Part shown: positions 1-64,000 of the stretch, piece after piece
How the letters are laid out: the number at the start of each line of letters is the position of its first letter
Numbering within the stretch: the stretch's first letter is position 1
Source: Candidatus Cloacimonadales bacterium
Lineage (GTDB): Bacteria; Cloacimonadota; Cloacimonadia; Cloacimonadales; DAONDQ01
Assembly: GCA_963662275.1 (NCBI GenBank)
Contig: OY759316.1
Location: forward strand, 2,496,001 to 2,560,000
Direction: 5' to 3'
Length of the DNA: 64,000 nucleotides
The notes under the pieces: generated by a model
What the model was told of the DNA's origin: nothing
Databases searched by the model: none
Seen by the model: only the letters and a program-made list of their open reading frames with translations
Program-made: the position numbers and the translations under genes

Positions 1-38
1 ATAGAATTTGCTCAATAAGTGTTTCATAATATTCTCCA

Positions 39-2687
39 TTATTTTACATGTATTATCTTATGAGTGAATATACCGACCGATGTTTCCATCTTCACTAAAT
101 ACATACCATTTGGTGCCAAGTTATTATCTTTGGTTATTCCATCCCAACTGACTGCATAGTTCCCTGCTTTTCTGTTTGCACATTCAAGCTGCTTTTCCAG
201 TTGTCCTCTGATGTTATAGACCGATAGTCTGATCCTGTCAGTTTTTGCTACGGAATATCTGATGTTAATGGCATGATTGAAAGGATTCGGATATACACTG
301 ATAAGTGACGTATTGATAGGTGGAGCGGGATTATCATTGATACCGGTGGGGTCTATGATATATATACCGGTTACAGTTTCACTCGGTTGCCAGCCGTTTC
401 TGAATGAGCGTGCCTTGATGGTATCGCTCTCTGAGACAATAATAGGAACATTATAAACGGGTGAACTCTGGGTAGGATTACTGCCATCACGAGTATAATG
501 AATGGTATCCTGTTCTGTTGTCGTATTAAGACGGACATATTGGGTAACTCCATACGTTCCGGGTGAAGGTGTAAATGTCGGTGTACTTACAGTCAGGATT
601 GTTGTCACGGATATGGTTTCTGACTGGTCAGATGTTCCTTCATTATAGACTGCTGTCAGATAATAATAATAAGTCCCAGCTATGATATCTGTATCCTGGT
701 ATTGTGTAGGAACCAGCAACGTACTTGGGTTCAGATGAGTAAACTCTCCCGTGTTGCCAAATCTCCTGTAAAGATTGTAGCCAAGCAATGCTCTACTGGT
801 TATCCTGGGAACCAGCCAACTTAAATTCACTGCGTCCTGGGTTTGGACTGCTGTGAATTGAAATGGCGGATTCAGAATCGTATAGTTTTCTGCGAGCGTA
901 ATGCTTGGAAGCCAGTTCTGTTTGAAAGCTTTGGCTTTCAGTTCTGTATTTGTTGTTACAGATATTGGTACCGTGTAATGTTGTCCTGGAGATTCGGTCG
1001 GCTCAGTTCCATCCGTTGTGTAATAGATACCGGCATCTTCAGTAGGACAAGTGAGTATGATAACCTGTCCCTGGTTGTAAACACCACCTGCTGGTGATGC
1101 AGTAACTGCCGATATCTGTACCTGGATGTCTGCGGAAACGATATTGGATATACCGGACTCTACACCTGGAGGATAGACAGCTTTTACCCCATACCCATAA
1201 TTACCCGGTGTATGCAGAGTATCACAATACATTACTGTCTGCGGTGAAAGCAGCTCGGTGTTCAGACGACTGAATGTGCCATTAAGACCCAAACGACGAT
1301 AAACATTATATCCTATTGCATCGACTCTGATCGTATCGGGGGGTGTCCAGGAAAGATGTGCTCTCCCTATCTCAACCGTCAGAATCAGAGTATCTGGTAT
1401 ATACGGATAGTAGGTTTTAAAGTGCTTAACAACTGACCAGTTACCCCAGCCATTGATGTTATGACCACGAACTTGCCAATAATAAATTGTGTTCGTACTC
1501 AATATGTTGGGATGAATCGTATAGGAAACAGTAGAGGTAGTATCATCAACCATAGGATTAGTCATTCCGCTGTTTGTTGACACCTGAACCTGGTAAAGCG
1601 ATGTAACCGTCAATTGTTGCCAGGATAATACAGGAGTTAATGATTGTTGTGTAGCCCCATTAAATGGTAAGCTGGGTGTAGGTATACCTGGTGGGATTGT
1701 GGGTTCAGTTGATCTATATATTTGAGTTTCACAGCCCACCCATAAATAACCTTGACTATCCAATTCTGCTGAATAACAATTATTTGATATGATACATGTC
1801 CAACTATCTCCACCGTTAATTGAAGTAAATAAACCTGCATTACTAGTTGTATAAATATGATTCATTCTATTCACGCTAAGATCTTCTTCAAAGCTATACC
1901 CTCCTAGTACATCAGTCATTCGAACCCAGTTTTGATTTGGACCTTTTTTATAAAATCTGGAATTGCACAGATAATACACTGTATCTGCTTGAGAAACAGC
2001 AACAAATCCGATTCTATAGCTTAGATCCGGTCCTATATTACTCCAGTTAATACCATTATCAGTCGATAGCATAACTGTTGAAGTCATTGTAACACCAGGA
2101 GCACCTCCAAATGCAGCATAAATGTTCCCAATAGAACTTTTTGCTAAACTAAAGCACTCTATATCAAGACAACTATAAACATTCATCCATGAACTTCCAT
2201 TATCAGTTGATCTAAAAATTGTACCAGTATTACTACTTCTATTTCTACATCCTGCAATAATGCTTCCATCACTAGCAACAATAAGGGCATATACAGTTTT
2301 GCTTGCAATCTCTCCACCCAAAGAAGTCCAACTATCCCCATTATTTGTAGAACGGAGTATTCCTCCTGGGTTAGTATTATTACCATATCCTGCAAATATA
2401 TAGGAATTCGATGCTTTGTATGCAAAACAATGAATTGGCAGATTAGTATTGGAATATACAATGTTCCAAGTAACACCTTGATCTATGGTTTTGAATATAT
2501 GTCCATTATCACCACCTACAATTAGACTGTTATCAGATATAGATAAAATAGCATTCACGTAAGTGGCAAAACCATAAAGAACAGTAAAGCTATTCTGAGC
2601 AAATAACTGATTGGGAACAAGTACGAAAATGGAAAGCACAAGAACCAGAAAAAGTGCTTTAAATATTGAAAAAGTGCATGATCTCAT
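39..2687 (-). CDS. Secreted BNR/Asp-box beta-propeller protein with FN3 and chitobiase/Fn3-associated domains and a T9SS-type/FlgD-like C-terminal domain
   Basis: Signal peptide; repeated S-T-[DN]-[NG]-G-x-[ST]-W Asp-boxes; YYTTDGTEPT and HYTRDGSNPT Fn3_assoc motifs; VYPNPFN...YNIRGQ...WDG C-terminus. Start moved to ATG 2687 (GGAGG 5 nt upstream). Confidence 0.85.
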   Translation of the reverse strand: MRSCTFSIFKALFLVLVLSIFVLVPNQLFAQNSFTVLYGFATYVNAILSISDNSLIVGGDNGHIFKTIDQGVTWNIVYSNTNLPIHCFAYKASNSYIFAGYGNNTNPGGILRSTNNGDSWTSLGGEIASKTVYALIVASDGSIIAGCRNRSSNTGTIFRSTDNGSSWMNVYSCLDIECFSLAKSSIGNIYAAFGGAPGVTMTSTVMLSTDNGINWSNIGPDLSYRIGFVAVSQADTVYYLCNSRFYKKGPNQNWVRMTDVLGGYSFEEDLSVNRMNHIYTTSNAGLFTSINGGDSWTCIISNNCYSAELDSQGYLWVGCETQIYRSTEPTIPPGIPTPSLPFNGATQQSLTPVLSWQQLTVTSLYQVQVSTNSGMTNPMVDDTTSTVSYTIHPNILSTNTIYYWQVRGHNINGWGNWSVVKHFKTYYPYIPDTLILTVEIGRAHLSWTPPDTIRVDAIGYNVYRRLGLNGTFSRLNTELLSPQTVMYCDTLHTPGNYGYGVKAVYPPGVESGISNIVSADIQVQISAVTASPAGGVYNQGQVIILTCPTEDAGIYYTTDGTEPTESPGQHYTVPISVTTNTELKAKAFKQNWLPSITLAENYTILNPPFQFTAVQTQDAVNLSWLVPRITSRALLGYNLYRRFGNTGEFTHLNPSTLLVPTQYQDTDIIAGTYYYYLTAVYNEGTSDQSETISVTTILTVSTPTFTPSPGTYGVTQYVRLNTTTEQDTIHYTRDGSNPTQSSPVYNVPIIVSESDTIKARSFRNGWQPSETVTGIYIIDPTGINDNPAPPINTSLISVYPNPFNHAINIRYSVAKTDRIRLSVYNIRGQLEKQLECANRKAGNYAVSWDGITKDNNLAPNGMYLVKMETSVGIFTHKIIHVK

Positions 2688-3091
2688 ATTTTCCTCCAAA
2701 ATATAGTGATGAATTTATATTGATCATATCGTTAGTTATTTAATCACACTATTAGAAATGATTTGAATATCATTTTCGTTTTCTGCGTATAGAGACGAGA
2801 GAATTTAATCTTTTCATATTTGTTTTATTTATTCTGGTAGTTGAAGCATGTCAACAAATATTTAAATTATTTCTATCTATTAAAAAGCTGTTATTGCGAA
2901 AACCTCTTCATCATTTCATCTAATGATTCGAATAGTGCTTTTGAGATAAATACTAACATTTTATGGATACATCATTGAGTGATTTCAAAATCATGAGGCA
3001 TAGAAATGAAAAGTTGTGGTGCAGAAACTTGTAGTCTATTAGTGAATAATCTATATAGCATAAATATATTTTTCAATGCATAACAAATTCG

Positions 3092-3120
3092 AAAAAGGCG
3101 ACTATTAGAAGTCGCCTTTT
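3092..3120. terminator. Intrinsic terminator hairpin, probably bidirectional
   Basis: AAAAAGGCGAC-tattagaa-GTCGCCTTTT stem with A/T tails on both sides, downstream of the S41 peptidase gene. Confidence 0.7.
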
Positions 3121-3398
3121 ATGTAAACAGAACTTGTCTGGTAACAATAGCTCCTTTAATAATCAATTGAATCCTTCGTACTCAGATATTATCTTATCAC
3201 CGTCACCAAGGAAGGTCTTCCTGGGCTAACAGAGTGTCGTCCTACGGACTGAACACTGACACCTATAGTCTCGTATCCAGACTATTCTGTCCTCCATACA
3301 CCTAATACCTGCGCGGCGAAAAGAATTTTCTATTTCCGCCGATAAGAAATCAGACCTCCAGATGGGCTTACTTCCGTGTGCCCCTACAACCTTCTGCC

Positions 3399-4727
3399 TC
3401 ATTGCGTCCTCGGTGTCGAGTCTTCCCTACCTTCTTCATACATTCCGACAAGATTGACGATTGTACCTTCGTTATCCCTTTCAAAACGGATGCGGAAGTT
3501 ATCCATACCATCTATAGCGAATTTATCTCTACCCATTGGAATCATTTGAAGTTCACCAGCCAGCCGTTTATAAAACAAACGATCACCAACCATTGAAATC
3601 GTTCTCTGTCCATATTTTCCAACATACTGAGGTAATTCCCTTATGTTCAAATCAAATGAATTCGTTTTCATATTTAATCCATCCAAAGCCCAGTCTAGCG
3701 TAAATTTAGCAGTTGGATCAGTCGTTTGCAAGGCTAGTGAATCGAGGGTCATCTTATAGGCAGTATCAAGAGCCAGCTTGGATTCAACTGACACATCCGG
3801 TTCCACACCACTGGATTCCCAATCAGTCCCCGTGAGAGGATTGCTGATCTTCCCTATAGGAATTGTGGCAAAAAATCCGTTACCTAAATCTGCAAATGTA
3901 ACAGGATGTGCGGCTCCGGCAGTTGTCTCACCAACTATGGTAGCACGCTGGAGTGTTTTCATACTGAAAGCAAAGGCTTCCGGAGCCGAGCCTGTTAATT
4001 TGCTGGTAAGAATATAGATGGGAATATCAGCCATTCTCTTTCCTGGAGTATGTGTTAATGTCCAAGTCTGAATGGGTATTTTATTCCCGCGCATATCGAC
4101 TGAATTTAGTAGAATTGTTGGCTTAGCTTCATCGAAAAGGTAAGTCGATAAATATTGGACCAAAGCTGCTGAACCACCATTGTTATTTCGTAAATCAAAA
4201 ATCAAGGCATTGGTGTTGGAGACAAAATCCATAGCAGATGCAGCAGTCTGGTATGCTTCATTGAGAACAGAAAAATGATCAAGTTTGATATAACCGACAT
4301 TTCCAGGTAAAATCTCCACTTTCTTGAAACCGAAATTGTTCTTTCGCTCTTGTTCGATATCATTTATATTACATGAGGATTTAGCAGAAGGATTGCATGA
4401 TGGCATAAAAATTTTATTCCCATCACTTCCGTTGTATGTAACATGGAAGTGCAGATCCTTATTCATTTCCTGGAAATCCATCGTCAAACGTTCAGCAAAC
4501 TCATTCGGATTTGTAATGTCCTTGTAATCACCACTCCCTAGGTGTTTTTTATAAGTGGAAGTGATCCTATCAATACGATCAGTGAAATAATAGTTCGTTG
4601 AGATCGCATTATCCAGGGATTCAACGACTGCTGCCTTCATTTTTGTAGTCATTACGGGGGACTCGGTTGAAATAGCAAAAAGGATAGATGCTACTGTCAG
4701 TGCGATAACGAGAAGTGTTGTTTTCAT
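3399..4727 (-). CDS. Secreted S41 family peptidase (IRBP/tail-specific protease-like)
   Basis: GNVGYIKL, LIFDLRNNNGGS, TGSAPE, IVGETTAG, WESSGVEPD motifs; signal peptide MKTTLLVIAL; GGAGAG RBS before ATG 4727. Confidence 0.85.
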   Translation of the reverse strand: MKTTLLVIALTVASILFAISTESPVMTTKMKAAVVESLDNAISTNYYFTDRIDRITSTYKKHLGSGDYKDITNPNEFAERLTMDFQEMNKDLHFHVTYNGSDGNKIFMPSCNPSAKSSCNINDIEQERKNNFGFKKVEILPGNVGYIKLDHFSVLNEAYQTAASAMDFVSNTNALIFDLRNNNGGSAALVQYLSTYLFDEAKPTILLNSVDMRGNKIPIQTWTLTHTPGKRMADIPIYILTSKLTGSAPEAFAFSMKTLQRATIVGETTAGAAHPVTFADLGNGFFATIPIGKISNPLTGTDWESSGVEPDVSVESKLALDTAYKMTLDSLALQTTDPTAKFTLDWALDGLNMKTNSFDLNIRELPQYVGKYGQRTISMVGDRLFYKRLAGELQMIPMGRDKFAIDGMDNFRIRFERDNEGTIVNLVGMYEEGREDSTPRTQ

Positions 4728-4845
4728 TATTCTCTCCATTTTATAAAATTCTATCGTACGACTTTTATCAAATGATATAGAATTGTCAAATAAAAAGATT
4801 GCCTTTTTTTCTTTTACCGATATTTTGACTTTGAAGGATGGAATT

Positions 4846-5424
4846 ATGGATAAAGTTATTAATATTACAGATGTTGAACATATCAAGATATTCATGGATC
4901 AGAAACGACAGAATATACTACAGGTTCTGAAAGATAAGAAAACACCCATGACAGCTAAGCAAATAGCAGAAGTTCTCGGGATCAACCCGGCGACTATCAA
5001 TTTTCATACAAATAAGCTATGCAGCATAGGTATTTTACAGATAGTCAAAACGGAAGTCATCCATGGCATCGTTGCTAAGTACATGGAGCCAGCAGCTTCT
5101 TCTTTCAGGATTATGGTCAATACTGCCGATAAATCGATAGTGAAACTGATGAAGAATAAAATGTCTGCTGAAGCTGAAGTGCTCTTTGAAAAAGGGAAAA
5201 ACGACTATATTCAAAACTGTGGGATGAGAAAATCCTTAATGAAACGGATTTCTTACAATGATGTCTATTTGACTCTGGAACAATTGAATGAATTCAATGA
5301 GTTCCTGGATAAGCTAGTTACTGAGAATTCCACTGCCGATGACCCTGATAAAATACGTTTCAAACTCTTCAGTTCCTATATTTCTGATGATGAGGATTCT
5401 CTTGTGCAAAAATCATGCTGCTAG
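4846..5424 (+). CDS. ArsR/HTH_20-type winged-helix transcriptional regulator, divergent from the S41 peptidase
   Basis: RQNILQVL...MTAKQIAEVLGINPATINFHTNKL HTH; inverted repeat AATTCTAT-N22-ATAGAATT (4747-4784) in the divergent intergenic region is a candidate operator. Confidence 0.8.
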   Translation: MDKVINITDVEHIKIFMDQKRQNILQVLKDKKTPMTAKQIAEVLGINPATINFHTNKLCSIGILQIVKTEVIHGIVAKYMEPAASSFRIMVNTADKSIVKLMKNKMSAEAEVLFEKGKNDYIQNCGMRKSLMKRISYNDVYLTLEQLNEFNEFLDKLVTENSTADDPDKIRFKLFSSYISDDEDSLVQKSCC

Positions 5425-5569
5425 TAGTGAATAAAGGGAGCAACCATATTGTTATGGAGATTTAGCGTTAAACATAAGACATCCGCATAATACAATTTAA
5501 AAAATTTGACAAATAATTTATAAATTCATAATTTAACATATATTTCAAAGTTACTTGAAGGAGGGAAGC

Positions 5570-7681
5570 ATGAATAAAATATTTTATGTTTTAATCTTGA
5601 CTTTGTTTTCACTACCAGCTTGGTCGGTCATACATAAGCTTGGTTCATACGATACACCAGGATTTGCTAAATATGTTAAAGTTTTGGATAACATAGCCTA
5701 TGTAGCTGATAGAGAATCAGGTTTACAGATTATTGATGTCTCGAACCCCCAAAATCCGCAATTACTAGGTTCATATGATACACCTGCAAATACTTCCTAC
5801 GTCGATGTGGTTGATACACTTGCGTATTTAACAGATACCGTATCCGGTTTACTAATTCTAAATGTTGCAGATCCAACGAACCCGCATTTACTTAGCACCT
5901 TTAGTACAGGCTACCCTCTATTTTTAACAGTAGTACAAGATAAAGCTTATGTTGGCACTTCTACTGGTTTGTACATTGTTGATGTGTCCAATCCTCAAAA
6001 TCCAATTTTACAAAATCATTATGATGAGAGTCATACGATATATGCAGTGGACATAGTCGATGACATTGCCTATATAACATGCGAAGTGCATGGCTTAATG
6101 ATCGTCAATATTTCTGACCCGCTGAATCCACAACTTATGGGTTCATATGACGATGATGCTGATAGTTTTATTCAGGTTGAAGTAAGAGACTCTCTCGCCT
6201 TTATTAATGCCACTAATGCAGGTATCATACTTATCGATGTATCGAATCAGACTAATCCGCAGTTGGTCAGTGTATTAAACATCGATTCTGATTTTTCCTT
6301 CACTATCAGCGATAATAAGCTCTATACTAGTACAATCGATTGTTATGATATATCCAATCCCCTGGAACCATTATTCGTTAGCTGCTATATCGGTAATGGA
6401 TATGCTTTTTCAAGTAATGTTATTGGAAGCACCTTATATGCAGCGGCTTACGATGAAGGTCTGGAAATCATTGACTTCTCCGCTCCCGAGAACGAACTTC
6501 TTGTTGGATATTTACATGATTGTTCTGTTTACTCTATCGAATTGAAAGACAATTTAATCTATGCAATGGGTAGTCACGTTTTTAAAGTGATTGACGTAAC
6601 ATTGCCTGAGAATCCCTTATTACTAAGCACTTGTTCAAGCACTCTCTTTATGGTTTCTTTTACTCTCAAAGATAGCTTGGCATATTTAGCTTGTGCAGGT
6701 GGTATTTCTATCCTCGATATCTCTGACCCTCTAAATCCCCATGAAGTAGCTGTTTACAATATGTTCGATAATACTCAATATGCAAACTCAATTGCTTTTG
6801 AGGGAAATATAGCGTATGTGGCAGATCATAACGGTTTAACGATCCTGGATACGACGGATTCACTAAACCCAATAGAAATTGGATCATATCATCACGGCAC
6901 TTCCTCGTATGTTCAAGTTAGAGGTACTACAGTATTTCTTACCAACAGCAATTCAACTCTTGAAATACTGGACGTGTCAAACCCTCAGAATATCCAGTTG
7001 CTAAGCTCTATCAACCTCCAGAGCTATCCGTATTCTTTCGAAATCTGTAATAATGCCATTTACGTTGCGGAAGGTTCTTCCGGCATGGAAGTGATTAATA
7101 TTATAAATACTTTAGCGCCTGTCTTTGTAGAAACGATTCTTCCTCATCCATCAAGCAGCATACAAGCATGTTATGTAAAAAACAGTCATTTGTTCATTTC
7201 AGATTTGAATTGGAATGAAATAGGAATATACGACATAAGCATTCCACAACAACCAGTGATAGTAAATAATATTTCCTGGAACCTGGGGACATCGGATATG
7301 TGCATTAACAATAACTTACTCTACACGTCTAACAATACTTTGAACATTCTCGACCTGAGTTCCATAGTACCTGTACCTGTATCTGATCAAATCTGTGCAA
7401 CAGATCCTTTACTTACTATCTCTAATTATCCTAATCCATTCAATCCAAACACAACCATCAGTTTTGATATACTTCATGCAGGTTTGGTGAAACTGGATAT
7501 TTATAACATCAGAGGTCAAAAGGTCAAGTCTCTCCTCAATGATCAATTTGCCCAAGGTCGTCATAAAATATCCTGGAATGGTACAGATGATAAATGTAAA
7601 TCTGTTGCATCCTGTGTCTATTTTGCCAGGATCTGCATAGATGGTATAAGCATAAGCAGGAAAATGGTATTAGTGAAGTAG
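5570..7681 (+). CDS. Secreted LVIVD-repeat beta-propeller protein with T9SS-type/FlgD-like C-terminal domain
   Basis: Many AYVA..GLxIxDVSNPxNPxLLGSYDT repeats; NYPNPFNP...YNIRGQKV...KMVLVK end; GGAGG RBS before ATG 5570. Confidence 0.88.
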   Translation: MNKIFYVLILTLFSLPAWSVIHKLGSYDTPGFAKYVKVLDNIAYVADRESGLQIIDVSNPQNPQLLGSYDTPANTSYVDVVDTLAYLTDTVSGLLILNVADPTNPHLLSTFSTGYPLFLTVVQDKAYVGTSTGLYIVDVSNPQNPILQNHYDESHTIYAVDIVDDIAYITCEVHGLMIVNISDPLNPQLMGSYDDDADSFIQVEVRDSLAFINATNAGIILIDVSNQTNPQLVSVLNIDSDFSFTISDNKLYTSTIDCYDISNPLEPLFVSCYIGNGYAFSSNVIGSTLYAAAYDEGLEIIDFSAPENELLVGYLHDCSVYSIELKDNLIYAMGSHVFKVIDVTLPENPLLLSTCSSTLFMVSFTLKDSLAYLACAGGISILDISDPLNPHEVAVYNMFDNTQYANSIAFEGNIAYVADHNGLTILDTTDSLNPIEIGSYHHGTSSYVQVRGTTVFLTNSNSTLEILDVSNPQNIQLLSSINLQSYPYSFEICNNAIYVAEGSSGMEVINIINTLAPVFVETILPHPSSSIQACYVKNSHLFISDLNWNEIGIYDISIPQQPVIVNNISWNLGTSDMCINNNLLYTSNNTLNILDLSSIVPVPVSDQICATDPLLTISNYPNPFNPNTTISFDILHAGLVKLDIYNIRGQKVKSLLNDQFAQGRHKISWNGTDDKCKSVASCVYFARICIDGISISRKMVLVK

Positions 7682-7727
7682 GTTGCAGCGTAAAACGTTA
7701 TTCATAGAAATAGGCAATCCACTTATG

Positions 7728-7798
7728 AGCACTACGGTAGCATTACGGTAGCAATACGGTAGCATTACGGTAAAAAACCGTATTGCTACCGTATTGAT
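7728..7798. repeat. 11-bp tandem repeat AGCAHTACGGT x4 followed by two inverted copies
   Basis: agcactacggt agcattacggt agcaatacggt agcattacggt, an A-run, then accgtattgct accgtattgat. Confidence 0.85.
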
Positions 7799-7882
7799 AT
7801 AGTAATCGTACCCTTTTTCATTCTTGTTTCGAAACATAGGAATGAGACTAGTTTGGACTTGGGGTGGATTGTGAAGAAGAGC

Positions 7883-7933
7883 ATCAAACTCTCCCTTAAT
7901 CCCTCCCTTTATCCAAAGGGAGGGAGATCAGAT
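7883..7933. repeat. Palindromic REP-like element; an inverted copy lies at 9166-9216
   Basis: atcaaactctcccttaatccctccctttatccaaagggagggagatcagat is almost the exact reverse complement of 9166-9216. Confidence 0.85.
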
Positions 7934-7965
7934 CAGTCTTCTCTGTAATTTTTGGGATTTTACGT

Positions 7966-8015
7966 CCGGTACATTTTGATACAATTTCTCCTTCGTCGAA
8001 ATCACTCAATGAACC
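7966..8015. repeat. Dispersed ~50-bp hairpin repeat, copy 1 of 3 (others at 11169-11219 and 16633-16683)
   Basis: ccggtacattt(t/c)gatacaatttctccttcgtcgaaatcactcaatga(a/g)cc nearly identical in three places. Confidence 0.9.
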
Positions 8016-8039
8016 ATCTTATCTTAAATCTCAAATATT

Positions 8040-8837
8040 TTACACCTTGGCGTAAATGAACTCCGTGCTTATCGTTGTAAATCCCAAGTTTTCATATAAA
8101 GACATGCCCATCGAAGTTGCCTGCAATCCGGCAAGTGTATAGCCTTCTTCTTTTGCCATATGCATTGCGTGTAAGGTGATGGAGCGTCCCAGTCCACGAT
8201 TGCGATATTCGGGCAAAGTGGCAATGAAGTATAGCGTTGCTATGTCAATTCCTTTGAACGTCATACATGAGGCAGCCGGAATTCCATTCCAGTAGACAAG
8301 ATATAGTTCCTGCATTTTAGTATCAGTCAGGTTATGATGAAAGCAATAATTATTATATTCCACTTCTGCTTCTGGAGTCATCTCAAGGCAGACTGACGAT
8401 ATCTTACTCCAGGCATCAAGTTCTTCTAACGTTTGAACTGTTTTGCATTGTATATTTTCCATTTTAATCGGAGCAGGCAATTTCTCTAAATCAGCAATCA
8501 TCACAGGAAGATCTGCCACATGTTCATATCCGAACTCTTCCAGAATCTCTCGCAGATTTGAGTTTCTATGTTTACCGACCCACCAGTAATACGGAATCTT
8601 TTTCTTTTTAAAGTAATTAAATGCTTGCTTGAGGTTTTGGATGATATCATTCTTATTGGATTGTCTTTGAAAAATTCCATTCATGTCTGCAGAATGAATT
8701 CCAGTATTCATAATGATTAGATCGTTCAGTTCGATTAAGTCATTACCAGTGTGTTTTTTCTCGTATAAGATACTTTCTATAAGACTTTCATCCATTGCAT
8801 GGATCAATTCTTCCTTGGGCGAATGTATTGTAAGCAT
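8040..8837 (-). CDS. GNAT family N-acetyltransferase
   Basis: IATLPEYRNRGLG acetyl-CoA motif A; LQATSMGMSLYENLGF motif B; AGGAG RBS before ATG 8837. Confidence 0.85.
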   Translation of the reverse strand: MLTIHSPKEELIHAMDESLIESILYEKKHTGNDLIELNDLIIMNTGIHSADMNGIFQRQSNKNDIIQNLKQAFNYFKKKKIPYYWWVGKHRNSNLREILEEFGYEHVADLPVMIADLEKLPAPIKMENIQCKTVQTLEELDAWSKISSVCLEMTPEAEVEYNNYCFHHNLTDTKMQELYLVYWNGIPAASCMTFKGIDIATLYFIATLPEYRNRGLGRSITLHAMHMAKEEGYTLAGLQATSMGMSLYENLGFTTISTEFIYAKV

Positions 8838-9074
8838 ATGAGCCACTCCTGATGCTTTTATTAATATCATAATCAGATTCAGAAAATATGACAGATATTT
8901 CTTGCCAACGAAAATTAGTAATCATTTCTGAATTCAGCATCAAGAAAAATGAGGTAAAGACTTTTTGGAGTTTATATGAAAAACAAGAGTTTGGTGTTTA
9001 GAAGCGATATTAAGTTCACAATCAGCTTTTCAAACTCTCCGACACTATGCTTCGACTACGCTCAGCAACCACCA

Positions 9075-9216
9075 TCTCTCTTTATCCAAAAGAGGAATAG
9101 ATAACGCGCATCCTATCTGATTTCCCTCCCTTTGGATAAAGAGAGGAATGGATAACGCGCATCCTATCTGATTTCCCTCCCTTTGGATAAAGGGAGGGAT
9201 TAAGGGAGAGTTTGAT
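9075..9216. repeat. REP-like palindrome cluster with an internal 51-bp tandem duplication
   Basis: agaggaat(a/g)gataacgcgcatcctatctgatttccctccctttggataaag at 9091 and 9142, ending in the inverted copy of 7883-7933. Confidence 0.8.
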
Positions 9217-9487
9217 TCTGCTGCTGTGGACGTTTACATAAATGCTAGTATGCTAAGAGTTTGGAGTTCAAATGCCCTAAACAAATTATCATTGAATACT
9301 TAACTAAAAGGGCATTTGGACTTCAAAATCGACCTTTCATACTCGGCAGCGAAAACCTGTTTTCAGGGAAGTTTAAAATTTCTACTTCATATAGTTAATA
9401 ACGAAGTTCGAAATACCATAAATTAATTTTTTTCTTAAAAGTTGTTAAAGGAATTTTGGACTCTGTATCAAAGCATAAGGATGGCAA

Positions 9488-10858
9488 ATGACTACTTTTT
9501 TCTGTACAGATTGCGGCGCTGAAAGTGCGAAATGGTTGGGACGCTGTCCCAATTGCGGTAGTTGGAATACACTGAAGGAATCTGAGAAGGTAACGAAATC
9601 AAAATCTGCTAAGTCCTCTCCCCTACCTATATCTGAGGATTTGAAGCCGGAAGCGCTCACAAGTGTTTCTGAAGAAAAGGAAGATCGTATCCTGACCGGA
9701 ATACATGAATTTGATGGTGTTCTTGGTGGAGGAATTGTTCCAGGTATGGTGACATTAATTGGTGGTGAACCGGGGATTGGAAAGTCAACACTAATGCTGC
9801 AAATATCTGAATGGCTGGGGCTGAAAAAGTTGAAAGTGTTGTATGTATCAGGTGAAGAAAGCAAACACCAGATACGTCTTAGGAGTCAAAGGCTAGGAAT
9901 TCAGTCAGATAATGTATTCCTTCTTTGTGTAACAGAAGTTGAGCATATTATTCATGAAGTAGCGGAATTCAAACCTGATCTCATTGTTATAGATTCCGTA
10001 CAATCGGTCTCCTTTGCCAGCCTGGAAAGTTCTCCGGGAAGTGTATCCCAATTGCGTGAATGTACCCAGATATTCACTAAACTAGCAAAGCAGAGCGGTA
10101 TTCCAGTGTTCCTGATTGGTCATGTCACAAAAGAAGGTTATGTAGCCGGTCCGAAGATTATTGAACATATGGTGGATACAGTACTTTATTTTGAAGGTGA
10201 AACTCAGAATCAATATAAGATACTACGTGCTACGAAAAATCGTTTCGGTTCCACAAACGAGATTGGGGTATTTGAAATGACAAATACCGGATTAAAAGAA
10301 GTAACAAATCCTTCCTCTCTCTTCCTGAGTGAAGAAGAGAATCGATTGGGCATAGCCATCGGTTGCGTACTCGAAGGATCACGTGCTTTTCTTACTGAAG
10401 TTCAAGCCTTGGTTACTCCTGCAAGTTATGGTACTTCCCAGAGAGTTGCCATTGGATTTGACCAGAAGAAACTAGCGATGCTGCTGGCTGTGATGGAAAA
10501 GAACCTGATGCTGAATCTACGTGCCAGTGATGTCTTCCTGAATCTGACAGGAGGTATCAAGGCAACAGATCAGTCTCTTGATTTAGCCGTACTTGGTGCT
10601 GTCATATCCAGTTTGAAGGACATCCCCATTCCTATGAAATCAGTTTTAATTGGTGAAGTTGGTTTAAGCGGTGAAATTCGCCCAGTCTCTCAGATTGAAA
10701 AACGTGTGAAAGAAGCTGAAAAGATGGGATATGAATGGATTATCATACCCGGTAAAAGCAAGCTAGAAATGAAAAGTAAAAAGCTGCATCGAATTACACA
10801 TATCCATGAGTTTTATGCCTTGTTGAAGCAGATGGACGCAGAAGGTGCTAGGTGCTAG
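9488..10858 (+). CDS. radA: DNA repair protein RadA/Sms
   Basis: CxxC-CxxC zinc finger, GEPGIGKS Walker A, KNRFG motif, Lon-like C-terminus. Confidence 0.97.
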   Translation: MTTFFCTDCGAESAKWLGRCPNCGSWNTLKESEKVTKSKSAKSSPLPISEDLKPEALTSVSEEKEDRILTGIHEFDGVLGGGIVPGMVTLIGGEPGIGKSTLMLQISEWLGLKKLKVLYVSGEESKHQIRLRSQRLGIQSDNVFLLCVTEVEHIIHEVAEFKPDLIVIDSVQSVSFASLESSPGSVSQLRECTQIFTKLAKQSGIPVFLIGHVTKEGYVAGPKIIEHMVDTVLYFEGETQNQYKILRATKNRFGSTNEIGVFEMTNTGLKEVTNPSSLFLSEEENRLGIAIGCVLEGSRAFLTEVQALVTPASYGTSQRVAIGFDQKKLAMLLAVMEKNLMLNLRASDVFLNLTGGIKATDQSLDLAVLGAVISSLKDIPIPMKSVLIGEVGLSGEIRPVSQIEKRVKEAEKMGYEWIIIPGKSKLEMKSKKLHRITHIHEFYALLKQMDAEGARC

Positions 10859-11102
10859 GTGTTAGGTGCTAGGTGTTAGGTGTTAGGTGTTAGGTGTTAG
10901 GTGCTAGGTGCTAGGTGTTATGTGCTAGGTGCTAGGTGCTAGGTGTTAGGTGCTAGGTGTTAGGTGTTAGGTGCTAGGTGTTAGGTGCTAGGTGCTAGGT
11001 GCTAGGTGCTAGGTGTTAGGTGTTAGGTGCTAGGTGTTAGGTGTTAGGTGCTAGGTGTTAGGTGTTAGGTGCTAGGTGTTAGGTGTTAGGTCTTACACCT
11101 AA
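10844..11102 (+). repeat. Heptamer microsatellite (GGTGYTA)x35, capped by GGTCTTA and one inverted unit
   Basis: 35 units from 10844 to 11088 (one is TGTGCTA); overlaps the radA stop codon; cacctaa at 11096-11102 is an inverted unit. Confidence 0.97.
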
Positions 11103-11168
11103 TATCACTTATTAGCTGTAAACTTCTGCTATTCTCTTCCCCAACAAGCTACCAGCTACAAGCTTCCT

Positions 11169-11219
11169 CCGGTACATTTCGATACAATTTCTCCTTCGTC
11201 GAAATCACTCAATGAACCG
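11169..11219. repeat. Dispersed ~50-bp hairpin repeat, copy 2
   Basis: Matches 7966-8015 and 16633-16683. Confidence 0.9.
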
Positions 11220-11237
11220 TTCCTATTCCCTTATCTA

Positions 11238-11270
11238 TACCCTATACCCTATACCCTGTACCCTGTACCC
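11238..11270 (+). repeat. Left part of a (TACCCTR)n heptamer microsatellite interrupted by IS21
   Basis: tacccta tacccta taccctg taccctg taccc; the array resumes at 13961. Confidence 0.9.
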
Positions 11271-11437
11271 TGAATAATATTATGAATTTGAGCCATGAGT
11301 ATTCCCAAGTTGAGCCAGTGCTCCACTATAATTGAGCCAGGGAATATTCTACTTTGAGCCACCTTGCATAAATCAGAGTGTGATTAACCATGTGGCAATG
11401 CGCTGAAGAGCGCAAATAACACAATGGAGGTCACAAA

Positions 11438-12990
11438 ATGACCAATTATCGAGAAATCTTGCGTTTACAGGCGCAAGGAATTAGTGAAAGGAATATTGCT
11501 CAAAGCCTGCCGTGCTCCCGCAATACCGTATCCAAGGTGCTGAGGGCAGCAGCCCAACAAGCTGTTTTCTGTCCAATTTCTGATACAATTAGTGACAGGG
11601 AATTGGGGAAGATGCTATTTCCCATTGTAAATATCGAAGGTTGTCGCAGGATGCCTGATTTTGAGCATATTCACAAGGAATTGGGTAAAAGCGGTGTAAC
11701 CTTGTCGTTGTTATGGCATGAATATTCGGAGTTATGCCGTCAGAATCAGACGATACCCTATCAATACAGTCGATTCTGCGAGCTTTACACGGAATATGCT
11801 CATCAAACCAAGGCAACCATGCGCATTCATCACAAGCCGGGTGAGAAGCTTGAGGTTGATTGGGCAGGTCAATCTGCGTATTTGACAAACAATCTTACCG
11901 GGGCACAGCTTAAAGTTCCAGTCTTTGTCGCTGTTTTGCCCTATAGTGGCTATGCTTATGTTGAAGCACTTCCCAATATGAGTCTGTGTAACTGGATTCA
12001 GGCTCATGTAAACTGTTTTCAATATATGAGCGGAGTGGCAAAAATACTGGTACCTGACAACCTCAAGACTGGTGTGGAGCGGGTATCCAGTGGAGGCAGT
12101 GTAATCAACAGGACATATAATGAACTGGCTAATTACTACAATACAGTGGTCATCCCTGCCAGGGTCAGGCATCCCAAGGATAAGGCAAGTGCTGAAGGGA
12201 CAGTAGGTATTATCTCGACCTGGATTCTGGCTGCTCTTCGCAACAGGAGTTTCTTCTCGCTTAGAGAACTCAATAAGGCAATCAGGGAAAAGTTGGCTGA
12301 ATTTAACAGTAAGCCTTTCAGCCTTTCCAGGTCAAAGATGGCTCCCGTGAAAGCGTATTTTGGCAAGAAGAACGAGAGCAGCTGCTTCCCTTGCCGGAGG
12401 CGGCTTATGAACTGGCTACATGGGCTACAGCAACGGTTGGTTACAACTATCACATTATGGTTGATAAGAAGTATTATTCAGTGCCTTATGAATATATCCA
12501 CCACAAAGTGGATATTCGCCTAACCGCCAGGGTGGTGGAGGTCTTTTACAATTCAGTCAGAATAGCCTCCCCCAGGGGCTTGGAGGGAAACTCTGAGCGA
12601 TATCAGACCAATGCCGAGCATATGCCCAGGGATCATCAGGAATACCGTAAATGGGATGCAGAAAGTTTTGTTGACTGGGCTTGTACTATTGGAACAAGCA
12701 CTGAGTTGGTAATCAAGTCAATCCTGGGATCATGCAGGGTTGAACAGCAAGGTTATCGCACTTGCATGGCTGTGCTAAGCGCTTCAAAAAAGTATGGCTG
12801 TCAAAATTTGGAAAGTGCCTGTCAACGAGCATTAAGCTATACGCCAAATCCGAGTTACAGAATCATCAAGACTATTCTAAACTCAAATGAACAGAAGAGA
12901 AGCACCGATAATGATGCTGAAGCGGTGCAAAGCTCAGAGTATGCCATCAGCCGGGAATCAGGTTACTACGGGAGAAACGAAAATGACTAA
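11438..12990 (+). pseudogene. istA: IS21 transposase IstA, frameshifted
   Basis: N-terminal HTH, EVDWAG, VPDNLKTGV, PKDKASAE DDE motifs; tandem duplication AGCCTTTC at 12312-12327 splits it into ORFs 11438-12523 and 12391-12990. Confidence 0.9.
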
Positions 12991-13738
12991 TAATACTACT
13001 ATCATTAAACTTCGAGAGATGCTGTTAAATGGCATGGCAGATGCCTACCGAAATCAGGTTAACGATAAATCACTGGAAAACTACAGCTTTGACGAGCGCT
13101 TTGGCATGCTGGTTGATATAGAATGGGATAAGCGCAAGAATAATAGGCTTAAACGTCTGATTCACGGTGCCGGCTTCAAGTTCAGTAATGCGAGTATAGC
13201 AGATATTGACTACCATGAAGACAGGAAACTTGATCGTAGTGCAATCGTTGAATTGGCGTCATGTTCTTTTATTGGAGAGAATGAGAATATCATCATCACC
13301 GGAGCATCGGGAAGCGGTAAAACATGGCTGGCTTGCGCATTTGGCATAGCTGCCTGCAAGAAATACTTCACTGTAAAATACGTCCGCCTGCCTGAACTGT
13401 TGGATGACCTCGCTGTTAGTCGTTGTGAAGGCGGGCATCAAAGAGTCATAGACAGATATGCCAATGCTAAACTGCTGATACTTGATGAATGGCTGTTAAC
13501 CAGGATAAACGAACAGGAAGCTAAAGATCTCTTTGAAATAGTCGAGATGAGGTATTCCAAAGCATCTACGGTCTTGTGCTCTCAGTTCAAAACCGGAGGA
13601 TGGCACGAGAAGATTGGACAACCCACTCTCGCTGATGCCATCCTTGACCGGCTTGTTCATAACTCTCACCATATATTTATCGATGGGAAGATGTCAATGA
13701 GAGAACGCAAGGGAATAAAACAAATCAATAGAAAATAG
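12983..13738 (+). CDS. istB: IS21 helper AAA+ ATPase IstB
   Basis: GASGSGKT Walker A, LLILDEW Walker B, ADAILDRLVHNSH; ATG 12983 overlaps the end of istA. Confidence 0.93.
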   Translation: MTNNTTIIKLREMLLNGMADAYRNQVNDKSLENYSFDERFGMLVDIEWDKRKNNRLKRLIHGAGFKFSNASIADIDYHEDRKLDRSAIVELASCSFIGENENIIITGASGSGKTWLACAFGIAACKKYFTVKYVRLPELLDDLAVSRCEGGHQRVIDRYANAKLLILDEWLLTRINEQEAKDLFEIVEMRYSKASTVLCSQFKTGGWHEKIGQPTLADAILDRLVHNSHHIFIDGKMSMRERKGIKQINRK

Positions 13739-13760
13739 CCTATTGCCCATTAGGCGCAAC

Positions 13761-13813
13761 GTTCCGGCTGCTGCTTCGCTCGGACTACGTCCTCTCTCCG
13801 CAGCAGCCGGAAC
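13761..13813. other. Strong hairpin downstream of istB inside the IS
   Basis: GTTCCGGCTGCTGC ... GCAGCAGCCGGAAC 14-bp stem. Confidence 0.7.
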
Positions 13814-13960
13814 AGAATCTTGCCAAACACTGCAGATATTATGTTATATGGCGATCAGATACGTAGTGTGGCTCAAAAAGACAATATAGTATGGCTCAAT
13901 TATAGTGAAGCACTGGCTCAACTTAATCGGACAAGGTGGCTTTTCTGAGCGGAATATGCA

Positions 13961-14125
13961 GTACCCTGTACCCTATACCCTGTACCCTGTACCCTATACC
14001 CTGTACCCTGTACCCTATACCCTATACCCTGTACCCTGTACCCTGTACCCTGTACCCTGTACCCTGTACCCTATACCCTGTACCCTGTACCCTATACCCT
14101 GTACCCTGTACCCTGTACCCTATAC
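13961..14125 (+). repeat. (TACCCTR)n heptamer microsatellite, about 23 units (G-rich YAGGGTA on the minus strand)
   Basis: Mixed taccctg/tacccta units running up to the stop codon of the minus-strand glycosyltransferase. Confidence 0.95.
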
Positions 14126-14126
14126 G

Positions 14127-16496
14127 CTATTCCCTATTCCCTTCACCCTCCAGTATCGTCTCAAAGAAAGCATTCCAACTGCATGTATCAATAATATGCT
14201 GCCGTGATATTTCTTTCATTTTAAGATACTCGGGTGTTTGTTTGCGTATCTGTATGATAAGCTTTTCCATTTTTGACTGCCAAGTTTCCAATTCTAAATC
14301 AGGCAAAATGAAACCTGTCACTTGATCAATGATGATTTCCTGAGGTCCTCCCACATTACTGACAAGTGCAGGTAGACCGCAAGATTGCGCTTCCATTACT
14401 GACAAACCATATGTATCCGTTGTACTTGGGAAAACAAATAGGTCACAACCCGCATAATACAAAGGAAGATCAGTATATGGAAGCAAACCAGTAAAAATTA
14501 TTCTTTCATGAAGATATTTCTTCTTTGCCGTTTTCCGATATGGACCATCTCCAACGATGATCAGAGTAATATCCTGATGTTCTTCTGCCAGGTTCGTAAA
14601 TGCAGAAAGAAGAATATCAATGTTCTTATCTTTAGAAGTTCTTCCAGTAAAAAGGAGATATATACCTTCGTCCAAATTATATTTGTTCATCAAGTATTTA
14701 TGGGCATTGGGTCTTGGAATAAATACATTTGTATCAATCCCGGATGGCAATATTTTCATCTTTTGTGAATCGAAACCTTGGGCAGCGAGTATATCGATAT
14801 AAACTTTTGAAGGGACCAGGATTTCATCCATTTGACCATAAAACTTCAAGGATAATTCTTCAATTAATTGAATTACCAGGGATTCATTGTACATCCTACC
14901 CATTTGAGCTGCAAAATCGGTATGATAAATCCCGGTACATTTAATATTCATCAGCTTTGCCACAAGTAAGCCTGTCAAGCCCACAGGACCGGGTGTACTG
15001 ATGATTATCTCATCAGGTTGAGCTTTCATGATGATTTCAAGAGATCTGATAAAAGAGGGAACTTGCAGCATATATAATTTATAATACGGTAATTGAAAAT
15101 GATGAATTGACGGAAGATTGATCATTTTGTCGTATTCATGATTGGGAATTTCGGAACACCCGACAATGAAGATTTGATAATCGTTTTCTGATGAGTATTT
15201 GAGGATATTCTTCATAATCACAGCAACGCCATTCAAATCAAAAATCGTATCAGAAAACCATAGTACTTTCTTCTTTTTTGATTTATTTGTAAGTGTATAT
15301 TTTTCCTGTATTTCAGTAACTAGCTTATGATCTTTGAATAATTGGTAAACTGAATAGAAAAAAGGCATTATCACAATTAGCCCAGGGAGTGAAAGTGATA
15401 GGTTTCGAATTAAATTCAGCAGCTTTCCACGTTTAATATCCTTATCGATAGAATTGAATAGAAGTGAAAAAAACGAATCTACCATCTCAGAAATCTTCTC
15501 AAAAGGTATGGTCGTCCTCATTCTATGATTTGAATCATTCTGGTTAATGTTATTTCCCATTTCCACCAAAGATATTTGAAATTCAATCTCCTGCTTTTTT
15601 AATTTTGTGACATATCTGTGAAGTTTGTATTTTTTCCAAAGATCCACTGTCTGGCTATTGTAAAGATGTTCATTCAGACTCTGGAAAATAACTTGAGAAA
15701 GAACTCCGCCTTTTTTCTTGGAAAAGTCCCAAGAAATATTATACGTGGATAAAACATGTGAGCGAAAATCACCTGGCAAACCGGAAAAAGATGTTTTCTT
15801 ATCCTTCATGCTTTGTATAAAATCGGTAATTGATTCTCCGTCTGCAATTGTATAAGCTTTGGCTAGATTCAAACCTGAATGATCATTTGATCCGCCCGTT
15901 CGTCCTTTCAACCAGGGTGTCTCGGAATAAGGTTCAATATGATATCTTTGCTGAAGTTCTTGGATACGACCAGGAGTTAGATTACTAAGCAGATGATTCC
16001 AAGTGTCGTTGTGTATCGAACTCAACCAGCTATCCAAACCTTCGAATATGTCAAAGAGCAACAGCAGTTTTTCCAGGTGTTCAATCCTCAGTAATCCATC
16101 TACAGAATACGTTGGATGAGCTACTGAATATGCCAGTTGTGTTGACTTCAGGTAATCTCTTAAATGATAAATATTGAATCTATTGTTTTGAATTTCTTGA
16201 AATTGGTCTTCTGAGAAAGCATAAATGAGAATATGAACCTGGCAACCATCTTCCGGAAAGATAGCTGTTGTTTCAACACCCAGAATGACTTTCTCCGGGT
16301 ACTTTTTCTTTAGCTGGAGAACCCCTTCTATACGATTATGGTCTGTTATGGTTACAAAATCCATACCTTGATCGATCAACACTCGATATAAATCTTCCGG
16401 TTCAGAATAGGATTCAGCGACACCCATCTTCTGGATGATACCTGATTTCTGATAATCCGAATACTTTGAATGAACATGTAGATCAATTTTCATCAT
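14127..16496 (-). CDS. PHP-domain / GT4 glycosyltransferase fusion
   Basis: DLHVHS, TITDHN, GVE, AHP, GGSNDH PHP motifs; C-terminal GT-B fold with GIYHTDF and DTYGLSVMEAQSCGLP. Confidence 0.88.
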   Translation of the reverse strand: MMKIDLHVHSKYSDYQKSGIIQKMGVAESYSEPEDLYRVLIDQGMDFVTITDHNRIEGVLQLKKKYPEKVILGVETTAIFPEDGCQVHILIYAFSEDQFQEIQNNRFNIYHLRDYLKSTQLAYSVAHPTYSVDGLLRIEHLEKLLLLFDIFEGLDSWLSSIHNDTWNHLLSNLTPGRIQELQQRYHIEPYSETPWLKGRTGGSNDHSGLNLAKAYTIADGESITDFIQSMKDKKTSFSGLPGDFRSHVLSTYNISWDFSKKKGGVLSQVIFQSLNEHLYNSQTVDLWKKYKLHRYVTKLKKQEIEFQISLVEMGNNINQNDSNHRMRTTIPFEKISEMVDSFFSLLFNSIDKDIKRGKLLNLIRNLSLSLPGLIVIMPFFYSVYQLFKDHKLVTEIQEKYTLTNKSKKKKVLWFSDTIFDLNGVAVIMKNILKYSSENDYQIFIVGCSEIPNHEYDKMINLPSIHHFQLPYYKLYMLQVPSFIRSLEIIMKAQPDEIIISTPGPVGLTGLLVAKLMNIKCTGIYHTDFAAQMGRMYNESLVIQLIEELSLKFYGQMDEILVPSKVYIDILAAQGFDSQKMKILPSGIDTNVFIPRPNAHKYLMNKYNLDEGIYLLFTGRTSKDKNIDILLSAFTNLAEEHQDITLIIVGDGPYRKTAKKKYLHERIIFTGLLPYTDLPLYYAGCDLFVFPSTTDTYGLSVMEAQSCGLPALVSNVGGPQEIIIDQVTGFILPDLELETWQSKMEKLIIQIRKQTPEYLKMKEISRQHIIDTCSWNAFFETILEGEGNRE

Positions 16497-16632
16497 CTGA
16501 TAGTTACATCCCTATTATTGTTCATAATTCTTATTAACAATCTAGCGCAATCTTGTCAAAGAGATAATAAAGATTTAGGTTTCAGGTACCAGGTGTCAGG
16601 TTTTCCTATCTCCTACAAGCGACAAACTTCCT

Positions 16633-16683
16633 CCGGTACATTTCGATACAATTTCTCCTTCGTCGAAATCACTCAATGAGCCG
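16633..16683. repeat. Dispersed ~50-bp hairpin repeat, copy 3
   Basis: Matches the other two copies; preceded by degenerate G-rich heptamers at 16576-16603. Confidence 0.9.
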
Positions 16684-17078
16684 TATTCTCTTATAAGCTT
16701 CATTAACAGGTTATATATTTTCTGGATATTTATGCATATGATATTTTCTAGATAATTTCTGTAATATTTATCAGTCAATATTTATTTGGTAAAGACACTG
16801 CGGGAAATTTGTCCAAGTCTTGCTATTAAGATATTCTTTTCCAATATATTGTCACTATTTCCATTTTGGTTTGTCACATTATTAATACGTAAAATCGAAT
16901 ATTATTTATAGATTAATAGCAAATCTGAACCTAGCAATAGGCAAAACGCTACTTTACATAACAAGAACAAAACATGCAACACTTCTGTAATAGATTCTAT
17001 TTCTGTGAGTGCGTTTTTTAGATTTTCTAATTAAGATAACACCATAGAAGAACCGCTCGCTTAGGAAGGAATAACACA

Positions 17079-17553
17079 ATGAAGAATTTTTACAATTTTG
17101 TTCTTATGCTTCTGATATTATTAAGTTAGCTCAAATTACTGCCTGATAAGGATTAAAAGCTCTTCAAACAGCAACATCTATGATGTTTCAGATTCGGTAT
17201 TTACAATCACATCTACACCTAAACCCCCGGATGGTATCCACATAACCATGATGAATAATGACGCCGTTATTTCTTGGGAACCTGTGACACAAACGATTTA
17301 CAATACCCCGTTAATTCCTGATTATTATCTTGTTTTCCATAGTAATGCCATGAATGGAACGTTTTATTATCTTGATTGGACGGATAATCTTAGTGTGACA
17401 CATCGCAGAGTTGGCATGCATTCTCCCTGTATGTTTTACCAGGTACGAGCATTCAAGGATTATACCAGAAGAATCATGGATATGAAGGTTCTAAATCAGA
17501 ATATGACAGAAGATGAGGTTATTAATATATTGGAAAATAGAGGGAAGAGATAA
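17079..17553 (+). pseudogene. Internally deleted remnant of a secreted protein
   Basis: RBS plus signal-peptide-like MKNFYNFVLMLLILLS* at 17079, then an orphan domain (WEPVTQTIYNTPLIPDYYLVF...MFYQVRA) that looks like a C-terminus. Confidence 0.5.
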
Positions 17554-17592
17554 AAGAGATTAAGATTATAAATTAGCTAAATTATCTGATAA

Positions 17593-17937
17593 TCAAGAAT
17601 TCATTTTTTTATCTACAAGGACTATCTTTTTGTACAATTGTGGTATATCAGTTAAAATTGTTTGCCAGAGAATTCTTGAATCTATCCCCGAATAATTATG
17701 AATTAACACATCACGAAACCTTGCCATTAATTGCCAAGCTATATCTGGAAAGTCGTTTTTAATATCATCTGGTATTCTTTTTGTAGCTTCACCAATAATC
17801 TCAAAACATCTACAGACTGCTAACTGTGTCTTTTTATCTTTGATAAAATCTTCATAACCGACGTTCTGAGTGAATTCAAGAATTAATTCAGAAGCTTCTT
17901 TGATATCTGCTACGAAATCCCCAAATTGCCTTTTCAT
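17593..17937 (-). CDS. HEPN/DUF86 ribonuclease toxin (HepT-like)
   Basis: EIIGEATK...W..MARFRDVLIHNY, i.e. the RX4HXY motif; overlaps the MNT stop codon. Confidence 0.9.
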   Translation of the reverse strand: MKRQFGDFVADIKEASELILEFTQNVGYEDFIKDKKTQLAVCRCFEIIGEATKRIPDDIKNDFPDIAWQLMARFRDVLIHNYSGIDSRILWQTILTDIPQLYKKIVLVDKKMNS

Positions 17938-18230
17938 ATATACACCACTTCATTCAAAATGTTCTTGCCAATATTCGGTTTCAGAGATTCAAGAGTAACT
18001 ACATCTACTTTGCTTTTTAGGATACTTTCCAGGAAATCCTGAAGGGCAAAATACTGAAAGAGGGAAATTGGTTCAGAGAGTTCGATTAAAGTGTCTATGT
18101 CACTATCTTTTGTCTGTTCTTCTCTGACTACTGATCCAAATATACCTATTCTTTTGATATGATAAGTTGTGGTTAAAATATCTCTATTTGCTTGGATTTG
18201 GTTACTAATAAAATTCATTTCCGAAGACAT
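17934..18230 (-). CDS. Minimal nucleotidyltransferase antitoxin (MntA-like)
   Basis: IFGSVVREEQTKDSDID = GSX10DXD; GAGGTG RBS before ATG 18230. Confidence 0.9.
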   Translation of the reverse strand: MSSEMNFISNQIQANRDILTTTYHIKRIGIFGSVVREEQTKDSDIDTLIELSEPISLFQYFALQDFLESILKSKVDVVTLESLKPNIGKNILNEVVYI

Positions 18231-18437
18231 AATCACCTCTTACTATTAGGATTATCGTATAATTTCTATATTCTTATCATCTTATTATGTCAAGTTCTTT
18301 GCGAACAGCTCTCGTTCTCAACTGTCTTATACTATATTTCCACAGTGTTTTTAAGGATAATCCATAAGATCGGAATCTTTTGCCACAACAAAATCTTCTT
18401 GACAATACAAGCCTTTTGCAATAAACGATATACATAA

Positions 18438-18467
18438 CCTTTAATCAGATCCAGAGAGACTGAAAGG
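18438..18467 (+). promoter_or_regulatory. PyrR-binding RNA stem-loop in the pyr operon leader
   Basis: CCTTTAATCAG-ATCCAGAGAGA-CTGAAAGG resembles the PyrR site (UUUAA bulge, UCCAGAGAG loop); TTGACA at 18399-18404; lies directly upstream of pyrB. Confidence 0.8.
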
Positions 18468-18552
18468 AGATGAGTATGAAACAACCTTCAAGTTAGAACA
18501 AACCTCCCAATTCCCTATTTATCCCAAAATTTATCATATTCAGGAGGTTTGT

Positions 18553-19491
18553 ATGCCAGAACAATTCCAATTTTTAGGTCGTAACATGTACGACCTGGTC
18601 GATTATAGTTCCGCCGAGATCATGCACATTTTGGAAGCGACCAAAGTCATGAAGGAAATCAATCTTCGTCCCTACAAAAAGATTCCCACCCTTAGAGGCA
18701 AGACCGTCTGTACCCTCTTCTTTGAAAACTCTACAAGAACACTGATGTCATTCGAATTGGCTGCCAATAGACTTAGCGCGGATGTTGTCAGTTTTTCAGC
18801 AGCCACCTCTGCCCTATCCAAAGGAGAAAGCCTACAGGATACCGTCTATACCTTGAATGCCATGGGTATCGATCTGTATATCATCAGGCATTCCTGTGCT
18901 GGAAGTCCTCAACTTGTTTACAAGCATTCGGGAAAGCCAGTGCTAAATGCAGGTGATGGACGTCATGCACACCCGACACAAGCACTGCTGGATATCTTCT
19001 CTATTTGGGAAAGACTGGGAGTTATTGCAGGACTAAAGATCACCATCGTCGGTGATATCCTCCATAGCAGAGTAGTTCGTTCTAACCTCATCGGCATGAT
19101 TAAACTCGGTGCAGAAGTGACAGTCTGCGGTCCACGTACACTCATGCCAGGATACATGGAAGAAGTGTATGGCTGCAAGGTGGAATATGACCTGGAAACA
19201 GCTCTCAAGGATGCAGATGTGGTCATGGGTTTGCGTATGCAATTAGAAAGACAGAGTGATGGTCTATTTCCCAGTTTGGAAGAATACACGAATCACTATG
19301 TTCTATCGAAACGTACGTTGAAGTTTGCCAAGAAGGATGCATTAATCATGCATCCAGGTCCTATGAATCGCGGTATTGAAATCTTACCTGAAATAGCAGA
19401 TAGCCAGCAGAGTATCATCGTAGAACAGGTTGCCAATGGCGTTGCCGTAAGAATGGCACTTCTCTTCCTGATACTCGGTGGGAACATGTAG
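18553..19491 (+). CDS. pyrB: Aspartate carbamoyltransferase catalytic subunit
   Basis: FFENSTRT, HPTQALLD, HPGPMNRG motifs. Confidence 0.97.
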   Translation: MPEQFQFLGRNMYDLVDYSSAEIMHILEATKVMKEINLRPYKKIPTLRGKTVCTLFFENSTRTLMSFELAANRLSADVVSFSAATSALSKGESLQDTVYTLNAMGIDLYIIRHSCAGSPQLVYKHSGKPVLNAGDGRHAHPTQALLDIFSIWERLGVIAGLKITIVGDILHSRVVRSNLIGMIKLGAEVTVCGPRTLMPGYMEEVYGCKVEYDLETALKDADVVMGLRMQLERQSDGLFPSLEEYTNHYVLSKRTLKFAKKDALIMHPGPMNRGIEILPEIADSQQSIIVEQVANGVAVRMALLFLILGGNM

Positions 19492-19496
19492 GAGGA

Positions 19497-20768
19497 ATGA
19501 TGAAGATAGTAATTAAAAATGGCAACATCTATGAAAACCTGCACTTCATTAAGAAAGACATCCTAATAGAAAACGACCTGATCACAGAAATATCCGAGAT
19601 AATTGAATGTGAAGCAGATCGAGTCATTGATGCTACCGATAAATACATATTCCCTGGATTCATTGATCTACATTGTCACTTGCGTGACCCGGGACAGACA
19701 CATAAGGAAGATATTGTAAGCGGAACCATGGCTGCTGCAAAAGGTGGATTCACAACCATCTGCGCCATGCCGAATACCGACCCCGTAATCGATAACATAG
19801 CAACAGTGGAATACATTCGTCGTAAATCTCATGACCTGGGATATGCCAAAGTCCTTGTCATCGGTGCCATGACTAAAAAGGCGGAAGGAAAGGAAATATC
19901 GGAAATGGCAACTATGCAGAAAGGTGGTATTGTTGCAATAAGTGATGATGGAAATTGTGTACAGAATGCCAAGCTCATGCAGAATTGCCTGAAGTATGCT
20001 GCCAATTTCAATATCCCTGTCATTATCCATGCAGAAGACTACAACCTTGCCGGAAAAGGACAGATAAACGCTGGAAAGATATCTACAAAGATCGGATTGG
20101 GTGGTATTCCCGGTCTTGCTGAAGAGATCATCATTTCACGTGATATCATGCTAGCTGAATCAACCAAAGCCAGGTTACATATAGCCCATATTTCTACATT
20201 AAAATCAGTTGAATTGGTCAGGCAGGCTAAATTACGGGGACTTCCCATAACCTGTGAAGTGACACCTCATCACCTGACGCTCACAGAAGATGCTGCAGAG
20301 ATGTTTGATACGAACACAAAGGTAAAACCACCCCTGCGTTCAAATAGTGACAGGATGGCTTTAATTGATGGTTTGAATGCTGGAATCATTGATTTCATTG
20401 CCACCGATCATGCACCCCATTCTGATTTCGAGAAAGAGCTGGAATTTGATTATGCTCCCTTTGGGATCAATGGATTTGAAACTGCATTTGCTTCACTTTA
20501 CACTCATTTGGTTAAAACCGGATTAGTAAGCCTGGAAAGAATCATTGAAGCTATGACAATAGCCCCTGCACAATTCCTTTCATTGCCTACGGGAACACTT
20601 GAAGTAGGGAAGCAAGCGGATATATCGATAGCTAACCTTGCTGCTACCATCGATATCTCACCCGAGAATATGCTGTCGAAATCAAAGAATACACCTTATC
20701 TCGGAAAGACTCTACAAGGCAGCATTGAAACAACGATATGCAATGGCAGAGTCACATGGGAAATATGA
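19497..20768 (+). CDS. pyrC: Dihydroorotase (type I)
   Basis: DLHCHLRDPG, AMPNT, KVKPPLR, ATDHAPH motifs. Confidence 0.96.
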   Translation: MMKIVIKNGNIYENLHFIKKDILIENDLITEISEIIECEADRVIDATDKYIFPGFIDLHCHLRDPGQTHKEDIVSGTMAAAKGGFTTICAMPNTDPVIDNIATVEYIRRKSHDLGYAKVLVIGAMTKKAEGKEISEMATMQKGGIVAISDDGNCVQNAKLMQNCLKYAANFNIPVIIHAEDYNLAGKGQINAGKISTKIGLGGIPGLAEEIIISRDIMLAESTKARLHIAHISTLKSVELVRQAKLRGLPITCEVTPHHLTLTEDAAEMFDTNTKVKPPLRSNSDRMALIDGLNAGIIDFIATDHAPHSDFEKELEFDYAPFGINGFETAFASLYTHLVKTGLVSLERIIEAMTIAPAQFLSLPTGTLEVGKQADISIANLAATIDISPENMLSKSKNTPYLGKTLQGSIETTICNGRVTWEI

Positions 20769-20769
20769 A

Positions 20770-21519
20770 ATGAGAGATGTATATCCTGTCATAAGTAATA
20801 CAGGTCTGAATCAGAACTATTACGTACTGGAAGTGAACGCTCCTGCAATTGCTTCATCCGCACTCCCAGGACAGTTCTGTCAGATACTACCTGTTCATTT
20901 CACAATGCCTATGCTCAGAATTCCCATCAGTATTTATGATGTGGAAGGAAAGGCAGTCAAATTCATGATCAAAGTCGTTGGACAGGGAACATCACTGTTA
21001 TCCCAATTGCAAAGAAGTGATATGATAGACATCATTGGTCCCTTGGGGAACGGATTCCAGTATAAAAATATGAAACGTGCAGTGCTTGTCAGTGGCGGTG
21101 TTGGCTATGCCCCGCTTGCCTTCCTGAAAACTAACTTGGCGAACATTGAAACGCATTGGCTGCATGGTGGGACTTGTAAAGATGATACATTTCCCTGTGA
21201 TGATACATATACGAATGACGGCAGCCTTGGAAGCCGAGGATTTGTCACAGATGGTCTAAAGAAGTATCTTTCTCATAATAAGACTGATATGATTTATGCC
21301 TGTGGACCGAAAGCCATGTTGGCAACATGTGTTTCAATCGCAAAAGAACATCAAACGCCCATCCAGGTGTCCATGGAAGAATACATGGCTTGTGGAATTG
21401 GCGTGTGTTATGGGTGCGTTATCCCTGTCGTGCGATTGAATGATAATAATCCCTTATACAAAAGAGTTTGTAAAGATGGTCCAATATTTAACGGATATGA
21501 GGTAGATTGGAATGAATAA
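20770..21519 (+). CDS. pyrK: Dihydroorotate dehydrogenase electron-transfer subunit
   Basis: GPLGNGF, GGVGYAP, CGPKAML, MACGIGVCYGC...VCKDGP [2Fe-2S] motif; start set at ATG 20770. Confidence 0.93.
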   Translation: MRDVYPVISNTGLNQNYYVLEVNAPAIASSALPGQFCQILPVHFTMPMLRIPISIYDVEGKAVKFMIKVVGQGTSLLSQLQRSDMIDIIGPLGNGFQYKNMKRAVLVSGGVGYAPLAFLKTNLANIETHWLHGGTCKDDTFPCDDTYTNDGSLGSRGFVTDGLKKYLSHNKTDMIYACGPKAMLATCVSIAKEHQTPIQVSMEEYMACGIGVCYGCVIPVVRLNDNNPLYKRVCKDGPIFNGYEVDWNE

Positions 21520-22519
21520 ACAGATTTTACCACCAACTTCAGGCAATCATTCCATAGCTCCGGGTTCAACCGGTTGTCCAGTAGCTCCACCTCTCGTGGC
21601 TCCGGGTTCAGCCGGTTGTCTTCAAACCAACATTGGCAGACTCACACTCCTCAACCCTGTCACAGTAGCCTCCGGTACCTTTGGTATCGAAAGTAGTGAA
21701 TACCTTGATTTGAATCTTCTCGGTGCTATTGTAACTAAAACCATTACTAAAGCACCGAAAGATGGAAATCCACCTCCCAGGTTATTTGAGGTTCCAGGCG
21801 GTCTACTTAACTCCATAGGTCTACAGAACCCCGGATTGAATTCATTCATCAATGATATGCTTCCATTATATTCTAAATACTCTCCCCCTCTGATTGTCAG
21901 TTTCTCAGGTTCATCCATATCTGAATTTGAAGAAGTGCTTCAAAGGTTGGAAGAACAGGAAAGTATTGCCGGTTACGAAGTGAATGTATCCTGTCCAAAT
22001 GTAAAAAAACAAGGCATCGCCTTTGGAACAGATGCAGATGTTTTGTTTGAACTAACCCAAAAGCTGAGGGCACTGACTGAAAAACAACTGATAATAAAAT
22101 TAACACCCAATGTAACAGACATTGTAACTCTTGCACAAGCGGCTGTGAATGGTGGTGCAGATTGCCTGGCTCTCATCAATAGCCTCTATGGTATGGCTAT
22201 CGATTGGAAGACTGGTAAAACAAGAATTGCCAAAGGAATTGCAGGATATACAGGTGCTGCAATCAAACCGGTTGCCTTAGCGAATGTATACAAAGTAGCG
22301 CAGAAGATCAATATTCCAATCATTGCTATGGGTGGTATCTATTCCTGGCAGGATGCGCTTGAATTCATCTATGCAGGGGCTTCTGCAGTAGCTATTGGAA
22401 CAGGACAGTTTATTCAACCTGATCTGGCAATCCAGGTCATTGAGGGCTTAGAAGCTTTTATAATAGAAATGAACAAAAATATAGACAACTTCCATGGTAG
22501 TGTATGGGGTATCCAATAA
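21512..22519 (+). CDS. pyrD: Dihydroorotate dehydrogenase family 1B catalytic subunit
   Basis: ASGTFG, GNPPPR, NSIGLQNPG, NVSCPN, KLTPN motifs; repeat-containing N-terminal extension. Confidence 0.95.
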   Translation: MNKQILPPTSGNHSIAPGSTGCPVAPPLVAPGSAGCLQTNIGRLTLLNPVTVASGTFGIESSEYLDLNLLGAIVTKTITKAPKDGNPPPRLFEVPGGLLNSIGLQNPGLNSFINDMLPLYSKYSPPLIVSFSGSSISEFEEVLQRLEEQESIAGYEVNVSCPNVKKQGIAFGTDADVLFELTQKLRALTEKQLIIKLTPNVTDIVTLAQAAVNGGADCLALINSLYGMAIDWKTGKTRIAKGIAGYTGAAIKPVALANVYKVAQKINIPIIAMGGIYSWQDALEFIYAGASAVAIGTGQFIQPDLAIQVIEGLEAFIIEMNKNIDNFHGSVWGIQ

Positions 22520-22538
22520 TTTACGCAAAAATGATGAA

Positions 22539-22739
22539 ATGAAAGTTACTTCCAGGTTCTCTCTGATAAAAATGCAGCCAAGTAGAATCAAATGCATTGA
22601 ATGTGGAAAATGCAATCAAAGCTGTCCTATGGATGTTGATGTTATGAAGTATATTAGTCAAGGCAAGAAAGTAACCAGTACAGAATGTATCCTTTGCGGG
22701 TTATGCCACAATGTATGCCCAGTGGGAGCGATTAAGTAA
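22539..22739 (+). pseudogene. 2x[4Fe-4S] ferredoxin-type fragment resembling the C-terminus of NapH/YccM-like membrane Fe-S proteins
   Basis: CIECGKCNQSCPM and CILCGLCHNVCP; no membrane N-terminus and no clear RBS. Could instead be a small ferredoxin. Confidence 0.55.
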
Positions 22740-22967
22740 ACTCTATTAAGCTTGAATCTTTCTGCATTCAATACAATAATGATAAATTGATCGTGTGGAC
22801 TTAAGCGATAACTGTGGCTATTAGGGAAACTTAGAGAATTTATACTAAAACCACTTCTTATATTTTCCAGCGAATTATGTTTTCTTCATGCTGTTTCGTG
22901 GTTAAAATCTGTTCTTCTCTTCCGTTCGCACTTCGCACTTCGCACTTACAAAAAGAAAAGGGCGTAA

Positions 22968-23084
<117 letters not shown>

Positions 23085-23154
23085 TACGCCCTTCATACTT
23101 GTTCAATATGCTGAGTTAGGTAAGACGATAAAGGAGCAAGTGTAAAAGTTTTTA

Positions 23155-26281
<3,127 letters not shown>

Positions 26282-26318
26282 ATATCGACTTCTACACTCG
26301 CTCCCACGTCTATACTAC

Positions 26319-26331
26319 TTTTCAAAGATCG
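26319..26331 (-). promoter_or_regulatory. rrn boxA in the 16S-23S spacer (second boxA in the leader at ~28072-28084)
   Basis: CGATCTTTGAAA on the minus strand at both sites. Confidence 0.7.
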
Positions 26332-26465
26332 CTGGCTGATATATCGCTATATCCGCCTGTTTAAATTATCAAAAAATGGAGTGAAGTCAGCGCTTTGCGA
26401 ATGAAATTCATTTGTATGGAAGTTGACCATTTGATCTTACATTTTCTATTGATCGTTTCCTTACA

Positions 26466-28018
<1,553 letters not shown>

Positions 28019-28471
28019 CCTAAACTCATTATCTTCGCAAGTTGCTTCACTTTCACTCCACTTCTATGTTCATTTCAAAGATCGAAACAGGCTTCAACTT
28101 ATCCGTCCCCGCCCATTTGGTTTTGCCAATCTGCTTATCCTCGTTTTCCTGTCAAGGATTTCGTAAATTATATTTCGTTTTTTTTTACTTAACTTGTATA
28201 AAGAGTGTTTTACCCCTCGCTGTACTTAAAGAAAAACTATATTCTATATTATAAATTAGAAGCTGATAATTCAAAATTGTAAATTGCTGATATTCATAAT
28301 TAACCATTTACTGAAGATAATTTATGCTTTTCTACACTTTCTTCAAAGATACCTATTTGTTATTTCAAATTTTTCTTGCCTTTTCAAGCGATTGAATAAA
28401 TTTCGGAAAAAACTTGAATATAAATGAACAATCAAAAGATTGGTATTATCTCTCAAATAAGGAGATTCATG

Positions 28472-28939
28472 ATGGCTAAAATTATTGAAGGGAAATTAAT
28501 TTCCAAGAACTCTAAGTACGCTTTGGTTGTAAGCCGTTTCAACGAATTCATCAGCAACAAGTTGCTTGAAGGCGCAATGGATTGCCTGCTTCGTCATGGG
28601 GCTAAAGATGACGAACTTACAATCATTTGGGTCACTGGTGCTTTTGAAATTCCCCCTACAGCGATGAAAGCTGCTAAGTCCGGTAAATATGATGCTGTAA
28701 TTTGTCTAGGTGCCGTTATTCGTGGCGCTACACCTCATTTTGAATACGTAAGTTCGGAAGTATCCAAAGGAATCGCTACTGCTGCTATGCATAGCGAAGT
28801 TCCAGTAATTTATGGTGTTTTAACCACAGATTCCATTGAACAGGCAATCGAAAGAGCCGGTACTAAAGCTGGTAATAAAGGTTGGGATGCAGCCTTATCT
28901 GCAATTGAGATGATCAATCTATATAAGGAAATGATTTAA
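28472..28939 (+). CDS. ribH: 6,7-dimethyl-8-ribityllumazine synthase
   Basis: [51 protein letters not shown] before 28472. Confidence 0.97.
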
Positions 28940-29385
28940 TGGGTTTACGCCGTAAAGCCCGTGAAATGGTGCTTCAGACATTGTTTGCTATTGATTTCCA
29001 AGAACGTGACCCGGAATTCGGTGAACTTGGACTGTTGAATCATTACGAGGATATTCTAATAGAAATTGCTGCAACAGATGATATCACACCTGAAGATCAA
29101 CGTTATGTTTTCGCAGAGGATCTTATTCGCTGTACAATTCAGAATCTAAGTGAGATTGATTCCATTATCACCAAACACACCAAAAACTGGTCACTGGAAC
29201 GACTGGCAACTATAGATCGTAATATTTTACGTCTTGCCGTTGCTGAATTATACTTCACTGATACACCTGCTGCTATCGTTATCAATGAAGCAATTGAAAT
29301 TGCCAAGAAGTTCAGTACAGAACAATCCGGCAAATTCGTGAATGGAATACTCGACAAAATACAAAGTGAACAGCCAAAAAAATGA
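28939..29385 (+). CDS. nusB: Transcription antitermination factor NusB
   Basis: RRKARE, DRNILRLA, INEAIEIAKKF, FVNGILD; follows ribH. Confidence 0.96.
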   Translation: MGLRRKAREMVLQTLFAIDFQERDPEFGELGLLNHYEDILIEIAATDDITPEDQRYVFAEDLIRCTIQNLSEIDSIITKHTKNWSLERLATIDRNILRLAVAELYFTDTPAAIVINEAIEIAKKFSTEQSGKFVNGILDKIQSEQPKK

Positions 29386-30284
29386 ATAACACAAATACTT
29401 TAGAAGTCAGTATTGGAGTCATTGTCTATAATGAAGCAGATAATATCCTGCATCTATTAAAAGCATTAGACGACCAGATACTCAACGTGGTTACCATCCG
29501 GGAAATTATAGTTGTTTCCAGTGCCTGTACAGATGGCGCGGATGATTTAGTCCGCACGTATATGGAAACTCACCCCAAAGTTCAACTGATTACAGAACCA
29601 GCCCGTAATGGCAAATCAGCAGCGATTAATTTATTTCTCCAAGCTTCGACCTGCGATATTTGCATTATTGAAAGCGGCGACACTATACCTGCGAAAGAAA
29701 CCGTTGAAAAGATAGTTTCACCATTCCTCAATCTTAGAATAGGTATGACTGGGGCACGTCCAATGCCGGTGAATTCAGATGATAGTTTCATTGGTTATGC
29801 TGTCCATCTCTTATGGCGTTTACATCATAGGATGGCGCAAATTTCTCCCAAACTGGGAGAAATGGTGGCATTCCGAAAGATATTCAATGAAATACAGACT
29901 GATAGTGCAGTTGATGAAGCAAGTATTGAAGCCTTGGTTCGTGATAAACATTATAAGCTGCGCTACGTAGGTGAAGCAATTGTGTATAATAAGGGTCCTG
30001 AGAATATCAAGGATTTTATCAAACAAAGACGCCGTATCGAAACAGGACACCTATGGCTGATGAAAAACCAAGGGTACACAGTTGCCTCCCAAAAAAGCAA
30101 TATCCTGGTAAGAATACTTATTGATGAATTTCTGGAAGCTCCTATCACTGTTATTTGTATTTTTACGGTGATGTTTCTTGAGTATTATTGCCGTTTACTT
30201 GGAAAATATGACTTCTATGTTAAAAAGAGTAATCCCTTTAAATGGGATATCTCAGAATCGACTAAAAATCTTAATAAAGAGTGA
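29382..30284 (+). CDS. GT2 family glycosyltransferase
   Basis: YNEADNI, GKSAAIN, GEMVAFR, QRRR motifs. Confidence 0.85.
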   Translation: MNNTNTLEVSIGVIVYNEADNILHLLKALDDQILNVVTIREIIVVSSACTDGADDLVRTYMETHPKVQLITEPARNGKSAAINLFLQASTCDICIIESGDTIPAKETVEKIVSPFLNLRIGMTGARPMPVNSDDSFIGYAVHLLWRLHHRMAQISPKLGEMVAFRKIFNEIQTDSAVDEASIEALVRDKHYKLRYVGEAIVYNKGPENIKDFIKQRRRIETGHLWLMKNQGYTVASQKSNILVRILIDEFLEAPITVICIFTVMFLEYYCRLLGKYDFYVKKSNPFKWDISESTKNLNKE

Positions 30285-30286
30285 TA

Positions 30287-31369
30287 ATGTTAGAATTGAT
30301 ACCCCGCATTCTTGGATATAAATTGTTTTACGCCATTGGCTTTCCCAAGCTCATGCCGATGAATTATACAGTTAGCCTTCTGTATGAATGCAACTCCAAA
30401 TGCAGCACCTGTAATATCTGGAAAAAGAAGACAGATAAACTGACTGCTGCAGAGTATGGAAAGATGTTCAAAAATATCGGTCATTCTCCCTACTGGATCA
30501 CATTCAGCGGTGGCGAACCTTTCCTCAGGGCTGATCTTGCAGAAGTAGTAAAAACGATCTATGATGCTTCCTATCCAAAAATTATCAATATTCCGACAAA
30601 TGGCATCCTGACCAATAAAATTGTCAAGGATGTGGAAAAAATATGTAACGCCTGTCCGAAGAGCCAAGTCATTATCAATGTTTCATTGGATGGTATCGAT
30701 ACTGAACATGACAACATCCGCAATGTACCGGGTAATTATAAAAAATCTGTTACCACTTTCAAGAAACTGAAGTCTCTTGAATTGAAGAATTTGGCAGTTG
30801 GAATTCATACTGTCATATCGCAGTTTAATGTGGATAATTTCACCTACATTGCCAGTAATCTGATGGCATTGGAACCGGACTCATATATCACTGAAATTGC
30901 TGAAGAAAGGGTAGAGTTGGATACGATTGGGATGGAAATTACGCCAAGTATCCTGGCATACAAATCAGCGATAGATTTTCTGATACATCGAATCAAGAAT
31001 GGAAAGTTTAAAGGTGTGAATAAGATCACCATGGCATTCCGTATCGAATACTACAACCTGGTCAAGCGTATCCTCCGTGATAAGAAACAGATCATTCCCT
31101 GTTATTCAGGACTTGCATCCGCACAAATATCCCCCGCTGGTGATTTGTGGAGTTGCTGCATCAAAGCAAAAACCCATGGCAATCTTAAAAAAAATGGGTT
31201 TGATTTCAGGAAGTTATGGTTTAGTCCTGATATGAATAAAGAAAGACTGTCCATTAAAAATAAACAATGCTGGTGTCCACTGGCTAACGCTTCCTATACG
31301 AACATGTTGATGGATTTTCCAACACTGTTCAGGGTTTTTCATCGCAGTTTTCTGAAATGGTGGACTTGA
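30287..31369 (+). CDS. Radical SAM protein with SPASM/twitch-like C-terminus
   Basis: CNSKCSTC, SGGEPFLR, VSLDG, C-terminal CYSG...CC...CWCP; start may be 30281 or 30287. Confidence 0.88.
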   Translation: MLELIPRILGYKLFYAIGFPKLMPMNYTVSLLYECNSKCSTCNIWKKKTDKLTAAEYGKMFKNIGHSPYWITFSGGEPFLRADLAEVVKTIYDASYPKIINIPTNGILTNKIVKDVEKICNACPKSQVIINVSLDGIDTEHDNIRNVPGNYKKSVTTFKKLKSLELKNLAVGIHTVISQFNVDNFTYIASNLMALEPDSYITEIAEERVELDTIGMEITPSILAYKSAIDFLIHRIKNGKFKGVNKITMAFRIEYYNLVKRILRDKKQIIPCYSGLASAQISPAGDLWSCCIKAKTHGNLKKNGFDFRKLWFSPDMNKERLSIKNKQCWCPLANASYTNMLMDFPTLFRVFHRSFLKWWT

Positions 31370-31402
31370 TAACGTTCTATCATTTGCTGAAGGGATGGTT
31401 AC

Positions 31403-32839
31403 ATGTTGAGTATTAAGGCATCATCTGCAAATCATGAAAGCAATATATTTTTTTCAACCTATTTCCAGGGGAAAAGCAATTTTATAGCTCTTGCCACCCA
31501 TACTTCCCTAAAAAGCGAATTATATGATCAAATTAATTCTTTCATAATTAACGAATTACTTCTGCAGGATTTAGAGAATTCCACAAAAGATAAAGTGGAA
31601 GAAGCTTTAAAAGAGTTCTTTGTTGAATTGAACTGGAAACTATATGCTAAATTCAGACAAACCAATCTTCCCGAACAGGGAATTTCCTTACTCCTTGCCT
31701 TAGTTTTCAATAATGACGTTTATCTTGTCCAATTCGGACGAATGCTATGCTGTACGATTTGTGGAAAGAAACTGACTGAGGTAGGAAGACCTTGGGAAAA
31801 TTTTCATGTAAAATCTAAGAACGATCTATTCCTGCTGGGCAGCATTGATGATAATATCCCGGTGAAGGTACTCCAAGTTGAATTGAAGCCGGGAATGTAT
31901 TTCTTCTGTCTTCCTTCCACCCACACAGATAACTTTAGCCGACAAATCGACGATGAAGTATTACCGTTACAATATCTGTTTAATTTGTATGTGGATACTC
32001 CATTCCCCTATTTTACCCTGGGGGCAGATATCAAGAAATTGAGTAAGAAGAAGTCCTTTTTCCGCAGGAAAAAGTTTAGAATTACTGCTATTATCGCAGC
32101 TATACTCATTACTATTGCCATCTTATATGTGAAACAAGGCAACAACTTTATCCAGGAATACATCAATCGTATGCGTTTGTTATTCAAACATCAGAACCAA
32201 ATTATTCAATTGACACATGTTTTGGATAATGCAACACCGCAATTGGAAAAACAGATCAAGCAGATAGAAAAAGTTGCTATGTCTCCTGCAAGAGCAATAG
32301 GTTTGAAATCTCAAGTCATCGGAAATCTTGCTTATCCTGTTACTACAGAACCGCAATGGGATATTGATAACATCTATCTGACAAGCCATAACAGGTTGAT
32401 CGCCCTTGATAAGAGAACTCGTATTGTTAAGTGGGAAAAGCAATTTGGTAATGAACTTCTTTTCGTCAAGAAAGTAGAAGATAAAGAATTGCTTGTTATG
32501 GAAAAGAATAAGCAGATAATGCTCATTCACAGTGATGGAAAAGAAGCCTGGAAGAACAGCTCTATTCAATACAAATCTACAATTGAGTATCCTTCTAAAT
32601 ACACATCTCCCTATGAGATTACATATCGAGAAGATGCCAGGCTTAATGGTAGTGTCCTGGTTTTCAAAGCCATAGATTTGATTTATATCGTTAATTCTCT
32701 GACTGGTGAAATGATTTCCAAATATCGTTTCAATGAATCCATCGACTTCATCAGCAGCTATGATCCTTTAGATCATTGCTTTTATTTAATCATAGATCGG
32801 TCGCTGGTAAAACTCACTCTCGAAATTAAAAGCTGGTAG
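31403..32839 (+). CDS. Hypothetical membrane protein: degenerate PP2C-like N-terminus, one TM helix, PQQ-like beta-propeller C-terminus
   Basis: Hydrophobic ITAIIAAILITIAILYV after a basic patch; LIALDKRTRIVKWE propeller-like repeats; domain calls by resemblance only. Confidence 0.55.
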   Translation: MLSIKASSANHESNIFFSTYFQGKSNFIALATHTSLKSELYDQINSFIINELLLQDLENSTKDKVEEALKEFFVELNWKLYAKFRQTNLPEQGISLLLALVFNNDVYLVQFGRMLCCTICGKKLTEVGRPWENFHVKSKNDLFLLGSIDDNIPVKVLQVELKPGMYFFCLPSTHTDNFSRQIDDEVLPLQYLFNLYVDTPFPYFTLGADIKKLSKKKSFFRRKKFRITAIIAAILITIAILYVKQGNNFIQEYINRMRLLFKHQNQIIQLTHVLDNATPQLEKQIKQIEKVAMSPARAIGLKSQVIGNLAYPVTTEPQWDIDNIYLTSHNRLIALDKRTRIVKWEKQFGNELLFVKKVEDKELLVMEKNKQIMLIHSDGKEAWKNSSIQYKSTIEYPSKYTSPYEITYREDARLNGSVLVFKAIDLIYIVNSLTGEMISKYRFNESIDFISSYDPLDHCFYLIIDRSLVKLTLEIKSW

Positions 32840-32854
32840 GTGCTGCAGAAGAGG

Positions 32855-33973
32855 CTAGAGACCCAAATATTCCCTCTTAAATCTATTAAATAGCTCCTTG
32901 ACACTAATAATTTCTTTATTCAAAAATCCATTACTTCCAGAACAGCAAATTCCTTCTTCAACATTCCCCTGTTGAGCATTAATTAATGCCTGTGCGATAC
33001 AAAAAGAGACTTCATTGAACTTGCATGTATGAAGACATTGGTAGTGACATGATTTAGGCTTCTTCATACCTTTCAGGACAAGATCGATGAACTTGGTTTT
33101 CAAGACACGCAGCGGTAAACCGACAGGACTTTGGATTACGGTGATATCATCTTCAGAACATGCCTTGAGATATTGATTCTTGAATTCCTGGCTGGCATCA
33201 CATTCATCGGTAGTAATGAACCGGGTTCCTATTTGTGCACCTGCAGCACCCATATCAACGAACTTCTTGATATCAGCACCGGTTTGTACACCCCCTGCTA
33301 CAAATACAGGTATCCTCTTCCCATACATTTTTTCATAATTGTTTGTCACAATCAGTACTTTAGGTAACTGCTGTTCCAGATTAAAGTCATTCTTACCAAT
33401 TTCGTCAAGCTTTACACCCTGGTGTCCGCCTGAATATGGACTTTCAAGTACAACAGCATCCGGTATGTATTGATAGGATTTGAACCATTTACGGATCAGT
33501 AAATCCAAGGCTCTATCCGTTGAAACAATAGGTACAAGCTTTGTCTTTGATCCTGTGGTTAGAAATTCCGGTAAATTCAAAGGTAACCCTGCACCGCAGA
33601 TGATCATATCCACTTGTTCTTTGATAGCTACTTGTACCATATCGGCAAAGTTAGTCAATGCTACCATTATATTGACGGCAAGAACACCTTTAGTCAATTC
33701 TCTGGCTTTCCGAATCTCATTAGCAAGTGCTCTTCTATGTGCTTCCAGCGGATTGGTTTTAAAATCGAATTCACGAAAACCTGGAGCCACTCCGGATATA
33801 GTTCCCACACCACCTTCATTGGCTACTGCCGCAGCTAAATGAGAAAATGAGACTCCAATTCCCATACCACCCTGGATAATTGGTACATTTAGCACCAAAT
33901 CACCAATATTTGTTTGTTTCATCGAGATTTTTAATTCTTCGAAACGTTGAACAACTGACTGAAGAGCGTTCAT
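32855..33973 (-). CDS. Nitronate monooxygenase / 2-nitropropane dioxygenase (FabK-like) flavoprotein
   Basis: PIIQGGMGIG, GAGLP, GGHQG, AGGV, AQIGTRF; AGGAG RBS before ATG 33973. Confidence 0.88.
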   Translation of the reverse strand: MNALQSVVQRFEELKISMKQTNIGDLVLNVPIIQGGMGIGVSFSHLAAAVANEGGVGTISGVAPGFREFDFKTNPLEAHRRALANEIRKARELTKGVLAVNIMVALTNFADMVQVAIKEQVDMIICGAGLPLNLPEFLTTGSKTKLVPIVSTDRALDLLIRKWFKSYQYIPDAVVLESPYSGGHQGVKLDEIGKNDFNLEQQLPKVLIVTNNYEKMYGKRIPVFVAGGVQTGADIKKFVDMGAAGAQIGTRFITTDECDASQEFKNQYLKACSEDDITVIQSPVGLPLRVLKTKFIDLVLKGMKKPKSCHYQCLHTCKFNEVSFCIAQALINAQQGNVEEGICCSGSNGFLNKEIISVKELFNRFKREYLGL

Positions 33974-34489
33974 TTTATCTCCTGCTTTTCTTGCTATTTG
34001 TGAATTGCATATAAATTCTAAAGGTAACATGACAAAATAGATAGACTTTGGATAGGAACAAAATTCAAAACAGCGATAAGCAGTTATTTTCTGAATCGTT
34101 GCTTTTCAAATCTCATGCTTACACAATTAATCATCTCAATTATGAGTGAGAATTACCTCTAATCCACTAAATTATATATATAATAATGCATCAAACATTC
34201 CAGTCAAGAAGTAATTATGAATTAAATGGATACAAACTTAAAAACATGTCTCTGGAGCACTATCATTTGATGGTGCTGCGTGCTCTTTTCGAGGACGTAT
34301 TCTCTTCAGCGGCATTTCGACACTTCGACACAGCTCAGTGGAACCTTCGCACAATGACCGAATACGAAGCAGCACTTCACCTACAATCTTCTGCTCTACC
34401 CTTCTACTTTCAGCAGCAGCATTTCTTTGTCACATGAAAAACGACTATCAACGGACACTTATTAACTTAACGCACCTTCTTGCAGACAA

Positions 34490-34551
34490 GTAGAGACGCC
34501 CAAGTTGGGCGTCTCTACAAGGGCAGGATAAACACATGTGTTTATCCCTAC
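34490..34551. repeat. Pair of GTAG-type REP palindromes
   Basis: GTAGAGACGCCCAAGTTGGGCGTCTCTAC (34490-34518) and, on the minus strand, GTAG-GGATAAAC-acatgt-GTTTATCC (34526-34551). Confidence 0.85.
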
Positions 34552-34560
34552 AATATTTTT

Positions 34561-37500
34561 TTATTTCAGCATCAGCATCTTATGTGTAAAGCACTTTCCT
34601 CCTGCCTCCAGGCGATAGAAATACACACCTGTCGCTACAGGTTTGCCAAATGAGTTTTTACCTTCCCATACTACTTTGAATTTACCCGGTTCATATTTCT
34701 GATTCACCAGTTCTTTCACAAGCTGACCACGGATATTATAAATCCTGATCAATACCTTCGCTGCTTTAGGTACTCCAAATTCTATTGTGGTCGTGGGATT
34801 GAACGGATTCGGATAATTCCTGCTCAAATATACAGCCGTCGGGATAGAGGATGGCGTTTCTTCCTGTATATCGTAGAGAGCATCCAGCTTTAACCGGTTT
34901 TCTTCATGCTTAACCTTGTACGTCTGAAGATCAGGATAATGATACTGGGAAAAACTTGTGATCAGAGGTCTTTTTGACTCATCCAAATCACGCAGGATAT
35001 ACACAATTTCCATATCCATAACTGCTTCCAGGGAATCAGCTTCCGATATTGGATTAGCAATTCTTTCCTTGATTATATCAGTAGCTGCCTGATAATCTTT
35101 CTGTGCCAGGTATGTATTTGCCTGGTAAGCTTTCATCAGGCGAATCAATCCTATTGAATCTTCAGGTGAAGTTGCAGAAATTTCCAAATCATAATAGGCG
35201 ATTAATTCATCAAGGTTGAGATTTGCCTGTTTTGCAATTTTGAAGATGCTTGGGATGCATAAATCCCAGAAAGCTTTTTCATCAGGCAATCTTTCACTTA
35301 AAATCTGTTTGTAAAGCAAAAATGCAGCGGTACAATCATTCGCATCTTCAAAAGCTAAAGCCTGTTCATATCTTGAACTAGGTGTCGCAAAAGCAGTTAA
35401 CATATTAGGGGCGGGATCGCAATTACCCACATCTATCACATCATGATGTTCCGGAGAATAAACAACCGCATTATCATCAGGTCCAAGAATTGGACTTAAT
35501 GACCAATAATTACCGGACGCCCTGATATGACCTCTATCAAGACCATGATAATCATAGTTTGTACTAAAACGGAAGTCATAACATGCGCCGGCATGAATAA
35601 AATCATTATGCCCATTCAGCATTTCGATTGTTGAACAATAGGTAGCATTTGCATAGGTGGAATCAGCATAAAAATAGACATTCTGCCATATATTATTAAA
35701 AACATTTGATGCATCGTAACTGCAATCAATAAGTGAATTCTGATGACTGACAATCCCTGATTCATTACAATTTAAATAATTCGCTTCCAGTCTTGCCTGA
35801 GAACCGCGACTTTCAATAGCGCGTTTTAAAGCTGTGAATGTGCAGTTCCTGATATTTTCTTTTCCCCGCTGACCCGATATCGTTTGGACGTTATCGAGGT
35901 AGATACCGGTATTATTGGAAGAAGTCGGGCTTTCAAAGTCACATGCATCAACCAGGGGAATATATACATGTGTGTCAATACCCAATCCCTGGTTGCTAAT
36001 CGTGAAATTGCATTGCCTGATTTTTGCCAGTCCGCCGGTTCCGGTTATAAAGATACCAGTTCTACAGCCCGTAAAGCTGCATGCTGTAACCGAATCCGCT
36101 TTATCTGCGGATAAACTGTATTCAATACCGGTAGTTAAGTTCGAGAATACTGTCCATGCACAGCTCAGAGGATTTTCCGTACTTTTCATCGAAATCCCGG
36201 TCGTTCTAGTTGTTTCTCTTTGTCCTTGAATATGATTTTCATATTCTTCAAGACCGGAAAGGATAATCTCGTCTGAAGAATGGCGATTGGTTATCTCAAT
36301 TCCGGTTCCATTTGTAGGAATATAGATATCCGTATTCTCCATTGCGAAGCTTGATCCATTCAGGGAAAATGCTTTTTCCGCCTTATATATAGTGCTGGAA
36401 GATATATTAATATGACTGCCGTTACTTGTGATCCCCTTCCAGTTACCACCGCATTTCAAGTTAAATTGGGAATTATTGATCGATAATTCACCACCGATTA
36501 AGCTGATAAATGTCGAATCACTCATATCACATTCAGTATCCTGAATTACTAATGCACCACCCTGGCTGACATAAATCTTTCCCGCCAGGTCTGCGATGAG
36601 TTTTGACTTACGAAAGTGATTTCCTGCGATATAGAGAGTTGAACCGTTTTGCACATAAATCCTGCTGTGATTGAGAATATTTAACGTTCTCCCCGGATGT
36701 ATCGTTACCTCTGCGCCATTTTGAATATGTACATCCCCTGTAACGAAGACACCACTGTCCACTGAATAATTGGCGGTAACATTTGGCTGCAGGACAGCCA
36801 CGACTTGTCTCAGGCTTCCATCTCCTGCATCTATTGTACAATTGACAACCCGATTCGTATTCATAACCTGCAGATCATTGGAATAGGGATCATAAAGACC
36901 CAACCTGCCTCCATAGCGGGCAACAGCATCGGTAGTGAAAGTAAATTGCACTGTTTGCGGGTCTGCATCAGTAAAGGAATTATCTACATCCGGAGGAATA
37001 ACCCCCGTTGCATTGTCACTTCTATGAACTGCTCTTCGATTGACAAGCATAAATGATGGATTATTTGCATTATCATGGTAATATCCGCATTGTACATATC
37101 CTTCATAATCACCTGTATGTATTGTATTGTTTACAACTAAGTTTTGTAAAGATAACTCACTCATATTTACTTCAGGATGAAGACCTCCAACCATGATTGA
37201 ATCAGCATTAACCCAAGTAAGTTCTTTAATTATTGGACCATAAAGATTTATTTTTTGGTTGGCATCTTTTAATGTTGTATATGCTCCCCTATGATTAGCG
37301 TTAGGAGGTTCAGGGTCTTGTAAGTTCGTATAAAATTCGTCATCATACGCAAGAGGTGCATAACAGACGAATGTATCATTTCTTAATAAAGGATCATCCA
37401 ATGAATTGTCTTCTTCAGAGCGTGTAAATACTTGTGATCTGTTAGAAGTCATTCGATAACCAAATATGCCATCAGCACCATAACATAGAGGCAAGAATTG

Positions 37501-39150
37501 GAGACATTTTAACATGCTGCGAGGTGGCGTAATATATCTCCAATAATGTCCACCTGTTGAAGTAGAGGCATATTCACCCCAAATTTGGGGACAAAACAGA
37601 AGATCTGTGTCAGAATAGCTGCTATTATGATGTATCAGGTTAGCGATTTGCAGATAGTTGCCAAGCACCATATTTTGAATTCTATTCTGAACCCACCAAT
37701 CCTGGTGAAGAGTTGGAAGTGAATTCCATTGTGTTAAGACAGTACCCCATTCCTTAAATGGATAAGCATCCATCAGGATTCGCTTGGGGATTATTTCACT
37801 GGCAAATAATCCCGGATGATAGTATGCGGGATGAGAATCTGGCTTCACTACAGTCTCATCTGCGATATGTATTGCAGTGATTATTTTTTTGCCTTGTAAA
37901 TCCATATAATCCTGCAGCAGTTTGTAAGTGTTAAATTGCCCCTGGAATGGCTCATCATAAGTATAGTAGAAGGCAACATTATTTTTTAAATTCAAGTTAT
38001 TAATTTGTGTAAGTCTAGACCCTAAGCGAGTAAGATATGCTGAATTACTAGGATCAAGACGCATAGATCTGTGAAATTTATCCTCTAATGTTATGTAATC
38101 AATATATAGCGTTTTCAGACCACACCAGTAAATCTGGGGATTAATGTGTTTAAAATATCCACCTACCAATACCTCATCCCAAGGCGGGCAGGTTGCTGCT
38201 GGAGGTAAATCAACATAATACTCAAATAAGCGAAACCCATTTCCTATATCTTCACCATCTGCATAATCATCATTCGTTATCGTTGTAGAGTAAGTGGAAT
38301 AAACCGGAATTAATGTCAGGACATCATAATTGTTAGCTTCATCATAAGCTCCATAAAGATCATTTACACTTGATTTCATGACTTTCAGTGAAATTGTAGC
38401 GATATCAGCGTTAGTAGTACCTACATCCCATTTTAAAGCTACTGATAGATACAATTTGTTCTCCCCAATCGTAGTTCCTTTAAATTTCAGATCATATCCA
38501 ATATAGCGAGGGTTAGGGCATGGGGTTACACCATCAGCCATATAATCTGGTTTCCAGCGAAAACGGGGACAATAGAGAGCTAGTCCTGCCACATGATAAT
38601 AAGGGGCATTAGGATTACACATCCAGGCGTAATTATTTGAATAACCTCCAATGTTTGGATCGCTTCTCCCAGTATCGTGTTTAAAAACAGAATTATATTT
38701 ATCATTCCCTGTATCAGCGACACCGTTTTGCATGAGCACATCAGGAGAAAAAACATGATCACCATTTGGTAGTAAATCATATTTGAGATTATACTCAGCT
38801 TCCATTTTCAAATAGTTGGAACAGGATAAATTTGTGATACCGCTTGCTGAATTCGTCCAGAAATAATCCGATAGCACTGCATCAATGCTATTATCATCTA
38901 AAGCTGTCAGAGCAGGCTGGAGTTTATTAATATCGCTATCAGTATCATTTCCAACTCCCATCGCAATAGAAGCTGCATTGAATCCGGCTGCATTAAGCAA
39001 TTGTCCGAAATTCGAATAAACTGCATTTGCATCTGGAGCATGCTGCAAATCTAACTGAGAATATACACCGTTCAAAAAAGAATCCGAATGTTTTGCAAAA
39101 ACCAAGAAAAACATTGCCATCATAATCATAACAAGTACAAGCTTTTTCAT
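34561..39150 (-). CDS. 1529-aa secreted protein: uncharacterised N-terminal region, parallel beta-helix, helical region, T9SS-type/FlgD-like C-terminal domain
   Basis: Signal peptide; FYYTYDEP; beta-helix-like repeats; NYPNPFNP...YNIRGQLV...KMLMLK; its RBS overlaps the stop codon of the last FG-GAP gene. Confidence 0.8.
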   Translation of the reverse strand: MKKLVLVMIMMAMFFLVFAKHSDSFLNGVYSQLDLQHAPDANAVYSNFGQLLNAAGFNAASIAMGVGNDTDSDINKLQPALTALDDNSIDAVLSDYFWTNSASGITNLSCSNYLKMEAEYNLKYDLLPNGDHVFSPDVLMQNGVADTGNDKYNSVFKHDTGRSDPNIGGYSNNYAWMCNPNAPYYHVAGLALYCPRFRWKPDYMADGVTPCPNPRYIGYDLKFKGTTIGENKLYLSVALKWDVGTTNADIATISLKVMKSSVNDLYGAYDEANNYDVLTLIPVYSTYSTTITNDDYADGEDIGNGFRLFEYYVDLPPAATCPPWDEVLVGGYFKHINPQIYWCGLKTLYIDYITLEDKFHRSMRLDPSNSAYLTRLGSRLTQINNLNLKNNVAFYYTYDEPFQGQFNTYKLLQDYMDLQGKKIITAIHIADETVVKPDSHPAYYHPGLFASEIIPKRILMDAYPFKEWGTVLTQWNSLPTLHQDWWVQNRIQNMVLGNYLQIANLIHHNSSYSDTDLLFCPQIWGEYASTSTGGHYWRYITPPRSMLKCLQFLPLCYGADGIFGYRMTSNRSQVFTRSEEDNSLDDPLLRNDTFVCYAPLAYDDEFYTNLQDPEPPNANHRGAYTTLKDANQKINLYGPIIKELTWVNADSIMVGGLHPEVNMSELSLQNLVVNNTIHTGDYEGYVQCGYYHDNANNPSFMLVNRRAVHRSDNATGVIPPDVDNSFTDADPQTVQFTFTTDAVARYGGRLGLYDPYSNDLQVMNTNRVVNCTIDAGDGSLRQVVAVLQPNVTANYSVDSGVFVTGDVHIQNGAEVTIHPGRTLNILNHSRIYVQNGSTLYIAGNHFRKSKLIADLAGKIYVSQGGALVIQDTECDMSDSTFISLIGGELSINNSQFNLKCGGNWKGITSNGSHINISSSTIYKAEKAFSLNGSSFAMENTDIYIPTNGTGIEITNRHSSDEIILSGLEEYENHIQGQRETTRTTGISMKSTENPLSCAWTVFSNLTTGIEYSLSADKADSVTACSFTGCRTGIFITGTGGLAKIRQCNFTISNQGLGIDTHVYIPLVDACDFESPTSSNNTGIYLDNVQTISGQRGKENIRNCTFTALKRAIESRGSQARLEANYLNCNESGIVSHQNSLIDCSYDASNVFNNIWQNVYFYADSTYANATYCSTIEMLNGHNDFIHAGACYDFRFSTNYDYHGLDRGHIRASGNYWSLSPILGPDDNAVVYSPEHHDVIDVGNCDPAPNMLTAFATPSSRYEQALAFEDANDCTAAFLLYKQILSERLPDEKAFWDLCIPSIFKIAKQANLNLDELIAYYDLEISATSPEDSIGLIRLMKAYQANTYLAQKDYQAATDIIKERIANPISEADSLEAVMDMEIVYILRDLDESKRPLITSFSQYHYPDLQTYKVKHEENRLKLDALYDIQEETPSSIPTAVYLSRNYPNPFNPTTTIEFGVPKAAKVLIRIYNIRGQLVKELVNQKYEPGKFKVVWEGKNSFGKPVATGVYFYRLEAGGKCFTHKMLMLK

Positions 39151-39158
39151 TTGACCTC

Positions 39159-40769
39159 CTACCTAATAATAGAGATTTTTTTTGTTTTAACCCGATTACC
39201 TGATTTTACCTGACAGAGATAGATACCACTTGCCATTTTGCTGATATCCAGCATGAAGGTATCAGATATTTTGTTTTTATTTAAGTGTGTTTGCAGCACA
39301 CATTGTCCCCTGATATTATAAATGCTGATGTCGATTGGATTTTTTTCACCGGCGGAGTTATCTTGCAGTTTAATTGCAATATATCGGTCATTAATCCTCA
39401 CAGGATTAGGGCTGATACTCATGGTAATTTGATTTGTAACAGTTGGACTTAGCGGATCATCAATACCAACCGTAGTATCAGCTAATTCTGTATTCCCTGC
39501 ATACACATACACATACCCGCGATAATCGGTGGCAAATTCGTAATCCGTTTCCGGGGCAGAAACGGCAATATCGCAGCATCCATCTGCATTGTAATCACCA
39601 GTAGTTAACCAGAATCCAAAATAGTCCAATGGGTTAGCGGAAATATATGGGGCTGTAATCAATAAATCAGAAATGCCATTGACCTGTGCTCTCCCCAGCC
39701 AGACTTGGAATTGATTGGCATAATAGTTGGTTCCGACAATATCATCGAAACCATCATTATTGAGATCGCCATATTTTAATGATTGCCCGAATTCACCACC
39801 CTGCCAGGGAGGATTGAGAGCGAGGTTAGGTATTGTGTCAGTTTCTGTCGCTCCCAGCCATATATTTAATCCGGCATTAGACTGATAACCCATAAAATCA
39901 TCGATACCATCGCCATTAATATCTCCTAAGGGATTGCTTATTTTTGAAATACCAGCTTGAGTCTGTGTCAAAATCATATAATTGTTGAAATTACTTTCTG
40001 CATTTCCAAAATATAAAGTAATAAGGTGATAGCCGATATAGGGATCTGGATTCGTATATCCGATACTAAAATCATCAAATCCATCGTTATTAATATCCCC
40101 TATTCCATTAAATCCACTTGGATAAGATGTACTGTGAGCACAGGAATTAGTAACATATTGTACAACAAAACTCCCACCCCATACGATATAATAAGATTCT
40201 CCGGGGGAAGAAGAACTGGTACTGAATCCAACATCATCCTTCCCATCACCGTTAAAATCTCCTAATTCACCTACCAATCTTAAATTAGCTCCCGGATCCA
40301 ATGTATACGGAATCAAGATATCCGGTTCTGAGGGAGCAGGATCACCACCCGTGTAAATGCGTAAAAAAAATCCTGTCGGCTGTAAATCAGGTTCATCTCC
40401 ACCGATGTATAAATCATCATAGCCATCACCATTTACATCCCCGATATTGACAACATTATGATATTGATAAGCATATTGCCCAAGCAAAGAGATATCTGCA
40501 ACATTATCAAAATTAGTTCCACCAAAATAGATATCTACTCTCCCCTTGGCTGAGGAAAAAGGAGCAGGATAGACATCTTTCCATTCCGGTGAACAGATAA
40601 TTAAATCGTCAATACCATCATGATTAAAATCAAGAGTAGCCATCGTTTTACCAAATCTGGAATTATGATGTTCACCCTGCATTGATGTCATGATATCGAG
40701 GTGGTTAGTGGCGGAGAGGATGCTGGTGAAAAGAAGAACAGCTAAAACAACTAAAATACCTTTATCCAT
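39159..40769 (-). CDS. FG-GAP repeat beta-propeller protein with C-terminal sorting domain (array copy I)
   Basis: Signal peptide; seven GDxNxDGxDD Ca-binding FG-GAP blades; SPNP...YNIRGQ C-terminal domain. Confidence 0.9.
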   Translation of the reverse strand: MDKGILVVLAVLLFTSILSATNHLDIMTSMQGEHHNSRFGKTMATLDFNHDGIDDLIICSPEWKDVYPAPFSSAKGRVDIYFGGTNFDNVADISLLGQYAYQYHNVVNIGDVNGDGYDDLYIGGDEPDLQPTGFFLRIYTGGDPAPSEPDILIPYTLDPGANLRLVGELGDFNGDGKDDVGFSTSSSSPGESYYIVWGGSFVVQYVTNSCAHSTSYPSGFNGIGDINNDGFDDFSIGYTNPDPYIGYHLITLYFGNAESNFNNYMILTQTQAGISKISNPLGDINGDGIDDFMGYQSNAGLNIWLGATETDTIPNLALNPPWQGGEFGQSLKYGDLNNDGFDDIVGTNYYANQFQVWLGRAQVNGISDLLITAPYISANPLDYFGFWLTTGDYNADGCCDIAVSAPETDYEFATDYRGYVYVYAGNTELADTTVGIDDPLSPTVTNQITMSISPNPVRINDRYIAIKLQDNSAGEKNPIDISIYNIRGQCVLQTHLNKNKISDTFMLDISKMASGIYLCQVKSGNRVKTKKISIIR

Positions 40770-40993
40770 TGGAACTCCTTATTTCTACAACCCACATAAT
40801 ATAAAATATAATATTCACATGTAATTTTCATTCCATAGCAAGTTTTATCCAGTATCTTGCCGGATAATATCCATTTTCACTTTAGTCTATCACTTATTTG
40901 TTTACATTGGTAGCTATTTCTTCAGGAATGGTGGCAGCATGGTTCACCTTGCTTTTCGGAACGCTGTTTTCAAACGGCTATGCAATTTGGCTG

Positions 40994-42607
40994 CTACCGA
41001 ATCACCGTAATCTTCTGTTTCTGCTGTGCTTCACCGCTGGTGAATACACACACATAAACCCCTGATGAAAGATCATTTAAATTGTAAGTCGCAGAACCGG
41101 ATTTGGCTTGTTCTGCGTTCATAATAAACGACTTGACTTTCTGTCCCCGGATATTATAGATACTGATATCAATGGGGCTTATATTATTATGGTTTGAATC
41201 ATTCAGCTTGATTGTCACAAAACGATCATTGGATTTAATGGGATTAGGGCTGATGCTGATGCTCATGTTAAATTGATTGGTAAGAGGCGGACTGAGTGGG
41301 TCATTAATACCAACTGTCGTATCCGCTAATTGCGTATTGCCGGCATAGACATAAACATAGCCCCGATAATCATGTGCCATTGAATCATCAGTAAATGGCG
41401 CAGATACGGCAATATCGCAGCAACCATCTCTATTGTAATCTCCCATAGTTATGCCATAGCCGAAATTGTCTATATCCTCATTCAAGTTGTAAGGTGCATA
41501 AACCAATAAATCTGAATTTCCATTTGGATGTATTCTTCCCATCCAGATTCTGAATTGATTAATATCGTAATCTGCACCTACCACATCATCATAGCCATCG
41601 TGATTTAGATCACCATATTTTAAAGATCGCCCGCTTTCCCCCCCCTGCCAGGAAGGATTAAGAGCAAGATTGGGTAACTCATTAGTTTCAGTAGCTCCCA
41701 GCCAGACATTCAAACCAGCCCCAGACTCATACCCCATAAAATCAGCAATACCGTCACCATTCATATCTCCCAGTGATGTACTTATTTTGGATATACCTGC
41801 TTGAGTTTGCGCTAAAACCATCGTATCCGTGAGTAAGCTATCAGCATTTCCATAATAAAGCGTAATTAAATGATATCCAATATAGGGATCATCATTTGTA
41901 TAGCCAATGGTAAAATCATCATAGCCGTCTCCATTGATATCCCCAATTCCATTAAAACCACTTGGATATGATTCACTATGCAGTGCAGAAGTAGTAACAT
42001 ATTGAAATACGAAACTGCCTCCCCAAACTATATAATAAGATTCACCTGGTGAAGAAGAACTTGAACTGAATCCTATATCATCTTTCCCATCTGCATTAAA
42101 ATCTCCCAATCTACTAACCTTTCTCAAATTAGCTCCCTGATCTAATGTATATGGGATTAAGATATCTGGCTCAATAGGTACAGTACTTCCACCAGCATAT
42201 ATTCTTAGATAATAGACACTCGGATTTGAGGTTGGTTCATCTCCACCGATATATAAGTCATCAAATCCATCACCATTCACATCTCCAATATTTACAACAG
42301 AATGATATTGAAAATCATACTGCCCTTCCATAATAATATCCGGGATGTTATCGAAATTAGGTCCTCCAAAATAGATATCAACTTTACCCATGATCCATCC
42401 TGATGGAAAATCGCTCTTCCATCCTGGTGAGCAGACTATTAGATCATCAAAACCATCATGATTAAAATCCAAGGTTGCCATTGTACTTCCAAAATATGAT
42501 GTATTATGTGCACCCTGCATCGAGGTCATGATATCGAGGTGGTTTGTGGCAGTGAGAATTCCACAGAAAAGTAGGAAAGCGAAGATGATGATAAATAATT
42601 TATTCAT
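40994..42607 (-). CDS. FG-GAP repeat protein (copy H)
   Basis: Same architecture; C-terminal ~50 aa nearly identical to copy G. Confidence 0.9.
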   Translation of the reverse strand: MNKLFIIIFAFLLFCGILTATNHLDIMTSMQGAHNTSYFGSTMATLDFNHDGFDDLIVCSPGWKSDFPSGWIMGKVDIYFGGPNFDNIPDIIMEGQYDFQYHSVVNIGDVNGDGFDDLYIGGDEPTSNPSVYYLRIYAGGSTVPIEPDILIPYTLDQGANLRKVSRLGDFNADGKDDIGFSSSSSSPGESYYIVWGGSFVFQYVTTSALHSESYPSGFNGIGDINGDGYDDFTIGYTNDDPYIGYHLITLYYGNADSLLTDTMVLAQTQAGISKISTSLGDMNGDGIADFMGYESGAGLNVWLGATETNELPNLALNPSWQGGESGRSLKYGDLNHDGYDDVVGADYDINQFRIWMGRIHPNGNSDLLVYAPYNLNEDIDNFGYGITMGDYNRDGCCDIAVSAPFTDDSMAHDYRGYVYVYAGNTQLADTTVGINDPLSPPLTNQFNMSISISPNPIKSNDRFVTIKLNDSNHNNISPIDISIYNIRGQKVKSFIMNAEQAKSGSATYNLNDLSSGVYVCVFTSGEAQQKQKITVIR

Positions 42608-42945
42608 TATAAACTCCTTATAAAATTGACATACACAGCTTACTTCAGGAAGTTTTTATCTCCCTAACAGCGGCTGTTTCCTTCAGGTTACGTATTAACA
42701 TGGTTTACCTTGTTTCTATCTGTAATACAATGACCTAAAGAACATTACCCACAAGCTGAAGCAGTAACCACAAAGAAACTGCATTCTAAAGTAAGTGCAC
42801 AAAACCAGTATCACATATAAAATAATAACATTTCATTTCAAGTCAAGGATTGTTTTTCCAGAGTTGTTTCAATGAACTTTTACTCTCACGTTTATAGTCT
42901 GCAACATTCTTCAGTATTACATCATTTAAAATATGACCTATCCAC
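42608..42945 (-). repeat. Partial copy of the conserved ~400-bp FG-GAP spacer/leader
   Basis: Matches the five full spacers from the start codon back to GACCTATCCAC. Confidence 0.9.
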
Positions 42946-43063
42946 TTCACAAGATGAGGCGTTGCTGTGCCGTTGCACCTGTGGTGATTACTTCAGGAAT
43001 CGTGGCAGCATGGTTCACCTTGCTTTTCGGAACGCTGTTTTCAAACGGCTAGCAGTTTGGCAG

Positions 43064-43100
43064 CTACCGAATCACCGTAATCTTCTGTTTCTGCTGTGCT
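43064..43100 (-). pseudogene. 3' remnant (AQQKQKITVIR*) of a tenth FG-GAP gene
   Basis: Matches the last codons of copy H (40994-41030), together with ~70 bp of its downstream flank. Confidence 0.8.
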
Positions 43101-43203
43101 CTCCACCTCACTTCGCAGTGACGCAGTTACATTCAGCTATAAGGCTTGACGATGCCTTAGAATGGGACTTGAACCCTCTGATTTCTGTCTATCGCTATCG
43201 CAC
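43101..43203 (-). mobile_element. 5' fragment of a group II intron (start of domain I only)
   Basis: Minus strand begins GTGCG and contains GAGGGTTCAAGTCCC...TAGCTGAATGTAACTGCGTCACTGCGAAGTGAGGTGGAG, resembling bacterial group II intron 5' ends; no RT ORF and no domain V/VI. Confidence 0.7.
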
Positions 43204-43564
43204 TAGTTCCGCATTTACGCGGTTGTAGAGCTGGATGCCGATCATGCTGTCTGCTATACAATCCGTAGGATGTAATTCTGCTAGCCCAGGAAGTCCTTCC
43301 TGGGTAGAGCGATGTGAGAGGAATAACCGCCTGCAGCTTATGCTGCATGAGTCCATTAGGACGGCACTATTTACCGCATTCTCCAAACACTTAATACATT
43401 CCCCATTATATATACCTGGTCAAAGCCAAGTTTAAACAAATACTAATCCTGTTTCATTTCAATTTCCCGAAACAGGATTGAAACAGGATTGAAACTGGTA
43501 TGAACTTGGTATAATATACGTGGAATAATAGTGGATTGTGCGGGGGCAACGCCTTTGTTTAAAA

Positions 43565-43680
43565 GGTGGATAGGTCGTATCTAGTACGATACAAGCTGAT
43601 GTAAATCCATTATGTTATTGCATTAAGAAAGTCTAGATTTGTTTGGTATTTTGCATCATTTAAAAAATGACCTATCCACC
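43565..43680. mobile_element. MITE-like 116-bp element with ~30-bp imperfect terminal inverted repeats
   Basis: GGTGGATAGGTCgtatctagtacgatacaa ... ttgcatcatttaaaaaatGACCTATCCACC. Confidence 0.6.
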
Positions 43681-43890
43681 TCACAAGATGAGGCGTTGCT
43701 GTGCCGTTGCACCTGTGGTGATTACTTAAGGAATGGTGGCAGCATGGTTTACCTTGCTTTTCGGAACGCTGTTTTTAAACGGCTATGCATATACATATAG
43801 CTCTCTTATTGCCGGAAACATACAAAAGAACTGCATCATTTAAAAAAAGTTTACCCCCCTTAATCCCCCCTCAGGTAGGGGGGGGAAAAG

Positions 43891-45540
43891 CTACCTTATC
43901 ACCGTTATCTTCTGTTTCTGCTGTGCTTCACCGCTGGTGAATACACACACATAAACCCCTGATGAAAGATCATTTAAATTGTAAGTCGCAGAACCTGATT
44001 TAGCTTGTTCTGCATTCATAGTAAACGACTTGACTTTCTGTCCCCGGATATTATAGATTTCGAAGGTAGAAGCTCCCCCCTTGGGAAGGGGGGTAGGGGG
44101 GGTAACCGTAAATCTGACATTAAGTTCAGAATTCCAAGACTGCAGCGGATTGGGATACAACTGCAGTTTGGAGATTGCTGGAGTATTTGTTTCATCAGCA
44201 TTGGGTGTTGGATCATCCAGTTGCGTGTTTCCGGCATAGACAAATACACGACCAGGTGTAGGAAAAGCTGCATAATCAAACGGTGCCGAAATGGCAGCAT
44301 CGCAGCAGCCGTCCCCATTGTAATCGCCCATGGTCAGGCAGAAGCCATACATGTCAGTTTCCACATCAAGATATGGTGGTGTCAAATGCAGATCGGGACC
44401 TCCGTTCATAGGAATGCCTCCTATCCACAGGTAGGCGTCTCCATAACCGCTAAACTGGGTAACATTGGTGCCCATCAGATCATCTGTGCCATTACCATTC
44501 ACATCGCCGTGACAAAAACCTTCACCGGCCGGATCACCGCTGTACGGAGGAGCAATGTTTACACAATTGGTTCCGTTAAAACCAGGACCTCCAAATATTA
44601 GTTTAGCATCTGAACCGGAGAAGGCACTCACGAAATCATCATGACCATCTCCATTTACATCACCTGCAGGATAAACACAGGTATTGAAATTTAATCCTTC
44701 ACAAATTACTAAGCTGTCATTATAAGCACTTGTTGAATCCCCATAATACAAAATTACTTTGGAATATCTTTCATTGTCATTATCAATGATATATTTGTAA
44801 CTTATGCAAAAATCATCTATCCCATCAGCATTTACATCACCTACACTGCAAATATTATCTTTATCCATTGAAGTACCTGCTTCCATGAAAACTGTATTAG
44901 TCATGCTTCCTCCATAAATAACTTCGAAGGTAATCGGAGGTCGGAAACCATTCCTTATCATAGCAAATCCAAGATCATCAAAACCATCATGATTTATATC
45001 CCCTAAACCACGTACAAAACCACCACCGTTATGCCATTCCTCCCTCGGGAAAGTGAGTATATAATCGGGAACAGTATCGGGATTCGCACCACCGTAAAAG
45101 ACGCAGAGCTGCAAGTCATAGAACTGATCTATATTCTCTTCATACATCGTCGCCCGAAACAATGCCAGGTCATCTATCCCATCACCATTCATATCGCCCG
45201 CATTGCACATGGAGGATGAAAGTCCATATTCTATCTCATGGTGACCGGTGATTTCCATTTCAGGCACATTATCAAAATTGGGACCGCCAAAATAAATGTA
45301 TAGTTTACCATATGGGTATGGTGGATAAGAAGGAGTATAACCTCTGGGATCCCAATTAGGTGAAGTTATAATTAAATCATCATTGCTATCTCCATTCCAG
45401 TCGAGAGTAGTCATGAGTCTGCCCATCGAAGAATGATCATGTTCCCCGGTCATGGTGGTCATAATATCCATGTGGTTCAAGGCAGGGAGAATGCTGGTGA
45501 AAAGAAGAACAGCTAAAACAGCTAAAATACCTTTATACAT
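43891..45540 (-). CDS. FG-GAP repeat protein (copy G, most divergent)
   Basis: FG-GAP blades and C-terminal domain with a palindrome-encoded TPPTPLPKGG segment. Confidence 0.9.
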   Translation of the reverse strand: MYKGILAVLAVLLFTSILPALNHMDIMTTMTGEHDHSSMGRLMTTLDWNGDSNDDLIITSPNWDPRGYTPSYPPYPYGKLYIYFGGPNFDNVPEMEITGHHEIEYGLSSSMCNAGDMNGDGIDDLALFRATMYEENIDQFYDLQLCVFYGGANPDTVPDYILTFPREEWHNGGGFVRGLGDINHDGFDDLGFAMIRNGFRPPITFEVIYGGSMTNTVFMEAGTSMDKDNICSVGDVNADGIDDFCISYKYIIDNDNERYSKVILYYGDSTSAYNDSLVICEGLNFNTCVYPAGDVNGDGHDDFVSAFSGSDAKLIFGGPGFNGTNCVNIAPPYSGDPAGEGFCHGDVNGNGTDDLMGTNVTQFSGYGDAYLWIGGIPMNGGPDLHLTPPYLDVETDMYGFCLTMGDYNGDGCCDAAISAPFDYAAFPTPGRVFVYAGNTQLDDPTPNADETNTPAISKLQLYPNPLQSWNSELNVRFTVTPPTPLPKGGASTFEIYNIRGQKVKSFTMNAEQAKSGSATYNLNDLSSGVYVCVFTSGEAQQKQKITVIR

Positions 45541-45912
45541 TGGTACTCCTTATTTCTACAACCCACAGAATATAAAATATAATATTCACACGTAATTTTC
45601 GTTCCATTGCTATTTTTATCCTGTATCTTGCCGGATAATATCTATTTTCTCTTAATCTATCACGTTTTTGTTAATTTCATTGTTGTTTCTGGGGCGCCAT
45701 CTATTTGATGGTGCTACGTACTCTTTTAGAGGACGTATTCTCTTCATTGGCATTTCAATAAAGAAAACACCGGATATCAGATAATGTTAAAACATTAAAA
45801 CGGCTGAAGCAGTTGATCTAACGACAGAAGATCATGTTAAAACATGATAACTGCTGAAGCAGTTGATCCAACGACTGAAGTTGTTGCTACGGAATACCCG
45901 TTGAAGTTGTTG

Positions 45913-47523
45913 CTACCGAATAAAAGAGATTTTTTTAACTTCTGCTCTGTTTCCTTGTTTTACTTGGCAGAGATAGACACCACTTGCCATTTTACTAATA
46001 TCCATACTGTAGGTATCCGATATCGCAGTTTTATCTGAGTGTATCTTTTGCATACATTGTCCCCTGATATTGTAAATGCTGATGTCTATTAGACTTTTAT
46101 CATTATTGGATACATTTCTGAGTTTGACAGAAATATAGCGATCAGTTATTCTTGCAGGATTAGGGCTGATGCTCATGTCGAATTGATTGGTAACAGGAGG
46201 AGTCAGAGGGTCATTAATACCAACTGTCGTATCCGCTAATTGCGTATTTCCAGCATAAACGTAAACATACCCCCGATAATCAGGTAAAAGCGTATTATCC
46301 GTAAAAGGAGCTGATATAGCAATATCACAGCAGTCATCACCATTGTAATCACCCATTGTTAAACCATACCCAAAATAATCCAATAGATTTGCAGGAATAT
46401 AAGGAGCATTAATTAGCAAATCCGAATCCCCATTAGGTTGTGCTCTTCCCAGCCAGATGCGAAATGCATTTTGATAATAATTTGTGCCGACAACATCATC
46501 AAAACCATCGTTATTCAAATCACCATATTTCAGACACTGCCCAAATTCGTCTCCTTGCCAAGCAGGATTTAATGCAAAATTCGGAATACTGTCAGTTTCA
46601 GTCGATCCCAACCAAACATTTAACCCTGCAATGGACTGATATCCCATGAAGTCAGCAAATCCGTCACCATTAAGATCTCCCAAAGGAGTGCTAATTTTGG
46701 ATATACCTGTCTGTGTCTGTGTCAATACCATTTGGTTATCAGATGAGCCTGTTGCATTACCAAAATAGATAGTTATGAGATGGTAACCTATATTGGGATC
46801 TTCATTCGTGTAACCGATAGCAAAATCATCGTATCCATCATGATTAATATCTCCAATACCGTTAAACCCAGTAGTATAAGAGTCACTAAAATCAGAGGAT
46901 GTGGTAATATACTGTCTTTCAAAACTATTACCCAACATAATATAAAATATCTCTGCTAAATTTGGCGTACCAATGCTGAACCCAATATCATCATAATTAT
47001 CCCCGTTAATATCACCTAAAGGAGTCACTTTGGCTACATAATAATTCGTTTCCAGAGTATAAGAAATCATGATATCCGGTTCAGTCGGAACAGTGTCACC
47101 ACCTGTATAAATTCTTAGATAGTGTTCAATGGGATTAGCAGTAGGTTCATCTCCATTAATGTATAAATCATCAAATCCATCACCGTTCACATCGCCGATG
47201 TTAACGACGGACTTATATTGAAAATCATACTGCCCTTCCATCGTGATATCAGGGACATTATCAAAGTCAGAACCTCCAAAATAGATATCCACTTTTCCTT
47301 TTGGCCAATCCATTGGTGCCGGATAAACGCTTTTCCATTCAGGCGAGCAGACAATCAAATCATCAAAACCATCATGATTAAAGTCCAAGGTTGCCATTGT
47401 ACTTCCAAAATATGATGTATTATGTGCACCCTGCATTGAGGTCATGATATCGAGGTGGTTTGTGGCAGCGAGAATTCCACAGAAAAGTAGGAAAGCGAAG
47501 ATGATGATAAATAATTTATTCAT
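45913..47523 (-). CDS. FG-GAP repeat protein (copy F)
   Basis: Start reassigned to MNKLF (AAGGAG RBS), as in its paralogs. Confidence 0.9.
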   Translation of the reverse strand: MNKLFIIIFAFLLFCGILAATNHLDIMTSMQGAHNTSYFGSTMATLDFNHDGFDDLIVCSPEWKSVYPAPMDWPKGKVDIYFGGSDFDNVPDITMEGQYDFQYKSVVNIGDVNGDGFDDLYINGDEPTANPIEHYLRIYTGGDTVPTEPDIMISYTLETNYYVAKVTPLGDINGDNYDDIGFSIGTPNLAEIFYIMLGNSFERQYITTSSDFSDSYTTGFNGIGDINHDGYDDFAIGYTNEDPNIGYHLITIYFGNATGSSDNQMVLTQTQTGISKISTPLGDLNGDGFADFMGYQSIAGLNVWLGSTETDSIPNFALNPAWQGDEFGQCLKYGDLNNDGFDDVVGTNYYQNAFRIWLGRAQPNGDSDLLINAPYIPANLLDYFGYGLTMGDYNGDDCCDIAISAPFTDNTLLPDYRGYVYVYAGNTQLADTTVGINDPLTPPVTNQFDMSISPNPARITDRYISVKLRNVSNNDKSLIDISIYNIRGQCMQKIHSDKTAISDTYSMDISKMASGVYLCQVKQGNRAEVKKISFIR

Positions 47524-47927
47524 TATAAACTCCTTATAAAATTGACATACACAGCTAACATCAGGAAGTTTTATCTCACTAACGGTGGCTGTTTCTTTCA
47601 GGTAACGTGTTAACATGGTTTACCTTGTTTCTATCTGTAATACAATGACCTAAAGAACATTACCCACAAGCTGAAGCAGTAACCACAAAGAAACTGCATT
47701 CTAAAATAAGCGCACAAAACCAGTATCACATATAAAATAATAACATTTCATTTCAAGTCAAGGATTGTTTTTCCAGAGTTGTTTCAATGAACTTTTACTC
47801 TCACGTTTACATTCTGTAACATTCTTCAGTATTGCATCATTTAAAATATGACCTATCCACCGATTAAAAATCAGCGTCGCGTTTGAAAAAAGAATACTTT
47901 CCAGAGGATAAACACATGGGTTTATCC
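47524..47927 (-). repeat. Conserved ~400-bp spacer (REP + IS-like end + promoter + leader)
   Basis: Near-identical to 49539-49943, 51555-51957, 53566-53966 and 55578-55980. Confidence 0.95.
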
Positions 47928-49538
47928 CTACTTTACCAACGATATTTTTTTTGTTTTAACCCGATTACCTGATTTTACCTGGCAGAGATAGACACCGCTT
48001 GCCATTTTACTGATATCCACCATGTAAGCATTTGATACTGTGGCTTTATCTGAGTGTATCTTTTGCACACATTGACCCCTGATATTATAAATGCTGATAT
48101 CAATTGTACTTTTATCATTATTTGATACATTCCCGAGTTTGACAGAAATATAGCGATCACTTATTTTTGCAGGATTAGGGCTGATGCTCATGTCGAATTG
48201 ATTGGTAAGAGGCGGACTGAGAGGGTCAATAATACCAACTGTTGTGTCTGCTAATTGTGTATTTCCGGCATAGACATAAACATAGCCCCGGTAATCATGT
48301 GCCATAGAATCATCAGTAAATGGGGCAGATACGGCAATATCACAGCAGTCATCCCCGTTGTAATCTCCCATTGTAAGACGGTAACCGAAGTAATCCAATG
48401 GATTTTCAGGAATATAGGGTGCTGTTACGAAAAGATCGGAATCTCCGTTCACTTGTGCTCTTCCCATCCAGATTTGGAATTGATTACTATAAAAATTAGA
48501 ACCAACCACATCGTCAAAGCCATCGTTATTCAAATCTCCAAATTTTAAACATTGTCCGAATTCCCCTCCCTGCCAGGGTGGATTTAAAGCAAAATTCGGT
48601 AATGTATCAGATTCAGTCGAACCCAGCCAGACATTTAACCCCGTCATGGACTGATATCCCATGAAATCATCAATACCGTCACCATTAATATCTCCCAAGG
48701 GAGTACTAATCTTGGATATACCTGCTTGAGTTTGAGTTAGAACCAAATTGTTGGTAAGGATACCATCTGCATTTCCATAATAGATTGTAATTAGATGATA
48801 GCCTATATTTGGGTCTTCATTTGTATAACCGATAGAAAAATCATCATAGCCATCATTATTAATATCTCCTATTCCATTAAAACCAGTTGTATAAGAATCA
48901 CTATAATCAGAGGATGTAGTAACATACTGTCTTTCTAAATCATTACCCCTTATAATGTAAAATATTTCTGCCAAATTTGGAGTACCGATACTGAAACCAA
49001 TTTCATCATAATTATCTCCGTTAATATCTCCTAAAGGAGCCACTTTGGCTACATAATAATTCGTTTCCAGAGTATATGGAATCATAATATCCGGTTGTGT
49101 TGGAGCAGTATTCCCACCAGTATAGATTCTTAGATAATATGTACTTGGACTAGCGGTCGGTTCATCTCCATTAATGTATAAATCATCAAATCCATCACCG
49201 TTCACATCGCCGATGTTAACGACGGACTTACATTGAAAATCATACTGCCCTTCCATGGTAATATCCGGGATGTTATTAAAATTAGGTCCTCCAAAATAGA
49301 TATCAACTTTGCCTTTTTGATTATCAAAAGGAGCAGGATATGTACTTTTCCATCCCCTGGAACATACAACCAGATCATCATACTCGTCATGATTAAAATC
49401 CAGCGTTGCCATTGTCTCTCCAAAAGAGGCATGATTGTGCGAACCTTGCATTGAGGTCATAATATCAAGGTGGTTTGTGGCGGAGAGAATTCCAAAGAAA
49501 AGTAGGAAAGCTAAGAGCATGATAAATAATTTATTCAT
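47928..49538 (-). CDS. FG-GAP repeat protein (copy E)
   Basis: Same architecture. Confidence 0.9.
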   Translation of the reverse strand: MNKLFIMLLAFLLFFGILSATNHLDIMTSMQGSHNHASFGETMATLDFNHDEYDDLVVCSRGWKSTYPAPFDNQKGKVDIYFGGPNFNNIPDITMEGQYDFQCKSVVNIGDVNGDGFDDLYINGDEPTASPSTYYLRIYTGGNTAPTQPDIMIPYTLETNYYVAKVAPLGDINGDNYDEIGFSIGTPNLAEIFYIIRGNDLERQYVTTSSDYSDSYTTGFNGIGDINNDGYDDFSIGYTNEDPNIGYHLITIYYGNADGILTNNLVLTQTQAGISKISTPLGDINGDGIDDFMGYQSMTGLNVWLGSTESDTLPNFALNPPWQGGEFGQCLKFGDLNNDGFDDVVGSNFYSNQFQIWMGRAQVNGDSDLFVTAPYIPENPLDYFGYRLTMGDYNGDDCCDIAVSAPFTDDSMAHDYRGYVYVYAGNTQLADTTVGIIDPLSPPLTNQFDMSISPNPAKISDRYISVKLGNVSNNDKSTIDISIYNIRGQCVQKIHSDKATVSNAYMVDISKMASGVYLCQVKSGNRVKTKKISLVK

Positions 49539-49943
49539 TATAAACTCCTTATAAAATTGACATACACAACTTACTTCAGGAATTTTATCTCTCTAATGGT
49601 GGCTGTTTCCTTCAGGTAGCGTGTTAACATGGTTTACCTTGTTTCTATCTGTAATACAATGACCTAAAGAACATTACCCACAAGCTGAAGCAGTAACCAC
49701 AAAGAAACTGCATTCTAAAGTAAGTGCACAAAACCAGTATCACATATAAAATAATAACATTTCATTTCAAGTCAAGGATTGTTTTTCCAGAGTTGTTTCA
49801 ATGAACTTTTACTCTCACGTTTATAGTCTGTAACATTCTTCAGTATTGCATCATTTAAAATATGACCTATCCACCGATTAAAAATCAGCGTTGCATTTCA
49901 AAAAAAAGCATACTTTCCAGAGGATAAACACATGGGTTTATCC
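49539..49943 (-). repeat. Conserved ~400-bp spacer
   Basis: Near-identical copy. Confidence 0.95.
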
Positions 49944-51554
49944 CTACTTTACCAACGATATTTTTTTTGTTTTAACCCGATTACCTGATATTACCTGGCA
50001 GAGATAGACACCACTTGCCATTTTGCTGATATCCAGCATGAATGTATCAGATGTTTTGTTTTTATTTAAGTGTGTTTGCTGCACACATTGTCCCCTGATA
50101 TTAAAAATGCTTATATCGATTGGATTTTTTTCACCGGCTGAATTGTCTTGCAGTTTAATTGCAATATATCGGTCATTAATCCTCACAGGATTAGGGCTGA
50201 TACTCATGGTAATTTGATTTGTAACTTTTGGACTTAGCGGATCATTAATTCCGACTGTAGTATCAGCTAATTCTGTATTCCCTGCATACACATACACATA
50301 CCCGCGATAATCGGTGGCAAATTCGTAATCCGTTTCCGGTGCAGAAATGGCAATATCACAGCATCCATCTGCATTGTAATCCCCCATAGTTAATCCATAT
50401 CCAAAATAGTCCAATGGGTTAGCGGAAATATATGGGGCTGTAATCAATAAATCAGAAATGCCATTGACCTGTGCTCTCCCCAGCCAGACTTGGAATTGAT
50501 TTGAATAGAAATTAGCACCTGCAATATCATCAAAGCCATCGTTATTTAAATCACCATATTTCAGTGAAAAGCCATCTTCCCCTCCCTGCCAGGGAGGATT
50601 CAATGCAAAATTTGGTATGGAATCAGTATCAGTTGCTCCAAACCAGACATTCAAACCGGCTATGGATTGATAACCCATAAAATCATCTAAGCCATCACCA
50701 TTAATATCTCCCAACGGTGTACTTATTTTTGAAATACCAGCTTGAGTCTGTGTCAAAATCATATAATTGTTAAAATTACTTTCTGCATTTCCAAAATATA
50801 AAGTAATGAGGTGATAACCTATATTAGGATCTTCGTTTGTATAACCGATAGCGAAATCGTCATAACCATCATGATTAATATCCCCTATCCCATTAAAACC
50901 ATTTGAATAAGATGCACTAAAATCAGAGGAAGTGGTAATATACTGTCTTTCTAAACTATTACCCCACAAAATATAAAAAATCTCTGCTAAATTTGGCGTA
51001 CAAATGCTGAACCCAATATCACCATAATTATCCCCATTAATATCACCTAAATTGACAACATGATAAAGATCATATTCGGCTTCTAAAGTATACGGAATCA
51101 AGATATCCGGTTCTGCAGGAGCTATACTACTACCTGTATATATTCTCAAATAGTATATACTTGGATTTGACTCCGGTTCATCACCACCGATGCATAAATC
51201 ATCATAGCCATCGCCGTTGAGATCTCCGATATTGACAACACTATGATATTGATCAGCATATTGCCCAAGCAAAGAGATTTCTGCAACATTATCAAAACCC
51301 AGTCCACCAAAATAGATATCCACTCTACCTTTATTATATGAAGGGGGGGTTGGATATGGATTTCTCCAAGCAGGGGAACAGACAATAAGATCGTCATGAC
51401 CATCATGATTAAAATCAAGGGTAGCCATCGTTTCTCCAAAAGAGGCATGATTGTGCGAACCTTGCATTGATGTCATAATATCAAGATGGTTTGTGGCGGA
51501 GAGAATTCCAAAGAAAAGTAGGAAAGCTAAGAGCATGATAAATAATTTATTCAT
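49944..51554 (-). CDS. FG-GAP repeat protein (copy D)
   Basis: Core nearly identical to copy B. Confidence 0.9.
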   Translation of the reverse strand: MNKLFIMLLAFLLFFGILSATNHLDIMTSMQGSHNHASFGETMATLDFNHDGHDDLIVCSPAWRNPYPTPPSYNKGRVDIYFGGLGFDNVAEISLLGQYADQYHSVVNIGDLNGDGYDDLCIGGDEPESNPSIYYLRIYTGSSIAPAEPDILIPYTLEAEYDLYHVVNLGDINGDNYGDIGFSICTPNLAEIFYILWGNSLERQYITTSSDFSASYSNGFNGIGDINHDGYDDFAIGYTNEDPNIGYHLITLYFGNAESNFNNYMILTQTQAGISKISTPLGDINGDGLDDFMGYQSIAGLNVWFGATDTDSIPNFALNPPWQGGEDGFSLKYGDLNNDGFDDIAGANFYSNQFQVWLGRAQVNGISDLLITAPYISANPLDYFGYGLTMGDYNADGCCDIAISAPETDYEFATDYRGYVYVYAGNTELADTTVGINDPLSPKVTNQITMSISPNPVRINDRYIAIKLQDNSAGEKNPIDISIFNIRGQCVQQTHLNKNKTSDTFMLDISKMASGVYLCQVISGNRVKTKKISLVK

Positions 51555-51957
51555 TATAAACTCCTTATAAAATTGACATACACAACTTACTTCAGGAATT
51601 TTATCTCTCTAATGGTGGCTGTTTCCTTCAGGTAGCGTATTAACATGGTTTACCTTGTTTCTATCTGTAATACAATGACCTAAAGAACATTACCCACAAG
51701 CGAAAGCAGTAACCACAAAGAAACGGCATTCTAAAGTAAGCGCACAAAACCAGTATCACATATAAAATAATAACATTTCATTTCAAGTCAAGGATTGTTT
51801 TTCCAGAGTTGTTTCAATGAACTTTTACTCTCACGATTATAGTCTGTAACATTCTTCAGTATTGCATCATTTAAAATATGACCTATCCACCGATTAAAAA
51901 TCAGCGTCGCGTTTGAAAAAAGAATACTTTCCAGAGGATAAACACATGGGTTTATCC
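51555..51957 (-). repeat. Conserved ~400-bp spacer
   Basis: Near-identical copy. Confidence 0.95.
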
Positions 51958-53565
51958 CTACTTAACTAATGAGATTTTTTTGATTTTTACCCTATTACCT
52001 TTTGTTAATTGACATAGATAGATGCCACTTGCTATTTTATGAATATCAAGAGAGTATGTATCTGTTATGTTATTTTTATCGAAGTGTGCTTGCTGCACAC
52101 ATTGTCCCCTAATGTTATAAATTCTGATGTCAATTGGGCTTTTATCAGTACCTTGATTAGTCAGTTTGATGTTAATATTGCGATCGTTTGAATTCACCGG
52201 ATTAGGACTGATGCTGATATTAAACTGGCTAGATATAGGCGGTGTTAAAGGATCATTAATTCCTACTGTAGTGTCTGCCAATTCAGTATTTCCAGCATAA
52301 ACGTAAACATACCCCCGATAATCAGGTAAAAGCGTATTATCCGTAAAAGGTGCTGATACGGCAATATCACAGCAGTCATCCCCATTATAATCACCCATCG
52401 TTAAACCATACCCAAAATAATCCAACAGATTTGCAGGAATATAAGGTGCTGTTACTGATAAATCCGAATCACCATTAGGATGAGTTCTTCCTAACCAGAT
52501 TCTGAATGCATTCTCATAAAAATTTGTACCAACAACATCATCAAAACCATCATTATTCAAATCACCATATTTCAGAGAAAATCCGAATTCACTACCTTGC
52601 CAAGGGGGATTAAAAAAAAGATCAGGAATAAGATTTGTTTGCTGTGAACCTAACCAGATACATAACCCATCATTTGACTCATACCCCATAAAATCATCTA
52701 ACCCATCTCCGTTGATATCCCCAATTGGAGTACTGGTCTTTGTTATTGGTGCCTGGGTATGGGCTAAATTAACGGTATTAGTTAATTCACTTTCCTCATT
52801 TCCAAAGTAAATAATTATCAAATGATAGCCGGTATTAGGATCAGCATTTGTATAGCCTATTGAAAAATCATCATATCCATCACCATTGATATCTCCAACA
52901 CCGCTAATATTATAAGTATATGACGAAGCATGAGCACTAGAAATAGTGATCAACTCAGTTTCAAAACTTCCTCCCCATATAATATAATATGCTTCACATG
53001 TAGAAAAAATATCAGTACTAAATCCTATCTCATCAATATGATCGCCATTAAAATCCCCTAATTTGGTTACCCACGTTAAATTATTACCTGATGCCAATGG
53101 ATATGAAATCATAATATCCGGTTCAGTAGGAACAGTGTCACCACCTGTATAAATCCTCAAATAATACGCAGTCGGATTTGATGTAGGCTCATCGCCACCG
53201 ATATATAAATCATCATATCCATCACCATTCACATCACCTACATTAACGACAGACTTATACTGGAAATCATACTGTCCTAACATTGTAATATCCGGGATGT
53301 TATCAAAGTTTGTTCCACCAAAATAGATATCCACTCTTCCTTTGGGCCAATTCACAGGATCAGGATAAAGACTTTTCCATTCCGGAGAGCAGACAATCAA
53401 GTCATCAAATCCATCATGATTAAAATCCAAAGTTGCCATCGTTGCGCCAAAATATGAATTATTATGGGCACCTTGCATGGAGGTCATGATATCCATGTGG
53501 TTCAAGGCAGGGAGAATTCGAGAGAAAAGTAGGAAAGCGAAGATGATGATAAATAATTTATTCAT
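51958..53565 (-). CDS. FG-GAP repeat protein (copy C)
   Basis: Same architecture; tail identical to copy B. Confidence 0.9.
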   Translation of the reverse strand: MNKLFIIIFAFLLFSRILPALNHMDIMTSMQGAHNNSYFGATMATLDFNHDGFDDLIVCSPEWKSLYPDPVNWPKGRVDIYFGGTNFDNIPDITMLGQYDFQYKSVVNVGDVNGDGYDDLYIGGDEPTSNPTAYYLRIYTGGDTVPTEPDIMISYPLASGNNLTWVTKLGDFNGDHIDEIGFSTDIFSTCEAYYIIWGGSFETELITISSAHASSYTYNISGVGDINGDGYDDFSIGYTNADPNTGYHLIIIYFGNEESELTNTVNLAHTQAPITKTSTPIGDINGDGLDDFMGYESNDGLCIWLGSQQTNLIPDLFFNPPWQGSEFGFSLKYGDLNNDGFDDVVGTNFYENAFRIWLGRTHPNGDSDLSVTAPYIPANLLDYFGYGLTMGDYNGDDCCDIAVSAPFTDNTLLPDYRGYVYVYAGNTELADTTVGINDPLTPPISSQFNISISPNPVNSNDRNINIKLTNQGTDKSPIDIRIYNIRGQCVQQAHFDKNNITDTYSLDIHKIASGIYLCQLTKGNRVKIKKISLVK

Positions 53566-53966
53566 TATATACTCCTTATAAAATTGACATACACAACTTA
53601 CTTCAGGAATTTTATCTCTCTAATGGTGGCTGTTTCCTTCAGGTAACGTGTTAACATGGTTTACCTTGTTTCTATCTGTAATACAATGACCTAAAGAACA
53701 TTACCCACAAGCTGAAGCAGTAACCACAAAGAAACTGCATTCTAAAGTAAGCGCACAAAACCAGTATCACATATAAAATAATAACATTTCATTTCAAGTC
53801 AAGGATTGTTTTCCAGGATTTTTTAATGAACTTTTACTCTCACGTTTATAGTCTGCAACATTCTTCAGTATTGCATCATTTAAAATATGACCTATCCACC
53901 GATTAAAAATCAGCGTCGCGTTTGAAAAAAGAATACTTTCCAGAGGATAAACACATGGGTTTATCC
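53566..53966 (-). repeat. Conserved ~400-bp spacer
   Basis: Near-identical copy. Confidence 0.95.
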
Positions 53967-55577
53967 CTACTTAACTAATGAGATTTTTTTGATTTTTACC
54001 CTATTACCTTTTGTTAATTGACATAGATAGATGCCACTTGCTATTTTATGAATATCAAGAGAGTATGTATCTGTTATGTTATTTTTATCGAAGTGTGCTT
54101 GCTGCACACATTGTCCCCTAATATTAAAAATGCTGATGTCGATTGGATTTTTTTCACCGGCTGAATTATCTTGCAGTTTAATTGCAATATATCGGTCATT
54201 AATCCTCACAGGATTAGGGCTGATACTCATGGTAATTTGATTTGTAGCAGTCGGACTTAGCGGATCATCAATACCAACTGTAGTGTCTGCTAATTCTGTA
54301 TTACCGGCATACACATAAACATACCCGCGATAATCGGTGGCAAATTCGTAATCCGTTTCCGGTGCAGAAATGGCAATATCACAGCATCCATCTGCATTGT
54401 AATCCCCCATAGTTAATCCATATCCAAAATAGTCCAATGGGTTAGCGGAAATATATGGGGCTGTAATCAATAAATCAGAAATGCCATTGACCTGTGCTCT
54501 CCCCAGCCAGACTTGGAATTGATTTGAATAGAAATTAGCACCTGCAATATCATCAAAGCCATCGTTATTTAAATCACCATATTTCAGTGAAAAGCCATCT
54601 TCCCCTCCCTGCCAGGGAGGATTCAATGCAAAATTTGGTATGGAATCAGTATCAGTTGCTCCAAACCAGACATTCAAACCGGCTATGGATTGATAACCCA
54701 TAAAATCATCTAAGCCATCACCATTAATATCTCCCAACGGTGTACTTATTTTTGAAATACAAGCTTGAGTCTGTGTCAAAATCATATAATTGTTAAAATT
54801 ACTTTCTGCATTTCCAAAATATAAAGTTATGAGGTGATAACCTATATTAGGATCTTCGTTTGTATAACCGATAGCGAAATCGTCATAACCATCATGATTA
54901 ATATCCCCTATCCCATTAAAACCATTTGAATAAGATGCACTAAAATCAGAGGAAGTGGTAATATACTGTCTTTCTAAACTATTACCCCACAAAATATAAA
55001 AAATCTCTGCTAAATTTGGCGTACAAATGCTGAACCCAATATCACCATAATTATCCCCATTAATATCACCTAAATTGACAACATGATAAAGATCATGCTC
55101 GGCTTCTAAAGTATACGGAATCAAGATATCCGGTTCTGCAGGAGCTATACTACTACCTGTATATATTCTCAAATAGTATGTACTTGGATTTGACTCCGGT
55201 TCATCACCACCGATGCATAAATCATCATAGCCATCGCCGTTGAGATCTCCGATATTGACAACACTATGATATTGATCAGCATATTGCCCAAGCAAAGAAA
55301 TTTCTGCAACATTATCAAAACCCAGTCCACCAAAATAGATATCCACTCTACCTTTATTATATGAAGGGGGGGTTGGATATGGATTTCTCCAAGCAGGGGA
55401 ACAGACAATAAGATCGTCATGACCATCATGATTAAAATCAAGGGTAGCCATCGTTTTACCAAATCTAGAATTATGATGTTCACCCTGCATTGTGGTCATG
55501 ATATCGAGGTGGTTAGTGGCGGAGAGAATTCCAAAGAAAAGTAGGAAAGCTAAGAGGACGATAAATAATTTATTCAT
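53967..55577 (-). CDS. FG-GAP repeat protein (copy B)
   Basis: Start reassigned to MNKLF (AAGGAG RBS). Confidence 0.9.
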   Translation of the reverse strand: MNKLFIVLLAFLLFFGILSATNHLDIMTTMQGEHHNSRFGKTMATLDFNHDGHDDLIVCSPAWRNPYPTPPSYNKGRVDIYFGGLGFDNVAEISLLGQYADQYHSVVNIGDLNGDGYDDLCIGGDEPESNPSTYYLRIYTGSSIAPAEPDILIPYTLEAEHDLYHVVNLGDINGDNYGDIGFSICTPNLAEIFYILWGNSLERQYITTSSDFSASYSNGFNGIGDINHDGYDDFAIGYTNEDPNIGYHLITLYFGNAESNFNNYMILTQTQACISKISTPLGDINGDGLDDFMGYQSIAGLNVWFGATDTDSIPNFALNPPWQGGEDGFSLKYGDLNNDGFDDIAGANFYSNQFQVWLGRAQVNGISDLLITAPYISANPLDYFGYGLTMGDYNADGCCDIAISAPETDYEFATDYRGYVYVYAGNTELADTTVGIDDPLSPTATNQITMSISPNPVRINDRYIAIKLQDNSAGEKNPIDISIFNIRGQCVQQAHFDKNNITDTYSLDIHKIASGIYLCQLTKGNRVKIKKISLVK

Positions 55578-55980
55578 TATAAACTCCTTATAAAATTGAC
55601 ATACACAGCTTACTTCAGGAAGTTTTATCTCACTAACGGTGGCTGTTTCCTTCAGGTAACATGTTAACATGGTTTACCTTGTTTCTATCTGTAATACAAT
55701 GACTTAAAGAACATTACCCACAAGCTGAAGCAGTAACCACAAAGAAACTGCATTCTAAAGTAAGCGCACAAAACCAGTATCACATATAAAATAATAACAT
55801 TTCATTTCAAGTCAAGGATTGTTTTTCCAGAGTTGTTTCAATGAACTTTTACTCTCACGTTTATATTCTGTAACATTCTTCAGTATTGCATCATTTAAAA
55901 TATGACCTATCCACGATTAAAAATCAGCGTCGCGTTTGAAAAAAGAATACTTTCCAGAGGATAAACACATGGGTTTATCC
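55578..55980 (-). repeat. Conserved ~400-bp spacer
   Basis: Near-identical copy. Confidence 0.95.
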
Positions 55981-57579
55981 CTACTTTACCAACGATATTT
56001 TTTTTGTTTTAACCCGATTACCTGACTTTACCTGGCAGAGATAGATACCGCTTGCCATTTTACTAATATCCATACTGTAAGTATCCGATATCGCAGTTTT
56101 ATCTGAGTGTATCTTTTGCATACATTGTCCCCTGATATTGTAAATGCTGATGTCTATTAGACTTTTATCATTATTGGATACATTTCTGAGTTTGACAGAA
56201 ATATAGCGATCAGTTATTCTTGCAGGATTAGGGCTGATGCTCATGTCGAATTGATTGGTAACAGGAGGAGTCAGAGGGTCATTAATACCAACTGTCGTAT
56301 CCGCTAATTGCGTATTGCCGGCATAGACATAAACATAGCCCCGGTAATCATGTGCCATAGAATCATCAGTAAATGGCGCAGATACGGCAATATCACAACA
56401 GCCATCACCATTATAATCTCCCATAGTTAATCCGTATCCAAAATAGTCTAAAGAATTATTGGGGGCATCAATTAATAAATCGGATGTGCCGTTAACCAGT
56501 GTTCTTCCCATCCAAATCCTGAATTGATCTATATAGAAATTTGCACCAACTACATCGTCAAAGCCATCATTATTCAAATCACCGTATTTTAGTGAAAATC
56601 CGAATTCACTACCCTGCCAAGGTGGATTGAGAGCTAAGTTTGGTATGGTATCAGTTTCCGTTGATCCCAGCCAGATATTTAAACCGGCAATAGACTGATA
56701 ACCCATAAAGTCATCTATTCCGTCACCATTGATATCCCCCAAAGGAGTACTAATCTTTGATATTCCTGCTTGCGTCTGGGTTAAAACCATTGTATCTGTT
56801 ATTGTACCTTCCGAATTCCCATAATAGACTGTAATCAGATGATATCCAGTATTAGGGTCTTCATTTGTATAGCCAATGGCGAAATCATCAAACCCATCAT
56901 TATTTATATCTCCGATTCCGTTAAAACCACTAGTATATGACATCGCATGATTGCTGGAAGTAGTTATATATTGGGGTACATTACTACCTCCCCAAACAAG
57001 ATAATATGCTTCTGCTGAAATAGATGTCTCTGTGCTAAAACCAATCTCTTCAACATGATCACCGTTAAAGTCTCTTAATTTATAAACACCTGTTAGATTA
57101 CAACTCGCTCCTAGTGTATAAGGAATCATGATACTAGGTTGTGTAGGAGCTGTATTCCCACCAGTATAGATTCTTAGATAATATGTACTTGGACTAGCTG
57201 TCGGTTCATCTCCACCTATATATAGATCATCAAATCCATCTCCATTCACATCACCGACATTAACAACAGACCTGAATTGATAATCATACTGTCCTTCCAT
57301 CGTGATATCAGGGATATTATCAAAGTTCTGTCCTCCAAAATAAATATCTACTTTACCTTTTACTATAGCTGGGGTAGGATAACTGCTGTTCCACCCTCTT
57401 TCACAAACTACTAAGTCATCATAACCATCATGATTAAAATCCAAAGTTGCTATTGTCTCTCCAAAACGGGAATTGTGATGGTCTCCTTGCATTGATGTCA
57501 TGATATCGAGATGGTTAGTGGCGGAGAGGATGCTGGTGAAAAGAAGAACAGCTAAAACAACTAAAATACCTTTATACAT
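55981..57579 (-). CDS. FG-GAP repeat protein (copy A, first in transcription order)
   Basis: Same architecture; C-terminal domain largely identical to copy F. Confidence 0.9.
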   Translation of the reverse strand: MYKGILVVLAVLLFTSILSATNHLDIMTSMQGDHHNSRFGETIATLDFNHDGYDDLVVCERGWNSSYPTPAIVKGKVDIYFGGQNFDNIPDITMEGQYDYQFRSVVNVGDVNGDGFDDLYIGGDEPTASPSTYYLRIYTGGNTAPTQPSIMIPYTLGASCNLTGVYKLRDFNGDHVEEIGFSTETSISAEAYYLVWGGSNVPQYITTSSNHAMSYTSGFNGIGDINNDGFDDFAIGYTNEDPNTGYHLITVYYGNSEGTITDTMVLTQTQAGISKISTPLGDINGDGIDDFMGYQSIAGLNIWLGSTETDTIPNLALNPPWQGSEFGFSLKYGDLNNDGFDDVVGANFYIDQFRIWMGRTLVNGTSDLLIDAPNNSLDYFGYGLTMGDYNGDGCCDIAVSAPFTDDSMAHDYRGYVYVYAGNTQLADTTVGINDPLTPPVTNQFDMSISPNPARITDRYISVKLRNVSNNDKSLIDISIYNIRGQCMQKIHSDKTAISDTYSMDISKMASGIYLCQVKSGNRVKTKKISLVK

Positions 57580-57882
57580 TGGTACTCCTTATTTCTACAA
57601 CCCACAGAATATAAAATATAATATACACACGTAATTTTCATTCCATAGCAAGTTTTATCCAGTATCTTGCCGGATAATATCCATTTTATCTTTTATCTAT
57701 CACGTTTTTGTTAATTTCACAGTTGTTTCTGGGTCGCCATCTATCTGATGGTGCTACGTGCTCTTTTAGAGGACGTATTCTCTTCATTGGCATTTCAATG
57801 GGGGAACCACCGGATGTCAGATCATGTTAAAACATAATAACTGCTGAAGCAGTTGATCCAACGACTGAAGTTGTTGCTACGG
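57580..57882 (-). repeat. Second leader type, also upstream of copy G (45541-45892) and partly of copy I (40770-40895)
   Basis: ggtactccttatttctacaacccacagaatataaaatataat...cttgccggataata...gaggacgtattctcttc...gttgatccaacgactgaagttgttgctacgg is shared. Confidence 0.9.
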
Positions 57883-57922
57883 TGTTGCTACGGTGTTGCT
57901 ACTTGAGGATTGACAGATGGGG

Positions 57923-59173
57923 TTATCCCTTTTTCACTGTCAATCGCTGGATTTCGGTAAAGAATCCAGGGAATGATTTAGATACTGAAGTTTCATCATC
58001 TAATCTCAATTGAGGAAAGATCAGTTTTAGAATTGAGAAAGCCATTACCAATCGATGATCTTGGTATGTTTTCAGTATCCTTGCTGGAGGTTCAGTTTCT
58101 AGAGGCTTTATATGCAGATCACCATTTTCAAAAGTAATATTCGCACCAATTGACGTCAATACTTCCAGGAGAGCTTGGATACGGTCGGATTCTTTATATT
58201 TCAAATGCTGGACATTCTTTAGTTTTGTCTCACCTTCAGCAAGCAATGCCAGGATGGCAATTGTCGGAACCAGATCAGGATTAGATGACATATCCTGGGT
58301 AATCCCTTTCAAGTTTTTTCGCTTCACGAGGTAACCGTTCTTTGAATATTGAACATCAGCTCCCATTTTTATGAGAATATGAAAAATTCTGAAATCGGGT
58401 TGCAGAGAACTGGTTTTACAGTATGGGATTGTTATCGGAAAGTTAGAAAGAGCTCCCAATGCTGCAAAATAGGAAGCTGATGAAAGATCTGCTTCCACTT
58501 GATAAATACCATTAAAGCTATATTTTTGACCAGGTAATACAACGATCTCTTTTTCACGCTCAAGAACTTGGATGCCAAACTCACGCATAATTGAGATTGT
58601 CATCTTTAAATATCCATAGGATACTGTAGGTATCTTCCATCTCAAACGCAGACCTTTTTGAAAAAAAGGAGAACACATGAGTAACGCACTGAGAAATTGG
58701 CTGCTAATATTAGATGTAATCTCGATCTCCCCACCAATCATTGATTTCCCGGCAATTCGATATGGATATCTTTCTCCGGAAATATCAGCGCCCAGGTATC
58801 GTAATGCCTGGATTAATGGCTTAATTGGTCTGAGAGACAATTGATCCACTGCCTGGATATTCGAGATCGTATGTTCATTTATGGCAGCACGAGCTATCCA
58901 AAATCTTAAAGCTGTTGCTGAACCACTAATTTGATAATCGGCATGATAGGGAAAATGGCGAGGTCTAGTGATTTTAATATGCTGGAGATCAATTTCAAAC
59001 TGACATCCAAATGTACGGAGAATATCACACATCATATTCACGTCATCACATCCGGAAAATGGTTCGAATTCTATCGTATCCATCATAGAAGCAATTAATA
59101 AAACTCTTTGAAGAATAGATTTTGAGCCCTGCAGTTTCACAGTTCCATTGAGAGATAATGACCAATCCTTCAT
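57923..59173 (-). CDS. aroA: 3-phosphoshikimate 1-carboxyvinyltransferase (EPSP synthase)
   Basis: GSKS, RPIKPL, SSQFLSALL, DLSSASYF, KESDRI, DHRLVMAF, VSKSFP; start at 59173 or 59188. Confidence 0.92.
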   Translation of the reverse strand: MKDWSLSLNGTVKLQGSKSILQRVLLIASMMDTIEFEPFSGCDDVNMMCDILRTFGCQFEIDLQHIKITRPRHFPYHADYQISGSATALRFWIARAAINEHTISNIQAVDQLSLRPIKPLIQALRYLGADISGERYPYRIAGKSMIGGEIEITSNISSQFLSALLMCSPFFQKGLRLRWKIPTVSYGYLKMTISIMREFGIQVLEREKEIVVLPGQKYSFNGIYQVEADLSSASYFAALGALSNFPITIPYCKTSSLQPDFRIFHILIKMGADVQYSKNGYLVKRKNLKGITQDMSSNPDLVPTIAILALLAEGETKLKNVQHLKYKESDRIQALLEVLTSIGANITFENGDLHIKPLETEPPARILKTYQDHRLVMAFSILKLIFPQLRLDDETSVSKSFPGFFTEIQRLTVKKG

Positions 59174-59296
59174 ATACTCGACTCCCATCCTTTTTCAATA
59201 TTGATACATATTCCCAGGTAGTTTAAAAATAACCTTTGACATTTTAGGCAAGGGAAATCATTAAATCATGCAAATTGCATTTCAAGGGTTGGTATC

Positions 59297-59773
59297 ATGG
59301 AAAATAGACCTTCATGGCAAAAGTATTTTATGGATATGGCATTCCTTGTCTCTCAGAGATCGACTTGTTTACGCCGGAAAGTGGGTGCAGTCTTAGTAAA
59401 AAATAACCAGATCATTGCTACAGGTTATAATGGAACACCCAAAAATATCAGTCATTGTGCTGAAGCAGGTTGTATGAGAGAAGCCTTGGCTATTCCATCC
59501 GGCGAAAAACATGAATTATGCAGGGGTGTTCATGCAGAGCAGAACTCCATTATTCAAGCTGCGATCAATGGTACTCCTGCTCAAGGTTCAGTACTGTATT
59601 GTACAAATCATCCCTGTAGTATTTGTGCTAAAATGATCATTAATGCAGAGATCAATACAGTCTATATAGCTGATCCCTATCCCGATAAACTGGCTGGAGA
59701 TCTCCTCTCGGAAGCCGGTATTGATCTGATTTATGTTGATCCTGAAGATGGCTCACTTTCGAAGTTGACGTAA
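59297..59773 (+). CDS. dCMP deaminase (ComEB family)
   Basis: RPSW..YFM, RSTCLRRKVGA, GYNG, HAEQN, PCSICAK. Confidence 0.93.
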   Translation: MENRPSWQKYFMDMAFLVSQRSTCLRRKVGAVLVKNNQIIATGYNGTPKNISHCAEAGCMREALAIPSGEKHELCRGVHAEQNSIIQAAINGTPAQGSVLYCTNHPCSICAKMIINAEINTVYIADPYPDKLAGDLLSEAGIDLIYVDPEDGSLSKLT

Positions 59774-59777
59774 GATC

Positions 59778-62300
59778 ATGTTAGTTTCACAGAATCAAAT
59801 CAGCACGATTTCAGTTACGTTTTCCTACCAGCCACCAACAGCAGGTGAACATACTGTTTTTGTAACCGGTGATTTTAATCAATGGTCCACCACAGCCAAT
59901 CCCTTAGATAATGAAAATGGCGTTTATAAAACTACGATCGATCTTCAATCCGGGGTATATCTGTATAAGTTCATCGTTGATGGAAATTGGATTCCTGATC
60001 CAACCATCATGGAGCAGGTGGACGATACTTTTTATGGAAAGAATTCCGTGCTCAGGTTGGAACCTCCCGAAATCGATTATGTCAGACTTGTCACATTCAG
60101 GGCAAATCCATCTGTTCCGATCACATCTTTAAACCTCATTGGCTCTTTCAATCTCTGGAACCCGCATAGCCATCCCTTTCGAGAACAGTTGGATGGCTCT
60201 CTTCAGCTCCGGGTATTTCTAAAAAAAGGGACTTATAAATATAAATTCTTAGTAGATAACAGTTATTGGGAAAATGATCCTAATGCTGATGAATGGGTCG
60301 ATGATGGCTTTAACGGAGTAAATTCAATCCTCCATGTGGATGAACGTTTTCCTATATTCCGTATCAAGAAAGACCCAAATGAAATCTTAACCGATACAAT
60401 CCAGATAGAGACAAATTATATGAAAATTAATGTAATTTCAGATAACGTAGTAGAATTCAGGGCTCGTTTGTTTTCAGGTGAAGCAAACAATATGTGTCTT
60501 TGGCTTCGGGAAGAGATATTTCCCATGCAGTTTTTAGGTAATGATAGCACCTATGATTACTATCATGTGATTTTAGATATCGGAACGTTTACACCTATAT
60601 TCCATTATTGTTTCCTGTTTGAGGACAATAATAATCCAATTTATCTCATGAATGGAGAGATCTCCACAATATTCAAGGAACAAAAGCTGTTTGTCTTCGA
60701 TACCCGGAGCTGTATCCCGTTTATGACACCGGATTGGGCAAAAAATGGCATCATGTACCAAATATTTGTGGATAGATTTTATAATGGTAATCCAGCAAAT
60801 AACCAGGACTTTCATGAATGGTATTATGCAAATTGCACAACTCCCCCACCTGTAGGTCAAATGCTGCCTCCCAATCATGAATATTTTCATTTTGAACGGA
60901 ACTGGTATGAATATTCGACTTTAAAACAAAGCCCGTATATGCCCAAAGGAAAGCCAGACTGGTGGTCATTTTATGGGGGTGATATAGATGGAATCATGCA
61001 AAAGCTGCCTTATTTGGAAGATCTTGGCATTACAATTCTATATCTGAATCCTATCTTTGAAGCAAAGTCAAATCACAAATACGATGCTACTGATTATATG
61101 AAACTTGATCCGCATTTTGGCTCAATCCAGGAATTCCATCAGTTTATCAGGGAAGCTCATAAACGCGGAATTCACGTCATCATTGATGTTGCCTTCAATC
61201 ATACCGGAGAAACATTTTGGGCATTCCGGGATTGTGTTGAAAAAGGACAGGATTCTCAATATTGGGATTGGTATGATTGGAAAAAATGGCCTCTCCCCAA
61301 TCCCTTACCTGATGAGTTTAATCCGAAAGATTATTATCAATGCTGGTGGGGCGTGAAAGACCTCCCTGATTTGAATTTTGATCTCAGTCTAAATCATCCG
61401 TTTGAAAATGCAGTAACCGATATCAAGAAGGCTGCACCTAATTGGCCTGTTGTAGATTATATTCTTGATGTCGCTGAATATTGGCTGCGTGATATGGATA
61501 TTGATGGTTTCCGTTTGGATGTACCTGAAGAAGTACCTTACTGGTTTTGGAGACTCTTCCGTCAACGTGTGAAGATGGTGAAACCGGATGCATATATTGT
61601 GGGAGAAATCTGGTATCGGGCTACGGAATGGGTGAATGCAGATTATTTCGATGCAGTTATGAATTATGCATTTTTTAAAGACCCAGCTCTCAAATTCTTC
61701 CTGAATCGTCAGATATCTGCAAGTGAATTTGATCGCCAAATTCAACAGGGACTTGTTGTATATCCTATCCAAGCAGCACAGACAATGATGAATATACTTG
61801 GTACTCATGATACATATCGTCTTCGGGAAATCAGCAAAGGAAAGATCGAACCAATCAAATTAGCAGTTATTTTTCAAATGACTTTTATTGGAATCCCACA
61901 CATTTATTATGGAGATGAAATCGCCATGATGGGAGCTTCAGACCCTGATAACAGAAGACCATTCAACTGGAAATATGAAGATGATTCTGTTGCCGTTGAA
62001 TTAAGGGATTTCTATAAAAAATTGATTTCTATTCGTAAACTCTACCGACTTCTCAGCGATGGCGAATACAAAACGATTCTTACCAAAGGTCATATTCTGG
62101 TTTTTTCCAGGCATGATAATCAGAACTACATATATATCACATTGAATAATGAACCTACCTTCTCGATCATAGATATTCCAATACTTCAAAAGGCTAAGGA
62201 AGTTGTTGATCTTCTGACAAATAATCATTACCCAATAACCGATGATATGCTCAGTCTTGAAATAGCAGCATACCAGGGAATGATCTTGATTCCTGTTTAA
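59778..62300 (+). CDS. GH13 neopullulanase/cyclomaltodextrinase with two N-terminal CBM48/AMPK-beta-like modules
   Basis: YKFIVDG and YKFLVD modules; YQIFVDRF, NHKYD, DVAFNH, GFRLDV, VGEIW, GTHD. Confidence 0.92.
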   Translation: MLVSQNQISTISVTFSYQPPTAGEHTVFVTGDFNQWSTTANPLDNENGVYKTTIDLQSGVYLYKFIVDGNWIPDPTIMEQVDDTFYGKNSVLRLEPPEIDYVRLVTFRANPSVPITSLNLIGSFNLWNPHSHPFREQLDGSLQLRVFLKKGTYKYKFLVDNSYWENDPNADEWVDDGFNGVNSILHVDERFPIFRIKKDPNEILTDTIQIETNYMKINVISDNVVEFRARLFSGEANNMCLWLREEIFPMQFLGNDSTYDYYHVILDIGTFTPIFHYCFLFEDNNNPIYLMNGEISTIFKEQKLFVFDTRSCIPFMTPDWAKNGIMYQIFVDRFYNGNPANNQDFHEWYYANCTTPPPVGQMLPPNHEYFHFERNWYEYSTLKQSPYMPKGKPDWWSFYGGDIDGIMQKLPYLEDLGITILYLNPIFEAKSNHKYDATDYMKLDPHFGSIQEFHQFIREAHKRGIHVIIDVAFNHTGETFWAFRDCVEKGQDSQYWDWYDWKKWPLPNPLPDEFNPKDYYQCWWGVKDLPDLNFDLSLNHPFENAVTDIKKAAPNWPVVDYILDVAEYWLRDMDIDGFRLDVPEEVPYWFWRLFRQRVKMVKPDAYIVGEIWYRATEWVNADYFDAVMNYAFFKDPALKFFLNRQISASEFDRQIQQGLVVYPIQAAQTMMNILGTHDTYRLREISKGKIEPIKLAVIFQMTFIGIPHIYYGDEIAMMGASDPDNRRPFNWKYEDDSVAVELRDFYKKLISIRKLYRLLSDGEYKTILTKGHILVFSRHDNQNYIYITLNNEPTFSIIDIPILQKAKEVVDLLTNNHYPITDDMLSLEIAAYQGMILIPV

Positions 62301-62328
62301 TACAAGGTTTTACATTGAGGAGTTACTT

Positions 62329-64000
62329 ATGAGAAATGTCATCATTATACTTTTAGGTTTGTCTTTTCTTCCACTCTGTGCATTTCAAATCTCCGGCTCT
62401 CCCCGTGCATGGAGCCTCGATGACTTTACAGGCTTTGATCCGATTGGTGATAACACACAACCGTTGGGAGATATGACTTCCTGTTTCGTACACCAGGATG
62501 AGAGTACAATCATTCTAAGATTGAATTTCGATGATATGACAACCTATAGAATGAATACTGTTATTCTGGATCGATATTCCTCTGAACAAATTACTTGTGC
62601 TATCACAGTAAGAAAGAGTATTGATCAGAAAATTCTATTTCATAGTCAAATCCCCCTGAACCTGAATAGTTTTGAAGACATATCGATTAAATCACTTCGT
62701 TCTACTCAGTTTGAAATGCTTGAGTGCCAATTCTCCATTCCGCAGAATATTGATAAGAGATTACTCCAATTCGATATTCAGACGATTTACAAAGGACAAG
62801 TAGCAGATGAGATTTTAACCTCTGGTAATCCTTCAAGAAGTACAGGAAATACAGCTTTCGTTCATCATGGCAACCAGGGACTTACCTATACAGAAGTATT
62901 TTACGGCTCTGATCCAGTAAGCGAAAGCGGGTTTGATGAAGTGCTGCAAGTTCACGAAGCTACGAATCTACCAGGTAATTTCCATATGTCAGGAACACTG
63001 ATGCCGGCAGCTCAATGGCATAATCCTAGCTTCAATACCTGGCTGAGAACCCTGGCAGCAAATGGCAAAGCATGTATGATGACTTCTGCATTGGGTCAGC
63101 AGATTATGCCTTTTTTAAATAACACAATGAACAATTGGTCAGTTCAAACCGAATCTGATATGGTGAATTATCGATATAATTATGTTCCACATATTGCCTG
63201 GGTACCGGAAAGAGTATGGCTTGCCCCAAGCAGCTATCCTGCAGCAGGCGTGATTGACTGGCTTGGTGATAATTGGGCACAGCATGGAGTCGAGGCAATT
63301 ATTTTAGATGATTCTCCACATTTGAATGGGTATGACAATCGCAAGATTCATTGGATGAACAACGGCTCAGGTGTCACCTTACGCGTGATTCCAATTAATA
63401 ATACTTTCGTAGGACAGGTCATGTACGATGCTCAAGCAGCAAAGAACACCATCCAAAATACTACCCAATATGGTATTGCCGTTTATGGAACGGACTGGGA
63501 AGTGATCGCAGAGATGAACGAACATCATAATACCAGTTATCTTGATAATTACTCAAATATCATGACTTTCTGTGCCAATAATTATCCCGCAATAGCCGTA
63601 TGGAAGTTGGATGCTGCTCTTAGTAATGCTGACTTCAATGGAATTGGCGCTGAACTGACAACCGGAACTTATGGTATGTTGGGTGGACAGGATGGTTATG
63701 GCGGTTCAAATAACAGTTGGTATGTTGATTGGGCTGGAACTGCCTCTCATTCTGATTATCATTCAACGCCCTGGAATTACGGCTACATCTGGAATAATGT
63801 ATATGAGCATTTAATGAGTGTACCTGATAACAATCTTTCCCAATTAGGATGGTACACTCTCATGATCAACCTGCATGAAACAGGATGGCATGATACAGGT
63901 GTATCCGGTTGGGAACACAGGTATTCTTCTCATATGAAGAATGCTAATGTTTATGCGGAAGGAGCCAGGTGGGCTGCAGGTTTATATACAGCAGGTGCAA
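62329..64000 (+). CDS. Secreted GH57-like glycoside hydrolase, truncated by the window end (absent from the ORF track)
   Basis: GAGGAG RBS, ATG 62329, signal peptide MRNVIIILLGLSFLPLCA; frame open to the window end with FVHHGNQ, GQQIMPF, WVPERVW and YGTDWE resembling GH57 conserved regions. Confidence 0.75.
   Translation, partial: MRNVIIILLGLSFLPLCAFQISGSPRAWSLDDFTGFDPIGDNTQPLGDMTSCFVHQDESTIILRLNFDDMTTYRMNTVILDRYSSEQITCAITVRKSIDQKILFHSQIPLNLNSFEDISIKSLRSTQFEMLECQFSIPQNIDKRLLQFDIQTIYKGQVADEILTSGNPSRSTGNTAFVHHGNQGLTYTEVFYGSDPVSESGFDEVLQVHEATNLPGNFHMSGTLMPAAQWHNPSFNTWLRTLAANGKACMMTSALGQQIMPFLNNTMNNWSVQTESDMVNYRYNYVPHIAWVPERVWLAPSSYPAAGVIDWLGDNWAQHGVEAIILDDSPHLNGYDNRKIHWMNNGSGVTLRVIPINNTFVGQVMYDAQAAKNTIQNTTQYGIAVYGTDWEVIAEMNEHHNTSYLDNYSNIMTFCANNYPAIAVWKLDAALSNADFNGIGAELTTGTYGMLGGQDGYGGSNNSWYVDWAGTASHSDYHSTPWNYGYIWNNVYEHLMSVPDNNLSQLGWYTLMINLHETGWHDTGVSGWEHRYSSHMKNANVYAEGARWAAGLYTAGA

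Follow-up and report, generated by a model that had tools for sequence, protein, structure and literature searches.

The nine FG-GAP propeller genes found in the window, as we call the whole stretch of 64,000 nucleotides analysed here, very probably belong to a lineage-specific family that occupies two arrays in a Cloacimonadota genome and whose members have become mosaics through gene conversion by homologous recombination, both within and between the arrays. The family counts 15 genes in total, 13 close members and two divergent ones. The original prediction described a mosaic of nine genes; the mosaic itself is real, while its scope was incomplete, six paralogs of the second array and a large gene downstream of the first also taking part.

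An ORF check of the window returned the nine predicted genes, all on the minus strand and lettered A to I in the order of transcription. The first, paralog A (55981..57579), encodes a putative MYKGIL-type signal peptide, an FG-GAP propeller and a T9SS C-terminal domain, and is preceded by a short upstream region of type 2. It is followed, at a period of 2.01 kb, by B (53967..55577), C (51958..53565), D (49944..51554), E (47928..49538) and F (45913..47523). It is to be noted that B and F are taken to start at 55577 and 47523, at the methionine of MNKLF that matches the other genes in the alignment, though their longest ORFs extend 93 nt further upstream, to 55670 and 47616. G (43891..45540) is of a divergent type, about 50% identical in nucleotides to the other paralogs and 81% to M of the second array. 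The last two are H (40994..42607) and I (39159..40769), of which I again has an upstream region of type 2. A gap of 8 nt separates the stop of I from the large gene that follows (34561..39150, minus strand), which encodes a T9SS protein of 1529 aa.

What do these genes encode? All nine match PF01839 (FG-GAP; E 1e-18 to 6e-30), with further matches to PF13517, and all nine carry PF18962 (Por_Secre_tail) at the C-terminus (E 1e-9 to 2e-12). Seven calcium motifs of the DxNxDGxxD type are present in the blades. The AlphaFold2 model of D (pLDDT 86, pTM 0.76) has about 28 propeller strands and a visible hydrophobic N-terminal helix at residues 3-16, and its best Foldseek matches in the PDB are integrin alpha headpieces (E about 1e-12), at TM-scores of just 0.4-0.5. 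The predicted fold is a seven-bladed FG-GAP beta-propeller resembling that of integrin alpha. For the T9SS machinery, a genome profile search gave one SprA_N match above the cut-off, in an ORF of 2090 aa, and at least 150 ORFs of the genome have a sorting domain. Because a putative signal peptide, a propeller and a type-IX-secretion sorting domain are combined in them, the products probably reach the cell surface, where they would stay displayed or be released. A limited literature search, on Cloacimonadota together with FG-GAP and type IX secretion, gave no description of the propeller family.

The type-1 spacer between A and B (55578..55980, minus strand, about 403 nt) contains a terminator-like hairpin, a promoter-like region, a long leader and an AAGGAG ribosome site, and spacers of this type also stand before C, D, E and F in the window and before J, K, L, N and O in the second array, with a median pairwise identity of 96%. 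The spacer between G and H (42608..43890, minus strand) is enlarged to 1283 nt, and consists of a type-1 spacer plus about 600 nt of short repeats, which are dispersed across the genome and are here bracketed by a duplication of about 135 nt. At the gathering thresholds of Rfam no family matches in the array, the one match in the window being the rRNA operon (22967-28018). A permissive scan of the enlarged spacer gave CRISPR-DR5 at 27.9 bits (cut-off 40) and Acido-Lenti-1 at 19.8 (cut-off 37), both of which were taken as chance.

The mosaic was first proposed from shared protein motifs, and these are all present. The loop of the last blade has three alleles, in B, D and I, in A, E and H, and in C and F; GEHHNSRFGKT is common to B and I, GSHNHASFGET to D and E, YTLETNYYVAKV to E and F, EPTASPSTYYLRIYTGGNTAPTQP to A and E, and SSSSPGESYYIVWGGSFV to H and I; B has the tail of C, A the C-terminal domain of F, and G the tail of H. 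Most of these sharings are tracts of DNA, synonymous sites included. Thus, A and F (56051..56314 and 45983-46246) are 99.6% identical over 264 nt and 71% outside, B and C (53970..54120 and 51961-52111) 100% over 151 nt and 69% outside, and G and H (43909..44056 and 41012-41159) 97% over 148 nt of the tail and 50% outside, while the cores of B and D (54321..55456 and 50298-51433) are 99.5% identical over 1136 nt and 85% outside, all on the minus strand. D and E share 119 nt at 98%, against 75% outside. An internal patch of F (46884..47020, minus strand) is common to B, D and J, at 94% identity over 137 nt against 73%, and is an older tract. The sharing of the motif between H and I is judged to be old, since the surrounding DNA is only about 81% identical.

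At the level of DNA, the nearest paralog changes along each gene, tracts of 97-100% identity standing against a background of about 70%. In total, 54 tracts were detected in 74 pairs, of which 19 are at 100% identity, three at 99-100%, 24 at 97-99%, three at 95-97% and five below 95%. These are shared pairs, in which the direction of transfer would be read with an outgroup for each segment. In 39 of the 54 both ends are internal to the gene, with a median of 119 nt, and since they are internal patches, non-reciprocal gene conversion is favoured over single crossovers. For each tract, the genome still has both partners.

Statistics for recombination agree with this picture. The PHI test gave z = -43 for eight genes and z = -49 for 13 genes, and in three gene sets none of 1000 permutations was as low as observed. 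For 47 of 105 pairs, none of the 500 site shuffles gave a concordant fragment as long as the longest one observed. Trees of six segments conflict with one another, and AU tests rejected 28 of 30 topologies taken from other segments at p<0.05, the exceptions being segment 3 with the tree of segment 2 (p=0.077) and with that of the whole gene (p=0.19). Congruent trees were not obtained, and the PHI, fragment, tree and AU results all support the absence of a single history; together with the internal patches, they strongly support segmental gene conversion among the paralogs. A copying-path model of the Li-Stephens type added no support, with 140 switches against 143-180 in five controls shuffled by codon or column, and is kept solely as a descriptive map.

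Are the conserved blades the points of crossover, as was supposed? Breakpoints fall at 42 distinct positions scattered over the whole gene, and their mean distance to the seven DxNxDGxxD motifs is 92 nt, against 82 nt for random positions (p=0.73), so that this part of the original prediction is not borne out. Conservation at the breakpoints is slightly above background (0.808 against 0.773, p=0.02), a difference that detection bias alone would give.

The second array, with its six paralogs J to O, is inverted relative to the first and 1.15 Mb distant from it, and 33 of the 54 tracts link the two. C and N are 99.7% identical over 1143 nt, D and J 100% identical over 1264 aligned nt, and L combines pieces of F, A, E and H. 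The large gene downstream of I also has a counterpart after the second array, to which its 3' portion of about 2.3 kb is 95-100% identical and its 5' portion of about 2.4 kb just 42-78%; the 3' half is a long inter-locus tract. Both arrays are on the same replichore, which rules out that they lie symmetrically about the origin or the terminus, and since they are also opposite in orientation, a crossover from one to the other would leave 1.15 Mb inverted. Exchange with the distant inverted array cannot be unequal crossover, which had been offered as an alternative to conversion. Within an array, the 2.01-kb periodicity may well be the product of unequal crossover through the spacers, and the nearly uniform spacers and signal-peptide ends probably allow unequal crossover to set the copy number.

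Could such a mosaic be made by the assembly itself, reads from similar paralogs being wrongly joined into chimeric genes? The array is of the kind that invites this error, with its repetitive unit of 2.01 kb and spacers about 96% identical; a short-read assembly of a genome of the same genus breaks exactly here, with matches at contig ends, and the public contigs aligned here are at most 997 nt. Still, the genome is a single contig of 4.38 Mb without N, all 15 genes keep open frames, and 35 of the 54 tracts are imperfect, as is the case for real events that age and not for mis-joins. The window stretch is present in five public runs of two studies, and of the four runs aligned, three cover 30 of 30 depth bins and the fourth 28 of 30. 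Their records are short contigs, on which near-identical paralogs can cross-align. Contigs from runs of the two studies match unique stretches exactly, and one of 777 nt, found in runs of both, contains the whole patch of F that resembles B, D and J. Apparent joints in the public contigs were left out, their sides being only 22-32 letters. Moreover, the same block pattern was seen in tandem arrays of all four other Cloacimonadota genomes examined, three of which are assembled in one or two contigs. An assembly artefact is, on this evidence, hardly credible at all. As a separate observation, differences from the public contigs are clustered in places, for example at 40340-40372 in one run and 52939-53019 in two, all where another paralog is nearly identical (K to I, N to C); these may be contigs of the paralog placed on the wrong copy, and they are not counted as variation in the population.

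Another possibility is that the shared segments came from outside the genome, taken up from other strains or species through transformation and inserted by homologous recombination. Proteins of other assemblies, 51-70% identical overall, have these module alleles in different combinations, and some genes, O above all, have long stretches without a close donor in the genome. Against this, the relatives found outside the genome show far lower overall similarity, and because the 54 tracts, 19 of them at 100%, have a near-identical partner in the same genome, an in-genome donor is the simplest reading. As the source of the shared segments, import is highly improbable; import and in-genome copying are compatible with each other.

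The preferred reading is conversion among resident paralogs. Synonymous sites between alleles are near saturation, with windowed dS mostly above 1, and the module alleles themselves are old, judging from this near-saturation and from their presence in relatives of the organism. Some transfers, at 100% identity, are very recent, and others, at 92-98%, are older. As for selection, overall dN/dS is 0.17, no window of 15 codons exceeds 0.53 and thus none indicates positive selection, and loops are more variable than strands only at a borderline level (pN 0.184 against 0.137, p=0.051). In D, the variable patches are at residues of about 62-74, 157-170, 184-217, 256-264 and 424-432. The original prediction gave combinatorial diversity as the outcome; as a selected function it is still an inference, and since a signal of positive selection is absent, this adaptive reading depends on how far the uniform spacers contrast with the divergence of the coding DNA.

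Is the shuffling programmed? It had been stated that no dedicated recombinase or reverse transcriptase (RT) is present in the window, and this holds in substance: the window has no RT, and what it does have, an IS21-type transposase pair (11438-13738) and a RadA/Sms-like gene (9488-10858), is more than 25 kb from the array. A profile search of the whole genome for RT (PF00078) found none within 40 kb of either array, and no site-specific recombinase lies beside either. The genome has 18 RT matches, mostly multi-copy ORFs of 412-465 aa, which by their size and copy number are read as putative RTs of the group II intron type. Mismatches are ordinary, 40% of them without involvement of A and most at third codon positions. 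Every one of the 15 copies is full length with an open frame, and each has a start codon, a putative signal peptide, an AAGGAG site and a conserved upstream region. A diversity-generating retroelement was rejected on the distance of the RTs and on the mismatches without A, and antigenic variation of the cassette type on the full-length copies with their upstream regions and the lack of a single expression site with silent cassettes. Programmed diversification in general, in which a dedicated enzyme or element (a diversity-generating retroelement, a cassette system like pilE/pilS or a shufflon-type recombinase) drives shuffling at high frequency, does have points in its favour: tracts are numerous and 19 of the 54 still perfect, and the phenomenon recurs across Cloacimonadota. 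Furthermore, in a variant like that of pilE/pilS, a recombination-initiating sequence would sit in the conserved spacers, which could carry such an element because they are far more uniform than the synonymous sites of the genes. Yet the enzymes are missing beside the arrays, the mismatches are ordinary, all copies are full length, and the array lacks an Rfam family at gathering score, all of which make programmed diversification quite improbable.

We return to ordinary homologous recombination. By this mechanism, short stretches, mostly of 40-600 nt with some beyond 1.3-2.3 kb, have been copied repeatedly from paralog to paralog with the donor kept, that is, by non-reciprocal gene conversion, both inside each array and across the 1.15 Mb that separate the two inverted arrays. 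The process is presumably dependent on RecA, since replacement is in register and a dedicated enzyme is absent, and selection, through recognition of phages or of partners, may keep the alleles different. A bolder version, which we hold to be rather unlikely, is that Cloacimonadota maintain a trans-specific library of ancient module alleles for T9SS-displayed propeller proteins, and that it is reshuffled fast enough for cells of one population to differ in their repertoires, seeded from the spacers of about 400 nt as recombination-initiating elements. If it were true, a free-living syntrophic anaerobe would have a combinatorial repertoire of surface receptors, used for escape from phages or recognition of partners rather than for immune evasion.

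What is clear is an unusually clean and large case of gene conversion shaping a surface-protein family, with 15 intact genes in two arrays, breakpoints at 42 positions or more, and tracts of every age. The route is a familiar one for surface-protein variation in bacteria, and no new mechanism comes to light. The lineage is uncultured and non-pathogenic, and a host immune system cannot be the driver; phage pressure, or recognition of substrates or partners, is the likely selective force pointed to. It is to be noted that short-read metagenome assemblies break or collapse such genes, which in the genome of the same genus are found at contig ends only.

How does this family stand among known systems? 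In Neisseria pilE/pilS, Borrelia vlsE and Treponema tprK, non-reciprocal gene conversion of short segments generates mosaic surface-protein genes; a single gene is expressed there, and the many donor cassettes are silent and truncated. The propeller genes resemble them in being mosaics made by short-segment conversion, and differ in that every copy looks expressible. Alleles of Neisseria opa are mosaic, recombination having reassorted their semivariable and hypervariable regions. According to a study on opa, each genome has several complete genes with promoters of their own, some of them near-identical copies, and the repertoire evolves continuously (PMC13183285); these are features that the propeller family has in common with it. 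The opa genes themselves are scattered as single loci in a human pathogen, encode beta-barrel adhesins and are switched through a pentamer repeat that is phase-variable (PMC13183285). The propeller genes, unlike these, form two tandem arrays in an environmental anaerobe, and in their upstream regions, which were inspected by eye only, no phase-variable repeat was seen.

A further system is the tandem LRR surface-protein locus of Flavobacterium psychrophilum, reportedly described by Duchaud and colleagues in 2007. As portrayed in the excerpted text of Altae-Tran et al. (2020; PMC10392669), the locus has up to 19 tandem genes whose products, putative binding proteins of the cell surface, each begin with a secretion peptide and end in a T9SS signal, and it has two conserved intergenic types, extensive signatures of recombination and, in those passages, no mobile-element genes, and a link to phage pressure is suggested. 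Repeat number varies in its LRR solenoid, and broken gene fragments are joined at microhomologies of 1-5 bp, a sign of illegitimate recombination according to the authors (PMC10392669). As far as these excerpts go, the two systems are alike in their tandem genes for T9SS surface proteins, their two intergenic types and their recombination signatures. In contrast to that locus as described there, the propeller arrays have a fixed seven-bladed fold and 15 intact copies of near-constant length, their tracts replace homologous sequence in register, and two distant arrays exchange with each other.

Array 1 consists of nine propeller genes of 532-549 codons on the minus strand (window 39159-57579), labelled A to I following the order of transcription. 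In all nine, a hydrophobic N-terminus precedes the FG-GAP repeats (PF01839, E 1e-18 to 6e-30), and the protein ends with a Por_Secre_tail domain (PF18962); the blades are marked by seven DxNxDGxxD-type motifs. The longest ORFs of B and F begin 31 codons upstream of the start common to the other genes; since this stretch belongs to the conserved spacer when upstream regions are aligned, the common start is preferred for them. An AlphaFold2 model of D (100 sequences; mean pLDDT 86, pTM 0.76) has its top PDB matches among integrin alpha-subunit headpieces (E ~1e-12), with modest TM-scores of 0.4-0.5. The closest named relatives are Cloacimonadota MAGs. As the source genome, one contig of 4.38 Mb (C1), encodes a homologue of SprA, and at least 150 of its ORFs have the sorting domain at their end, the paralog products are most likely T9SS cargo, and most likely would be displayed on the surface or released. 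About ten more distant FG-GAP/T9SS paralogs (35-38% amino acid identity) are located elsewhere in this genome, several of them paired, for example at C1:1851595-1855261 and 2891793-2895289.

The participating system extends beyond the window. Genome search added six paralogs, named J to O, which occupy C1:3690111-3701814 on the plus strand, 1.15 Mb from array 1 and in inverted orientation. In both arrays a large T9SS gene begins 8 nt past the last paralog: that 3' of I encodes 1529 aa (window 34561-39150), and that of array 2 encodes 1518 aa (~1520 aa), so that array 2 with this gene covers C1:3690111-3706379. The two large genes are 42-78% identical over the 5' ~2.4 kb and 95-100% identical over the 3' ~2.3 kb, and the similarity stops at the stop codon; relative to its paralog the 1529-aa protein is a two-part mosaic, the pattern of the arrayed genes repeated on a larger scale. 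The N-terminal part of the 1529-aa protein matches no clear Pfam family, with a weak G8 match at most.

Can a single duplication tree explain these paralogs? The original prediction held that it cannot, and the tests agree. PHI with site permutation gave z = -43 for eight genes, -46 for nine and -49 for 13 from both arrays, and 0/1000 permutations were as low as the observed value in each set. The best concordant fragment exceeded all 500 shuffles in 47 of 105 gene pairs. Maximum-likelihood trees differ among six 284-nt segments, and AU tests rejected the trees of other segments in 28/30 comparisons (p<0.05) and the whole-gene tree in five of the six segments; the non-rejections both belong to segment 3, against the segment-2 tree (p=0.077) and against that of the whole gene (p=0.19). 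The mosaic is genuine; its statistical support is overwhelming, and its mechanism ordinary.

At the DNA level, the nearest paralog switches along each gene, and tracts of 98-100% identity stand out from ~70% overall. When the longest fragment of each pair is compared with the rest, identities inside and outside are 99.6% and 71% for A/F (264 nt), 100% and 69% for B/C (151 nt), 97% and 50% for G/H (148 nt), 99.5% and 85% for B/D (1136 nt), and 98% and 75% for D/E (119 nt). The motifs originally said to recur are all present in the genes named; that shared by H and I, SSSSPGESYYIVWGGSFV, lies in DNA only ~81% identical, so this sharing is old. Between the arrays, D and J are 100% identical across 1264 aligned nt and C and N 99.7% across 1143 nt, while the 15-gene alignment, in which the mosaic stands out more sharply, makes M the partner of the divergent G, and L of array 2 a composite of the array-1 genes F, A, E and H.

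Tract calling covered 74 pairs; those near-identical throughout (BD, BJ, CN and DJ) were excluded. The 54 tracts found are not as many independent events, since B, D and J have inherited tracts in common; their median length is 119 nt (range 42-579 nt), 39 have both ends internal and 33 link the two arrays. Their identity is 100% in 19, 99-100% in three, 97-99% in 24, 95-97% in three and below 95% in five. Alleles may also come in from other strains, but donors exist within the genome for 54/54 tracts. Could assembly chimeras have created the pattern? This is unlikely: the source genome is a single contig, the reading frames are all intact, most tracts are imperfect, short contigs of two independent studies match unique stretches exactly, one public contig spans the entire B/D/J-like patch in F, and other genomes show the same pattern. 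Four other Cloacimonadota genomes, of two families by tool labels, have tandem arrays of two to four members with this kind of block pattern; an example pair in G021, a Cloacimonadota genome, is 96-100% identical over ~450 nt, dropping to 57-80% for most of the rest. In proteins of other assemblies these module alleles recur, combined differently, as in P0013 with the C/F loop allele and P0014 with a main-type core and a G/H-type tail; therefore, the alleles pre-date this species.

By what mechanism are the tracts exchanged? Replacement of homologous sequence in register, patches bounded on both sides and retention of the donor point to non-reciprocal gene conversion by homologous recombination, in which short homologous patches would be copied in register between paralogs, leaving the donor unchanged. 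From cumulative GC skew, the origin maps near 4.16 Mb and the terminus to around 1.8-2.2 Mb, which places the two oppositely oriented arrays on the same replichore; a crossover joining them would produce a 1.15-Mb inversion, and non-crossover outcomes are thus favoured. Of the two routes first proposed, conversion stands and unequal crossover fails for the inter-array tracts, while the copy number and strict 2011-2016-nt period of array 1 may come from unequal crossover. The supposition that conserved blades serve as crossover points is not supported: the 42 distinct breakpoint positions are no closer to the calcium motifs of the blades than random ones (p=0.73), and the DNA they fall in is only marginally more conserved (p=0.02), a difference that could stem solely from detection bias.

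A dedicated diversification system driving the shuffling is also unlikely. No RT is found within 40 kb of either array and no recombinase beside the array; an IS21-family element (window 11438-13738), made up of IstB and of integrase-core and Mu-transposase C-terminal pieces that seem to be divided between two ORFs, and a gene for a RadA/Sms-like recombination protein (window 9488-10858) both lie over 25 kb away. Mismatches show an ordinary spectrum, and every copy looks expressible. The whole genome has 18 RT matches, mostly multi-copy ORFs of 412-465 aa in a few identical-score groups, which suggests several active group II intron families. A complete rRNA operon (16S, 23S, 5S; window 22967-28018, minus strand) lies ~11 kb from the array.

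Ten spacers belong to one ~403-nt type (for example, window 55578-55980) with a median pairwise identity of 96%, and are better conserved than the synonymous sites in the genes on either side. These spacers match no Rfam family and hold a ~190-nt leader, whose short upstream ORF shares the reading frame of the gene in B, F, L and O; parts of this spacer recur beside some distant FG-GAP/T9SS paralogs, such as those around C1:3888475 and 514583. A, G, I and M have another, short type of upstream region, paired with a signal peptide of its own (MYKGIL/MDKGIL). This type is a module in its own right, because A and I otherwise belong to the main type. The G-H spacer (window 42608-43890) is three times as long as usual. 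In it, ~600 nt of short repeats recurring at hundreds of genome sites, including a 48-nt unit densely arrayed near C1:2347800-2354300, form an insert flanked on both sides by a ~135-nt duplication. Just downstream of the G stop (window 43891 region) there is a terminator-like C6...G8 hairpin followed by a coding-strand T-run; the G8/C8 run could vary in length, at a position outside the coding region.

Why are spacers and the first ~120 nt of genes uniform across copies while the genes have diverged? Either conversion is frequent everywhere and homogenised coding variants are selected out, or initiation prefers the spacers. Most 15-codon windows have dS >1, overall dN/dS is 0.17 and no such window exceeds 0.53; thus the alleles are ancient and under purifying selection. 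Loops are only weakly more variable than strands (p=0.051). Combinatorial diversity as the selected function is no more than plausible.

A literature search on this family in Cloacimonadota yielded nothing specific. The closest parallel found in print is the tandem LRR locus of F. psychrophilum, which likewise encodes T9SS cargo, has two conserved intergenic types and recombines heavily (PMC10392669). Unlike the Cloacimonadales arrays, that locus joins gene fragments at microhomologies, taken by its authors as illegitimate recombination (PMC10392669). The Neisseria opa family is the classical multi-locus analogue (PMC13183285), and the two-array family is a further case, large and tidy, of an already familiar phenomenon.
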